DNA of 64,000 bases. It comes from Moniliella sp. 'wahieum'. Lineage: Eukaryota. The notes under the pieces were generated by a model that saw only the letters and a list, made by a program, of their open reading frames with translations, was not told the DNA's origin and made no database searches. Below are positions 1 to 64,000 of this stretch, piece by piece; positions within the stretch are counted from its first letter, which is position 1, and each line of letters opens with the position of its first letter. The stretch is from positions 124,001 to 188,000 of the forward strand of contig RSEE01000093.1 in NCBI GenBank assembly GCA_003971905.1, written 5' to 3'. A program made the translations under genes and the position numbers.

Positions 1-326
1 ACTGAGTCTGACCGGGCGAGACCATCTGAAGCTAACAGTATAAGCTTAGCCAGTGCACTTTCGACGCTGAGCCTACACGCTGGTCACAGCTACATTTGTC
101 ACGTCTGAAAGGGCACAACAGTTGGATGGTCATCTGAGCAGGGTTTTTTTTGCCTTTTCCCATCGATACTGTTGCCGCCGTATCTATGCGCAACGTTCGT
201 GCACCAACTACAAGACATGAGCAATAAGTTGATATATTGAGTACGTAGATCAAGAGCATACCTATAGCGGGCGCAGTGTGGGGCCGTGACGACTGCAAGG
301 ACAGAGGGAGGAGGATGGGAACCATC

Positions 327-1991
<1,665 letters not shown>

Positions 1992-3156
1992 GAAGGAGGA
2001 GAGGAGGGGCGGTGATGGTGGGATGGAGGAAAGATAGTTCCCAATTTCGGCTCGAACTCGCCCCAATGAGAGAGAGGGGGAACCATACAGGCAATGCTGG
2101 GGGTGGCAGAGGGGGCAGTTAAACTCATTTTGCACCGCGGACGTCGCGCAGGGGGCATAAGGCCAGTCTCTGCCGGGCTGAGGCGCTGAGGGCTGGCCAG
2201 GCACGCTGTAGCGATTACGCTGGTCCGTGCACAACAAGAGTGCGCGACAGGCGATTAATTCGCTCGCTGCCTGTGGTTTGCCATTTTAATTCGGCCGTTT
2301 TCCCCAGAGTCTCAGGCCCTAAGGCGGCGTGAGCCTGGAGCCTGAGGCGGCCATGGTCGGTCGTCTTGTCCCTCGCCCTCTGCAATGTCAGTGCCAACAG
2401 TGCCTGTGCAATGCAGCTGCATCATGCAAAAAGTGGACTGACTGACCTGTTCAACACTCAGTACTCGGTACTCATCGTTGACACGGGAAAGCGTGCGGGG
2501 CAGGGCGCACTCCTGCGCATGTGCTCCTCTGGCCAGTGGCGCTACCGCAGTTGTTTTGTTGAACGCATGGCTCCATCGATGTGGGCATGGATTGGGCTGC
2601 ATGGGATGGCGGGAGCACTTGGAAGCGCAGTAGGGGAAGTGAATATTGACGGTGGACAGAAAGCAGCGTGAGCAAGCAACCAACGACGTTCCCAGTTCAC
2701 CGGCCGCCCCAGCAGGCGACTCACCACGGGGGAGTGGAAGGCATGCAGCATGGGTAACGGCACGTGATGATCACGTGCGTGCTGGGTGGACCTCCAGCCT
2801 GGCGGGTGTGGCAGGTGGCCGGTGGCAGGTGGCGGGTGGCACGCTGGGGGGCAGCACGCGAAGCAGTGTGGCCTCAGGCGGGACGGGAACCGGCGGAAGC
2901 GAACGCGGGGCTGGCGAGAGCCATGGGGCGGCGGGGGCCGATACTGGCCCACTGGCTCCCCCGGCGCGGGACCGCGCAGTGCAGCGCAGTGCGGCGGCGG
3001 ATGCTTGCCAGTGCGTTGCCACTGTGCGTCGCCAGGCGTCGGCGTCGCCACCCCGCGTCTGCCGGCTCGCGGCGTGTCCCGGCTGATCGCAATCAGCGCG
3101 CAGTGCGTCGCCACGACGCCTGCCTGGCCCTCACTCAACCAGCCCTAGCACACTTC

Positions 3157-3192
3157 GCACTCGCACTCGCACTCGCACTCGCACTCGCACTC
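3157..3192 (+). repeat. (CGCACT)n hexamer microsatellite upstream of the Zn2Cys6 gene
   Basis: About 6 tandem copies of cgcact read directly. Confidence 0.9.
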
Positions 3193-3294
3193 GTATTCGC
3201 ACCCACACCCGCCCAGTCACTCGGCTGGTCACATCTCCATCAGCCTGCCTGCCGCCTCCTCTCCTCCTCCTCCTGCGCGCCTCTCCTCCGGCCC

Positions 3295-6200
3295 ATGCCT
3301 CAGGGCCCGCCACCACCCCCGGCGTCTTCCGCCATCCATGGCCACGGCCATGCTCACCCCCACGCCCACCCCCTTCTCCTCACTGCCCCCCCCACAGCCA
3401 CAGCCCACCACCCTGCCCATCCTCCTGGCCCCCGTCCAAGCGCGTCTCCGGCGGTGACCACCCCCACCTCTCCTGCCACCGCCCCGCGAGCAGCAGCAGC
3501 CCCTCCCAAGAGCAAGAAGCGGCGTGTGTTGATGGCCTGCATCCGCTGCTCCAGCAAGAAGACCAAGTGTGACGGCAACAAGCCCTGCAATGTATGCCAA
3601 GCCCTGGACCTCGCCGACCAGTGCCAGTTCAACCCCAACCCAAGAAGCGCGGCCCCCCCAAGGGCTACTGGGCCGCCCAGCGCAAGCTGCGCGAGGATGC
3701 CGAGGCCTTTGCACGAGCCAGTGCTGTGGCTGCGGACGGTGCCAGGCCAGCTGGCCCTGCGCTGACGAGCAGCTTGCTCAGGCCGAGCAAGCCAAGTGCC
3801 ACTGACGATCTCAATGCCCTTGCCCCCCCGCCAGCGTCCAATCGAGGGGGTGTAGGCTGGGTACGGTTTGATAACCCTCCTGTGTCGGAATTGCCTGGCG
3901 CTTCGCCTCCATATCACCGCGGTCGATCCGCTCTGGACCTCAAGCCGGACATGGCGACCCCCAATGGGTCTCATCAGCCCGGCCTGGTACCCCAACCGCG
4001 TCCCGACTTCCGTCGTTGGCCCAGATTCAAGGCCCTTCTGCCTCGCCTGCTTCTTCCATGGAGGGACCTGGGCCGATGGGCGGGGAGACTCCTAGGAACA
4101 TGTTTGGGCTCAACCCGCCACCATCTGCGGTGACAGGGGGAGCAGGGAAAGAACCCGGCTTGACTCCGCTCGAGGTACGATTGGTGGAGATCTACATTGC
4201 CTTTGTCCATGACCATTGGCCCCTATTGGCCCCCAACACCCTGTTTGCTCCCGGATTGGGGAGACGCCGGCGATCAGGACGCGCCCTCTGGTCTTGCGCC
4301 GGATCCCGCTTCCGCCCCGCCCCCCAATCTGGGGAGAGCGTCACAAGACGCTCTCGGCCTACATTGCCTCCCTGAAAATGAAGGTCCCGCTGCTTTTCCA
4401 GATCATCTGCTGCGTGGCGATGTGCACATTGACAGAAGACGAAACGCGGGGTGGCGGGGGTGTCAACGGACACATTGTCGCGGATGTTCCGCTGCAACCG
4501 GGGGAGGTCGTGACAGGGAGAGATCTCGCGGCGTTGGTGGACAAATGCCGGGTGGCGTTGCTTCCTACGCTCATATCCGGGCTGTGTGGGTGGTCCAGGC
4601 ACTGTTTCTTCTGGCCTGGCCGACTACTCGGCAGGGCGGACGCATGAGGGGTGGCAATCTACCGGCCTGGTGTGCCGTCTGGTGTTTGACATGAACCTGC
4701 ACAGCCGCCAAGGCGAGGCGGCTGTGGAGCGCATGATGCGCTTGGCCACCGCCGGTTCTGACAATGGCACTGCTGCCTCGTTCAAACCGCGCGCGCCCAC
4801 TGCTAGCTCCATCAACCTCACCGCCCAGGCCAACACCCGGCGCAAGGCGCGATTCATGCACACCATGCTGGCTGACATTGCGTTTGAGGAGCAAGTCACG
4901 GCCCAGGATGAGCGAGTGATGTACGCGGTCGCTGGGGCTTTCACCATTGACGACATCATCCAAGTTCGGCGCCGGATCTTTTGGTGCTCCTTTGTCCTGT
5001 AGTAACACAATCCATACCTCCCCCCTCATTGGCTGCTGACATCGTCATGTCACGGCAGTGACAAACTCGTATCGGTCATCACCGAGCGGCCGTGCATGCT
5101 GCGAAGTTCCGAGGTGGATGTGGGGTTCCCTATACCCAATGGGCTGGACGATGCCCAGCCCTGGCTCACCCAGAGCAGCGCCATGTTTGTGCAACCCAGC
5201 GTGATACCTGAGCTCAAGGGCGTGCCTGCGCGCCTTGATTCTTCCTTCTCGGTGGTATCCCAGCTCTGTGTCATCACGGAGCACATTCTCGATGCACTTT
5301 ACTCGCCCGCTCGCCGTGCCTTCGGCAGGCTTCCCGATATGTCCCGGGACGATCGTTCGATGTCGACCAAAACATCCACCGAATGGTGGGAAGACGACTC
5401 GGTGCATCAGCGGGACGAAGGTGCGGCGTTGGCCTCCCGGTGGTTTGCCGATTCGCTGTCTTTGTGGGGTCCGAGTGGGGGGGCCGGCAACGTGCTCTAT
5501 CTTCCAGATCCGCAGAAGGCACTTTCTGAGAACTACCTCCGCATCATGCGCATGCTCACTCTCTGGTCAGAGTATATGCCGGCCCCCATGCGTGCCCGGC
5601 GTATGCCTCTTACATATGCCCAGCCACCTCCGCCGGCCGTGAGCCCATTCGGCCCATCGACCTGCTGGTCATGCCCCCACGACACAAGGGCTCCCCTCCA
5701 AACTATCTAACCATGCGCGCCTTGACTCACCTGAATGTCTTGCTGCTCCATCGCCCCTTTATCGCTCATCCTCATCTACTGCACTTTGACCTTGAGACAC
5801 TGCGCAAGTATGGGTTTGCACCAGCGTTGCCCACCGAACGTGCTGGCCGCCCAGGTGGGCCGGCCACCACCCCTACTCCTTCCCCCCAGCCCGATCTCTC
5901 CACCCCCTCAGATGAGCACAGGCCCCTGTCGGGAGGTGGCGAGAGGCCTAGTGCTCCCTTGAAACATGTGCCAGCCAAGATGAAGGTGAGCATCACAAGT
6001 TTGCTTGTGGAGCAACGGCGGCATCGGACCAAGAAACGCCCCCAGCCTGATGCGCCTCCCGCCCGTCCATCTGGCGCTCTTCCCCATGCCCCAAGCGGCC
6101 CGGCGCCAGCGCCTGGCATCAGCGCTCCCGCTGGGCTGGATGGAAAGGCAGGGGCGGGGACAACGTTTTTACTTTCGCTTTCGCATCCAGCCCAAGTGTG

Positions 6201-8062
6201 CATCCAGGCGGCAGCCGAGATCATTGACATTGCGGATGTGTACAAGGGCATTTACGCGCCGCGCAAGCTGCCCTATGTGTGGGTCTTTATGCTGTTCCAG
6301 GCGGGGATCGTATCTTCCTCCTTCAGCGTCAACATCACTGCCCGCGTCCCGCCTGCACTGGATGGTGCAAAGGAGGAGCCCGTCGGCGCGTACGATCGCC
6401 GTCGGTTGCCACCGCGACCGCCCGTGCTGCGGCTTATGCGGCCGAGCAAGCACGTCTGAAACAAGCGCAGGCTACGTCGGTTCGCTGTAGGCATCTGTTG
6501 GCGCGATGCGTGGCGTCGTTGGAAGAGATTGGTCGGTCTCATGCCTCGGCACGCAAGCTGGTCCACATCCTCCAATCCTTGTCGGATGTTTCTCCACAGT
6601 CGACGCTGCGGCTACGGCCTCTGCTTCTGCCTCTGCCTCTGCTGCCTCCGCCTCGGCGGCTTCTCGATCTACCCCTCGTGCCCCCAACGAGACGAGCGGC
6701 AGCCGATTCCCCCACCTTTCCACGTACAAACGCCCATGCAGCCAGCTTCTCAACCTGCACCGCCAGTGGCCGGTGGATGGAAATCTGGTCCTGGATCTGG
6801 ATCTGGACCTGGTCCACATTTGACGGACAAGCGTCTCAGCAGTCTGGCGGCGACTCCTTACCCCCGATGACCCCCCACGCTTCCTCCCTTGCTCATCCCG
6901 TTCCGTCCCCAAGACCAGTCTGGGGATCCTCAGATCTGGACCAAGCTGGGGCAGGTCGATACAATGGGTTTGGATCGTTCCCCAGTGCCCCGAGGAGCTC
7001 CGCCGTGCCTGCGCAGGCCAGCTGGGCTGCCGGGGGCTCGGGTGCCGGGCCCTCATCTCCTGCGTATCATCCGCCGAATATGGGGGACGACGCTCTTCTT
7101 CTTCTGGCTGGTCAAGCGGAGCACGCGAGGGGGATCCGCTCCACCGCCCCTCCTAGCTTTGCACCAGGACCTGCCTCTGGTCCAGCGACAGAACTGGCGC
7201 ATGCGGCGGCGCCCCAACTGGCGGAACAATTGTCTGCATCCGCCCTGGCTGGAGGTGTGATTGAGCCTCGCATCGAGCTGGATATGATGGCCAAGACGTC
7301 GGAACGATCGATGTGGGAACCGTTTTGGAACCAGATGCCATTTGGGGAAAACTGGGACTCGTGGCGAACCTTCTTTACCCAGGTCACGTTTGACGACCAC
7401 TTGGCTGCCGGTCTGAGTCCGGTGACGGGGCACCTGATGTGGCCCCGAGCCCAGTTGTTGAGCCGGCTCTGAACGCCGCCGCGTCGACACCGGTATCAGG
7501 GCCCAGTGGTTCCTATCCGCCTGACTCCCAGTTTGCTCCCGACCTCTCAGCCTTGGCTACTATCCCATCGTTCCTTCCGAGGTCAAGTATGGTTCCGATC
7601 TGCTCGAGCAGCGATCGTTTGACCCGACCGGCAGCTCCGCCTTGTTCCCGTCCCCAGGACCAGTGGGGGGCACCCCGGGGGGAACGATGTACGGGTTGTC
7701 CTACCCGCCACCTAGTGCCGCGCCTGCGTACGGCTCGTCCCTTTGACTGAACCCTCGGCCACTTCGCCCGACTTTGCCGGGCTGAGCCAGCCTCCTCTTC
7801 CGGGCCCGAGCTTGCGACCTGGCCTCGTGGGCGCCGCTTTGGTTTCGCACCCGGAATCGGTCGCGCTGCCCACGCCCCACGGCTCCCTGCATGCTCCCCA
7901 CCCGTCTCCAGGGTACGCATGAGCGCCGTACTGGAGCGGCTGGTGGTGCGGGGATGGCCGTGTCCTCCCCCGTCCTGGGCACCCTCCTGCTTTTTGCTTA
8001 CGCTTTGGCGCCACCCTTCGAGTCAACATGTCGCTACTGCATGGCCTGTGACTCCGCATTGA
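3295..8062 (+). CDS. Zn(II)2Cys6 fungal transcription factor with Fungal_trans middle-homology region; 3' end uncertain
   Basis: KKRRVLMACIRCSSKKTKCDGNKPCNVCQALDLADQC at ~3515-3625. RRRIFWCSFVL-[intron ~4999-5058, branch gctgac]-DKLVSVITERPCML; LLLHRPFI; CIQAAAEII. Aromatic/acidic tail (WEPFWNQMPFGENWDSW). Multiple frameshifts. Confidence 0.9.
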
Positions 8063-8544
8063 TAATCGATAATTGATACCTACATGGCCTTGGCCGTGGC
8101 AGCGGGGCCAGTGCGCACGGGAGAGGGGAGGGGTAAGAAGGTGGCAAGCGAGGAGCCAGCATTGAAGCAAGCGCGTGGTAGCGAGGACAGGTATACAATA
8201 ACGGGGAGATCTTACAGAGTGTGGCAGTGTGGGATGGGTGCAAATGCACGTTTGAAACGATCGGGTGGTCGGGTGCCACGTGGCGCGTGGCACGGGGCAG
8301 GGCCTGGCAGGGCGACGGCGACGGATGAGCAAGCGGTGATCGCCCCAGCGGCTGGGCCGAGGCGTGGGAGCCACCGCCATCCGCTCGCCACCGCCAGCAG
8401 CCAGCATGCACCGCGGCCAAGCCTCGGGCGTGCGTTCGCACCGCCCGCTCGCCCCGCCTGGCCAGATCCGCCAGCGCACCAGCCCCTCCCCCTCGCCCGC
8501 CCGCCCCGCCGGCGTGCCCGCGAGCCTGGCCGCGTTTGACCCGT

Positions 8545-10465
8545 ATGCCCCTGCCGCCCCCTGCTGCTGCCACCGCGACGGCCACCGCCCCTGCTCCTCC
8601 CTCCGCCGCCGCCTCGCCCAGGAGAGCGCCACGCAACTTTTTCGACGAGGATGCTGATGCGCAAACCGATCCCGGGTGGGGAAGCGACCACACCAGTTCT
8701 TCCGTTGGCAGCGCCAGCAAACGCAGCAAAGCTCGCGCCCGGACCGCCGAGCCGTTGGCCGGCTTGGCGGATGTGCTGGACGATTGGGACCAAGTCGCTC
8801 GCCGCACGCAAGCCAAACTGGAAGACTGGTTTGGCCTGCCTCCTGTTGCTCCCTCTAGGCCCTTCCGTCCCCCGTCTCGACCGGCGGCGACACAGATCCC
8901 AACGAGGCGTCGGACCAGGATCAGGTGCCCGTGCTTGTGCACCACGTCCAATCGGGGGATACGTTGGCCGGGTTGGCGGTGCGGTATGGTGCTCCGCTGG
9001 CCGCGCTACGTAGGGCCAATGGCCTGTGGGATCGTGATGTGACGCTGGCGCGGGCCGTGGTGTACATCCCTTTGGAAGCGTGCAACCGCGCTGCTCCCGC
9101 CGGGTCTACCCAAACCACCCTTCGCACTTCGGGTATGGACACCAGCCCTGCACCCTCTTACCGTCCGATCCGCCTCCGCCATTAGCATCCGGGTCGGGTA
9201 CCGCACCTTCCCCCCGTGGATCGGGATCTCGGCTGGATCGGGCCCGCACCCCGCTGGGCTCGTTCCAAGAACAGCAGGGCCGATCTGCCTTGCCCAGTCC
9301 CCTGTTGGAAGCACGACTGGCACCGGCCCCCCCGCCCGCGTCCCCCGGCGTTTCGCGTGGCTATGCGCCGCGTTCCTCGGATGCGTTCCTCATCGACATC
9401 AGTGAGGGGAAACCTGCTCCTCCGCCCTCGACCTTGGCCTCGACCTCGGCTGGGGACGGCGCCGCGGCTGTGCCGGCACCTGCGGGACTTGACCCCCAGA
9501 ATGGCGATGCTGTCGCTGCCATCCCAGCTCGTGAGCTGGGCTACTTTCCTCCGCCGTTGCACCCTACCCCTTGTACGCTGGCACCAAGTCTCGTGCGTCT
9601 GCCAAAGGGACCGAGCCGGAGCCGAGCCGGGACTCGTTGGACTCGTTGGCTCGCATGTCGGCTGCCCGATCGGCCAGTGTCCTGCATCCTCCTCCTTCTA
9701 ACCTTTCCGCTTCGTCCCCCAAGCCTTCTGGCCCATTATCCTCTGACATGCACCCTCCCCAGCCTGACCTCCGCACCACCCCCCTTGCACCGGGCTTGAA
9801 ACCGTTACGCTTAGCCTCGGCTGCCACCACACCTCGTCCCACCCCGACCCCGACCTGGCTTGCCTCCACCACCGCGCCCAAGCCGGGGGTGAAAGTGAAC
9901 CATGCCTACACTGGTCCTACCTCCGCATCCGACCCCGATAGCTCCACCTGGTCTGCCCTCTTGGCTGGTTTGCCCCCCAATTCGGGGGCGGGCGCCAACT
10001 GGGCGCGTCCGATCGGCTTGCCGAGCGACCGGGCGCGGATGCGAGCACCGCTTCCCCACCGCACCCTTCCCAAGCCCGACGGCGCCCCTTCCTGGTCCGC
10101 CAACGATTGGTCCACCCTGTTGGGCGATACATTCGCGGTCGTCTTCCCCTCGATACGGCGCTTCAGCAGGCGACGGATAAAGTAGGCCAAGAGTTCCGGG
10201 AATGGACGTTGGAGCCAAGTTCCAGTTCGGGGGCGGGAGCGACGACGCATCGGACAGGGCCGGGCTCGGGTGCGCGGCAGCCGCCACCCACCACACGTCC
10301 CCGTCCGCCCTTTCCTTCTTCCTCTGCTTCCCGGCCTGTGCGAACCACGTGATGCCTACCAATCTCGCGGGCACGTCGGCTGGCCTTGGTGACCTTCCTG
10401 CGACGGGACTGACCGCTCGACGCAAGGCCCGCTCGCCGGCCGGCGAGCGAATCGAGCTGCTGTAA
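8545..10465 (+). CDS. Single-LysM-domain protein, Pro/Ser-rich, no evident signal peptide
   Basis: LVHHVQSGDTLAGLAVRYGAPLAALRRANGLWDRD...YIP at ~8935-9075 matches the LysM consensus. Flanking frames are joined across indels; the last frame ends ...ERIELL*. Confidence 0.75.
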
Positions 10466-10515
10466 TGGGTGTGGATCTGGATCGCATTCTATCGACACAG
10501 ACACAAACCATTGGT

Positions 10516-10557
10516 CCCCCCAACCTTCCCCCCAACCTTCCCCCCAACCTTCCCCCC
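10516..10557 (+). repeat. 12-bp tandem repeat (CCCCCCAACCTT) x~3
   Basis: Read directly, in the 3' flank of the LysM gene. Confidence 0.85.
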
Positions 10558-10789
10558 CCATTCCCCTCGCATCTCCACTCGGGGTCCACCATCTTACCCC
10601 CTTTGGTTGTAGGTTGCTCCAATGTGATCGCGCACTGTGCCCCTGCGGCCAATAGAAAGGATTGCGATTGGTCAGAGCCATGTAGTCTTGGCCTGTAGTT
10701 TCTCGTCGCTGGTTCTTTCCTTCTACTGGGGTAAGGCTCGTTTAGCAACAGTATGCCAAAACAGGCAGGCACAATAAGTTGATAACTAA

Positions 10790-10874
10790 GGGCGGATAGC
10801 TCAGTTGGTAGAGCGCACGCTTCGCATCAACTTGCATCTGTGTGAGGTCTGGGGTTCGATTCCCTATTCGTCCA
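10790..10874 (+). tRNA. tRNA-Ala (anticodon CGC) with ~12-nt intron
   Basis: Acceptor stem GGGCGGA/TTCGTCC with the G3:U70 Ala identity pair. D-arm TAGCTCAGTTGGTAGAGC. Anticodon arm CACGC-TT-CGC-A|intron|T-GTGTG. T-loop GTTCGATTC. Discriminator A. Confidence 0.95.
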
Positions 10875-10883
10875 TTTTTTTTT
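10875..10883 (+). terminator. RNA polymerase III oligo-T terminator
   Basis: Run of 9 T immediately after the tRNA. Confidence 0.85.
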
Positions 10884-11066
10884 CTGCGTACCCCTTTGCC
10901 AAATTCCAAAACGCACCTTATCCTCTTCAACCTTGGAACCAGCAAGGTAAACCTACAAGAGCATGACAACAGCGACAAGAGAGCAGAAAGACGGGAGGGG
11001 GGTGCTTTGTTTGGCCATGTCTGCATTAATAAGAGAGCAGTCCGAGGCGAAGCGGCGGGCCATGCC

Positions 11067-11701
11067 TTAACCGCTTCCAAATCCGCCGGCTCGTACTCGT
11101 CGCGACTGGGGGCTCGACAAAATGGCGTGGCCCAGAACAAAAAGCGCCGAGGACCCGACGAACCAAAATACAAGCATAAATGGACTCGACAGCCACAGCA
11201 ACGGATGGCCACGACAAAGAGGACAGTGTAGAGCGAGCGCTGGGTCACCGCCGCGCTGCCCACTTGAAATGGCTCGGGCGCAAATCGGTTGATGGCCCAG
11301 AAGCCACCGACGAGCAGGACTACGGCCGCGACAAAGATGGGACTGGTGATCATGCCGTACAGAGCGACGAGGAGGATGACAGCGAGGTAGTTGCCGGCAA
11401 AGTGGCGCGTATTGTACGTGACCCGCTGCGCCGCCTCGGTCGCGCCCATTGGTCGGCTGAAGCGGGTGGGGTCGAAGAATTCGCGCGGACTGCGGAAGCC
11501 ACTGAGGATGACTTGGCGCGCGCACGATGCCAGTGCCGGTCTCTTCCGGCGGACTCATTGCTGCTGGTGCTGCTGCTGCCGCCAAAGCGGAGCAGGGTGG
11601 GGACTGCGCAAGCGGACGGGGATCATGGATCAGTGGGGGCGGGGGGCGAGGCACGCGAGGCAACACATACGGGTACGCACTGCGTCCAAGAACTGGGCCA
11701 T
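11067..11701 (-). CDS. YIP3: PRA1 family (prenylated Rab acceptor / Yip3-like) membrane protein
   Basis: MAQFLDAVRT, intron ~11670-11604 (GTATGT..CAG), then REFFDPTRFSRP..AAQRVTYNTRHFAGNY followed by hydrophobic hairpins and ..LGHA. Confidence 0.88.
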
Positions 11702-13094
11702 GGTCGCAGACAGCAGGAGGCCCGTGGGTGGGGTGGTGGTGGATGCGACCAGCCGACGCTCCACGCCCCGTCCCGTCGGGCCCCGACCAAGCAAGCGCAG
11801 CGCCCGCAGCGCAGCAGCCACGTTGCCGGCCAGCGGAATCCCACCGCTCCAGCATTGGGCGGCAGGGCGGAATGCGGGTGCCCCACACGCGCTATTCCAA
11901 CCCACGCGCCCTGCGGCTGTCCATATAACTACCGCACTTTGTGCCCCCCGATCGTTACACTCCGACCCGCCTGCCCCTCCTCCATGCACTCCTTCCCACG
12001 TTGACAACCATATACCCTCGTCTTATCCCCTGGGCCTATGTTCTGTCTGCAGCAGCTCCACTGTAGCCACTGCCGCTCGCCCACAGCCCCTCAACTGCAC
12101 CTGTAACGCCGAAGCCCCTCTCCTCTCCTCTGCACCATCCATCTCCTCACGCACTGTCACCTCTCCTTCTGTCTAGCCCCATTGCGAGGGACTTACTGAA
12201 GTACGGGAACAACCTACCTCATCACGCGGCAGGAGTACCCATTTCCCTCCCAACAAAGACAAGAATACACCTTGCTAAATAATCTGATGATGTTTCTTCT
12301 GTCTGTGTTCTGTCCTTCCGGTGAGGGCAGCGCTTTCTACCTCTGCATCGCTCTTGCAATGATCGCCTTACATTGGAATGTCCCGGAACACATGCCCATA
12401 CCCTGATGCTCCTCTGATGGCGTCCATCTTCCCTCGGGCCCTACCACAGTACACGTAGACCATCCCATTTGGGGTGGGTGCGAGTCAATATTCCCCCCTT
12501 AAATCCACACAGTTCGTTCGTATGGCGGCATCCCGTTCGTCTGACGTGGTGGTGTGACTGGGTAGGCAATTCCGTCTCTCTCAAGCTCATCGCTCCCTCT
12601 CTTTCATCAAACCAATCTCCCCTGTCACCTGCTAGAGGTTGCTTCCTTCATCTCGTAGTGGGTACTATTTATATGCATCCCATCCCCCTCGACTGCGTAA
12701 AACTAAGGCGATGCGGACGGCCTGTGGATCTGGTAGGGTGGCGCAGGTGCTCTACTTAGGGATCATATAGTACCTACTACACCCACTTGAGTCCAATACC
12801 AGTAGTCGTCCTAGTAGCTACCTTGCCTAGATGGAGGGATGGGGCATGGTGGAAGTGGGGAGACCACGCTTACTGCGCGTCGATGGTAGTGACGTGTCAC
12901 ATCCGATAAAGCATGTGGGTCGCAGAGGACTGGCCTGTTGATGCAAATGAGTGGGAACGGCAGAGGGTGCAAAGATGACCCCATAATGGTGATACAGCAT
13001 GAAGAAGGGTGAAGGGCATGAAGAGCAAAAGGTTTGCTAGGCAAAAGAAGAGACCGAAAACACTGTACCTCGAGAACGAGGGTTGACTCAATCC

Positions 13095-13955
13095 CTAGAA
13101 AATGCAAGGGAGGACTGGACGTGCAGAGAGAAAATAAGGGTGGGATACTAGGTCCAGCATTGAACTTGTTACAGTACCGGCACTAGGAGCTGGCGCTGGC
13201 GCTGGCACTGCTACCCGCACCATTCTACCGAAACCAAGGGAGTCAAGGTCAGATTGCAGGACCAAGGACGAGACCATGAGAAAAGAAATCGTACGGCAGG
13301 CGATTTGAGCGCTTGGGTGGGAAGCATCTGCGGAGGATTGAAGCGTTGCCATGAGCGGCTTGAGGGATCCGTCCCAATCGTAGAGTTGGAGGTAATAAGC
13401 AGGTTTCGTTGTAGTGGGTGTCGACGCCAATCTGGAACCCCTTGAGGTGTTCAACCTGACCGTACCATTGCACCTGCTCCGAGGTGCTGTGACACCCGCG
13501 ACGCTTGCAGCATTGCGCCATCTGCACGGAAGGGTAGAGGTTGATCCAATTGGTGTCGTTGACGGTGTAAATGCCGTGCTGCCAGATGAGGTGAGCTGAA
13601 ACGCACATCGGATTGCTGCCGTTGACATTGTACTGATACAGGCCTCTTCAAAAAGCCATCGTCCGTGAAGCTGTAGCTAATGCCAGCCGATTGTGGGTAG
13701 TTGAAGGAGCTGTTGGCGGGGTTATAGAAGTTGAGGCCAGTCAACACATGACCGGTACCGCTGCTCCACGTGCCGCTCAAGGAGGTGACGTTGTTGCCTG
13801 TCCAATGCTGGTGCCCGTAGGTGGTGCGGCGATAGTCGGGGTAGGCGTTGTAGCGAGCGCCGCGACCATGATGGCAGCCGTGACGGCGACAGCACAAGGC
13901 ATGCCGGCCACGATCGCGCCCCGCGAGCGGTACGTTTGCGAGGATGGGCGGACAT
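13095..13955 (-). CDS. ROT1: Rot1-family ER chaperone
   Basis: NVTSLSGTWSSGTGHVLTGLNFYNPANSSFNYPQSAGISYSFTDDGF; LIWQHG.Y; YYLQLYDWDGSLKPLM; hydrophobic C-terminus. Start approximate. Confidence 0.85.
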
Positions 13956-15093
13956 GGTGGGTAGACAAGCGGATAGCAAAGGTTGGTGGTGGGTGGAACG
14001 CGGGAGGGGTGGAGCAGAGATCATCCGCCGCAAGTCAGCTAGTCAGCGGTTCGGCCTGGATCATCTGTCGATGGGTGCTGCTAGGGGATCTGTAATGCAT
14101 GTAATTGCTAATTGCCCGAAACACAGCGCACGAATAGGCAGCCCTGCTGGCCAACACGACGGCAGTGGTGGTCGGTTTGGGCGCCACCCTCGGTTTCCTC
14201 ATCAAACTTCCACACAGTCCCTGTGCGGCTGGGTCCAAGCGTTTGCCTCCAATCAAAATAGGGTTGAGAAGCACAGCGCCAGTGTGGGGTCTAGCGGCCA
14301 AGGACTGGTCTGTCTTCGTCTGCTCTGGTGCCAGCAGCCTCATTTGCGCAGTAAGACTCCGCTGCCGCCCTCGGGTTATTTAGATCGTAGATTAGTACGT
14401 GGCGTTTTGGGTTGACGTGTGACGCGTGACGCTTTGCGATCAAGTTGATCGCCGTCCCACTTGGTACTGGCGGGTGTCGGAGCCTGCCGGAGTTGCCAGA
14501 GCTGTCCGACGTGGATGATCGATGATCGATGATCGGCAAGCCGGCGCAACTTGACGCGTGACGCGTGACGGTGACGCTTAACCGGCATTGCAGGGTGCCT
14601 TTGCGTCTGATTGCGTCACACGTTCAATTTTGGACTACCATACCAGTTTGGTCGTCAGGCATCACGTGACGTGACGTGACGTTTCACATCACTAGTCAGG
14701 ACCTTTTTAATTTTGCAACTTTCCCTCGGGGCTAGCGGGGCGTCCCAGCGTCCCCTGGCGTCTCACATGCACAGTACCACGTAACTGGTCACTTGGTCAG
14801 GTGGTCACCGGTCGCTTTGCTGAAGCGCTGAAGGCTGCAGGTGATGGCGTCGCAGTGGCAGGCTGTCCATGTTTGCCCCACATCCCACACATCTGGCACT
14901 GGGGAACTAAGCTCTACGGTGGCCTGTGCCCCTCCAACCCAACGCTGCAGTCGTGTTTTGGCCGGCGAGGGTGGTACAGCGCTCAGCCCAGTTTTCACGC
15001 CCCACTCTTTCATTGCCTCTCCCTTCCCCATCTCGGTGTCTCTTTTCCCCACACCACCACCCACCCGCCTCTCCCTTCCACCTGCAATCCAAC

Positions 15094-15796
15094 ATGCCCA
15101 CCGGCGAAGCCCCCCCAACCTCCTCCGCACCCTCATGAACCAGGTAGCCGACTTGGATCTCGACATCATCCCTTCCGAGGATGGATCCAAGGTGGCCGAC
15201 CTTCTGGTCCCTGGGCTGGAGATGTCCAAGATCTTTGCCATTGTGCGCCGATCGCATTTATGAGTGACGCGAAGCTGGTACTGACCCCGCTCCTCTGTGT
15301 GATTTTTGTGCATTTCAGATTGAATTTGGCTTCCGCACCAAAGGACATCGGGCATTCTCGATGGTATCGAAATGCTTAGCAGGGACGAGGCCAAGAAAGC
15401 CATTGTAAGTTTTTCTTCCTCTGCGGGCTTGATTGCGAGTGGTGTGCCTGACTGGGAACCGGTAACCGTTAATGCCGGTATGATTTGCAGTCGTCGACGT
15501 ATGTGTTTGAGATTAAGCCCGCGTCGGGAGGAAAGTTGGTGCGGTACTGGGTTGACATGCGCAAGACGGGAGCGATGGTTCGCCTGAAGGATGATGAGAA
15601 GCCTCCTGCCCGGCCGGATCTGTTGCTGCGGATCGCAGACCGAGACATGGTTGGACTGGCCACTGGCTCCCAGACGCCCCAGCGTGCATTTTTGGCGGGC
15701 AAGATCAAGGCGAAAGGAAACATTATCATTGGCCTCCGCCTGACCTCCGTCTTATCCCGCGAGCTCAACAAGCTGACTCTCCAAAGCAAATTGTAG
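15094..15796 (+). CDS. SCP2 sterol/lipid-binding domain protein with peroxisomal PTS1
   Basis: Introns ~15243-15318 and ~15405-15490. YWVDMRK..PDLLLRIADRDMVGLATGSQTPQRAFLAGKIKAKGN is an SCP2 signature. Ends SKL*. Confidence 0.88.
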
Positions 15797-16366
15797 CCGA
15801 AGCGGCTTCCTAAGTACGGTCTGCTCCCACCCCCAATGATGAAAGTATCGTTTCCTTTACTATAATTAAACGAAAGTTGCCTGGCTATTAATAGTAGGAT
15901 GGAGGAGGTGAGAGTTCAAGCTACGAGGCCACTATTGCGGACATATCATGTACAGTGCTTCAGCTGCTTATGTGCTGGGCCAACAAGGAGGTGCTGCGCC
16001 TAATCGACCTGCTCATCGACCGGCATGTGTTGCTTGTTAGTGCAGCCACACGACCAACAACCTACAGCACATCGCCTGTTGCTTGGTCCCATGCGTATCA
16101 CATGTCACAGCTGTTGAAAGGAAAGCGCCGAAGCTAAACGGAAAGTTTCATTGTTCCCTGGTGATTTAGTAATGCTAGCTTGTTGCGCTTTAAAAAAACT
16201 AAAAAAAAAAAAAACTCGGCTGACGTAACGGATCGATCTAGCTCAGCCTACTTCTCCCCACCGTCACCACGTGAACGTTCAATTGAACGTTGACTCATTT
16301 AACCGCCACCAACACCGCCACCGCCACCGCCACCGCCACAACAGCAACAGCGTTGCGTTACTCACC

Positions 16367-16970
16367 ATGCCGGCTACCTCCATTGGAAGTCTGGTATCTT
16401 TCGATTACATCTGAGGAGACAACCCCCTTGTCTTCACCTGATTTTGCATCGCCCAGAACCGTGCCGTTCTTGCAGATGACGGTGGTCCTTCCTGTCCTGC
16501 TTGACCGCCCGTGCTGCTCGCCCGCCTATACTCGGGACCCGTGCGGACCCACTGGCGGAGCTTGAACTTGCTTTGGCCGTGCGGGCCCCCGCCGCCACCG
16601 ATGTTAGCGTTGCGGACGATGATGTGCTGCGCCTTCTTGCCTCGCTATCTCACGCCGAGGCATTGCTGCCCCCCAACAGCTCTGCTCGGCGAGCCCTGGA
16701 GCACGTAGGACCCCGCCGCCCGTGTCCGCCTTGCTGCCGATTATTTTCTTCGAGCGTCGTTGGACTCATCCGGTATGGCCAATGCCGTAATTAGCGACCA
16801 CCCAACGAACAATGGTTCTTGGATACTTCACCCCCTCCATGCCCAAGACTTCTTTGATTGGCCGAAACACGTCCAACCCGATTTTCTTTTACGTTGTCGT
16901 TCACACCCGCGTTTGATACTTGATGTTGATTCTTCCTCAAGATGGACCTAGCTGGCTTGCTTCTTCGGAG
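16367..16970 (+). CDS. Possible small hypothetical protein, perhaps with an N-terminal F-box-like motif
   Basis: ATG in CACCATG context. LPPLEVWYL..(FDYI in the adjacent frame) followed by a helical-looking frame ADPLAELELALAV..DDDVLRLLASL. Heavily frameshifted. Confidence 0.3.
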
Positions 16971-17284
16971 TGACCAAAGTCCTCATCTTCCTTGTCTTTA
17001 TTTTTCTCGACAACGCTCCTACATTTTCTGTTTGCGCTTCCTTCCAGAATCTGGAACAACATCGGTGACACCACGTCACCATACCCATACCAGTCTCTCC
17101 TCTACCATTGTCTTCCCTTTGTATTATATGGGATGCCCGCGTTATTGAGTTGATCAATCGATCATCACATAGCTATCGTTATTAGCCAACAATTGGTTTT
17201 GTAGCATCCGCACCGCGTCGGAGATATTGTATCGATTCAAGTAAATGTTTAGAAAGGAGAGGTGGCGGTGGGCGTGAACGTCGA

Positions 17285-18121
17285 TCAGAATCAAAGCTGC
17301 GGTCGAGGTCCGAAAGAATAAGAGCCCGCATACCTGGCGGCATCAACGGCGGGTTTTGTCCCCTGGTCACCTGGACCCGAACGTTTTCCTCTTTCGCGAT
17401 TGTAGAGGCGGGGCGGGGATCGACCATATACCGGAACGGCATCGATACTGCTGCTCCCCCGTAAACTTGAGTTCAGGGTGGTTCACCCACTCCATCTGAC
17501 CATGGCCACGAGTATCGGGCGGGACAGTGGGGGCTCCATCGACGCCTAGATGCACCCCATCTTCCACAACCTTCTTGGTCACGCCTAAGGCAGTATCGGT
17601 GGTCATCTGCACGCTCCCAAGGTGCCGTCCGCCATAGCCGTGCTGACGCAGCGCTGCCGTCCGATCACGAGGAGGATCATCACCGAGAATACCACCAAAA
17701 AGAAGATGAAAAAGGGCCATCACGCGGAACCGCGTCGGAGCCGGGTACCGGAGCCGGGAAGAGAGCAGCGTCGCCCACATCGAGCGGCAACGGCGCACGG
17801 GGATCAAGCAAGCAGACATCCGCCTTGGTTACCCCCCAAGCCGACAAGAGTATCGAATGGCTCGGGGTGAAGACATGGAGTAGCTGAGTCCTCCACAGGA
17901 CCAAAGCCAGGCTCAGGTCGCTGGAGAGCCTGCTCAAGGTCGGCAATGGAGTTTTTGGACAGGTTGGTAAAGTGGACTTGGGTCCCGCGCCCGGCCAACT
18001 TGAGCATGTTGCGATATTCCAGCAGCGCCCAGCGGGGGAACTTGCTCGGCGCATCCGGATCGTCTTCCTCCATGTGTTCGATCACATAGTGGGGACGCGT
18101 CCCTCGTACAAACTTGGACAT
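17285..18121 (-). CDS. SFM1: SPOUT-family protein arginine methyltransferase Sfm1
   Basis: YVIEHMEE..WALLEY; VCLLDP; LFGGILGDDPPRDRT; RHLGSVQMTTDTA; HPELKF; MPFRY; PLMPPGM. Confidence 0.92.
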
Positions 18122-18387
18122 GGGTGCGATGCTGGTTGAAGAAAAAACTGCCTTTGCCCTGTGTAGCTCGAGGGTTGCCTCCGTACGGGCTACCGACAGT
18201 CCATGATCGGTGAGCGATCAGTGACATTCCCCTCTATGAGGCTGTTAAATTTTGACTTGGGCTAGATATGGGACAGTGCAAACTCCGCCGGACACCTGTT
18301 CCGCCCCTATTTTAGCCAAAAACCACCAGTCCTACTTTTTTTATGGTCTCCCCCTCCTCGCCGCCTCAAATCCCCACCAATTCCACC

Positions 18388-18742
18388 ATGGCACAGGGTT
18401 TCAAGCCGCCCAAGAAGCACCGCACCTCAAACAAGAGCAAAGCCAAGGGTAACTCTTCAAAGGGGCCCAAGCGTGGAGGTTAGTCTGCTCGCCCATCCTC
18501 CTTGCCTGTGCTCTTCTCTGACTGTCGGTCTTTTTTTCAGCCAAGTTCATTGCTCCCAAGAAAAAGGGCGCGATCACCGAGGCCCAGATGAAGAAAAGGC
18601 AAACGGCGTCCATCATGAGCAAAGTCGAAGCTGATTTGGCTGGGCGGGCCGGGATGGCGGTCCTCTCACCATTATGAAGAAGATCGCCGACCAGGCCGTT
18701 GCAGCTGACAAGGCAGCAAAAGAGAAGAACAAGAGCAAGTGA
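18388..18742 (+). CDS. Small basic protein, UPF0390/DUF2462 family
   Basis: MAQGFK...KGPKRG, intron 18479-18540, KFIAPKK...SIMSKVEADLAGRAG..PLTIMK; lysine-rich, ~95 aa. Confidence 0.8.
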
Positions 18743-18794
18743 TTGTTATCACTTTGCTGTGTGTTTTATGAATCGCTTTTTTTGACTGCGCCTC

Positions 18795-19608
18795 ATGACA
18801 GTCATACCCATCTATTGCATGTATTCCCTTCTTTCTTTACCATGCATTGCAGAGACGGCGGTCAAATATGGTCTTCCTGTGGGTAGCTTGCCGGGTACGA
18901 ATACCTACGAGTCTGGTCAAATCGCTGTGGATGGCCAAGAAACCGGGAGCCACAAAGTTCCTTCCCTCAATGCACTCCCCAACATGCACTCCTCTTGCCT
19001 CGAGCAATGCATTGCTCCCATCAGGGGCGTGCGCACTGACAATCCTATCCTGGGCGACGAGAAGACACTGACGGTTGTTGCGCGCCCGCTTTGAGCTGGG
19101 CCAAAATCGCACGAAGCCAATACCACATCGCTGAGGCATCGGATGGTCGTTGGGGGAAGACATTAATACGGGAATGGCCGGCGTAATCGAGGAGATTCGG
19201 CTGCCTTAGGCGTACGAGATGCTGGCCATGACCGAGGGCGAATTTTCGGTTGTTCAAGCGGAAATGATATCATGATGAGGTCGCCCTCGCGGCACGTGTT
19301 TCGTATGCGGCTTCAATCCTAACGCACCCGAGATCAGTGAATGGCCTTAGGTGTACGATTGGGAAATACAAACCGCGTACGATGCGGATGCTGAAATGGA
19401 CGTTGACAGAGGCGGATGGAGGGGCGGAGGCGGGGACAGAGGCCCGAGACGAAGGTAGAGCCAGAAGAACCAATCTTTTTGGCCTGTCCAATACAGACGA
19501 CCGATATGAAGCCGAACAGTAAGATGACGATGAAGTCGTTAAAGATGGGTTCGATGAACGTGGGGAGGATGCGCCCAGGTCTCAAGCTCCATGGGTGGCT
19601 ACCCTTTA
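18795..19608 (+). CDS. Possible hypothetical protein with acidic C-terminus
   Basis: ATG with a possible short intron (gtatt..tgcag) and fragmented frames ending in acidic stretches (..YDADAEMDVD.., ..DDEVVKDGFDERGEDAP..ATL*). No family recognised. Confidence 0.3.
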
Positions 19609-19689
19609 GTTGCACTGTTCATCTTTGTATCTGGTGCATCCGAATCTGGTGCACATGTGCATACTAGGCTTTGGGGGGGCGTATTAACA

Positions 19690-20804
19690 TTAACACAACG
19701 GTTTGGTTGCATAGACAAGACCACCCCGGACCGTGCCTTCTGATCCCCCTGAGCCCACGAATCGACAACCTCGCCAAACATACGTAACGGCACCAGTTCC
19801 CATACTCGTCCTCCCCCCAAAACTTCTCAGTCCCACGCCCGAGAGAGACGAGAAAGTGGCTGAAGCCAGGAAATACATGGTCTGACACATCGGCCATGGT
19901 CACCTCAAACCCAATTTGCTGTAGCTCAGAGGCGTACACGCCAAACGTGAGCAAGTTACGTTTGGGCACCTCGGTGAGATGAAGTGTCAATGCATGCTTG
20001 ATCCTTCGAACCAGAGAGGGGGGCGCGGATTCAGGAAGTGAACAAGGAGTAAAATGGGCGGTTCCTGGGCTGGGATACGGGTAGGCGGAAAAGAGGTCAA
20101 AGAGGGAGTTTACCTCCCGGAGCCAAGCGGTCCCAAGCCGCTTGAAAGAAGCGGCGGCGAGAGGGGAAGTGGTACGCAGAATCGATTGCAACGATCACGT
20201 CATACTCGCTTTGGCCTTGGTGAGGGGAAGCAAGCCAGGCGAGGGCATCAGCGCAAAAGACTTGAGCCTGCCCACCAGCGCGCTGCTGGGCGCGCTGGGC
20301 CTGGGCAGGGAGAGAGGTGACGCCGTGGAGGATGCTGGGGTGGAGCAGTTTGGAGATCAACAGCAGACTGTCTCCATTTCCGTGTCCTACATCGAGGACT
20401 CGGGCAGGCCGAGCGTGAGGGGGAAGGATCGTATCCAGGCCCGCTACACTCTGAGCGTCCAGATCGAGACCCGCCAACACACGTCGAGCCAATTGATCGG
20501 CAGCATCGGGGAACTGACAGTCGCTAGCCTTTTTCGCTGAGGCACACGCCCCTGTTCCAGCGGTCCACCAGCCCATGTTGACCCACTCGCTCTCTGGACG
20601 ACGGGTGTTGAGCAGCAGGCTGGAAAACGCGTGGTATGCTTCGCGCGGTGGATCAGGCACCCGTCCCCGGCCTGGCCCTGGAGATCGCCGGGCGATGAGC
20701 AGACCCAGCACCAGGCCCACGGCCACAGCGATTGCCCAAGGCAAGAGGTGACGTGTGGCGAGTGGAAGCTGTGCGGCTATTTCGGCAAAGGCCTGACACG
20801 GCAT
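19690..20804 (-). CDS. Class I SAM-dependent methyltransferase with N-terminal membrane anchor
   Basis: TM segment LLPWAIAVAVGLVLGLLI; WVNMGWW; motif I VLDVGHGNGDS; YDVIVAIDSAYHF; LAPGG; DVSDHVFPGF. Confidence 0.88.
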
Positions 20805-21129
20805 GGCGGTGGGATGGCGTAGAGGCCAGCAGGGTAGCGCAACGGGTCGTCTGCGAACCCGCTCCGCACGCCCAAAGGCGGGTCGTTGATTAGCACCACG
20901 ACTAGTCTTCGCAGCCAGAGCGCCGCTCGGCAGTCACGTGACATGTGGTGCTCTAACTTGAACCCCCCCTGCTTGCACCCTCCCCCAGCACCAATTTGGA
21001 GTGCCATTATCGCCTGGGATACAGCAATCCAGTGGACGGGTCGTCCTGTGGACACAATAGCCATGGCCTGCATGGTACTATGGAGAGTATAAAACACAGG
21101 ATGGAGAAGGAGAGGGGCCCTAATCCTCT

Positions 21130-21540
21130 GGATTTTTGGCTAATATCGTGGTGAAAAAGCCAGGTCAGGCCAATGGGAAACCACGCACGAAACTCACGCC
21201 GAGAGTTGTCTTTTGACTAAGAAAGTCATGCTAAGTTGGGTTATACGGATAACGAGCCTCCATCTGAACCAATCATGGAAAACTCGGTCATGCGTCTACA
21301 CTTATATCCTAGTACTAGAAGACCACCGGGCCTACGGCCCGGTCAGCTGGGGCTTCGCCCCCAGCTGTGCTGCGGCCACCTTAGCCACCGTTCCACCGTG
21401 TTCCACGCTGGAGAGCGGAATGGTATTCCCCACTCCGCCTTGGGCGGAATTTTATCACCCATGTGCATCCGCCTGGCTGCGCCCGCCTGGAACGGCCGAG
21501 TGGAACGTGCCAGGTGGCATGCTTGTGTAAATTACGTAAA
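21130..21540. ncRNA. Candidate structured non-coding RNA or hairpin-rich element (identity unknown)
   Basis: Consecutive GC-rich stems at 21325-21343, 21344-21367, 21387-21424, 21434-21448 and ~21466-21521. TATAAAA at ~21088. No credible ORF. Confidence 0.4.
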
Positions 21541-21560
21541 GTAAAAAGGGGGTCTCCGAT

Positions 21561-21665
21561 ATAAAAGGGGAGTGGCGCCCCTAAGTAACCCCCGCAAGAT
21601 GAACGGTTAGGTTTAGACGTAGCGTTCCCCCTGTCCCAGCCTTCTTAAGTCTGCCAATGAAATGG
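21561..21665 (+). repeat. Dispersed diverged repeat, copy A (inverted homologue at 38443-38540)
   Basis: GATGAACGGttaGGTTTAGacgtAGCGTTccccctGTCCCAGCCTTctTAAGTCTGcCAA..AATGG aligns by eye to the reverse complement of copy B. Confidence 0.7.
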
Positions 21666-21845
21666 ACGTTCTCTTTAAAGGGGAGATATGCGTGCCATAT
21701 AGCCCAGTTGCCCGAGGCCCCCGGTGCCTCGACAGTACGATGTGGATGCGAGCTGAAATTGAAACATGCGAAAACAGAGGTGGCTATCGACGGCTGGTCT
21801 GCCCTCGGGTTCTCTCTCGTAGCGGCCGTGATGTGGCGGAATGGC

Positions 21846-24800
21846 ATGGCAGAGGCGGAATTGAGAAGTAGGCCCTGCTGGCGGCGATGCGGCCAACACC
21901 ATGAACGAGTCCAGGGCCCAACGACTACGACGACCTGCCTAGCATGGCTTCCGTACTCGACGGCTCCGCCATCCCCCCGAGGACAGCCATGCAGACACAC
22001 TGCGCATTGAGATGCTTGGCGCTGGCCAAGAGGTCGGCCGCAGCTGTTGCGTCTTGACCTACAAAGGTACGCAGCCCCCATCCGTCTCCTCGCTGTCCTC
22101 CGCTTCCAGCCGAGTATACTGACCTCGTCTTCTGTCCCTTCAGGACGGACGATCGTGTGTGATGCCGGCGTGCACCCTGCCTATACCGGTCTTTCTGCCT
22201 TGCCTTTCGTCGACGAGCTTGATTGGAGTACCGTGGACGCCCTCCTCATCACCCAGTACGTTTGCGATCGTGGCTCTTTCGTGGGCCGCACCACAGGCCC
22301 AAGCTGACCCTGTCTCCTGTCTCCCAGTTTCCATCTGGACCATGCTGCTGCCCTTACATACATTATGGAAAAGACCAACTTTAAGGATGGCCAGGTAAAG
22401 TGTACATGACCCATCCCACCAAGGAGGTGTACCGCTTCCTCATGAGCGACTTTCCGTATCTCCAATGCCGGGTCGGATGACCAGCTATACGACGAACATG
22501 AAATGCTCTCGTCCTGGCGGCAAATCGAGGCGGTGGACTACCACCAAGAGGTAAATGTGACGGGTGGTATTCGCTTTACACCGTACCATGCTGGTCATGT
22601 GCTGGGCGCATGTATGTTCCTCATCGAGATGGGCGTCTCAAGATTCTCTACACGGGCGACTATAGTCGCGAGGAGGACAGACACCTGGTTCAAGGTGAGG
22701 TACCTCCAGTCAAACCTGATGTTCTTATCTGCGAATCGACGTATGGTACACGCAGTCACGGCCCACGGCTGGAAAAAGAGCAGCAGTTTACCAACATGAT
22801 TCACAAGGTGCTTTTGCGGGGTGGGCGGGTTCTCCTTCCTGTTTTTGTCTTGGGGCGGGCCCAAGAATTGTTGCTACTTTTGGATGAGTATTGGGCCAAG
22901 CACCCCGAGCTGCATTCGATCCCAATCTATTATGCGTCGGCGCTCGCTCAAAAGTGCATTCGAGTATATCAGCGGTACGTCAATGCGATGAACGACAACA
23001 TTCGCAACCGCGTAAAACGACGCGACAACCCATTCGTCTTCAAGCACATTAGCAATCTAAAGAATCTGGACCGATTTGAGGACCGTGGTCCCTGCGTAAT
23101 GATGGCATCACCTGGTATGATGCAAAATGGTGTATCGCGGGAATTGTTGGAGCGGTGGGCGCCCGACCGCAAAAACGCGATCATCATTACTGGCTACTCT
23201 GTTGAGGGCACTCTTGCTCGTTCTATCATGGATGAACCTGAGGAGATTACGGGGATGAATGGACAGAGGATCCCGCGGCGCTTGGCAGTCGAGTCCATGT
23301 CTTTCTCGGCCATGTGATTATGGCCAGAACAGCCAATTCATTGACGAGGTGCGGCCTGATCATGTGGTCCTTGTTCACGGCGAAGCCAATACGATGAGTC
23401 GGTTGCGAGCTATGCTCCAGGCTCGATACAAGAACCGCGGAGAGGACGTTAAAGTTCACACCCGCGCAATTGTGAACCTCTCTTTCTCACCTTCCGTGGC
23501 GACCGGCAAGCCAAGATCATTGGTTCCTTAGCCCGAAATGAGCCTACCCCGGGGGCAAACGTGGACAAGCTTATTGTCTCCAAGGACTTTGTTTATACCA
23601 TCTTGGATCCAAGCGACCTGCATGACTTTACAGGGTTGAACGTATCGACGATTCTACAGCGTCAAAGGATCGCATTGCACGTGGGATGGGAGATGGTCCG
23701 GTGGCACATTGAGGGTATGTTTGGCCGGGTGGTTGAGGGGGAGGACCTTGAAGGATTCAAGACGCTGCGGGTGATGATGCTGTGGATGTAAAGCAAACAG
23801 GTCCACACGAGTTGGTTCTCGAGTGGGTATCGTCCTTGCCTTCTGACATGGTTGCCGACGCGACCATTGCTCTCTTGTTGGGGTATCCTCGTCTCGCGCG
23901 GCTGTCAAGTTGACTACCAAACCCCATCAACATGGCCATGATCACGAAGAGGATACTAAGGATGAATCCCAAGTAGCTGCGCCAATCTCACCCGAAGAGC
24001 AGACTACGATCCAAGACGAAACCGAGCAAAGACTGGCAGCAACTCCTCATCCATTTAGCGCAGTGGCTCAAGAAAAGCCGGCTCTTGCCATGAAGAGTGA
24101 GACTACAGATGAGGAGGTTGGCTTCGCACATGCTCATCATATGCTCACAAGGACCGAGACGATCGTTGCGATTCTTGAGGGTCATTTGGGCGAAGTGACT
24201 GAGATCACTGTAGGTTCGGGCGTTCTTCCTGGTTGAGCAGGTTCCGAACGAATTTGCCTCGGTTCCTCGGCCCACATCTGTCCCCACGTCTGGTGTTAAG
24301 ACGGAGGAGGAGGCGGATGTTGAGATGACCGAATCTTCTCAGGCCGATCCCAAAGCGACATCTGAATCGGCACCGGCATCTGAACCCGAGCACCCTCGTA
24401 TCACTGCTGCACGGCCTATTGATGCGCTCCAGGGCCCCTCCCGCCTTGCCCTACTCGTTTGGCTCGACGATGCGTGCGCGGCCATTGATGTGGAGCAATT
24501 GGTGATTACGTCGGCTTCGAGCGCGTTGCGTACGCGCGTGCACCGTTGCATTGTCCTTGCCTTACAGGCTCTTACCCCGCTCGCTGACACATTCACCGTG
24601 GACACCCCACTCAACACCAACCTGTTCGCGCCCGCCCCCTAAGAATGCTCCGACAGACGCAGACATGGAAGCGGCGAGCGCTGCGGTTGACGACACGATC
24701 GATGCAGACCCTGAGCAATCGGTCAAGCCGCTCGCGAAGCTGGGAGCGGATGAGCGCAAGTCCTTAACGCCTGGAGATTCAGCGGACAAGTCGATGATCT

Positions 24801-24924
24801 TGATACCGGTACCAACGCCAATTTAGAGGCCAAGCCGTCTTCGTCCGGTTCGAGTTTGACACCCCTATCATCGCACATTGACGAGCCCATGGTGGATGCT
24901 ACTGCTACGACGGGTAGTAACTAA
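21846..24924 (+). CDS. YSH1: Pre-mRNA 3'-end processing endonuclease Ysh1/CPSF73 (metallo-beta-lactamase/beta-CASP)
   Basis: [11 protein letters not shown]; introns ~22067-22143 and ~22256-22327; [52 protein letters not shown]. Start and end approximate. Confidence 0.96.
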
Positions 24925-25656
24925 CAGGCATCCCCTTCTGGCCCAGGGAGAGGCAACAGGGCTTTGTACCAAAAGACAACATATAAGGCCGATTTGAAGT
25001 GTATGGCATTTTGCGGGGCACAAATGTGTCGGGTCTGCTTAAAGGGTCTTTCGCCTGGGGTGCAATGAGGATAGGGTACTGTGAAGATGGGCAACGTGCT
25101 TGGGGGTGGCAGGGTGCGATGTATATAACCAGTCTGAGGCGCGCTAGGCCATGTTGGACCTGTGGTCAGGCGCTGGCTACGACGCGTAAACGTTTCACGT
25201 GGGATGCCGTAACGCGTCAACGTTGAACGTTGAACGTTTTCGCTGGGAATAGGAGGCACGTGGCAAGTGTGCCACGTTGAACGTTGATGATGCCGGCCCC
25301 GCTCTTGGTGCCCCCCTGTCCCTGAAACGCAGGGCGGTCGTATGGCGTCGCCTCGCCACCATCTCCGTCCCGCATCCCATCCCAGTCTCCACGCAACACG
25401 TGAGTTCATGTTCTTCATCCACAGCTCACTGAAGAATCTGCACGTTCCGCGTTACATCTTCATTACGCCCTGAGCGTCCGCGCACAGGGAACCTCTTCCC
25501 TCTAGCAGAAATTGGCGCTGTTCACATCCACTCACGCACCCTGCTGTGCAAGCGACAGTGGCATGCCCAATCCCTCGTGACAATGCACACGCCCCCTCTG
25601 CATGCGCCTCTTACTAACCTTCTTCCCCCCCTCTTCCCAGTCGACTCCCGCCCTGA

Positions 25657-26117
<461 letters not shown>

Positions 26118-26676
26118 ACTGTGGTGTGCCCAATCGCACTTATTTCGACCTTTGTTCTTATCCCATTTTGGCTTTCTTCCTTTCCTCCTGCATGAATGTA
26201 TTCGGTTTGTCCATTCAATCGGAATTTTACCATCACGGAATCGCACCATGGCCTGCCTTCCCAAGGATGGCGGTCGCTCTCCTCGCGCTGGACGTAGCCT
26301 GCACACGACTGTATTTTCCTTTCCAGCACCCGGGTGGTAGTAATCACCGTCGTCCCCGCTCCCTCACGTGATAGACCCAGTTCGAAGTCCTGGTGACATG
26401 GCGAGCCCAGTGGTAGCCATGCCCACACGACCAGTCTCAGGGGGCCGGAGATTACAGCTTGCGTTCCACAGCTGGCCACACCAACACCCCGCAGCTGCAG
26501 TCATTAATCAAGCTTCAAACTCCAGAGCGTGCAACGTGGCACTATCGGGACACATTACGTAACATGGAGTCCAACCAACACACCTTCGTCGCGTGTGGCG
26601 CAACCGCCCCCGCGGGTTGCTTCGCCTCACCATCCATCCGCGCTTCTGGCCATTCCGCGTGGGGACACGACCCAAC

Positions 26677-28293
26677 ATGTCGCCATCGCTGTGGTATTAC
26701 ATTTTCCCCTGGGGATCCCTGCTGCGCATGCTCGGCATATCGACTGGTTCGGACGGCGACTATGAGCAGGTCCTCCAGTCGCTGACCGAAAAAATCGAAC
26801 AGGTGAAGAGCCGCGTAACCCAGGTCCGCCAACGCGAGCGCCGTGCCGTGTTACCATCCCTCTCTTGCCATGTCTTCAGGGCGTTTACACGTTGTCGCTG
26901 CTGGTTAGGCCGTCTCAATACGGACGACCTTGGCGAAGCCGCCTTATGGCCCTTTTTCCTTATCCTAGGCCAGGGTAGCGCGGTTGGAAGCTCGACTGCA
27001 GCATATTGGCTTCCCACTCTGCTCATTCCTCTTGCCGTTGCATGCTCGCGAAGACCTGTGCAGTGGTGGTACGGGCCGCGTACACGCTGCCGAGGAGAAA
27101 CACCTTGCTGCTTTGATCCGCAAGAGGCGAGGCAAGATTGAAGAGATTAAACGAGTGACCAAATACGACCACTTGCGCCTGCTTCTTGACCGGTACGATG
27201 ATACCCGCACTCCCAAGCCTGACTCTGCAAAGGGTCGCAAACCCAACGCGAAGACGGCCCGGGAGAGCGTTCCCAACGGTCCAACTGGCTCTGCTTCACA
27301 AGTGAAAGCTGGGAAGGCAGAGCATGCCTGCCCTGGGTGCTGCGCCTGCGCCAAACAATTCACTTGCTCCTCCCCTCCCTCTGGCCCCTCCCCAGCATTA
27401 TCAGACTTTGCGTCTTCTTCATCTAATCGTCTCTTCGCTCGGTACGCTCCATCTCGATGCCATGGAGTAGTGGTGGCCCCGCCGCCGTCCTCCTCCCGCA
27501 TCGGGCGCGACGCTTGCTCCGGTGCTGCATCTGCTGGCTCAGAGATGGCCCGTGGCAGGACAGGACAGAATGGCCAGGGTTCGTTGCTGAACCACAGGCT
27601 TCGCAGCCATACCCACCATCTCAGGGCCACAGCCAACGGGCCCACCCCTGTGCCGCAGCGCACGCTGTTGGACAAGTTGGCCGATGCCATTCTCGGACCG
27701 GATCCTTCGCTGCGTGCCCTGGGCCTGAGCAACGCTATGCCTTGATCTGCCGGTCATGCCACCGACACAATGGGTTGGCGTGGAAGGAAGACTGGGAAGA
27801 GATTCGTACGTGCTACCATCTTGTTTGATACGGAACTGACGAACTAACATGGATACTGTTGCAGAGTACATTTGTCCTCATTGTGGCTCTCTCAACTCTA
27901 ACCGTCCTTCGACCGTGCGGTGACTTGGCCCTCGATGCCCCTGACACCGAAAAAATCGCACCGAGCCCTGCCGCCCTCTCCCAGTATCAAGTCAATTCGG
28001 CTGGAAGAGACTGACAAGGAAGAGGGGGCTGTGGATGTTGCCGAACGCAAGCTGGCTGACTCCCCGACCGACGTGCGCACACGCCTAGTTCGAGTCAACG
28101 CACGGCTTCCCCCAGTCCCGGGACAGCCGCGTCCATCACTCCGACAGCCACGTCATCGTCTTTGAAGGAGCCTGCCTCCGACATCCGGCACCGCACCTCC
28201 GCATCCGCACCGGAGCAATCAGACGAGATGGAAACCCATCTACCTCAAGCGCCGAGTGAGCATATGCCACAATTGGCTCGAGAGGCAGAGTAA
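26677..28293 (+). CDS. LNP1: ER junction protein Lunapark
   Basis: DYEQVLQSL coiled coil, two TM segments, KIEEIKRVTKY..LLDRYD, LLDKLADAILG, zinc finger RYALICRSCHRHNGL..(intron ~27806-27864)..YICPHCGSLN. Confidence 0.92.
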
Positions 28294-29003
28294 GATTTGC
28301 CCGTTCGCTCGCGCCCAACCAACCTCCCGTTCTTTCTCTACTCCTTCAAACCGTCGACCCTCCCAGTTTCACCTACGCTTAGCCGTATCCTCTGATGGTT
28401 GCGACTGGCACCGCCACCCCGCCCTTTGGCTGGGTGGTATGAACCCTAAGTTCGTTTCCTCTGCTCTTTTCACATTCCCATTCCCATTCCTTTTCTGTTC
28501 ATATTGGTCCGATGCCCAGCGGCCAAGAGCGCTGGTCAGCGCGATGGCCGAGGGTGCGGGCAGGACAACGTTTCTGTTGATTTTTGCTTGTCTGGGAACA
28601 AAACCGGGGCGCATGGGGCTACTGCCTGGTCGACCCGTGTGCGCCGCACTTGGACAAAATGAGCATGCTTCTATCACCAAGCGGCGCGGTGTTTGGGGTG
28701 GATGGGGGCCAACACAGGCACACATAGGCTGGCGTGAATGGCCTCGTAGACTGGCGGCTATTCCGATTCGGATTGGATGGGGGCAAATCCGCGCAGGGCT
28801 GTCGCGAATATAGAGGGGCAGCGACACAATGCCGGTCAGTGTAGCTAATAGGAAACAGCGATATTCACGAGGCGGCGGTTGCTCGGTGTGGCTCTGGTTG
28901 CGGCGGCGGTGGGTGGGGCAGATTCAGCCACACTGGCTCCCGTCGTATAAAGCTAAGCTAAGCTCCTGCCGTGGGGCGCCGCGCCCGGTGGGCTGAAGGG
29001 GCG

Positions 29004-32000
29004 CATGCACGCTTTGCCTCGCCTCCTTCCTCGCCCTCTTCATCCCCATCCTCGCCCTGGCCAGACGCCCGCCCCCATCCTCTCTCTCCCGCCCCCACCC
29101 CCATGCCGCCCCAAGCTGCCCCGCCGCGCCGCCATCTCCCCCGACAACACAGTCTCTGGTGCGCGCCGTCGCGTCTCTTCCATCGCATCAGCCAATCCTC
29201 GCCCACACCCCCCACAGCCGCTCCGCCCACCAATCCACCAAAACCCCCCAATCGCCTCGACCCTCCCGCACCCAGCAAGCCCCCAGCCGCCTCACGCAAA
29301 AGCCACGGTGCGCCATCGCTTTCCGTCCGCTGCGCCAGCGCCTGCCCCGGCCGCGGAACCGTCATTGTCACACACCAAGAACCTCGGTACACAGACCCCT
29401 CCAGCGAGCCCTACCGCTTCTCACAGCGCTCGCTCTCACGCGACAAAGGGCACGCCGCCTTTCACCAAAGGCAAATCAACTGCTTCCAGCAATGGGTCCC
29501 TCCATTCGCCGTCTCCGCCAAATCCAAGCAACCACCGCCGTTTTCTGCCGTGCCAACGGCGCCCCACCACCCCGTCTCATGCGCCAAAGCCACTTTCGGC
29601 GGGCCGGTCCCCTCCCCACGTATCTGGCAAGTCGGCATTCAGCCATTCCCCAGCATCTTCTGTGCTACGCCCTGCTGTTCCCCCTTCCTCGCGGCCTCTA
29701 TGCCCCGATGCCAAGATTGGGATTGATTGGTACCAACCCTCTGCTCAAAAGGCTGTTCGCAACGGCGGGATTCCCGCATCGTCGTCTTTTTTGACATCGA
29801 CAATACGCTGTACAGCCGGCGTACAGAACCGATTATTGCGGGGTGTTAAAGGAGCGCGTCCACTCGTATCTTGCCGTCGGCCAACCTTCCAGCGAAGCAG
29901 GTGGCGAACATTCAGAAACGTTATCATCTCGATTATGGCCTCACCATCCGCGATCTCCCTATGGACCTACTCGAGTTTGATGCGCGTTGCGATGCGCCTC
30001 TCCCGCTGGAGGACATCCTCTCTCCGGACCCGCTGATCCAAGATCTACTCGGTAGTCTTGATCGGAGTAAATGCCGAGTGGTAGCGTTGACCAACTCGTA
30101 CAAGTTCCATGCTGCACGAGTGCTCTCCATCTCGGTATCAAGCACTTTTTGAGGCGTGTGTCTTCTGTGACTACACCTCAGAACACTTTGTGTGCAAACC
30201 GGAAGAGGCGTATTACTTGGCTGTAAGTCTTATTGTCCTCTCTGCTCATCATAGTGAAGCTGACACTCGCTCTCGTGCTTACCCCCTCTGCCCCCACAGG
30301 CCATGGACGCCGTAGGAGTGAACGACGCTAGCAAGTGTTTCTTTGTTGATGACTCGATCGACAATGTCCAGGCTGCCAAGAAACTGGGATGGCAGTCCTG
30401 CATCTTGTTCGATGAGCCTCGATTTGATTCAAATGGCCAAGATGCAGATGGCCAAGTGGTCAAAGTCAACGGTGTAAACCCGATGGCTGTCGCGCCCCTC
30501 ACGAACGATAGTACCGGTACCTCAATGATGCCCCTCTTGGCTGGCATGACTGGTCCAGTTGAACGAGGCGGCGATCCAGAACGAGTTTGTCAAGCTGCCC
30601 CATGCCACTCGGATCCGGCTGATTGACGTTCTGTTTGGCGCTTGCACCCAAGCCGAGCTGATTGTCTTGTCGAGGTCTCTGAATGCTCGTGTTCGCAGCT
30701 CGCGAGATGCCATCACGGTCTATCGCAACCAGTGCATTTGCATATTTTTGGGTATCTTGACGTGCCAGACCTGCTGCGCTGCGGCAGGTGTGCACCAAGT
30801 GGGACGGGTGTCACGAACGCCCTCGTTGTGGAAGCGGCAAGCACTTCGTTTGACATGGGGTGACCCCGTACCGATCGTTCCACCCGAGGATGAGAGGGAA
30901 TGGGAAGAGTTGGTCAAGGGGCTGTTTTGGCGGAGCGAAACTGGGCCCAGGGGCTGGCCCAGACGATTGACTTCTTCCATGGCCACACGGGCTATGTGAC
31001 AGCATCAAGATCAAGGGCCGCACCACCCTGTAACGGGCTCCTACGACGAGACGGTACGAGTATGGGATTTGCGCACGGGCAAGTGCACCAAGGTGCTCAA
31101 GGCCAAAGCGATCATCTGTCTCGACTTTTTGCCCGACGACAACATCCTCTGTGCGGATTGTACGACACGGGAAGGTGATGGTCTGGAACATGAAGAATTG
31201 GGAGCTGATTCAGACGCTCAACGGGCACAACAAGGGCATCCGTAACGTGGCACTGAGTAGTGACTATCTCATCAGTTGTGGACAGGACAAGGCATTGTCG
31301 TCTGGGATTGGAAGTCTGGGACAAAGATTGTTCGTCTGGGCCAGCAGAGCAATGTGAGCCTCGGTGTTTCTATCGTTGACGAAACGAAGATTGTCGCTGT
31401 GACGGTGGATGGGGTTATTCGTACCTTCTCCATCCCCAATGCTTGTATGATCCAGCAGTTTGACCTTCACAAGCTTGGTGGTCCATCCACCATGGGGGAA
31501 AGCCATGCTCCAATGGTTTCACTCCAGTTCCAAGACGATCACGGTTGCCTCCAAGCAGACGGTCGTTCACCTCCAATGGCAAGAGCATTTTGTTCCCGTT
31601 GAAGAATACATCCCACCGTCCGAGATTCGCAAGATTGTATCAGCCCGCTCTGCATCCTCCGCAGCCAGTTCCATTCGATCCCGAAAAGATTCGATTCGTT
31701 CCTCTCCCGCGCGCCAAGCAGCATGAGCTCACGTCCTCCCGGTCCCTAGCAGTCTAAGCATTCACCACCCTGCGCCTTCCTCCAGTTCTACCTCATCGGC
31801 TGCAAGCCCTATCCGCTCCCGGAAAGATTCGACACGTTCGATTTCTCGTGCACCAAGCAGCATGAGCCTCGCGTCTTCACGGTCCCCTAGTAGCCTCAGC
31901 ACACACCACCCTGCACCTTCCAACACATCCTCGATCCCTTCATCCCAGGGCAGTTTACGCATTCGCTCTGATTCGACGTCAGCACCACGTCTCGGTGGTA

Positions 32001-33136
32001 GTACCGTAACAGTCACTCCAAGTCGACGCACAAGCATTTCGCGGCCCAACACCGCAAGTCGGCTTCACAGAGTACCCCTCTGCACCTACGTCCGAGCCGC
32101 ATGCGGCGTCTTTCCTCTACATCATCTTTGGGGCGAGGTCGCCGCCGTCGTCAGGGAAAGAAATGCATAACCTCACAAGATCGGCGTCGGAATCGACCTT
32201 TCCCTCTGCACTCAACGCTAACAGCCCTTCAAATCCAGGTTGCGGTTCTCCCTCACTCGGGTGACGTCCCGTCGCACATCGGCTGTACTTCACCGTCACA
32301 AGTTGCAGACCCACACCCTCGCTGCCCCGCACGAGGAAGAAGAGTCGACGGATGACTTTGACAACAGCACTGACAGCTTTTCTGTGGGGCCCACTCCAAT
32401 GTGGCTGTCTGATCAACATCGGCTGTTTCTCAGTCGGAGGAGTCAGTTAATGTGCTGGGGGAGAAACACAGCAGGTGTACACTGGGCCATGCGCTATGCT
32501 GCCAACCTTGGTGCTCCACCCAAAGTGGTCGAAGTTCTTCATTCACCCGACATGGCTACCGGCGCAGTGGATGCAGCCAAGCAGCGCATCGTGTGCAGTA
32601 CGTTTAGTTCCCGCGCCGGTTCCGACCGACGCCTGTATGTGAGCACATACCATACCCGTGACCCCTCACTCGATGAGGAGAGGGACAACACTATACCCAA
32701 TGAAGACGACCCGTCTCTGGCTCCATCTGTGGACTCAGCCCCACCCGCTGATTGGGCCACTGGCAAGTTTGTCCCCATTACAGGGGCTTGGACAGCGCGT
32801 GAAGCCGAGCTGCAAGCACGTTCGCCCGACCCCTAGCCATGGTGGTGACCATGAGAGTATCGTGGTGGGCTGCCACGATGGCACTCTTTACCGTATCGGT
32901 TTTGTCGGCGATTCGTATCGGCCACTTCGACATGAGAAGAGGGCGAGGCTGAGGAAGGAGAGGGTGACTCTGGCCGGCCTCGAAAGATGGAAGGGGCCGA
33001 TTATGTTATTGACGACATTTCCATGTTGAGAGAGACGTGGGGCGGGATCATGCTCCCTCCCGATGCATCCCTCGATCATCACGGTCCCCCCCCTCCTTCA
33101 GCTCAAGATCACTGGGCTCCTCTTGGGCTCAAATAA
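29004..33136 (+). CDS. Apparent fusion protein: Pro/Ser-rich N-terminus + Sdt1-type HAD pyrimidine 5'-nucleotidase + F-box + WD40 repeats
   Basis: HAD motifs FFDIDNTLY (~29787), LTNS, CKP, intron 30223-30299, FVDDS..N..AA..LGW. With no intergenic gap, this is followed by LHIFGYLDVPDLLRC..W..LWK (F-box), ERNW..GHTGYVT, TGSYDETVRVWD, LNGHNKGIR, SCGQDK..VWDW, and C-terminal IVVGCHDGTLY. Confidence 0.75.
31654..31930 (+). repeat. Diverged ~140-bp intragenic tandem duplication (2 copies)
   Basis: Both copies contain tccc.gaaagattcga..cgttc, ccaagcagcatgagc, cggtccc(c)tag and caccaccctgc.ccttcc. They encode SSAAS.IRSRKDS.RS..RAPSSMS..SSRSPSSLS.HHPAPS. Confidence 0.85.
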
Positions 33137-33777
33137 TTCTTTCGTTGTACCTCTTCTAGCATTATTCATTCCCTCTTTTTCGTCTGCTGTGGCATGATCT
33201 CGTTAAACTCCCTGTGGCTCACTGTGACGACTTACCCTACTTGTATACGGGTCCAAAAAACAGATTGAACCTTTGTTTTTGTTGTGGTCTGATGGGCAGA
33301 AGAGCGCGGTAGACATCATTGATGTTGGCCGTGGCCCCCTGCCCCCATCAGATGGCACCGACTTGTCAAGAGAGCAGGGTAGGTGATCACATTAGCGCCG
33401 ACGAGACAAAGCGGGGCCGGAGCGGGGTCTGGCTTGGGGGCCTTGTGGGAACGCAGTGGAGAGAAGGCAGCAAGGGCCGCCGAAGCGAACAGAGCAACGC
33501 GCAATAACGGTAGGAGGCGAAACAACCTGGAGGAAAGTGAAAGTTAAAATACCTGCGTGGCGCACAGGCAGTGTAGCCTCGCTGGCACGCGTGCGGGCGT
33601 GCAATTGTGAAAGTTTGAACGCGGGCACTCGGGAAGCGGAAGCGGAGACGCGCAGGACCGACACGTACAGGCCGGTGGCTGCGGAGGCGCGTCGAGCAAA
33701 TCGCGGGTCTCCTTGCCAAGTCCAACGCCGGCGACGCCCAGCCTCTGCTCCACCACTTGCTCACCCGCCTCCTCGTC

Positions 33778-35292
33778 ATGTCCAACAACTACTTTACCCA
33801 GCCAACGCAGGACGTCGAGATGGCAGAGGCTGATGCCCATGACGACAGCGGCCGTCTGAACTCATGAAAACGGCCCAGGTCACCGTCAAGGAAAGCATTG
33901 CGCGTCGAAAGGAGTTAAAGGACAATGAAGAGGAAGTGAGTACCCGCCCCCCTGTTTGCCGCACAGCCTCTTATTTAGCCCTGTATGTGTCACCCCCTGA
34001 CCTTTGCCTTGTCCCTTGGACAGAAACTCAAAAACTGGGTGCGTGGCTTTTGCCGCCTGGCTCTCTTCTGCGAGAACCGCCGACTTCCCGTTCGGCGCGA
34101 AGACGTAACCAAAAAGAGTACGCTGTCCTGCACCCTTGTGCTTCCTCCTTGTCTTACCATCTTCTCTTTTCCCAGTATTCAATGGCGACAAAACAGCAAT
34201 CCGCATATTCCCGGCTATTTTTCGCCAAGTCCAGCGTCAGCTCCGCAAGACATTTGCCATGGAGCTTGTGCCTCTGCGGCCACGCGGCCAAGAAAACGAA
34301 GCATTGCTGCAACAGAAGCGAGAGCTCCAAGCTACTCAGAATGGTTCCGCAGCTACTAAGAAAGATGAACCCAGTCCTGGTGTGTGCTATCATTCCACTG
34401 CTTTCCCGGATGGGTTCTGTCATACTGACGCTCCTGCGCTTTAGACACTTCCAAGGCATGGGTTCTTCGCAGCGTGCTGCCTCCGCAGATGCGCAAGGAG
34501 ATGATGGTGGCTGCGCGTCGCCTTGCTCGTGAGGTGGGCCCCAGCATGAGGAGCACAAGGCTTTGAGCCAAGTGCGGCCTGGGGACCCCAGGGTTTGATG
34601 GTCGACTGGCAGAAGTACGATGCCCAACTGGGAAGCATGGGCCTCCTCTACATCGTTCTTGGCCATTCTCTTGTCTGGCCGAGAGCTGCCTGATGGTGAG
34701 TGCCTGTCGCCGTTGTGGTTGAAGTTGCGCAGAAACTAACAGTCTTGATTTCAGGCAAACTACGTGCCTATCTCTCCCGCCTTGGCCTTACTGCCAGCTC
34801 GATCCTACCCCGCGCTTGCGCCCCGACGATACATACCCTCCTGGGAAGCCTGCTACCGAACAGAGCAGCTTGCCCGCCGCCAACCGACCAGAGCCCGCAC
34901 ACGGTCAATGACTGGCTGGAGGTTCTTACCAAACAGCAATACTTGGAAGTGGAAAACAAGAAGGCCACCATCACGGGCCAGAGGCAGCGGCGTACGCACA
35001 CGAACCGCAAGACGCGCTCAGGTGACGATGGGGCCAGGAGGAGGTGGACTTGGTGTGGAAGTGGGGCGGGCGGGCCGAGGCAGAGGTTGGGGAGGAGGCA
35101 GCCGCCAACTTTATCGCTGAGATCATGGAGGATGGCGTTGAGGCCACAGCCACCCAAGAAGATGAACCCTTGGCGCCCGGCCAGCGGCGCCGGCGCAACC
35201 ATCGTGCGACGCAGGCCGAACCGCAGGTGTCGTTGCACGATAGTCTTATGACGAGTGTCGAGCGGGCTGTGGGCTCCCAGTTTGTTAATTGA
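33778..35292 (+). CDS. NSE3: MAGE-domain Smc5/6 subunit Nse3-like
   Basis: RLALFCENRRLPVRREDVTKK; F..VQRQLRKTFAMELVPL; SKAWVLRSVL; GLLYIVLAIL; L.KQQYL; WKWGGRAEAEVGE. Four plausible introns (~33936, ~34118, ~34380, ~34696). Confidence 0.85.
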
Positions 35293-35882
35293 GTTCGGCT
35301 CTCGCTGCTTCACCATTCCTTCACTTTCGCCGCATGTCGGTACCTACACCTGCAAGACCCTTCTTATTGATTCGGGGGGGCATTGGGGCGATGAACGAGA
35401 GAAGGTAGCAGAAGTACCAAGTAGGTGAATTGGCTAGATTGTGATGAACTGGGAACGCGGGGGATGCACTCTCGTTCAATCATAGTTCGCAAACGAAGCT
35501 TGTCTCTTGAGAACCACGTTACCGCTTTCGGAGCCGTCACCTTCGCGCCTTCGGGCCTTGCGATCCAGGGACCCGGGGAGATTAGGGATGTCCATTCGCC
35601 TGTTGCCAGCGCTGAGCTCCCCTTCCACAGACCCCGTGAGTGTGTGCAGCAAAGAAAGTGTGTCCAAGTTATTGGCGAACTTAACGTGCCGCTTTCCATG
35701 TCGCCTAAGAGGATATCGCACGTCGCGTCACGTGACGCGATACGGACTGTGCAGGGATCGATGAGCGGAAACCCGTTTCTCAATTTAAATTTTGGGCGGA
35801 ATCCCTCCTGGCCAGTCTTTTTTTTCTGGCGCCTGGGTGAGAGCAGGCGGACCACAGCTCCTTCTCTGCTACTACACGCAAC

Positions 35883-37748
35883 ATGGCCGAGTCCGACCTG
35901 GTCCATCCCGTCCCCGCCATGGACGCAGATACTGCAGCACCCCGAAAACGGAGGAGGGTTGATACTGATTCTCGCCTCGCTCCGACGTTGTCTTGGACCA
36001 GTCCGAGCCCCAGTCCGAGCCAGCACCCCCTGAGCTGGAAGGGGAAGGACATCTCACTCCCCAAGACGCACCTGCATTGACCCGGCTTCGTCGTGCTCAG
36101 GCGGTAGATCTGCATGATCCACTAAAGCCATTTCTTCTTCGGTCCCAGGGCCTTCCATCGGGCTTGCTCAACCTCTCCGTGCCCAGATGAGCCAAGGCGC
36201 CCCTCTTGTCTCTGAGGATGGGCACGCACAACTCATTTCGGCCCCGACACGAGCCGGCTGGAGAAGATGGGGATCAGCGTTTGTTTGCAGTACAAGCCAG
36301 TGTGGTTCGCATGCTCAAGGACACTAGTACTGGCCTTTACCCTAGCCCGCCCCAAGAGACTTCTCGTGGCTAGCCCCACAGGAAGTGGCAAAACGTTGGC
36401 CTATGCTATTCCGCTTGTGGACGCCTTGAGCCAACGCATCATTCCTCGTCTAAGGGCGATCATTGTACTTCCAACTAAGGACTTGGTCGCCCAAGTGGCC
36501 CAAGTACTCAGCCAGGTGCCGGTGATGCACTGAAGATTCAGGTCGCCGGCCATCAGCAGCGTCGGCATGACAAGTCCAACGTCGAAGAGGCAAATTGGCT
36601 CGACGAAACTGATCCTTTCCTCCCCCGTACCTTGTCACGCATTCAAAGTGACACTGATATTTTGGTTGGCACCCCGCTTCTCGTATTGGAGGCCATTCGA
36701 GCCCGTGCCGAAGCAGACCCTTCATGCAGTCCCCTGCAACACCTTCGCTTCCTGATCCTTGACGAGGCGGATCGAATTTTGGGCGACTCGGGTGCATCAT
36801 CCATGCACCACTGGATGACACCCTTGGTTGAAATGCTCGAACCTCCTGCCTTGGACGTGGTACCAGACGTCTCTCTTCCCCTGACCGGTTCGATGCCGGC
36901 AATGGCACCGGCCTGGTTGGAGCAGCGCAATGGTCTCTCGCCATTCGGATGATAAGGCTGGGCCCGATGCCAGTGTATCGTCATTTGCTTCCCGTTCTTC
37001 TTCTTGCTGCCAAAAGCTGCTCTTCTCCGCCACTTTGACTCGAGACCCAGCTCGTGTGGCGGCTCTCCGGCTTCGCAACCCCATGTATCTCTCCATCCGC
37101 CCTGACGGTGCCGTGGTGGAAGATGAGACGACAACCAGATGCGTTTGCGATTCCTGATACGTTGCGGGAAGCCTACGTTCCCACAACGGGAGGTGACAAA
37201 CCTTTGGTGCTTTATTCGTTGCTCACCGGCCTCATCCCTCGGAATGGTCAACGTCTCTCCGCAACGCTGTGCTTTACCAAATCCGTCGAGTCGGCAGCTC
37301 GACTGGCTCAGTTGTTGCAATTAATCGACGAACAGACGCGGGCGGAACAACCATTGCAAGTGGCCCATTTGACTGCCAGCATACCTGCTGCTCAACGCAA
37401 AGCGCTTCTTACCTCATTTGAAGCTGGGAAGGTGGACGTGCTGGTTTGCTCCGACGTGTTGGCGCGTGGATTGGACTTGCCGAACACGAAGCAAGTAGTT
37501 TCGTACGATGCACCGGTCGACTTGCGGAAGTATGTTCATCGGATTGGTCGCACAGCACGCGCAGGGCGAGAGGGGAAAGCGTACACATTGCTGGAGCCGC
37601 AGGAGGTGTACCCATTCCGTCGCATGCGTAGTGCCGCACCCCGATCAACCGACGTGGCTCACATTCGCGTCCCCGAGGCCCAATTGAGCCCGTGCGCGAC
37701 GCGTACGATGACGCATTGGCTCAATTGGGCGAGCGCTATGGAGCTTGA
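35883..37748 (+). CDS. DBP6: DEAD-box RNA helicase Dbp6/DDX51
   Basis: SPTGSGKTLAYAIP; RLRAIIVLPTKDLVAQV; LDEADRIL; QKLLFSATLTRDP; LCFTKSVESAARL; VCSDVLARGLD; YVHRIGRTARAGREG. Confidence 0.92.
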
Positions 37749-38442
37749 AGCTGTAATGGAAGTCTCTGTGTCGCCCTGTTTTGTCTTTCGATATCTGTCC
37801 CGTCAGGTCCCAAAACTGTAGTTGCGGAGGGAGATGAGGCCTGAGGCTGAGGCTGAGGCCTGAGGGAAAATCAAAGAGTTATTGAGCCGATTGGGTTTTG
37901 ATGACAAAATGTGTTGTGCCTGAAGACAAGCGTTGAGATCATTGAGAACGTTGCACGTTGAGGTTTGAGAAGACACTCAGGATGTTCGAATGTGCATGGT
38001 ACTGATACTAGTAACAAAGTCATCGTTGTTTGTATTCTTGAGTCTGCCCCATTGCCTTCATCTTTCGCTTTCTCTATTGCCGACTTCCCCGCTTTCATGT
38101 CCCTTCCTCTTCCCCCTTTTCTCTCCACAAGGAGTTAGTTCTTCTTCCCGTCCTCACCTCTGTTTTACAAACTCACTGTGGGTAAAACATATCTACTAAT
38201 ACTTGATGCTTACGAAGGCGACGAGAGGGATGCGGCAAGAACGCCAAGTAGCAGGGACGCACACTCGATGGCTGTTCTTTCCTTCTGGTCATGGCCACCA
38301 TGACGATACGGACGAGGTACTGTGTTATCAATACTGCCAACAAAACAAGATGCTTTTAGCACTACACTGTACCAAACTTTCTCAATAATGACTAGTTGTA
38401 GAGATGGATTCTCAGATCCCACTCTCATACTGTAATCATCAA

Positions 38443-38540
38443 CCATTTTGACAGAGCTTAAGGCTGGGACGGAGAAACGCTGGGCCTAAACCGATCCGTT
38501 CATCCGGCGTGTGTGGCTTGTTAGCGCCAACCCTGTTTAA
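38443..38540 (-). repeat. Dispersed diverged repeat, copy B (homologue at 21561-21665)
   Basis: Reverse complement reads GATGAACGGatcGGTTTAGgcccAGCGTTtctccGTCCCAGCCTTAAGcTCTGtCAAAATGG. Confidence 0.7.
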
Positions 38541-39119
38541 GGAACCAGGGAATCGCCAGGAGATCAGTACCTCTGGTGCCCGCCACCCGTTCCTATATAC
38601 CCGAGGAAGAGACATCCGAGCGGTGAACCATCTCCATTGAATATTGAGACTCTCTAGTAGTCAATTCCTTCCGGTTCCCAAGCATCTTTTGCCCGCTGTC
38701 ATGGTGGCAGTGTCCTCGCGTCGGCAAAACCAAGAGGAAACGGTTCTCGTGGGTGCGCCCGGTACATGGCGTCCTTGTCGCATTCTGTTTGTTCCAGCGG
38801 CCGAAAGCAGCCTGTCTCATACTATTTCTACCACCTCCTCAGCGCTCAGCCACAGTGAACTATTTTCCTAATTGAAGTGCCCGTCGCCCACCCCCCAGGG
38901 GACTGACGCAAACTCGTATATCCACTCAGACATCATATACCCCCGCGATTTGATGAAAGTGAATGGAGCGCGCCAATAGAGGGCCTGACCTGCTGATGGC
39001 TTTTCTGGTTTCCTAGTGGTGTCAAGAAGCAGCACTCTGGAACACGTCGATGATCAGCCTTCGGTCTCCTCGTAATGCGTAACGTTTCTTATTTGGTACC
39101 AGTTACCATATACCACAGC

Positions 39120-39995
39120 CGCCTTAAAGCTTAAAGCTTAAGGCGCTTAAGCTCTGAAAATGATATGGTGAGGCCGAGGACAGTAGGTACTAAATGTTGT
39201 AGTGACTAATACGATGATACGAACTATATTTTGTAACTACTACATCAGTCAAGTTAGTCACTAGTCATAGCAACCAATGTGGTGTACATGGCCCCGCGGA
39301 CTTTTGTATGCAGATGTCGAACTTCTTGGCGGCAGAAACCACAGAGGCGTGTTACGTCAGTGACAAAATCAGACCATTGGCTACTTTAATTATCTTCCGG
39401 CTTCACTACTAGGTACTAGTCACTATAGGTTGGTGTACTAGCCCTCCTAACCCTGTGGGTCATACCTTCCTGATGCGTCCTGAAAACTGCTCGGGGTCGT
39501 CTGGCATGCTGCATGCACGTTGCACCCAGATATCAAAAGTCTTGGAATGATAGCACAAGGAAAAAAAGTGTCGCAACGAATTTAACGGCATTATGGGGGG
39601 CGGTTAATCCATGTCACATGTCAAAGTCCTCCATAGGACGGCATCGGGTTGCAGACAGAGCATTTGAAATGCGGGCATACTCGATACCCTCTGCTATCAA
39701 CGCGGGTCACATACTCATGTACTCGTAGAAGAGCTTAGTGCTTCGCAGATCATCGATCATCGATCATAGTAGTAGCACTACTCACATGTCTCACATGTCA
39801 CAGTATTAGGTACTCAGGCGGAGTCTCGCTTGTGTTTCCCCGCACTGCACTCTCCCTCTGTCGGGCATTAACGCGTAACGCATTAATTTGAACGTTCAAC
39901 GTTCAACGACGCACTTAAAAACGTTAACGTGCTTAACGTTTAACGATTTACACTTATCGATGATCGATGATCGATTATCGAACATGCATGATGCA
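39120..39995. repeat. Dense cluster of 7-bp-period TNA-palindrome-TNA micro-repeats
   Basis: TAA-AGCT-TAA-AGCT-TAA, TCA-CTAG-TCA, TCA-CATG-TCA, TCA-TCGA-TCA-TCGA-TCA, TAA-CGCG-TAA, TGA-ACGT-TCA-ACGT-TCA, TTA-TCGA-TGA-TCGA-TGA-TCGA-TTA. Confidence 0.85.
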
Positions 39996-41037
39996 CATCT
40001 CATTGCATGTGCGTGGCGGGGTACCTGTGGGGTGCCTGTATTAATGTGCGCGTGATGTAGGGATCAGGCATTCCTACTGGTTGTGATAGTGGATACTACG
40101 CGCCGCAGATATGGCATGCCAGGGCATGCCAGACGGCAGCTGCGACATGTGAGCTGTGGCAGGCTGTGGCTTCTGTATGGTCTCTAGAGTAATTAGTAGT
40201 TGGTAACGGTAAGAGCACGGGCACAAAACACATGTGGTTGTGACCTGGTGCCAGATCCTTAACAGGGAATGCGGGTACTCACCATACATCACAGGCTGCA
40301 GTTCGAGGGCTGCTAGACAGCTTGGTTCAAGCCTGAGAGCTGAGCCTCAGGCCTCAAGGTGCTGTTTGGGTTGTGGAGAGGTTAGAGTGCTGCTGAGCTG
40401 AATACGCATGCCCCGCGATACCATCCGAAATTGTGGCGGCTATAGTGCTGTAGCGTGTGCCAATCCAGCCGATTGAGCTCTCGACCGCGGTGCGGTGACC
40501 ATCGACTGTCAAAATCCCAGTGAGGCGTAAAGCTTCGCTCCCCCATGTCGGTTTGGTGACTGGTGAGAAGACGTGATCTGATCGGCTCCCCACAACATAC
40601 CAGCACCGACATAGCTCTGCCCCAAAGGAAGAATGCAAAAACTCTCGCGTCCGGGCCTTCCACAGCACCAACGCTATGGGCAGAAGAGGGGAGAATATAT
40701 GTGACCTGCGAGTCATTTCAAATTTCATTGGGATCAGATTCCTCAAGCGGGCACTGAGGCCCTCTTCGCCGGTAAGGCGCCGAAATGACAAACACCCGTT
40801 TTGTCGCGACGATCATCGATCAGCAGTATTCGTTACTCTTCCCGCAGCCACTCGCAACAGCATAGCGACTGGACTTCCAAACTCCTCCCCGGAACCCCCC
40901 CTATCGTCTTTTTTTCTTCTCGGTGCTTTCACTCTCAATACCACCACCACGCTACCACTACACCGAAAACGAGCCCCCGCTCTATCGAGGCGCCTTTTCT
41001 CTAGTTTCCACCGTGCTCCGCGCTCATTCTAAGCGTA

Positions 41038-44000
41038 ATGTCCCTCTTATTGCCCTTGGAAGCACCCTCAACAGCCACAGCATCCACAACATCCCTTCCA
41101 GCGTCTGGCCTCGCACCTGTACCAGCACACAGCCCCCGCCACGTTAGCAGCGCCCATCCTGCTCTAAGCCAGCAAGATCATCATCATGTGCATGCAGAGA
41201 GTTTAGGCTCAGCAGGCCAGTACGTTGTTCTTCCTACCCCCTTTTCTCGGTCTTGTCACTAGGCCGATCCTAGACGATGTGTTTCCGCTTATGCCCTTTT
41301 ACTCACCATCTTGCTATCTTTCAGATGGAGTTCGTCCAGCTCGACTCATCACTCGTCACAGGCTTCTAAGCGGTCAACTAATGGAACTAGTATGCTGTCA
41401 GATCGTAAGAGCTCCATCAACAATAAAACATCCCCACTTCGAGCCCCAAAGGAGCTCTCGAACAACAGCCGGGCTCTCGACTCTTCATCCAACCCTCCGT
41501 TTTTACCCTCTCTCCCACTGTCGCCGCCCGCTAACAACCACCGCCAACAGCAGTCCTCATCTCTCTCGGTCCCGGCATCCGACCCGACACCAGAGAATCG
41601 GCAGCCCGCTCGTCCTCGTTCTCGTTTCGGGCGGTTATCTTCGTTGCTCCCTCGTCATCCATCCTCCTCCGCGGAGCAGTACCAAGGGAGAGCTCCGCGC
41701 TCTTCAACCGATTTTTCTGCCCAGCCCGTCTGAGCACCCAGCAAATACGTCGAGCGACGACATGAACCTGTTAGGTCGGGTTCCGCCCCGCTTCCCTCAA
41801 TCTTTCATGTCCCCCGCTTCAACCCCTATGGCCTCCCCTGACGAAATTGGTGGCCGCTCGTTTTCTCCTTTTCCTGGACCTGATCGGAAGGCGCAGCGTA
41901 GTCGAAATGGTTCGTTTTCAACCATTCACCTTCAGCGTCCACTCCTTGCCAATGAACATGGCTTCTTGGTACAGCCTCCCGGCATGTCACCACCTGCCAG
42001 CACCCTTGCTCATTCCGGTCCATCCCACAAGACGGCACCTTTCCCCAAAACGCCAAAGTCCGGTGCTTTTTTCATTCCTCCGGCACCTGCCAATGCTCGC
42101 ACGAGCTCCGACCTTCATCCGGCTATTACTCATCCGGCTGAAGCCCATCACCAGGCTGGTGCATACTACGCCACCCCAACCGCCACCAGAACCACTAACC
42201 AGGCACGCGTCCCCGTCTCCAACAATCCCCGCCGCGTCTTTTCAGATCCACCTGTCACTCGCATCCCTCCCCTTAGACAAACTCCCACGCTGTTTACGGA
42301 TGTCGAAGGGCATGAGCGGCAGGACAAGCGACTTCGGACCTTGTCTCGGGCGAGCATACGCTCAGTGACGGACATGATCATTCGTCCATCGTCCCGGCTC
42401 TTGTCAAAGCGACCGCCCCGGCCGGCCAGCCCAGTTCCTCACCAGCTACCTGTCTTCGACGCCAGTGCCTATGGTACCAACACTCACCCTTCCCGTCAAG
42501 CCAACGAGAGGCGGGCTGGGCAATGCCCCGCATGAGTAATGCGTTTACTGAGACTCCCGATGCGGGAGGTTCCTTTTCGCAACACAATCGAACCGGCTCT
42601 TCCCGTCCGAGCTTCTCCTTGGCGCTCGTCGAGGGGTAACCAGCCCACTTCCTGAAATGGCCGACTTGCCTCCTCTTGCACCTATCCCCCGCACCTCACG
42701 GTTGCATGCGGATGAGCCGAATACAGAGGTGCCTGCCAGTGGGCCTGGCTGGATCCGTCGTCGCCATCACTCTGCTACGGGCATTTGAATCGGTTTCTTT
42801 TGGTCACGGATCGACCTCTTCCCATGGCCCCTTCTATATGAAGGAAGCAGATTATGCGGCCTCGACACCCTTCGCGGAAGGTATCGATGAAGACGGTGTC
42901 AGGGCCGCACACAACCCTCGGCCCAGTTTGTCGACCATGGCCTCCGCCCAGCCGAGCAACAAGATGGCGTCGTCCAGCAACCCAAGGCACAATCGTTCAA
43001 GGAGGCGGCGCAGTTGGGGCATTTCATCGTCCTTTGATATCAGGAGTTCCTCTCCCGCCACAGGTTCCAAAGGGTTACGCAAAGACGGGCTCGTGATCTC
43101 GTCTCCCTTGGTTTCGCAGGCTCCTGTAACTTCGTTCGACCCATCCGTGGTCTGCGCCGGTGTCCCCCCCGCTCATCGTCCCACCCAGGATATGGGCATG
43201 GTTGGGCCTTATGTTAAGCATCCCGAGTCTCGCCAAGCTCCATTTTCTCATCTGAACGGATCCAGGACATCCTTCGTTTCGCCCAGTCTTCATGAAGCGC
43301 CAAGTTTCAGCAGGGACAAAGTGGCGATGATCCCCCCTCGACCCTCCTTTTCCCAGTCGGTTCATCGAAACACCTACTCGCCCTATTGCGACCGAGTCAG
43401 CTCTTGGTACGGAAGAAGGTGCCAGACGTGGGGTTGTACACGGACGTTTCACCGGAGTCACCTCAAGTACCCCTCAGTGCCATGCCGGTCAGTCCAAAGA
43501 GGCCCTTGGACAGCTCCGTAAGGCATGTCCAGTCCAGAGACACTTTCCACATTACCGACGACAAGGAATTTTTGTCGGCCCTTGAGAGGCCCACACCGAT
43601 CCCAAGCAGCATACTGCCACTTCGTCACTGTCCAGTGCTTTGCCGGACTTTGAAGCCCCGTCTGTGCGGAGGCGGGCATCCGAAGACCATCCTTCATCCG
43701 TCCAAGCACCTTTCTCATTTGGTGTCCATGAGGAACTGAGTGGAGAGTCCCCTTCGCTCAGACGGTCGAGGAGCTGCGACGGATCCTTGGGGGGCGAGTT
43801 CCATTCCGACACGTACCCCCCTACTGTTTCGGGTTCGCCTCCTTTGTCTCAAGAGACCGAGAACGAACGCGATGTGGCGAGCAGGCCATCTTCCTGTACT
43901 CCGTGGGGTACTCCCAGTCGAAAACTGTTGCACGTACTTCGGATGCTAAAGGACAAGTAGCGGCAGCCGCCATCAACGACGATGGATGGAAGAAGGAAGT

Positions 44001-45169
44001 AAAATCATTATTGGTACGCTATTGGCCCCATTCCTCTCTTGTTGCAATGTCCTGCCGATTGATTCTAACTGTGTCTTCTGATCCAGTGATCCGTGAACTG
44101 ATCCAAACCGAGCGAAGCTACTGCGGAAATTTGGAGGCTCTTTTGGCCGCGGTCAATCGGGCGGAAGAGTTCGGACATGTGCCTGGGTAGAAACTAGCCG
44201 CAATGACTCGTACAACAGGACCCCGGCCACCGAACTGCCTCCTGCACCCCAATATGCTTCCAGCTTGGCGTTGCGGCTACCTCAGCTCATTGCATGAGCA
44301 AGACCTCGTTTCGCAAGTAGAGGACAATCACTCCTGTGGGGTGGTAGGAGCGTCGTTCCGTGCTTGGCAGAAGCTGGAAGCTGGTTGTTGGATGGAGCTA
44401 TGCCATCAATGACATTATGACGGGTTTGGGCCACCGAGGCTGGCTCGCGCGGCAAGAGCTGGGGTAGGATCGGCTTGGTGTACGTTGCGTCGATGGATTC
44501 GGATGCCGCCTCGTTGAGGCGGGACAAGGTGCAGGAACCCTCGACGTCCCGTGCAAGCGGGATGGTCTTACCTTCCTTGCCCTCTTCCAGTCTGGGTCTG
44601 TTGGATCTTCCATCTTTCTTCAACCGTACTTTAACCCCGGGTCCTGGCATGTCCGTTTCATCTGCCCTTGGCAGGGAGGATGATCAGCTTCCACGGGGGG
44701 CTGGATACAATCAGGGTGTTCTGGCTCTCGCGCCTCCTCCACTCTCGGCTTCTACCCTCCTCCCACTCGACGGGGGCTGTTAGGTACGGCAGGGCGGCGG
44801 ACGAGCGAGCTCTCATCGAAACTATCGGGCCGTGGGCCCGCATACGGCGCCAACGACCAAGAAGAGTGTGAGCCTCTTTCGGCCCACTGCCCACCCTCCC
44901 GTTCGCAGTTTGTTCCTCGCATGGACTCTCCCATCGAGCGGTTGCCGCCAACGTTTCCGTCTGGCTCGGCCCCCAAAGCGTTAAGCCCGCTGGACATTGC
45001 GACCATGCCAGCCCAACGCTTGCCCCGCTACGTCCTCCTTCTCCGAGACCTGCAGCGCAACACATCCCCCAGCAGTCTCTCCTACCTGCGTCTTCAAAAA
45101 GCGTTGTTCATTTGCCGCCACGTGGCTGACATGTGCGACAGGGTATCGCATACTACTTCCACTGCCTGA
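41038..45169 (+). CDS. Large Ser/Pro-rich protein with C-terminal Dbl-homology (RhoGEF) domain
   Basis: In-phase intron 41220-41324. After intron ~44014-44087 comes VIRELIQTERSY..LEAL (DH CR1). LSPLDIATMPAQRLPRYVLLLRDLQRNT (DH CR3) is followed by a stop at 45169. Confidence 0.85.
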
Positions 45170-46168
45170 GTCTCAACCTTTTTCTCCTGAGGCTGTTGAC
45201 TTTCCCTTTTTTGTCCTTACTTCTCTCCCATTGATTCAAGCTCTCCTCTCCCATGCTCTACTTAGAGCTCACATTTGGGTCCAAAACCAAAGACCATTTA
45301 AATAGTTGAAGTAGGATAGATCAGGGACTCGGAAGCTCACGAAAGGGACTTGATCGGCGACTATACTTGCATCTGACAGAGCGATGGGAACATGCTCCGG
45401 TTGGACACAACGGTGCGCATGAATTTGTTCAACGTTCAGACAAGCCACTGAGCGGAGTCTGGACGTAGCCTAACCCACAGGTAAGGCGTAAGAGAGAGAT
45501 CATCGATCAGGGCGAGTATAGGCTCGCTTGGGCTCGGCCACCCGCCGTCGCCGGCAGCGCACAGCGAGGGTCCAGACCTTTCCAAACCTCGGCTGCTGCT
45601 TACGCCAGCACTGCAAAGGGGGGAGACGCACAATGCAAACGACGGTGGAGCGAGTTTGGTTGGCGTATTGCATGTGCTGCTATTTGCGACCAGAATCGAG
45701 GAGCTGGATCAGTACATTACCAAAGTGCGTTGGATCTTGCAGCAGGACCAAATTGACTGGGGAAAAACTGGCCAGGTGTGTGCAAGCGCCTCGCCAGTCG
45801 CCACCTGCGGCCTACATGATGTGTCTGTGACATGCTACAATCACGCGTCACACAGGGTGATTGGATCGATGATATGGATTTGTGGGAAGGATCCGGCCGA
45901 GGACACTGCCGCTGGGCAGTGCTGGGAGCTAGGCATGTGCAGCCGTGTGCCGCTGCTCCTTCGGCATCCGCGGAGGATCGATGCCTGACGATCGATGATT
46001 CCAGGGATGCATGATGGGTGCGGTGGGCAGCTGCTGCGGCATGCGGCCGTGCGATCATCGATCAGCGATGGATGCAATTGTGCAGATCGTTAGGACGTTG
46101 GGGGGCCAGGGGACTGGGGCACTAGGATATAGGACTGGGCTGGCAAGCGCAGGCACGCGCTGGTGTGG

Positions 46169-46208
46169 ATGATGCATGATGCATGATGCATGATGCATGA
46201 TGCATGAT
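46169..46208. repeat. (TGATGCA)x5 heptamer repeat
   Basis: Read directly; member of the TNA-palindrome class. Confidence 0.95.
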
Positions 46209-46826
46209 GTGCAGATGGATCGACTTGGGTGGGCGGAGCCAGACAGGGGCAGTGCGGGTGCTTACGTGACGCGGGGGTGCGCTCTGAAGCTGAAGAGCAG
46301 CTACGAAGCGCGGGGGCTGCGCATGTGGGCCGGCGTGCGCAGACAGCACGGGCGCTGGCGGGGGTGGTGTGGCGCCGCCTGGCTCTAATAGGTACTCTCT
46401 CAGATCTCACGTGTACATGCATCGCTGCATCCGGTGGTCTGCGCCCTGCCATACATAAGCTGCGTCCGCGCAGCCGCCTCGACAGCATCCGGCCGTGTCA
46501 TCATGCATGCACACACCAGGCCGAGCCAAACGCTACCACGCGCCGAGGACGCAGAATCAGATCCCAGAGACTATAGTTGACCAACTCACTCCTCGCGGGC
46601 ACCGCTTATTAACCTGGGCAGCAGCGCCTAGTCGCATCTGACATCTGACAACCGAGACGCCTCACGCGCTTCTACTTGCATCGGCCGCGAGCGTTACCCG
46701 TCCCCAGCCACTCCTCTTCAACCTTCAGCTTCATTGCCCTCCTCCCCCCCCCCCCCCCCTCCTATCCACCTACTTGTGCCTACTTGTGCCCCTGTTTCGT
46801 TCCACCCGCGCCACCACGGACCAAGC

Positions 46827-47757
46827 ATGGCCGGCTCGTTGCCCTGCTACCCTCCCAATCCGCTCGCCTCGCAGCAGCCCACCGCCCCCCCCACAGTGTC
46901 CACCCGCCGCCCTCGGCGCTCCGCAATCAGTATGCCTACCCCAACAGCACGGCGCCCAGGGCGAGGGCGAGTACGACGAGCCCACTGATGAGAGCGCCGC
47001 CGTTACTGCCCACCTGGAGAACTGGGCCGAGGCAGAGCACAAGCGTCGCAAATCTGTCCGCCAGGCCCGCCGCGCTGAGGCCATCGAGGACGTTACCCAC
47101 TTTGGACCCATGCGGCGCATGTCCAGTCGCCGCCGTAAGGAGGAACCCCGTACCGTTGAACTTCAACAGCCAGGTGGGCCGAGTGATACCTCTTCCAACA
47201 CACATGCCGCTCCTCCAGGTCCGCCTTTGGCTCCTGAACAAGAAGCTCTACCTACTGCATATCCTATGAATCCCCGTTGGAACGGGGGGGCGGCGGCTTC
47301 GACCCTTCCCCCTTCCCCCTTAAGTGGCCGTCCCGAGGCCTTCACGCCCCCTCCTCCCCCTAGCTCTACGGCGGGAAGCGTGCGAATGGGTCGGCATCGC
47401 GAGATGGACATGACGCGCAGGGCGCTACGCAACCGCCCTGGCTCCAACCTTGGTCCCAATGGCGGCTCCCCGGTCCCGACCGAGGGATACAAGGCCCAGC
47501 CGACGGCCAAGCGTCCGATCGTCACTGCTGGTCCTGCGCCCGTACGGGCCATGTGGGCCAAGGAGGCGGCCATGTCACCTTCCAACGAGTCCGAGCTCAC
47601 TCCTCTCGAGGAGACGCACAAGGAAGAAAACACGGAAGAGGCTGCCCAAGATGGCAAGCGCAAGAAGCGCGGCTTTTGGCTCACCGACCTGCTCTGCTGC
47701 AATTTTGGCTCGGCTCCGGACGATGAGCAGGCGGCCAAGACAAATCCCAACGAGTAG
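46827..47757 (+). CDS. Hypothetical protein with C-terminal di-cysteine motif (possible palmitoylated membrane protein)
   Basis: Long natural-looking frame HLENWAEAEHKRRKSVR...KRKKRGFWLTDLLCCNFGSAPDDEQAAKTNPNE*. Confidence 0.7.
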
Positions 47758-49585
47758 CGAACCAGCAGATGCAAAGTACCTTCGGATGAGTAGGGCTTGC
47801 TACAACCACACCCTCAATCTCAACCTCCTTATTCGTTCCTTCGTCTCTGCCCCTCTGCTCTCTCGTACTGGCCTCGTTTCACCTTACGTATCTCCCCTCC
47901 ACCTCATCTATCTTTTTCTCAACCTTAAGCCCACCGCCTTCCTCATCCACGCCCACCCTGCCTTTCTCCTCTTACCCTGCCTTTTCAGGCCTTCTACTCA
48001 AATTGTAGGGGGACAACTAGCCATACACGGTCGGCCTACTTTGCCCCCCCCCCCCAAGGACATTTTTTGCGTTGATGCTGGTCAATGCCACCTCTTCTTG
48101 CTTTGTACCATATCGGGTCTGTTTTCTGCTGTGCCATCGTTCGCGTCATCTCTTGGGCACCCATTTCAGTCTTCGCCATAGAGTAGCAGCAGTGGGGCTG
48201 GCGCCTTCAACATTATCGAGCGCTTTCCTTTTTTTGAGCGCGTGTGGCCACGACGGGCGCATCCGAACCGGGGTTGGTCTAGCATCCCGAAAGCTACTGG
48301 CTACTCTCCTCGCGAACGCAAGTTGACCTAAGAAGGGGGAGATGCAGTACATGCAGAATGAATTGAATGACAAAGAGGATGGATAAAGTGTGCACCAAGG
48401 TATTGCGCCCTCGCTCATTGACGCCAAGCACAAAGGCTGGACAAGCTCGCGGACCGCACCCAAACCACCGGCATCGTCCCAAGACTCTTGGGTCTCTGGC
48501 CAGCATGACGACCGGCAACAGTCATGGATGAGCGCAGACGCCCGAAAGCGAAAGGCCGATATGATGAAGCGGTGCTTTTTGGAAGGCCAGGTTCCGCGTC
48601 CTTGGACGCTAAGCGTTAAGAAGAAAAGAACCCCGCCGCCACCCCGCTGGCCCCCTTTTATAGTCGACCGGCCGATTTCCTTCCTTGCTTCTTTTCAAGT
48701 TTCAGTGTCAAATTTCAAAGTACAGGGAAATGTGGCGGCATCGACCAACATTTAATTCCGCTCACGGGGTCTGAGATCTGACGGATGAGTCACCGGCCAG
48801 GTGAGGCACCATTTCCGCCCCCCTATATGCTTTTGCACCGAACCAATCTAACGCGTTGGATCTAGGACCGCTGACTTGCTCAGTACACTCATTCTGAGCG
48901 GCTCAGGGGCGGGACTGGTGGCGGCCGCTCGTGGTGCGACGGAGTGGCATGCACAGTCTCCCTCTCCCAACCGATCGCAGCCAATAGTAGTCTCGTGAGT
49001 TGGTCGTGTGACGACCAGGTTGATGCAGTAGATGATGATCGAGGGGATGATGACGCCGAGGCGGTGGCCTTGTTAGCGATTATCGATCGAATCCTTCAAG
49101 CTTCAAGCTTCAGTGCTTCAGCTGCAGCGGCCCAACAGCAGAGAGGTCCCAAGCCAAAGTCCAGCAGGCACCTCACGCTCCGAGCTGCTCGAGCGAGCTC
49201 CCGAGCTCTTGTGGCATGTGGTACCAGCCAACGTTCAAGTTGGACGTCGCGTTCAACTGAACTTTCGTCCGCGCCAGCCTCCCCACGTCAATTAATTACA
49301 CAGGCGGCTATAAAACACAACACATCGGTGACGGGATGGGTGACTGGCGGTGGCGATGCATGACCGGGTCGCGTGCAATGTGCTGTCCGAAGCGCTAAGC
49401 TAGCGCTAAGCGCCCATCACTGCATCACGCTGCACAGTAGAGCACACCCGAACACACTCGGCCGCCCCACCATCACCCCCATCACCCCTCGCCTTGTTGG
49501 CCATGCCCGGCGACGCCGCCATGCTTCCGCATGCTCCGCACACGCCCGACACACGCGCTGCTGCCGCTGCCAGGTGCCTCCGCCA

Positions 49586-52500
49586 TGAGCCCCAGCCCCA
49601 GCCCCAGCCCCAACCCCAACCCCACCCCAGCGAGCCTCCGCCAGCCACCCTCCTGTACCCCACCCTCGAGACTTTTTTACGCTTCCCTTTGCCCTCCATC
49701 TTTGCCCGCCCCCGACGCTCTCCTATCGCATTGACCGTCGTCCACGCCGTGCGACGGCTCCCCGCATGCCCTCCTTTCCCTCCTCCGCCATCCCTGCCTC
49801 CCAACCCCATCGCCGTCTTCAAGCACTCCGTCCGAAGGCACACCCAACGCGCACGCACGATCACCAGGACCAGTACACCAGCGTCTTTCCTCAGGATCTG
49901 AGGATGAGCCCGATGCTGCTGATCCGTCCTTAGCACTTCACTCTCGCACTCGTGCCCCCTTCCCCTCGGTCGAGCCTGGGGCCCCGCTGGAGCATCTTGG
50001 CCGGTTTGGTCTGAACATGCTCCCCATGGGCTTGACACTATCAGCCTCTTGCTTCAACATACAGATGCTTACCCGGCCATCTATGCGTTGGCAAGAGCTA
50101 TTCGACTGCTTGACCGAGCATCACGGTCGCATGGCCCATCAGCCACTGCTGCTTTAGAGACAATGGACCCAGCTGACGAAACCCCATGCCCACGATGCGT
50201 CTTTTGCCGCCCTACGAGCCTTTTTGACACCCGTTTGGACTCGGACGGGAACCTTATTACGCCTGCTCACCCGGGTGTTCAGACTTCTGGGACGGAGGCG
50301 GGGGGAGGAGGTGGACGTTGGGATATACCCCTCGTCGACGACGCGTCCCACGGATCCATCACAAAGCGCCCTTGGCCCCACCCCATTTGGCACTCAAGCA
50401 CATTTGTCCATGTGATTGAAGCAAAGGGTCGGCGCACAGCACAGTAATTCGTTTCCCCATCCGCCTTGATCTGCACAATGTCGGGTTAGCCCCCACCCCC
50501 GCTGCGGTGCGTGCTGCTCGCCAACGCCCAGGCCGGGATGCCCGCTCACCTCCTGGGAGAGGCAGGGGACGATACCAGCCCGGTGCCTGGGAAATCACTC
50601 CTACCGCTATGTCTGATTCAATACCGGAGGATGCTGTATGCTCGCCGTCGCAGCTGGATCTGCGACCACATCGGTCGCCCTTGCCGCCGCTGGCCACCTC
50701 GCCTGTTGCTCCTTTTGATTCGAATCCGCCAATCTCTCCCACGGACATGCGCGGATTATCCGGTATGCCTGCTTGGGGCCTGGCTCCTGACGCAACTCCT
50801 CAAGAGAGTGGCCTTGTCCGTGGATCTGCCCCCCTTTCCAGGGAGGTCGAGAAACCTGTTCGTCGCCAATCGTCTTTTACGACAATTGCCAGTGGTGGAA
50901 GTGGTGGCAGTGCGGGTCTGTTGCCCTCGGCCATGAACCCGACTTCGCCGCCGCCGGGGCTGGCACCAAGGAGCGTCGTCCCTCTTTCTTCCAGCGTGTG
51001 TTGGACATTGGATTGCGGCACAAGACACGTAGTTCAAGTTTTGTAACCGGCCGCCCCTCCCCGCTCGAGGGCTCCGTTCGTCGTCGCGGCTCGGTCCCAG
51101 TCCAAGTTCATGTCAATTCCGAGCCAGGCTTGGGCAGCCCATGGGAGAAGCCTAGTGCAGTCAACGATTTGGCAGGCTCGGTTCCTGATACGGCGTACAC
51201 CGATGTTTGGTCGGGTGGGGCGGCCGAGTGGGATGAAGCTGGGGCAAGTGTACTTTCCGATGCGACGGCGGCGGACGATGCGCCGTTTGCAGAAGGGGAT
51301 AACCTTCTTTCCCTCCTTCGCCAGGCAGCTGCCGCTGCTCATACGCTTCTCACGCCCACAACTCTAGGAGAGACACCCGCTACACCGGAAGAGGGGAGAG
51401 GAGATGATGCCGCACGGGACTTGCTGGCCAAGCTGGCAGACGACCGGTGGCTTGAAGGCCCTCTGGATCCAAATCCCGTTGTTGTTGCTGGGGCGTTGGG
51501 TCTGGGGTTGGGGGGGAGGGCGTGATGAACCTTTGCTATGGCCCTGGGAGCCGAGCCGACTTTATGGGTGACTTTGTCGCTCTGGGTCGGGCGGCCGCCA
51601 TCCATCGGGCTGTGGAGGAGGATCACGCGAAAATTATCGCCTGGGCCCGCACCTTGCCTGCGCCACCTCCGCTCGACGAAACGTATGCGCCTGCCCCGGA
51701 TATCTTGCCCGACCCTCCCCCTCCCGAGGATACCGATTGGGAGACCATGTCGATTGACGCGTTGTACCGTGACATTGACCGACTCGATCCCGAGACACGT
51801 ATGGCGACTCGCAAGGGCAATCCTGCTTCACACACGACAGCGGGAGGGGACGACGAAGGCCCTCGAAGCTGGCTCAAAAAGATTCGGGAACGCGTCCACA
51901 CGCACGACCCGGGGGGGACGAAACCTCTAGCACCTCATCCCATCCTACCGGAACAGAGGGCCAACCCGGCCTGACACGGTCTGTCTTGGAGGCTCATGAC
52001 GCTGCCTATGCCAAAGCGGAAGCTGTTGCTCAAGCTACTGAGCAAACGACACGCACTTGGAATGATTGGATGGGCCTCTTCCAATCTCTGGCTGGTTGGG
52101 TAGAGGAGTATGAACGGGTCCGGGTCCAAGCTGGTTTGGCTCCCGAGCTTCTTCCCAGCCGGGAGAACCTGACACCGAGTACCGAGACGCCCCTCGCCAG
52201 CCCCATTGCTGCCCTCCCCTCGGCGCCGGGCGGGGAAGGCATGGCGTCCTCCGTCCCGGCAGCTCCTGTTGTGGCGCCGGTTGAGTTGGATACCAACGTC
52301 TATCTTCCCCTCGGCATCCTCCATGACATCACTGATCCCTCCAATGCGTTCCGTCGACGACCTGGCATGCCAGATCATTCCGTTTGGGCACGGGATCAGT
52401 TGACTGCTAAACATATTTCCACTCCCCTCAGTACGTTCCAACCCTTCCCCCCACCCCCTTCTGCTCCCACATTCACCTGCTAACACGGGCGCTCACAGGC

Positions 52501-53223
52501 TTGCTTACCAAGAGCTTGGAGCACCAAACCATGCAACTCACGAGCGGCACCTGGACCGCTCGCTCTGGGTGGGAACTTGAATATTTAGACATGTGTGTCT
52601 TCCACAACCCTGTGGTCGCGCATCGGTTTCCTGGCCCACCAGCTGCCGCCGTTCGGGCCGGACAAGCATTTTGTCCTCCCGATGCACCTCCAGCGCCTAT
52701 CGTTCAGCCCACTCATGCCTCCAAAGCCCAGCATAGCACGCACCATCTCGTCTCGCCTCTCCACCTTGCCACCCATCCCCATTCCGCCGGTGGCACGTCC
52801 CACATGGCTGACGCAGGCAGTGAATCGGGCATCGCCGATGCACGTTCTTCCCTCGCTCGGACTGAGGATCGAAGTTCCTCGGCTGGGCCGAGTGGGGTGG
52901 ATGGGGATGGGGATGGGTCTGGGGACCCAGCTGACCTGGATGCGGATACCCCGCCGGACTCGGCGGCAGCTGCCAGGGCCCGGGCCAACCTATGTCCCAT
53001 GCCGACGCCTGAGGGTGTGTGGACTTCGCGCTCGTGGCGGGTCTGGCTGGCTGGTGTGCACGAGGGCCAGATTTTGGTCCCGGCGGTGGCGTGGCAAGCG
53101 TGGTGGACCCTGATCGCCATCTTGAATGGAGCGGATCGGTCCGGTCGGTCGTACGATTTACAGGTCAAGTCGTTGGAGGAACCGTTTGCGGCGTTGACTG
53201 ATCCTAACAGCGTATATATCTAA
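49586..53223 (+). CDS. Large hypothetical protein (no recognised domain)
   Basis: Chain of protein-like + frames: DAYPAIYALARAIRLL; GSRADFMGDFVALGRAAAIHRA; WMGLFQSLAGWVEEYERVRV; GWELEYLDMC; WQAWWTLIAILNGADRSGRSYDLQVK..VYI*. Start uncertain. Confidence 0.65.
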
Positions 53224-53237
53224 CTCGAGCATCTACG

Positions 53238-53279
53238 CGCTAAGCTCGAAGCGCTAAGCTCGAAGCACTAAGCTCGAAA
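53238..53279 (+). repeat. 14-bp tandem repeat (CTAAGCTCGAAGC.) x3
   Basis: Read directly, just after the stop at 53223; period is 2x7. Confidence 0.9.
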
Positions 53280-54030
53280 CTCTACCCCCCTTCCTTTTCT
53301 CTTTGGTTCTTGTATATCCACCCTATCTTTATGTGTTCAATGTAGATACACATTGTTCCCCTCTTCATCGCCACTGTACTCACACCCGCTGTTGCACTCT
53401 CATCCTTGCTCTGGGAACCGGCGAGGAACCGTGCCTGTGCTCGTAGGTCGCCGGTGATCGATATGATTATGGTCACTCCCACTCCCCACTTGATCGCTTT
53501 TCCCTGTGACATGTGAGGTGTGGTGAGGTGTGTAACATGCGAGGCCTCATGAGGTCAGGCCCCGGTCAGGCTCCGGCCCTCAGGGGCCATCTGATTGCGG
53601 CCAGTTGGCCACCGCGCATCAATCTGAGGCTGAGATGACAGTAGCTTGACGGTGTGCCAACAAAAGTTTCAACGTCACAAGTGCAGCGAACCACCTTGAG
53701 GGATGCGTTGAGCATGCCCGGATGACCGGCTGGGTCTGCTCATCCACGCCGGGATCGCTCAAGGCGATGTGTGATGTTGTTGCTCAGGAGCGGGCGACAA
53801 GCGAAAGGACGCCAACGGGGGCTGTCGACGGAAGAGGGACACGGACAATGGACAAGCGATGGACCCGCGATTGGGGCGCCGAACGGTGGGCGCGGCAGAG
53901 GGGCTGTGCTGCTGCCCCTGGCGGGGCTAGGGTTGTGCTCGCGCGCTGGGCGCTGGCTCCACTTCCAGTATACGACGGACAGCCGATCGATCATGATCGG
54001 CTCTGCTCTGCCACCGCCATCGCCACCGCC

Positions 54031-55940
54031 ATGGACACCGACGAGCAGCTGTATCCCATTGCCGTGCTCATTGACGAGCTCAAGAGTGAGGACCTGGCGC
54101 TGCGCCTCAACGCCATCCAGCATATCGGCACTATTGCCCTCGCTCTTGGCCCCAAGCGCACCCGCGACGAGCTGCTCCCCTTTCTCCAAGAGAGTCTCGA
54201 TGACGAAGATCCTGTTCTCCTCGCCCTAGCCGAGGAACTAAGCGTGCCTTTTGTCGACTACATTGGCGGTGCCGAGCATGCCCACCTGCTCTTCCCCATC
54301 CTCGAAAGCCTAGCTGGTGTGGAAGATGCGCCTGTGCGCGAAAGAGCGGCCGAGTCAATGGCGCAGCTGGTCCGCATTCTCAATCTGGAGCAGCTCGAGC
54401 ACTTCTACCTCCCCTTGGTCCTCAACCTCGCATCGAACGACTGGCTTGCCTCGCGCACCACTTCCACTGCCCTCATCCCCCCGGCATACCCGCTCCTAGG
54501 CCCGGAAGGACAGGCCCAGTTGCGCAAAGCGTTTGAGAAACTTTGCAACGACGACACGCCCATGGTGCGCCGTGCTGCGTCCCGTGACTTGATTGTACGC
54601 ATCTCCTCCTTGGCCTTTTTGCTTGTTTTTTCCTCCTCTTGTTCTGGGAAACTCGAGCTTTCCCCAGGACCCTCCTCGCTGCCGGCGTGACCCGAGGTGT
54701 GAGCTGACTGGTGCCACTTCGTTAGGGCCTGACCAAGGTAATGAACAAGCAAGAGGTTCTAACCGAAGCACTTCCGCTTTGCCGTCGCTTACTGCGCGAC
54801 GACCAGGACAGTGTCCGGTTGTTGACTCCAGAAAATGTCGTGGCTATCGCCGAGGCTCTCCCGAAAGAGGACGCCACGGCAGAACTCTTGCCCTCGGTTC
54901 GCGCCCTGGTGAGCGACAAGAGTTGGCGTGTGCGCTACGTGGCGGCAGACCAGCTGGTCAAGCTGAGCAAAGCCATGGTACCAGAGATGGTCCATACCGA
55001 ACTGGTGCAAGCGTTTGTGCGTTTGTTGCAGGACAGTGAGGCCGAAGTGCGCAACTCGGCTACGACTCAAATTCCGGGGATGGTGGAACTGTTGGAGCCA
55101 AGGATGGTGCTGGCTCGGATTGTGCCTCTGGTGCACGAGCTGGCGGGGGACGCTTCGGCGCCGTTGCGTACCACGCTGGCTCTCCAGGTCGCCGCGTTGG
55201 CCCCCAAGTTGGGCAAGGAAGGGACGATCGAGCACTTGTTGCCCGTCTTTCTTGCGCTGCTCAAGGACGATGACGCGCAAGTTCGGCTCAACGTCATTTC
55301 CAAATTGGAAGAGGTGAACGAGGTGATCGGGGTGGAGCTCTTGTCCCAATCTCTCTTGCCGGCGATTGTGGAGCTGGCAGAGGACAAGCAGTGGCGTGTG
55401 CGCCAGACGATCATCGAGTACATCCCTCTCCTCGCCAAGCAACTGGGCATGGCCTTTTTTGACGACCAGCTCGCCGCGCTCTGCATGAGCTGGCTCGCGG
55501 ACGCTGTCTTTTCCGTTCGGGAAGCTGCGACGATCAACCTGTGCAGACTGACGGAGGTGTTTGGGGTGCCTTGGTCCCAACGTACGATCCTGCCTGAAGT
55601 TATTAAGCTGGCGCAGCACCCGAACTACCTCTCCCGCCTCACCACCCTCTTTGCACTGTCGGCCATGGCAGAGGCGCTGGACAAAGCCACTCTGGCAGAA
55701 ACTGTCCTACCCACCGTGATGCAGCTGGCACACGACCCTATCCCCAACATCCGGTTCAATGTGGCCCAAACGCTTCAGCGCCTCGCTCTCCTTCTCCTTT
55801 CCGAGCCCGACCCGCAAGCAGAGGCAGTCAAACGGTTGGTCCCGACGCTGACGACGCTTAAGGACGACAAGGATGCAGACGTGCGTTTCTTTGCCCAAAG
55901 GGCCCTCGAGGCTTTGCCGGGTACGGTACTGGAAGGGTGA
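54031..55940 (+). CDS. TPD3: Protein phosphatase 2A scaffold (A/PR65) subunit, HEAT repeats
   Basis: LYPIAVLIDELKSED..RLNAI..IALALG..RTRDELLPFL; DDTPMVRRAA; intron 54595-54725; DKSWRVRY; VRLNVISKLE; LAEDKQWRVR; DPIPNIRFNVA; D.DVRFFA. Confidence 0.98.
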
Positions 55941-56120
55941 CAATGTCAAGGTAGATTGCAATTGCTTGGTACAAATGCGAATGTAGGGGAATGATGCGGG
56001 TCTGGTAGAGGGTAGAGGGGGAGAGGGACAGATGAGATGATGATGAGATGAGATGAGATGCAACGAAAAGAGGATTGGGATAATGACAGGAGGCAAAAAA
56101 AGAGCGGAGTAGAGCAGAAA

Positions 56121-59100
56121 TTAGCTTAAACATCCGGACCAAGCACGTCGAGACCAACTGCGGATCCCGAGCTTCAAGCGCTTGCCAGCCCCTTCCGCCC
56201 GTCCAACCACGGCGGCCCACAAAGAAACGGTGGGTGGCAACATGACGTGCCGGCGGACGCAAACTCGAGTCGAGTGCGAGGCATTGACGAATCAGATCGG
56301 CCACATCGCGCAGAGCACCCCCCCCGTCTGGTGCTGTATGCTGGCTCGGCACAGCTTCCAGTGCCACGCGTTCGCGCAGGGTGCACGCGGCTCGAGTACC
56401 GTCCTCGAGCGCCTGAAGCGCCTCCTTTCCGTTCCAAAACGGGCATTCCCCGCAAATCAGAACGTATAACACCACCCCCAACGCCCAAACATCTTGCGCC
56501 GGGCCTTCGTACCTCTCGCTCCGAAGAATTTCCGGCGCGGCAAAATCCAACGTTCCGGAAAAGGTGTCAAAGCGTTTGCGTGGCAAGCGGGGAACGTGCG
56601 CGGCGGAGCCAAAGTCGATCAGTTGGGCATGGCCCGTAGGTGTGAGAATAACGTTTTCGTCCTTGATATCACGATGGACCATGCCCTGGGCATGAAGGAA
56701 GGCCAAGGCAGCCGCCACCTGGCCACCGATCCCACGCACCTGGTTGACACTCAAGCCCGTGGCCGACGCCTCGACAAAATCAAACACATCCTGGCCTTGA
56801 CCAAACCGGTGCATAACCAAGTAATAAAACTCGGCATCTTCAAAAAAGTCGAGCATGCGCACAATGCCTGGGTGGTGCGTAGGGCCGGGTCCGTCCTGAG
56901 CTGGCCGGGGCCGAGCAAAGGCAGAAGCAGGCGTCTCTTGGCGTTTGTCCGTTGGTTGGAGGTGAGGCAGAAGTACCTCTGGGGCCCAAGGGGGAAATTG
57001 GGTGGGGGGATGATAGTCAATCCGACGCAGCTGCTCCATCACATGAATCTCGGTCGGAATGGTCCCCAAGACACGGTGCCGGCGCCAACAATCCGCCAAG
57101 ATGCGGCTTTTGACAATCGACTTGATCACCACTGTCTCCCCTATAACGGGTGTGCCCTCTTGCGTCTTGGGGCGTTCCTCACTGCCGCACGGCTCTCGCA
57201 GCCGCGCAAGGTTGACCACCCCATACGCACCCCGGCCAATTTCTTGAAGCACCTCAAAGTCCCGGATCTTGCGCTTTTCCCCATTGGGAAGAGGCGAGTA
57301 GGGGATTGTAGGTCCATCCACTGCGGCCGGAGTAGCTGGGGGACACGGCTTGGCCGAGGACTCCTCCTCTACCTTAGATAGACCACGAGCCTTCGACAGA
57401 CACACAGGTCGGTGGTGCCCGGCCGGAGGAGATAATGGCAGAGGCAAAGCACAAGAAGCAGAAGGGCTTTGCAATGCGAGGAATCGGCTGAGTTCACTAG
57501 TTGTGGGGGTGCGTAGGACCATACCGCCCTCTGCGCACCGCTTGGCCCGGGTCGGAGGAGACGACACGGGGGAGAGTATCGGGTCAGCACATTCGGGGGG
57601 CAGCACGCCCAGGGTATTGGTCGGATCTTCAGCAACAGCTTGCTGCAGGCGAGCCAGCAGACGGTCAATGTTGAACGTATCCGACGCCTCGCCAAGAGTC
57701 TCACTGGGGCGGGGGATGGGGTGTCGGACGGGGTGGATAGGGAGGAGGTTCGGTGGTCGGCCAGGAGCTCCCCAGGCTTGGCACAACATGCCCCCATGGG
57801 GAGGCTGGGTTGCTCCCCAATAGCGAAGAGGGGGAGTCGGGGTCCAATTCAAGAGGGCAGGGGCGAGGCGTCGTAGCCAATTCGGGCGGGGTCCCGAGCT
57901 GGAGGGTAGGATGCCCTGCTGCGACGAGGACCTGGTACGCTCCATTCTCTGCCAAAGGGTCTGAGTTAGGAAGCGCGCGCTGTGCCGGCGCCGAGGAAGG
58001 ACCAGTGTCGGGTCAGCGGAGGAAGTGGAACGGATTGCATCTAGAGCAGGTGAGAAAAGCCAGATTAGCGTGCCAGATCACAAAAAGTCCTCACTGTCAT
58101 GAGGAACGCACCCTGAAGAAACTGGCGTGAAGAGCTTGGCGCTGTAACCCGGGCCGCACTGGGCTGGATTGAAGGGGCTATGGGAAGTTCTGGTGAAAGG
58201 CCGAGGGAGACGGAGGGCTGAGCAGAGGATAGAGCTTGCCTTGTTCCCGTAGGGCAGACTGAGGGAGAGAAGGATCGCGGCCCATGGAACGAAAGGGTGC
58301 ACACGCAGGCGAAGGGGCGGGAGTCGCAGGCGGTAAGGGTGGGGGAGAGCGGGGGCAGCGCAAGGGAGGGTGGAGAGGGGGGTGCAATCCGATTGAGCGC
58401 CGGCAAAGGAGATGGGCTCGGGGCTGGAACGGGCAGGTCTTGCGAGCGTCGACTATTGGGCACAGCAGTGGATTTGGGAGTCGCATTCAAACTTGGATTG
58501 GGTGTGTCCTGTCCCACATCGTGAGAAAAGCTGGGCCCCAGGGGGGGCTGGCCTGGTGGGCGCGGGGTGGTGAAAGGGCGGACGGAGCGGGCTGTTCAAG
58601 CGTGTCCCTCGATCTGGGCGGGGGGTCGAGAGAAGTGAGGGTGCGAGGGGACGGCAGCGGCGGGTAGAGAGGCGGGGAGGAGATGTCGACGTTGCCGTGG
58701 ATGGTGCGTGGGGTGCCAATGCTCGCCACTCGTCCGAGCAGGGTGGAGGGAGTGGTGGTGCGGATGCGGGGATGATGGCGGGCAAGATGTCGCTGGAGCG
58801 GCCGAAGCTGCGGACCGAGTAGGCGCTGCTGCTGCGGCTCGAGCGCGCCAGCGACGAGGGTCGGGCACATGGGGCGGGGACGCGGGTGCGGGGTGGAGGG
58901 GGCGACGGACCAAGGCGAGGGCGGGGCGGAGTAGACGATGTCAGGGTCGCGCCGGCGAGGGGGCGCAGTGGGGGTGCCGGCGCTGGCAGGCCGGTGTTTG
59001 CTGGCGGCGATGGGGCTGCGGGTGGGCAGGCGGTGGGGGCTGTGCCGAGGGAGGCGGTGCGGGCGGGGTGGGAGGGGCGGCGCTCGGGAAAGGCGGGGGG

Positions 59101-59124
59101 GGGGCCTATTCGTTCGAGCGGCAT
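56121..59124 (-). CDS. PAS-kinase-like (CAMK/PASK group) Ser/Thr kinase with low-complexity N-terminus; ends approximate
   Basis: IGRGAYGVV; VVIKSIVKSRILADCWRRHRVLGTIPTEIHVM (PASK-typical); HPGIVRMLDFFED; HRDIKDENVIL; LIDFGSAA; FDTFSGTLDFAAPE; DVWALGV. Confidence 0.88.
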
Positions 59125-59791
59125 GCCAGCGCAGCGACGGAGGTGGGGGAGGGGAGGAGGGGGGGAAAGGAGAAGAGGAGGACGAAAAGGGGGGAGGAGA
59201 GGAGGACGAAAAAGGGGGAGGAAAAAGAGGATAGCGTCGACGTGCTGGCCAGTTTCTGCCCCAGGCTTCGGGCTGCGGTGTGTGTGAACATGCAATGTGC
59301 TTTGCAGTTGAGAATAGCTTGCGATCTGCGCAGAGGAATCTGAGGCTCTGAATCCGAGGCCGTCTGGGAAAAGTTCAGCCGAGTAGCCGCTGCTCCGCCG
59401 GTGCAATCAGGCTCATCGACCCATCCACCTCTTCGACACGCTCGTTGCCATCACCGGCCTCTGCGCTGCACCCAGGCCGGAGGGGCGAGGACGAGAGCGT
59501 GCGCGTGACTCGCGAAGGGGCTAGTCACCGTGACGAACTCAGTACCGATACTGACTAGGGGGTGACTAAGTAGTGACTCCCATCCAGGCTGCGTTCTGCT
59601 CTCCTAGTCCCTTGTCCCCTAAGCCTAAGGCCTAAGGCTAGGCCTAACCTCTTGCAGCGGCTGCACCAGGGCGTCTGCCTGCCGTCGCCCTGCCCATCAG
59701 TCACATACATCCACACCTCCCGCTCGCCCCATCCACATCCGCTCTCCACTACGCCTGCACATCGCATTTGCATCGGACCATACAGCACCCA

Positions 59792-62588
59792 TCACCGCCC
59801 CCCAAAGTACCCCCTCCAGCCCTTGGGCTCCATCGGCGTCGGCGTAGCCAATTCGCCCGAGTCGGCGCGCATATGCCCCCGCGCAAAGTCCGTCTGGATC
59901 GGCGGCACACCCAGGTTCTTGCCTCGCCCCCCCGCCGGCGCTGGTATCATACCCGGCTCGCGGCTGTTGGCCACCGACTCTCCCACCCGCGAAACAATGT
60001 CGCGCGCGCCCACTTGCAAGTTGGCAAACAACGAGTTGGCCGCGTGCCCAGCCCCGTACCCACCAGCCCGGCCAAGCCACCCGATGCTTGCGCTAGCTTC
60101 ATGGCTCGGTGCACAGGCGTCGGCCCCGACTCGGCCGGCACATCCGCCAACGCCTCCGCAGCCACCTTGCGCTTAGCGCTGTCCATCACCGCGGTCACAT
60201 CCGCTTTCTCCAGGTCGTCACGCGCACGGAGGATATGCTCGACAAAGGCGAGTTGGGGCCCGTTGGTTTTAGCAAACGTCCAATAGGACAAGAACGCCAT
60301 GGTCGAAGACGAGGTGATCAGGCCGAGGCTGTCAGAAACGAGAGAGAGAGGCAAGCAGGTCAGTACCAGGCACTTCTTCAAAAAATGTAGGAAAGACTAG
60401 ATCAGACGTACACTTGATGCATCACCTCCAGCTTCTCGTTCATCTCCTCTTCCCTCCCATACCCGATAAACAGTGTGCTGACTTCTTCGATATCGCGCCG
60501 CATTGCATCCGCAGCAGCGGGCATCCGCAGCTTGCTGGTTTTGTAGAGAGCGGCAAAGTAGGTGACCAAGAAACGGTCCAAAATATCGTCTTGCAGCACT
60601 TCGAACAGGTTGGGGTTCAAGTGAGCCACATAATCGTTGCTGTAATCCCGGAACGTCTCGACAATCTGCGCCATTAGACCCTCCGTATACCAGGTGGGGA
60701 AGACAAAGAGCTCCTTTACAGCTGGGCGCAGATCCGCGAACATGAGCTCAACCAGGACTTGGGTGCAGCGCTTGGACACATCCAAGAAGCCATTTAGACA
60801 TTGTCGGTTGCTTCCCGGATCGGCCCACGGTAGCGAGGATCCACCTGGGGTACCATCCGCTCTTGCAGCGCCTCGGTGTACTCGGCGGATTTGAGGTGAT
60901 CATTAGCAATAGCGATAATGTACTCCACCAAGCCCCCTACCACAAGTTCAGGCTGCTTAGCGTCAGCCTGCTTGTGGTATTCCTGCTCCAGAAGTCGCAA
61001 CCAGGTGGTCTGGCAATTGATCATGGCCGTGCATGCATGCTCAATTGCGCGGGTCAAGATCGATCCTTCTCCTGACTCGGCGCCAGATCCATTTGCTGAT
61101 TGACCATCTGGAAGAGAATGACGGCGCCTTGCATCCCGTACTGGCCTTCCGAATCTTCCTCTGGTGGCTCCTCGCGCGAGACAAAGACACCGGCCTCATC
61201 CGACATGAGGTTGGCAGTCCACTCGTCAATCTTGCGCACGATCAGTTTGAGATAATCGTCAATCATCGTCCTCCCTTCCTCCCAAGAGAGAGGGCTGCAG
61301 CCAGGCTGCTTCAACCCCCACATCACTCAGCATCGTCTGTTCGTATTGCTTAGAGAACTGGTAGAGCGTCAACAGCGCCGATGCCTCCGGTTCGGTCGAG
61401 AGAATGCGCTCATCCAACATCTGTCCCAGTTGACGGTGGTAAAGCTTACAGTACCACTCGAAGATGTTGTAGTCGGGCGGAAAGAGGCTGGTCATGTCCG
61501 ACTTGACAAACAGCAGGTCTTCAAACAACCATCCCATGTGCTCCAGCAAGCCCATCCGGTCCCCCGAGTCGGCGCCATACGTCATCCACAGCTCATCGAA
61601 CAGTTTCTTGGTTTCGGCCTCAATCGCGTCCAGCGCCTTGTGGCGGTAAAGTTTGATGCGGCGCGCGGCAATTGGCGAGGCGGGGTCAAACCGACTTGCG
61701 CCTTCCAAATGGGCCCGCTTGGCCAGTCGGATCGCTGCCGTCTTCTCATCGTCGCGACCCTCCTTCTCTATCACTTTGAATGTCTTGACCACAACCGACA
61801 ACCGACCCTCGCGAGTTAGATCCATCGATCGTGCCGCAAGTCCCATCAGATACGCATCGAACTCTTGGCCTAGGTCGTCCAGCTCATAAAACACGCCCTC
61901 CAATCGCGCCCGCGAAGACGCCCGCATGTTCTTCTCGACACGAACCAGCGTGGTCGCCTTGAAGGATTGGAGCTGAGATAGATGGTAATGGAGAGGGATG
62001 AGTTGCTTGGCGGGGCCCATGTGGGCAAGATCATCCTGAGCCTCGGCCAAGAGCGCCTGCAGTTGCCGCACCTGCTCTGGGAGCGCAGTCAGCTTGTCCA
62101 GCACGGCAGCCGTCTGGACAAAGTTGCGGTGCACCTGGGACACCTCGGCAATCAACTTGAATGACTCGTGCTCTTTGGCCGGCTGCTTTCCTGACGGGTG
62201 GTCTGACATGCCGTCGATCTGGACAAAGGCCTCGCGGATGAGCGCAGTGTTGGCGGGTGCCCTGGAGCTTAATCAGTCCTTCGCGCGTCGCTTCCAGTTG
62301 CTCCTTGGCGCCGCTTTTGAGCTTGGCTTCGAGCATAGCCTGCTCTTTCTCCAGCTTGCGCCGCAGCACAGCGATTTTGGCCAGGTCATCAGGCGATTTG
62401 AGATGCTCGGACGCAAAGGAGCTTACCGCGCCGCCGGGCAGCGGCAGCGGGCCATTGCTAGTGCCTTTGCCATTGGCCTCGCGGGCGGGCAGCCGGTCGG
62501 GCTGCACTCCGGCCGCAGCGGCAGCGGCCTTGACGCGCTGGCGCGATGGCAATGGGGGGGCTCGTGGTGGCGGCTGGAATTCGCTCAT
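59792..62588 (-). CDS. SEC6: Exocyst complex component Sec6/EXOC3
   Basis: LKSPDDLAKIAVLRRKLEKE..EAKLKSG.KEQL; VSQVHRNF; LIPLHYHLSQL; FKVIEKEGRDDEK; FPPDY.IF; VILFQMVNQQ; EYIIAIAND; IVETFRDY; FVEHILRARDD. Intron ~60411-60329. Confidence 0.93.
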
Positions 62589-63193
62589 GGCGGGCAGACG
62601 ACCAAGTGGGGGTGGTGCGATGAAGGCGCTGGGCCCAAGCATGCCGCTGCCCGTCGCCGCCTCCGCCCTCGGCCTCGACGCCCCACCCCACACGTCACGC
62701 GGGAAATGTTCAATTTCGCTCTGCTCTGAAAGATTGCGCATCGAATGCAACCAATCCCCACGGCCAGTTAGATGATCTTTTCTGCCATGCGATGCTCCGC
62801 CATTGGGTTATCGACGCTGCCTACACCGAAGCGGGGAAGGACGATCCTTGCCTACGATCCCACCCTCTTTGCCCACGGATCCGAGCATCTATTTTTCAAA
62901 ACGTGGTTAGGGCAGGAAACACGGGCGCACATCTCCATATTTGAGAGTTCTCTTACGTTTGTATATCAGTCCCTTTTTTCAGCGAGTGTTGGGCCAGTGA
63001 GGAAGAGGCGGCAAAACAAACTATACAAGGATCGTTAATACACAGAAGGAGGAGATGCATTATGCAGACACAAAAGCGGGGAGGGTATAGCGTCATAGTA
63101 ATGCGCAAACAAAGGATGCGAGATTAGGATACGGAGTAGGATAGGCCTCTTCTAATAGTGCTTCTCGTCGAAAAAGGGCGACAAAACAAAGAT

Positions 63194-64000
63194 TCACGCG
63201 ACTTGGTGGGAAGCTGGGAGCATGCTCAGAGCCCCATTGGTCCGGAGCAGGCACATGTTCTGCATGGCATATTTACCTTTGCGCCCACTGTCCAGCTGCT
63301 TACCCGACATGACCACATCAAACGCTTCCCGTGCCTTCTCCACCTCTCCCCGTGCGGAATACAACCGCCCGAGCTCATAGTAGGAAAAGTAGGCCAGGTA
63401 GTGGTCTTGCGACAGTTGACGGGCATGCGAGATCACCACCTTAAGACTCTCCTCCGCTGCTTGGTTGGCCTTGGCACGGAGAGGGGCGGATACAGGGGGC
63501 TCGCTGGCATGCTCCTCAGGGTAGGCCAGGTGCTTCTGCACGGTGGCATGAAGAAAGTGGGCCAGGCACAGGTCGTCCCAGTATGCCTCCGGGCCTGCCG
63601 GATACGCATCGGGACTTGGTGTGGCTTGGAGTTTGCGCAACGCAGCTTGTACCTGAGGGAGATGGGCTTGAAGCAGCGCAGAACCCGGGGCATGGGAGAT
63701 GCAGTGGTACACGTAGCTAAACTCGAGGGCTGGAAGCACCAAGTAGCCCTGGTTCTTGAGCTTGGCTGCTTTCTTCTGGACAAACTTTTCCAAGGGGATC
63801 GACTTGCCTGCAATTCGTTGCATGTGCTTTGGCGCCTCGGCCATCAGTTCCAGGGCATGAGACTGAGCCGCCCCGGGCTCAGCATCCGCCCACAACACCG
63901 ACGGTTCCCCCTTTTCACCCCACTGCTTCGATGCTTTGTAAGGGGAGACACCCTGGGCCCGGGCGATGAGCAAGTGCTGATACATGGTGGCGCCCATGCC
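63194..64000 (-). CDS. IML2: Iml2/TTC39 (DUF3808) TPR protein, 3' part (5' end outside window)
   Basis: IAGKSIPLEKFVQKKA; LVLPALEFSYVY; DHYLAYFSYYELGRLY; GRKGKYAMQNMCLLRTNGAL. Confidence 0.88.
   Translation of the reverse strand, partial: GMGATMYQHLLIARAQGVSPYKASKQWGEKGEPSVLWADAEPGAAQSHALELMAEAPKHMQRIAGKSIPLEKFVQKKAAKLKNQGYLVLPALEFSYVYHCISHAPGSALLQAHLPQVQAALRKLQATPSPDAYPAGPEAYWDDLCLAHFLHATVQKHLAYPEEHASEPPVSAPLRAKANQAAEESLKVVISHARQLSQDHYLAYFSYYELGRLYSARGEVEKAREAFDVVMSGKQLDSGRKGKYAMQNMCLLRTNGALSMLPASHQVA

Follow-up and report, generated by a model that had tools for sequence, protein, structure and literature searches.

Flank-templated TNA-N4-TNA sites in the fungus Moniliella sp. 'wahieum' as probable footprints of transposon excision

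Results

Palindromic Cores Between TNA Triplets

Intergenic DNA of Moniliella sp. 'wahieum' carries numerous TNA-N4-TNA sites with a palindromic core that copies the neighboring bases. These sites are probably the excision footprints of a cut-and-paste transposon, left after hairpins on the flanks were opened at +2. The best candidate for the agent is a family of CMC/Transib type that has CACAGTG ends and a Transposase_21 domain; an end of this family is found at position 38851 of the window, the 64-kb stretch of contig RSEE01000093.1 analyzed here (Table 1).

In the window, 56 of 145 TNA-N4-TNA sites had a palindromic core, against a mean of 5.5–8.8 (∼7; largest 17) in k-let shuffles with k = 2–4, and a mean of 19.6 (largest 31) under the strictest null, a k = 5 shuffle in 500-base blocks. 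The palindromic fraction of four-base cores was 0.386 for TNA vs. 0.049–0.061 for ANT, CNG, and GNC, and no palindrome excess was found for cores of 2, 6, or 8 bases. The pattern noted in a preliminary description of this DNA was confirmed, and it is specific to TNA with a four-base core. All 22 of its example positions were present, two of them shifted by one base (46170 and 49096), and the array near 25210, said to mix cores in phase, did so. The same TNA stood on both sides in 48 of the 56 palindromic-core sites, and 13 of the 16 possible palindromes occurred in the window and all 16 in a larger sample. Genome-wide, one two-unit pattern had 1029 matches vs. 9 for the reversed control. Sites were clustered, with a median distance between neighbors of 212 bases vs. 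a mean spacing of 1479, and 11 of 104 neighbors <100 bases apart had identical units, vs. 2.4 expected from independent events. The number of single scars in the genome was extrapolated to ∼21,000–24,000, with density estimated from the remaining subsets, as four loci of the C1/C2 set (0.59 per kb) had been chosen near pattern matches and were denser.

The description had placed the pattern in intergenic DNA, and coding regions were indeed poor in it: coding proxies (19.2 kb of Pfam-bearing frames and blocks conserved in an old duplicate, rather than annotated genes) contained none of the 48 same-TNA sites, where 14.4 were expected, and 2 of all 56. The same pattern was seen in a separately assembled sister contig, C66. 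The assembly contains many 1–2-base indel differences and frameshifts, as would suit an assembly or sequencing artefact, but most sites are common, base for base, to the separately assembled sister contigs, and they avoid exons, erode through point mutations, and occur in association with TNA; we give this explanation practically no credence. The stretch 16098-16293 is not taken to lie between convergent genes, because the strand of the gene next to it is ambiguous.

Table 1. Scars, arrays, and transposon ends in the 64-kb window (positions of the window; strand given for transposon ends).
Positions	Strand	Feature
14420..14429		TGA-CGCG-TGA scar; right flank matches core start
14516..14568		Short arrays (TGA-TCGA)x2 and (TGA-CGCG)x2
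14689..14698		TCA-CTAG-TCA, matched by neither flank; decayed or chance
16098..16109		TCA-CATG-TCA-CA, one-sided scar
16272..16293		TGA-ACGT-TCA and TGA-ACGT-TGA
25210..25287		In-phase mixed-core array (CGCG, ACGT, ACGT) and another TGA-ACGT-TGA
37835..37865		Two TGA-GGCC-TGA one-sided scars with 6-base variants in between
38174..38187	-	Possible second element, CACAGTG end; NN-TNA-NN flank; partner end not found
38636..38647		at-TGA-ATAT-TGA scar in a copy of a multicopy non-LTR repeat; listed homologues lack the 7 bases, indicating gain
38839..38850		TCA-GCGC-TCA-GC scar; its second half, gc-TCA-gc, is the target abutting the element end
38851..38911	+	60-base transposon end starting CACAGTG; relic; partner end not found in window
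39125..39151		(TAA-AGCT)x2 array, then 9-base form (39136-39151): 7-base duplication plus 2 inverted bases
39256..39267		ag-TCA-CTAG-TCA, one-sided scar
39612..39623		tg-TCA-CATG-TCA, one-sided scar
39750..39802		(TCA-TCGA)x2 array (one unit more in C66) and TCA-CATG array of 9+7 period
39869..39880		TAA-CGCG-TAA-CG; filled in window, empty in C66
39889..39977		ACGT and TCGA arrays; C66 one unit shorter at the 39889 ACGT array
40345..40822		Three one-sided scars: 40347 GGCC, 40718 AATT, 40813 TCGA
45427..46064		Scars at 45429, 45500, 45841, 46055
46170..46207		(TGA-TGCA)x5, longest array of the window
46398..46409		tc-TCA-GATC-TCA, one-sided scar
48708..49112		Scars at 48708 and 48772; (TCA-AGCT)x2 at 49096
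53505..53516		tg-TGA-CATG-TGA one-sided scar upstream of a HEAT-repeat (PP2A A subunit-like) gene
59624..59637		cc-TAA-GGCC-TAA-gg, matched by both flanks

Flank Rule and Footprint Spectrum

The unit is an insertion that converts abTNAcd into abTNA-cd-d'c'-TNAcd or its mirror, where d'c' is an inverted copy of the flank. Among 28 isolated same-TNA sites of the window, the core was matched by exactly one flank in 23, by both in 1 and by neither in 4, the chance of a match being 1/16 per side. A one-sided site comprises 12 bases of period 7 and is therefore too short for tandem duplication. In 237 of 392 cases across 534 kb, the dinucleotide separating duplicated TNAcd copies equaled the inverted flank, compared with 8/195 for ANT, 15/273 for CNG and 8/328 for GNC. 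The core follows the flank and all 16 cores occur, unlike the core of Tc1/mariner-type footprints, which is constant and made of the element's terminal bases. The earlier statement that only the geometry is conserved was accordingly an understatement, since the core copies neighboring bases.

Rarer 8- and 9-base forms accompanied the 7-base form, with 5, 6, and 7 duplicated bases in the 7-, 8-, and 9-base forms, respectively. The 9-base form, a full 7-base duplication with two inverted bases, was found in 19/187 cases vs. 2/96, 2/319, and 2/365 in controls, and longer retention with P bases in 1/50 and 0/62. These rarer forms suggest a target site of 7 bases. Plain 7-base duplications were not enriched at TNA (59/392 vs. 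70/195, 82/273, and 82/328) and were dropped as precise footprints. The PIF/Harbinger label proposed previously is not supported: 5–7 bases are duplicated instead of 3 (TWA), 155 of 196 TNA triplets have C or G in the middle, and the scars are net +7 bases, whereas excision of these elements is described as generally precise (PMC4561436).

Three copies were reached by 31/172 palindromic arrays, compared with 13/184 of the remaining 7-base repeats (p = 0.002), and later growth may proceed by slippage. Evidence for chimeric cores was weak (10 vs. 7, p = 0.03), the control behaving alike (11 vs. 11), and is left out of the argument.

Empty and Filled Alleles

Sister contigs were compared over 239 aligned kb with 3.4% substitutions (7,854 substitutions); in the window, comparison with its sister contig covered just 3.3 kb; the old duplicate on C12 (69–78% in most blocks) was too distant for intergenic comparison. 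There were 42 clean 7-base indels. With a 5-base duplication, 12 of 13 added the inverted flank (p = 1.7e-10), and with a 6-base duplication 6 of 6 obeyed the flank rule (18/19 in total); 10 of the 42 were whole-unit changes within tandem runs, and 13 had duplications of at most 4 bases, which the flank rule does not explain. First-time events (n = 17) were at TNA in 14 cases, TGG in 2, and GTG in 1, or one new scar for every ∼450 substitutions. As the first events duplicate 5–6 of 7 bases and add inverted ones, the arrays are, as had been maintained, no ordinary microsatellite.

The direction of change was given by five informative sites in multicopy repeats, one of them dependent on a single outgroup copy. 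At each, the insertion was present in one copy or one sister pair and missing from the others listed, with no case of the reverse. A site filled in one copy and empty in listed homologues implies that 7 bases were gained. No large insertion listed between the sister contigs had TIR ends on inspection, nor was an element in one copy seen opposite a scar at the same site in the other.

The preliminary description had proposed two origins, scars that a TNA-targeting transposon leaves on excision or hairpin repair, and sites bound by a protein. The former is supported by the de novo insertion of inverted bases templated by the flank. Selection for a protein reading TNA-N4-TNA in intergenic DNA would suit the clustering and the avoidance of coding proxies, and some cores coincide with known motifs, e.g., ACGCGT. 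However, the sites arise as one-step insertions with the core dictated by the flank, they also lie inside decayed retroelement and transposon copies, spacing variants of 8 and 9 bases occur, and exons would be avoided because of frameshifts. Binding sites are therefore rejected as the origin, with only the slimmest probability left to them, while proteins may later use some of the scars.

A replication fold-back deserves hardly more weight. A polymerase that took two bases of its own strand as template before returning at the self-complementary TNA would on paper give the same product with no element, slippage then expanding it, and the whole-unit changes in tandem runs as well as the units shared by near neighbors are in its favor. 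Yet ANT, CNG, and GNC are equally self-complementary and reached 0.02–0.05 vs. 0.60 for TNA, the second TNA retains the middle base of the first in 48/56 sites, and the NN-TNA-NN beside transposon ends is left unexplained.

Candidate Element

The end at 38851 was 97% identical to an end beside a Transposase_21 gene on contig C17. In five of six independent ends of the CACAGTG family, positions -5 and -3 were T and A (NN-TNA-NN); the target was a perfect odd palindrome in four of these five, and the remaining end was flanked by TNA and a palindrome. TNANN-CACAGTGA occurred 99 times vs. 46 for the control, an excess of ∼50 CACAGTGA ends, which the scars outnumber several hundred-fold. CACAGTG, identical to the RSS heptamer, stood at one end of each copy seen, in agreement with the 5'-CAC terminus of EnSpm/CACTA (CMC) elements.

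The gene linked to a CACAGTG end matched PF02992 (Transposase_21; E = 8e-14, 51.7 bits, cut-off 28.6), as did the nearest Atlas clusters of the candidate transposase. The six best folds for its structure model were RAG1, ProtoRAG, and Transib (Z 7.0–5.6, rmsd 3.8–6.3, 122–262 aligned; next unrelated 3.6), although Z below 8 may reflect a common arrangement. Transib duplicates 5 target bases, in contrast to the 7 duplicated bases of the 9-base form. A sequence search of PDB with the candidate transposase gave no match, nor were longer relatives of the transposase piece retrieved. In the C17 and C62 copies His replaces the nearly invariant first Asp, so that the catalytic residues are not intact; with a distant copy on C34, the transposase copies found were relics only. 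In ∼1 Mb, no element was complete, with two ends and a duplication to match, and de novo scans for paired inverted ends with a duplication gave nothing convincing; the 7-base duplication by the CACAGTG family is thus deduced from single ends. The window repeats at 38424-38812 and 21309-21680 were rejected as agents, as they belong with a multicopy family (194 pattern matches) whose 3' end they share and which, judging from its domains, resembles a non-LTR retroelement.

The same chemistry could have another agent: a hAT7- or Kyakuja-like or other transposase duplicating 7 bases, several families together, or a domesticated nuclease without a mobile element of its own any more, the CACAGTG family merely sharing the target. 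The very high scar-to-element ratio and the apparently dead transposase copies speak for this, as do hAT7 and Kyakuja, which duplicate 7 bases in other basidiomycetes according to passages of PMC12730594 that mention neither a TNA preference nor footprints. Among hAT elements the deduced 7-base duplication would fit hAT7 only, the usual length being 8. Genome searches with the hAT domain PF05699 and with PF18758 gave no match, which counts little against another agent because the controls were equally silent. Against it, CACAGTG ends occur at exactly the predicted site, and the scars differ from those of Ac/Ds, a hAT system studied in plants, budding yeast, and Candida albicans. As described in PMC5873905, Ac/Ds also leaves short deletions and palindromic insertions after flank hairpins, with short P tracts in C. 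albicans; its palindromes are, however, centered on the complement of the element-border base and its duplication is 8 bases, whereas the scars here are centered between two bases, follow a target of 7 bases, and vary far less. On balance, another agent appears improbable, if less so than fold-back or binding.

Discussion

Excision by a CACAGTG-family element would proceed as follows. The element would integrate at ab-TNA-cd with a 7-base stagger, duplicating the target. On excision, the transposase would close each flank into a hairpin precisely at the edge of the element, as the product suggests, and a host nuclease, by analogy with Artemis, would open them 2 bases past the tip, yielding two 4-base 3' overhangs, cd-d'c' and b'a'-ab. 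Retention of one overhang and loss of the other would give the product observed, abTNA-cd-d'c'-TNAcd or its mirror. This product is 7 bases longer than the empty site, and the 8- and 9-base forms would arise from incomplete trimming. The second TNA then lies in a perfect odd palindrome, where elements may land again; overhangs would now be fully cohesive, and each visit would add one in-phase unit, probably with help from slippage. Flank hairpins are reported for hAT, Transib, RAG, and MULE (PMC5499845), and hairpin opening chiefly at +2 (PMC2175297).

A close parallel is found in V(D)J coding joints and Transib/RAG-type excision, in which inverted bases are copied from the flank, the palindrome at the joint is even, and 2 bases is the main length (PMC5499845, PMC2175297). 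Likewise, the candidate ends start with CACAGTG and the modeled transposase fold appears nearest to RAG1/Transib. Unlike in those systems, the deduced target here is a 7-base NN-TNA-NN, N bases are absent, one product dominates, and tens of thousands of scars are fixed in a genome that is inherited. Fungal EnSpm/CACTA elements (CMC; CNIRT6, CNEST) share Transposase_21 and the 5'-CAC termini with the candidate but duplicate 2–3 bases, compared with the putative 7 with a TNA core here (PMC12810828, PMC12730594); the passages on these elements mention no footprints.

The preliminary description mentioned heptameric intergenic repeats in smut fungi. A counterpart is in print for Ustilago maydis, with 10-bp repeats rather than heptamers; PMC4081816, which cites Laurie 2012 and Schirawski 2010, gives the suggestion that they are footprints of TEs. 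They resemble the present sites in being numerous, small, and intergenic, in a smut fungus, and in being read as footprints, and TNA-N4-TNA also spans 10 bases. The likeness is one of description, and the passages of PMC4081816 on these repeats give no mechanism, palindromic-core rule, or empty/filled evidence. A search of freely accessible papers found no account of the flank rule itself.

A bolder reading, possible but less likely than not, is a hit-and-run mutator: a RAG/Transib-like transposase with CACAGTG ends, an unreported 7-base target centered on TNA and a strong preference for its own palindromic scars, possibly domesticated. By inserting and removing elements very often, it would have strewn tens of thousands of new heptamers and palindromic motifs through gene-flanking DNA, and the same process may underlie the unexplained smut 10-bp repeats.

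Read as excision footprints, the scars would document, to the base and across the genome, the way in which transposase hairpins are opened and rejoined in a fungus, and would be indirect evidence that an EnSpm/CMC-type transposase cuts via flank hairpins, as RAG and Transib do. They would also offer a concrete route from transposon traffic to new tandem repeats, and the flank rule makes the old footprint suggestion for the smut 10-bp repeats testable. At about one scar per 450 substitutions (17 first-time events vs. 7,854) between sister contigs, this is a major non-coding mutation process in this fungus.

Occurrence and Structure of the Palindromic-Core Sites

Within the window, a palindromic core was found in 56 (here called scars) of the 145 TNA-N4-TNA sites, against 5.5–8.8 in k = 2–4 shuffles and 19.6 under the harshest local null, also a shuffle. 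This bears out the pattern noted in the preliminary description, and all of the example sites that it listed were verified. The effect was restricted to the TNA anchor with a 4-base core, and the two TNAs were identical in 48 of the 56 scars (same-TNA sites). Of the 48 same-TNA sites, 0 lay within 19.2 kb of coding proxies (14.4 expected). Genome-wide, one two-unit pattern gave 1029 matches vs. 9 for its control. Single scars occurred at 0.30–0.34 per kb across four subsets, which extrapolates to roughly 21,000–24,000 in the assembly, sister copies being counted twice. The pattern is real and non-artefactual. CCA/TGG formed a minor target class that was also scarred (16/73 at CCA in a 534-kb sample).

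The core matched the flank on one side only in 23 of 28 isolated same-TNA sites of the window, so that the repeat covers 12 bases, whereas a tandem duplication would span 14. The scar takes the form abTNA-cd-d'c'-TNAcd, or its mirror image, where primes denote complementary bases and d'c' is cd inverted. The spacer was d'c' in 237 of 392 duplicated TNAcd pairs 7 bases apart, while the inverted flank filled it at control anchors in 8/195 (ANT), 15/273 (CNG), and 8/328 (GNC) cases. Perfect period-7 repeats in the 534 kb sampled followed this rule in 172 of 356 cases at ≥14 bases and in 31 of 44 at ≥21 bases. Because the full 7-base duplication plus two inverted bases was enriched (19/187 at TNA, vs. 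about 1–2% for three control anchors) and retention beyond 7 bases stood at 1/50 and 0/62, the target is, judging from sequence, 7 bases.

Genome Setting and Natural Alleles

The assembly (69.5 Mb, 223 contigs), in which the window occupies G000:C93:124001-188000, contained near-identical sister contigs (C14/C19, C17/C62, C93/C66, and C108/C98) differing by about 3.4% substitutions, with one pair identical across 10 kb, and older duplicates at 69–78% identity (contig C12 compared with the window). These copies, which appear to represent two layers of duplication or hybridisation, were used as natural alleles. The genes of the window were fungal and intron-bearing, and the organism is basidiomycete-like, without a close named relative, since the best named relatives of a PP2A A subunit-like exon were smut fungi at an identity of only 57–58%. 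A 234-base block (window 48389–48620) was 96% identical to the old C12 duplicate, with neighbouring blocks at 69–78%, and had a further match on contig C40; it may represent an RNA under conservation or the outcome of recent conversion. Indels of 1–2 bases and frameshifts were numerous between sister copies across the assembly, conserved genes included, which suggests uncorrected long-read errors.

Comparison of 239 kb of aligned sister contigs revealed 42 clean 7-base indels. Presence or absence at these sites fitted inverted-flank insertion in 12 of 13 indels with a 5-base duplication (p = 1.7e-10) and in 6 of 6 with a 6-base duplication. Ten others were whole-unit changes within tandem runs, at least five of them in TNA-palindrome arrays, and the remaining 13, in which at most 4 bases were duplicated, are not explained. 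First-time events (n = 17) fell at TNA (14), TGG (2), and GTG (1). Sister polymorphism alone carries no direction, and polarity was taken from multicopy repeats. Five informative sites, including window 38638 and one resting on a single outgroup copy, carried the unit in a single copy or sister pair and lacked it in the remaining copies listed; loss was seen at 0 of these sites. A longer relative of the two multicopy repeat copies at window 38424–38812 and 21309–21680, at locus L057, holds an ORF resembling a non-LTR restriction-like endonuclease domain. The insertions with TG...CA ends would be LTR-type elements or solo LTRs.

Features located in the window and in sampled loci (L) on other contigs (C) of assembly G000
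Feature	Location	Remark
Scar unit present in window, missing in C66	window 39869	sister-contig alignment
Scar unit present in window, missing in C66	window 39889	sister-contig alignment
Full 7-base duplication plus 2 inverted bases	window 39136-39151	example
Multicopy repeat copies with common 3' end motif	window 38424-38812 and 21309-21680	194 genome matches
Insertions with TG...CA ends, 5-base duplications	L043:6683-8234, L048:8592-8785	polymorphic, C14 vs. C19
Insertions with TG...CA ends, 5-base duplications	L065:5499-6368, L059:3405-3642	polymorphic, C14 vs. C19
Transposase_21 gene, syntenic in sister contigs, one inverted end only	L112:3950-7490 (G000:C17), L113 (C62)	
Second, distant Transposase_21-like gene	L114 (G000:C34:513400-516700)	24% identity to C17 copy

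The CACAGTG Family as Candidate Agent

A PF02992 profile search of the genome contigs recovered copies on C17 (with a sister on C62) and C34. The end adjoining the C17 gene was 97% identical to window 38851–38909, which starts with CACAGTG immediately 3' of the scar at 38839. NN-TNA-NN abutted five of six independent family ends, four of these five being perfect odd palindromes, and the sixth was flanked by TNA plus a palindrome; a seventh match was excluded because its terminus was missing. TNANN-CACAGTGA had 99 genome matches vs. 46 for its control. The C17-linked protein matched Transposase_21, and the Atlas clusters closest to it were families of PF02992, a RAG1 cluster following at rank 26. 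Its structure model was moderate (pLDDT 68.6), the top folds being RAG1, ProtoRAG, and Transib at Z 7.0–5.6, under the threshold for a clear match. The scars exceed the excess of family ends several hundred-fold, the C17/C62 copy has His in place of the conserved first catalytic Asp, and the sampled loci yielded no copy carrying both ends; the family is therefore only a candidate agent. The C17/C62 gene is a relic or a domesticated gene, and termini of the C34 gene were not found. Next to two CACAGTG termini (L112:1458–1473 and locus L139) lay TNA together with a 4-base palindrome, an arrangement suggestive of one end having been cut, opened as a hairpin, and then joined back to the element.

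Proposed Mechanism and Known Systems

The scars are very probably flank-hairpin footprints of some 7-base-duplicating enzyme, and it is likely that they are transposon excision footprints with the CACAGTG family as agent. The inverted flank bases and 7-base duplication support the excision-footprint or hairpin-scar option of the preliminary description, and integration followed by flank-hairpin excision is proposed because these are its product. The element would integrate at ab-TNA-cd with a 7-base duplication, and excision would leave the flanks sealed as hairpins, as described for hAT, Transib, RAG, and MULE (PMC5499845). Opening at +2, by analogy with Artemis, which is described as opening hairpins mainly there to leave a 4-base 3' overhang (PMC2175297), would give two such overhangs; if one were retained and the other lost, 7 + 2 - 2 = 7 bases would be gained. 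Each scar generates a perfect odd palindrome, on which both overhangs would be cohesive, and a repeat visit would add one clean unit. Three copies were reached by 31 of 172 palindromic 7-mers vs. 13 of 184 other 7-base repeats (p = 0.002), and slippage may contribute to array growth. Neighbouring scars up to 100 bases apart shared units in 11 of 104 cases against a null of 2.4, with no excess beyond 100 bases; this sharing is above the expectation for independent events and incompletely explained.

The likeness to RAG/Transib or hAT lies in excision followed by end joining, and RAG joints have a palindrome centred between two bases, as do the scars. Ac/Ds footprints, by contrast, are described as having the base complementary to the border base at the centre of the palindrome (PMC5873905). 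Footprints of Tc1/mariner type would have a constant core, unlike the varied cores here. The PIF/Harbinger label first attached to the pattern does not fit, since a 3-base duplication and precise excision are reported for that group (PMC4561436) and the scars derive from a 7-base target. Hallmarks of EnSpm/CMC are present in the candidate element, although the duplication reported for that group is 2–3 bases (PMC12730594, PMC12810828), vs. the 7 inferred here; duplications of 7 bases have been described in hAT7 and Kyakuja (PMC12730594). Varied footprints are described for Pack-CACTA elements (PMC6379663), and numerous 10-bp repeats in U. maydis have been proposed as footprints (PMC4081816). 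The literature searched yielded no description of the flank rule, which does not imply its absence from print. The scars are unusual in their uniformity and scale.

What the first reader, a model, noticed from the sequence alone, without database searches (positions are those of the whole stretch)
29004..33136. Apparent nucleotidase - F-box - WD40 fusion: a possible metabolite-coupled SCF substrate receptor
Seen: a complete Sdt1/Phm8-type HAD domain with all four catalytic motifs (DxD in FFDIDNTLY, T in LTNS, K in CKP, DD in FVDDS). Its last exon (from 30300) runs without a stop into a helical segment (NEAAIQNEFVKLP..LIVLSRSL), an F-box and WD40 repeats. The frames overlap at ~30525-30625 and differ only by the kind of single-base indel seen in every gene here, so there is no room for a terminator and promoter. 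Known: Sdt1-type enzymes are normally stand-alone pyrimidine/NMN 5'-nucleotidases, and D-domain/F-box/WD40 proteins (Cdc4, Met30, beta-TrCP class) are SCF receptors. Inference: a single polypeptide could couple nucleotide or phosphometabolite sensing, or phosphodegron editing, to ubiquitination. I do not recall this architecture being characterised, but cannot exclude that it is in databases.
Basis: partly seen in the sequence, partly recalled or inferred. Interest (0 to 1): 0.85.

Follow-up and report, generated by a model that had tools for sequence, protein, structure and literature searches.

The report
F-box/WD40 receptor nested inside a nucleotidase
This fungal gene encodes one protein in which a ubiquitin-ligase substrate receptor sits inside a loop of a nucleotide-dephosphorylating enzyme, an arrangement shared by relatives but apparently never studied.

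Summary
Window 29787-30410 encodes an Sdt1-type HAD 5'-nucleotidase core with all four catalytic motifs. The sequence then continues into a helical segment, an F-box and WD40 repeats, ending at TAA 33134-33136. The frame change at ~30553 is one of 31 single-base frameshifts in this gene, with no in-frame stop on the corrected path.

Relatives settle the question. The closest one (P0002, 887 aa) is a single uninterrupted ORF from HAD motif IV to the end. Four full-length database proteins carry HAD plus WD40, three of them with an F-box hit as well.

The new point is that this is not an end-to-end fusion. Stand-alone basidiomycete Sdt1 proteins end with a strand-helix motif (xVDAxIxxLxELRxVWxxIF). 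In the fused proteins and in the window (33002-33064) that motif lies after the WD40 propeller (hhalign 96%, E 4e-9; control 0.07%). The roughly 860-residue stretch between the two HAD parts, which holds the F-box/WD40 receptor, is therefore inserted in a loop of the enzyme.

This argues strongly for one polypeptide. Function is inferred: an SCF receptor joined to a probably active nucleotidase. Six literature searches found no description. Transcript evidence, Skp1 binding and enzyme activity remain untested.

The parts
29567..29786 (+). N-terminal low-complexity extension. The start codon is unresolved: candidate ATGs lie at 29579, 29492 and 29005.
   Evidence: Residues 4-93 of relative P0001 align here with 2 frameshifts. 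The fused relatives have 100-160 aa Ser/Thr/Pro-rich N-termini that AlphaFold2 predicts as disordered (pLDDT 32-38).
29787..30225 (+). HAD nucleotidase core, exon 1: motif I (DxD, 29787-29813), the helical cap, motif II (TN, 30084-30098) and motif III (CKPE, 30193-30204).
   Evidence: The stand-alone Sdt1 profile matches at E 3e-27, 3e-9 and 8e-8. There are four frameshifts inside this part (29838, 29871, 30129, 30146). Four residues are missing from a conserved cap helix.
30226..30299 (+). Intron (GTAAGT...CAG, 74 nt).
   Evidence: Read from the sequence. The relative's ORF P0001 runs into an intron at the same codon position. The stand-alone protein P0105 aligns across it as a gap.
30300..30410 (+). 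HAD core continued: motif IV (FFVDDS, 30339-30356) and the strand KKLGWQSCILF (30378-30410).
   Evidence: Profile hit E 5.6e-16 to model positions 163-209.
30411..30558 (+). Linker 1, the first junction. It is poorly conserved and contains the frame change at about 30553.
   Evidence: In P0037 the equivalent residues 297-323 have pLDDT below 50. The linker is open and in frame in P0002 and six other relatives.
30559..30717 (+). Conserved helical segment before the F-box (NEAAIQNEFVKLPHATRIRLIDVLFGACTQAELIVLSRSLNARV...).
   Evidence: Conserved in P0002 and in the other fused relatives. Helices 329-371 in the P0037 model have pLDDT about 61-67. No Pfam family matched.
30718..30845 (+). F-box (...VHLHIFGYLDVPDLLRC.QVCTKWD.VSRTPSLWKRQA), broken by 3 frameshifts.
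   Evidence: Window piece: PF12937 E 3.4e-4, 20.7 bits, below the cut-off. The orthologous stretch of P0002 scores 50.6 bits, residues 124-169. Frameshifts at 30718, 30783 and 30806.
30846..31600 (+). Linker helix and the first WD40 blades (GHTGYVT 30981; GSYDETVRVWD 31036; GHNKGIRNVA 31223; IVVWDWKSG 31294).
   Evidence: PF00400 at 29.5 bits against a 27-bit cut-off. Coordinates. Strands 463-684 of the P0037 model have pLDDT above 90. Foldseek matches Fbw7, Cdc4 and beta-TrCP.
31601..32524 (+). Ser/Thr/Pro-rich low-complexity insertion within the propeller region.
   Evidence: The equivalent residues 692-845 of P0037 have pLDDT below 50.
32525..32924 (+). C-terminal propeller blades, with the family signature ...RIVCSTFSSRAGSDRRLYVSTYH... 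and ...VVGCHDGTLYRIGFVGDSYRP.
   Evidence: The representative search with 32222-32836 found 100 proteins at E<=1e-3. Strands 861-914 and 984-1007 in the P0037 model.
32925..33001 (+). Linker 2, the second junction. It is acidic and poorly conserved.
   Evidence: The equivalent residues 1023-1041 of P0037 have pLDDT below 50.
33002..33064 (+). Displaced C-terminal strand-helix of the HAD fold (YVIDDISMLRETWGGIMLPPD).
   Evidence: This is the motif that ends stand-alone Sdt1-like proteins. hhalign gives probability 96%, E 4.3e-9. Positions L1055, W1059 and F1063 of P0037 are conserved in at least 90% of 46 aligned sequences. AlphaFold2 pLDDT is 86-97 with the same strand-helix pattern as stand-alone P0105. 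The window's own piece is weak when tested alone (E 0.88).
33065..33136 (+). Conserved C-terminal extension (...DHxG...LGLK) and stop codon TAA at 33134-33136.
   Evidence: Shared with P0004, P0006, P0009, P0017, P0018, P0023, P0024, P0028, P0038 and P0055. Absent from P0037 and five others. LGLK lies at 33122-33133. Function unknown.

Best explanation
The region from an unresolved start (29005, 29492 or 29579) to 33136 is one gene with one mapped intron (30226-30299). Its product is an Sdt1/Ifn1-type HAD 5'-nucleotidase whose chain is interrupted. After the beta-strand that follows motif IV, the chain leaves the enzyme through a disordered linker. It then forms a helical pre-F-box segment, an F-box, a linker helix and a WD40 propeller carrying two long disordered loops. 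It returns through a second disordered linker to supply the last strand and helix of the HAD fold.

Shown here: the architecture, its conservation in relatives, and the retention of the catalytic motifs.

Inferred: (i) the F-box recruits Skp1-Cul1 and the propeller binds substrates, as in Fbw7, Cdc4 and beta-TrCP; (ii) the nucleotidase is active, because motifs I-IV are kept and relatives score above the TIGR01993 cut-off; (iii) because both junctions are long flexible linkers, coupling is more likely by tethering or co-regulation than by rigid allostery. The nucleotidase would share the location, partners and SCF-dependent turnover of an F-box protein. That is plausible because over-expression of active Sdt1 or Ifn1 is toxic.

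The many frameshifts in the window are most likely assembly errors.
For: P0002, the closest relative (566 of 851 residues identical), is a single 887-codon ORF running from HAD motif IV through linker, F-box and WD40 to the HAD tail.

Of 26 long homologues scanned, 4 carry PF00702/HAD together with WD40 (P0023, P0026, P0028, P0037). Three of those four also give an F-box hit; P0023 does not at E<=0.001.

Six further ORFs or models run from HAD into the pre-F-box segment or the F-box (P0102, P0103, P0104, P0128, P0159, P0183).

Every clade-B sequence that reaches upstream of the pre-F-box segment has HAD there, 11 of 11.

Stand-alone Sdt1-like proteins end in xVDAxIxxLxELRxVWxxIF. That motif lies at the far C-terminus of the fused proteins and at window 33002-33064. 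A profile of 113 stand-alone proteins hits fused proteins in two parts, core and tail. hhalign of 15 tails against the stand-alone alignment gives 96% probability, E 4.3e-9, at the template's C-terminus. The same test with 17 tails from HAD-less homologues gives 0.07%.

In the AlphaFold2 model of P0037 the tail 1041-1066 has pLDDT 86-97 between disordered stretches. Its strand-helix pattern is the same as the C-terminus of stand-alone P0105.

P0037 scores 175 bits and P0028 166 bits on TIGR01993, whose cut-off is 142.9. Sdt1 structures match at E 5e-47 by sequence and at TM 0.77 by fold. Fbw7, Cdc4 and beta-TrCP are the top fold matches for the receptor part.

Motifs I-IV are kept in every fused sequence that covers them, with two exceptions: FIDNS in P0002, and an SKPD in place of the motif III CKP in P0128.

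The toxicity of active Ifn1 and Sdt1 is taken from the abstract and passages of PMC13059787.
Against: No transcript or protein evidence was available, so translation across the two junctions is inferred from ORF continuity and conservation only.

The window copy needs 31 frameshift corrections. It also lacks four residues of a conserved cap helix that includes a nearly invariant HH pair. This copy could therefore be damaged.

P0002 has FIDNS instead of FVDDS in motif IV.

The tail alone gave no hit to yeast Sdt1 in the PDB or to NCBIfam. The window's own tail is weak by itself (E 0.88).

Packing of the tail on the HAD core could not be inspected, because coordinates are not returned and the complex predictor never ran.

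Skp1 binding, substrates and enzyme activity are untested.

Malassezia has stand-alone enzymes that group next to a fused one in the HAD tree (SH-aLRT 90), so the history of the insertion is unresolved.
Confidence: 0.78

Rival explanations
1. Nested gene or alternative splicing. The F-box/WD40 unit lies within what is really a very long intron of the nucleotidase gene. Splicing from just after the HAD core to just before the tail would make an ordinary ~250-aa Sdt1-like enzyme. The receptor would be made separately, or only as a minor read-through isoform.
For: The two HAD parts flank the insert exactly as exons would flank an intron. Stand-alone enzymes join the same two elements by only a variable loop of roughly 10-60 residues. 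GT and AG dinucleotides exist near both junctions. No RNA data were available.
Against: Both junction linkers are open and in frame in every relative seen. The first junction is open in 11 sequences. The second is open in 3 full-length proteins, in P0002 and in 13 C-terminal fragments. This holds even though the linkers are poorly conserved in sequence and length, which is not expected of intron sequence. The frame holding the receptor has no ATG after it opens at 30550 and before the helical segment. The one mapped intron is 74 nt, whereas this one would be about 2.5 kb. That fungal introns are generally short is recalled knowledge.
Confidence: 0.1
2. The window copy is a decaying pseudogene. 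The 31 frameshifts and the 4-residue cap deletion would be real, although relatives keep an intact gene.
For: There are 31 frameshifts in about 3.4 kb. They are not concentrated at homopolymer runs: 17 of 31 sites against a background of 0.50. A conserved cap-helix segment is missing.
Against: No in-frame stop codon lies on the corrected path of about 1,070 aligned codons. Identity to the relative is 66% with the usual domain-high, linker-low pattern. Decay would give stops and substitutions as well as indels. The frameshifts are biased towards missing bases (27 of 31), as in raw long-read error. Elsewhere in the window, ORFs also overlap in different frames, and a HEAT-repeat gene is split over two ORFs.
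Confidence: 0.08
3. Two ordinary neighbouring genes, a stand-alone nucleotidase and an F-box/WD40 gene, that only appear joined because an indel hides the nucleotidase stop codon. On this view the fused database proteins are gene-model merges.
For: The assembly is noisy. Stop codons exist in the other two frames at about 30474 and 30509, and ATGs at about 30524-30547 could start a second gene after one indel.
Against: P0002 and six other relatives are uninterrupted ORFs across this junction, so no gene-model merging is needed. The nucleotidase's own C-terminal strand-helix is absent before the junction and present after the WD40 part, which two adjacent genes cannot explain. HAD-less homologues of the receptor lack that tail: 0 of 17 examined.
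Confidence: 0.03

Closest known systems
Sdt1/Ssm1 and Phm8 (S. cerevisiae) and Ifn1/SPAC24B11.05 (S. pombe): HAD-superfamily 5'-nucleotidases, TIGR01993
   Same: The fold and the catalytic motifs I-IV are the same. P0037 residues 106-298 align with Sdt1 (3onn) at E 4.7e-47, and the fold match has TM 0.77. Relatives pass the TIGR01993 cut-off. The C-terminal strand-helix motif is shared with stand-alone basidiomycete members.
   Different: The known enzymes are 230-320 aa stand-alone proteins; Ifn1 elutes as a monomer (PMC13059787, passages). Here the loop before the last strand-helix carries an insert of roughly 750-1000 residues, and there is a long disordered N-terminus. Substrate preference cannot be predicted, because it switches with single residues in this family (same paper).
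Fbw7 / Cdc4 / beta-TrCP class of SCF substrate receptors (F-box, linker helix, WD40 propeller)
   Same: The order F-box, helical linker, WD40 propeller is the same. These are the top fold matches: 2ovr_B at E 1.5e-17, 3v7d_B, 6wnx_D and 1p22_A. They are also sequence matches at E 2.5e-35 to 1e-21.
   Different: The receptor is nested inside an enzyme. Its propeller is interrupted by two long disordered loops. It belongs to a separate basidiomycete family marked by RFSSRAGxDRR and GCxDGxxY motifs. Homology of the pre-F-box helices to a D domain is not shown. Skp1 binding and phosphodegron recognition are untested.
HAD-less basidiomycete homologues of the receptor ('clade A', e.g. P0005, P0019, P0021, P0022)
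   Same: They share the pre-F-box segment, F-box, WD40 blades, low-complexity insert and C-terminal blades.
   Different: They have an N-terminal predicted coiled-coil region instead of HAD. They end shortly after the last blade with an acidic tail and carry no HAD strand-helix: 0 of 17.
Other enzyme-F-box proteins, such as the JmjC demethylases KDM2A/B and the F-box helicase Fbh1 (recalled from memory, not checked here)
   Same: An F-box sits on the same chain as a catalytic domain.
   Different: As far as I recall, those are linear multi-domain proteins. None has the receptor inserted inside the catalytic fold, and none involves a HAD nucleotidase.

Membership tests
HAD superfamily / Sdt1-type pyrimidine 5'-nucleotidase (TIGR01993) | Catalytic motifs I (DxD), II (T/S), III (K) and IV (DD) | tested here: met
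   Window: FFDIDNTLY 29787, ALTNS 30084, CKPE 30193, FFVDDS 30339. The motifs are kept in fused relatives wherever the region is covered, except FIDNS in P0002 and SKPD in place of CKP in P0128. D110, D112, T211, K247, D272 and D273 of P0037 are invariant or at least 90% conserved across 46 sequences.
HAD superfamily / Sdt1-type pyrimidine 5'-nucleotidase (TIGR01993) | Whole-domain profile score above the curated cut-off | tested here: inconclusive
   Relatives pass: P0037 175.3 bits and P0028 166.3 bits against 142.9. The window cannot be scored as one protein because of frameshifts. Its four pieces match a stand-alone profile at E 3e-27 to 8e-8 but gave no Pfam hit.
HAD superfamily / Sdt1-type pyrimidine 5'-nucleotidase (TIGR01993) | Contiguous Rossmann-like core ending with the C-terminal strand-helix | tested here: not met
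   The strand-helix is displaced about 2.6 kb downstream, to 33002-33064, after the WD40 part. The fold elements are all present but are not contiguous.
HAD superfamily / Sdt1-type pyrimidine 5'-nucleotidase (TIGR01993) | Mg2+-dependent hydrolysis of nucleoside 5'-monophosphates | not testable with these tools
   Needs an enzyme assay.
F-box proteins (SCF substrate receptors) | F-box motif recognised by a profile | tested here: inconclusive
   The window piece scores 20.7 bits on PF12937, below the 24.3-bit cut-off, because three frameshifts cut the motif. Orthologous P0002 scores 50.6 bits, and P0026, P0028 and P0037 score 42-52 bits.
F-box proteins (SCF substrate receptors) | Binding to Skp1 and assembly with Cul1 | not tested
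   The complex predictor was unavailable: met a full queue, searches were not sent on, and one search reported the tool unavailable.
WD40 beta-propeller | WD40 repeats forming a propeller | tested here: met
   PF00400 scores 29.5 bits against 27 for window 31000-31245. The strands of the P0037 model have pLDDT above 90. Foldseek matches Fbw7, Cdc4, beta-TrCP and WDR5. I did not count the blades.
beta-TrCP/Fbw7-type D (dimerisation) domain | Recognisable homology of the pre-F-box helices to a D domain | tested here: not met
   No Pfam family at E<=0.01 for window 30559-30717, nor for that segment in P0104, P0128 or P0183. PDB sequence matches to beta-TrCP and Fbw7 cover only the WD40 part. The segment is helical with modest confidence.

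The most novel reading that the evidence does not exclude
The enzyme fold may act as a split clamp. The two HAD parts must re-associate around the receptor. Folding of the nucleotidase, or its occupancy by nucleotide and Mg2+, could then set the geometry, dimerisation or stability of an SCF substrate receptor. That would make it a metabolite-gated E3 receptor built by domain insertion. The converse is also possible: SCF auto-ubiquitylation could set the level of a nucleotidase that is toxic when over-expressed.
Probability: 0.15. Interest if true: 0.85.

Novelty: new variant of a known kind. Interest (0 to 1): 0.68.

Why it matters
Both modules are textbook parts. A substrate receptor of a cullin-RING ligase inserted inside the fold of a metabolic enzyme has, as far as six full-text searches show, not been described.

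It is a natural case of a large domain insertion, roughly 750-1000 residues, into a loop of a small enzyme, and it has been kept across divergent fungi. It gives a concrete, testable link between nucleotide or NAD-precursor metabolism and ubiquitin-dependent proteolysis.

There is also a practical annotation point. At least one public gene model cuts the gene inside the F-box and names it only a hydrolase. Domain-order searches that expect 'HAD then F-box then WD40' would miss that the last HAD element comes at the very end.

Tried and rejected
**Searches that found nothing useful**
- A word-index search with the junction piece 30300-30626 ('longer') found nothing. This is weak evidence either way.
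- The tail motif searched alone or as a 5-sequence profile did not find yeast Sdt1 in the PDB. The best hits were unrelated, at E 0.16-1.1.
- The tails alone gave no relevant NCBIfam hit.
- The ESM Atlas search with P0028 returned only generic F-box/WD40 clusters at scores of 0.76 or lower, and the Atlas holds no model of that protein.
- No Pfam family matched the pre-F-box helices, so the D-domain label was dropped.
- Pfam scans of 13 flanking ORFs gave only a Helicase_C hit at 37039-37821.

**Tests with a negative or unresolved result**
- Frameshift sites are not enriched at homopolymers: 17 of 31 against a background of 0.50. A 'homopolymer error' argument was therefore not used.
- The HAD-core tree neither proved nor excluded a single origin of the fused form: 2 changes on the tree, with 1 not excluded by well-supported branches.

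Source names and accessions of P0002, P0023, P0026, P0028 and P0037 are therefore unknown.
Three hand-ins met a full queue, three were not sent on, and the last reported the tool unavailable. No result exists.

**Collections not used**
- Genome contigs holds only bacteria and archaea and was not used.
- No relative's genomic DNA could therefore be read.


Full report
**What is in the window**

The region is eukaryotic, GC-rich and riddled with single-base indels. Stop-to-stop ORFs in three + frames tile the interval. A GTAAGT...CAG intron lies at 30226-30299.

From 30300 the HAD frame stays open to TGA 30624-30626. The frame that encodes NEAAIQNEFVKLP...LIVLSRSL opens only at 30550 and has no ATG before that segment. 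Downstream lie a frameshift-broken F-box and WD40 repeats. For the best window piece, PF12937 gives E 3.4e-4 and 20.7 bits, below the cut-off. PF00400 gives 29.5 bits against a 27-bit cut-off. The short HAD pieces gave no Pfam hit, but they match a profile of 113 stand-alone Sdt1-like proteins at E 3e-27 to 8e-8.

**Noise or decay?**

I wrote a frameshift-aware protein-to-DNA alignment. The closest relative of the downstream part is P0002. It aligns to 30318-33058 with 566 of 851 residues identical and needs 25 frameshifts, 22 missing bases and 3 extra. The relative of the upstream part is P0001. It aligns to 29567-30228 with 135 of 216 identical and 6 frameshifts.

The shift at about 30553, which separates the two halves, is therefore one of 31. 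No in-frame stop lies on the corrected path. The sites are not enriched at homopolymers: 17 of 31 against a background of 0.50. I therefore rest the assembly-error reading on three observations: the bias towards missing bases, the absence of stops, and the domain-high, linker-low pattern of conservation. A real pseudogene in this genome remains possible, at about 8%.

**Do relatives join the halves?**

Yes. A full HMMER search with window 32222-32836 found 100 proteins at E<=1e-3. The best, P0002 (E 3.4e-44), is one uninterrupted 887-residue ORF. It begins inside HAD exon 2 (KCLFIDNSTANVKAAKELGW) and runs through a non-conserved linker into FNEVAIQGEFSKLPHPARIRL..., the F-box, the WD40 repeats and the C-terminus.

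P0001, found with the HAD piece (65% identity), is the matching upstream ORF. It reads into an intron at the same place as the window's intron.

I scanned 26 long hits against Pfam. Four carry PF00702/HAD together with WD40: P0023 (1329 aa), P0026 (994), P0028 (1183) and P0037 (1066). P0026, P0028 and P0037 also give an F-box hit; P0023 does not at E<=0.001. Most of the others have F-box and/or WD40 without HAD, and three gave no family at all.

A later search brought six more ORFs or models that run from HAD into the pre-F-box segment or the F-box: P0102, P0103, P0104, P0128, P0159 and P0183. P0128 is an NCBI/UniRef record from Ceraceosorus bombacis (Ustilaginomycotina). It is named only 'Haloacid dehalogenase-like hydrolase', and its model stops inside the F-box.

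**The unexpected part: an insertion, not a tandem fusion**

Stand-alone basidiomycete Sdt1-like enzymes are 219-307 aa long. They are named 'pyrimidine 5-nucleotidase' or 'suppressor of disruption of TFIIS'. After the strand that follows motif IV they have a variable loop, and then they end with a motif such as GVDATISDLEELRTVWAHLF.

In the fused proteins this motif is missing after the HAD core. It appears instead at the extreme C-terminus, after the last propeller blade:
- P0037: GDAVIKELTELRQVWSSIFKKA
- P0028: GDATITDLLQLRQVWGEIM
- P0023 and P0002 carry it in the same place.
- The window: YVIDDISMLRETWGGIMLPPD at 33002-33064.

Five tests support this reading.

1. The profile of 113 stand-alone proteins hits fused proteins in two separate parts. 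Model positions 6-213 match at the N-terminal side and about 209-248 at the C-terminus. For example, the P0037 tail gives i-E 1.9e-4, with twelve further fragments between 2.5e-4 and 0.34 and four weaker still (P0055 1.3, P0017 4.6, P0002 23, and the window piece 0.88). No HAD-less homologue hits that part of the model.
2. hhalign of 15 post-propeller tails against the stand-alone alignment gives probability 96% and E 4.3e-9 over 41 columns at the template's C-terminus. The same test with 17 tails of HAD-less homologues gives 0.07%.
3. A plain MAFFT alignment of 5 fused and 41 stand-alone proteins puts the stand-alone C-termini on the fused tails. L1055, W1059 and F1063 of P0037 are at least 90% conserved.
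4. In the AlphaFold2 model of P0037 (mean pLDDT 73.4), residues 1041-1066 have pLDDT 86-97 between disordered stretches. They form strand 1047-1049 and helix 1052-1058.
5. The model of stand-alone P0105 (pLDDT 93.1) has the same 'EEE--HHHHHHH-HHHE' pattern at 220-236, nineteen residues after strand 196-200.

The tools do not return coordinates, and the complex predictor never ran. Packing of the tail on the core is therefore inferred, not seen.

**Consequences for the rival readings**

Two adjacent genes cannot explain an enzyme whose own last secondary-structure elements are encoded after the neighbour.

The serious rival is a gene nested in a giant intron, or alternative splicing that removes the insert. 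Four observations count against it:
- Both linkers are open and in frame in every relative seen, although their sequence and length are not conserved.
- The receptor frame has no start codon of its own.
- All 11 clade-B sequences that extend upstream of the pre-F-box segment carry HAD.
- The only mapped intron is 74 nt.

I still give this rival about 10%, because no RNA data were available.

**What it most likely does**

The enzyme part is a bona fide member of the Sdt1/Ifn1 family by sequence. Relatives score above the TIGR01993 cut-off. They match Sdt1 structures at E 5e-47 and at TM 0.77. The catalytic motifs are kept almost everywhere.

According to PMC13059787 (abstract and passages read):
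- Sdt1 hydrolyses pyrimidine NMPs and NMN.
- S. pombe Ifn1 prefers GMP and IMP.
- One residue can switch the preference.
- Over-expression of the active enzymes is toxic.

I therefore do not predict a substrate.

The receptor part gives its best fold matches to Fbw7-Skp1, Cdc4-Skp1 and beta-TrCP/FBXW11-Skp1. It belongs to a basidiomycete family whose HAD-less members carry an N-terminal predicted coiled-coil region instead.

Both junctions are long and predicted to be disordered (P0037 residues 297-323 and 1023-1041). I therefore think tethering or co-regulation is more likely than rigid allostery: shared location and partners, and SCF-dependent turnover of a dosage-sensitive nucleotidase. This last step is inference. 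A metabolite-gated receptor remains the most novel reading that is not excluded, at about 15%.

**History and distribution**

In a tree of HAD cores (124 rows, quick IQ-TREE), the 11 fused sequences need two changes, and one origin is not excluded by well-supported branches. All 11 lie in a well-supported group of 35 together with Malassezia and Microbotryomycetes enzymes. Five stand-alone Malassezia enzymes sit next to fused P0028 with SH-aLRT 90.

The only fused sequence with a taxon label is from Ceraceosorus, in the Ustilaginomycotina. The names and origins of the other fused proteins could not be retrieved.

**Novelty**

Six full-text searches found no paper describing a HAD nucleotidase joined to an F-box/WD40 protein. 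One survey of fungal F-box proteins that includes Ustilago maydis does not mention hydrolase, haloacid or nucleotidase in its main text (PMC7991009, term search only; its supplements were not read).

The architecture does exist in public protein collections, unnamed or mis-modelled. I therefore rate it a new variant of known kinds, with the nested topology as the new element.

**Caveats specific to the window**
- The copy lacks four residues in a conserved cap helix: IRDL----PMDLLEF against RGLVxHHxIDPL. This could be an assembly error or a real change.
- The closest relative has FIDNS in motif IV.

Noticed in passing
window 29949-29960 (HAD cap helix): The window lacks four residues of a conserved cap segment: IRDL----PMDLLEF against ...RDLVKNHGIDPLEF in P0001 and RGLVxHHxIDPL in the family. 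The missing part includes a nearly invariant HH pair. A 12-nt gap is unlike the single-base noise seen elsewhere.
   Followed up: partly
window 33065-33133: After the HAD tail there is a further conserved C-terminal motif (PEDAPxDHPGRxK...LGLK). It is shared with ten relatives and absent from six others that end right after ...VWxxIF. No known family or function was found for it.
   Followed up: partly
P0128 (Ceraceosorus bombacis record): This public gene model, named 'Haloacid dehalogenase-like hydrolase', appears to retain an unspliced intron inside the HAD domain. It also stops inside the F-box (...FEKLEVRERKT), so the fused architecture is hidden in that annotation.
   Followed up: partly
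P0195 (Phenoliferia psychrophenolica record, 570 aa): Another Sdt1-like protein continues past the HAD into a different domain (PF26113). It may be a second, unrelated extension near the same C-terminal region, or a merged gene model.
   Followed up: no
window 53650-55940 (+) and 55858-58077 (-): A HEAT-repeat gene of PP2A-A-like type is split over two ORFs. On the opposite strand there is a protein kinase gene whose Pfam match starts at profile position 56. Both fit the same indel noise.
   Followed up: partly
window 37039-37821 (+): An ORF with a Helicase_C domain (PF00271, E 1.8e-22). Its neighbouring ORFs gave no Pfam hit.
   Followed up: no
window 28957-29794: All three + frames are open for 250-360 codons across a proline-rich, C-rich stretch upstream of the HAD core. 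ORF length is therefore no guide to the start codon here.
   Followed up: partly
HAD-core tree: Stand-alone Malassezia enzymes group next to a fused enzyme (P0028). This hints either at secondary loss of the insert in Malassezia or at misplacement of a long branch.
   Followed up: no
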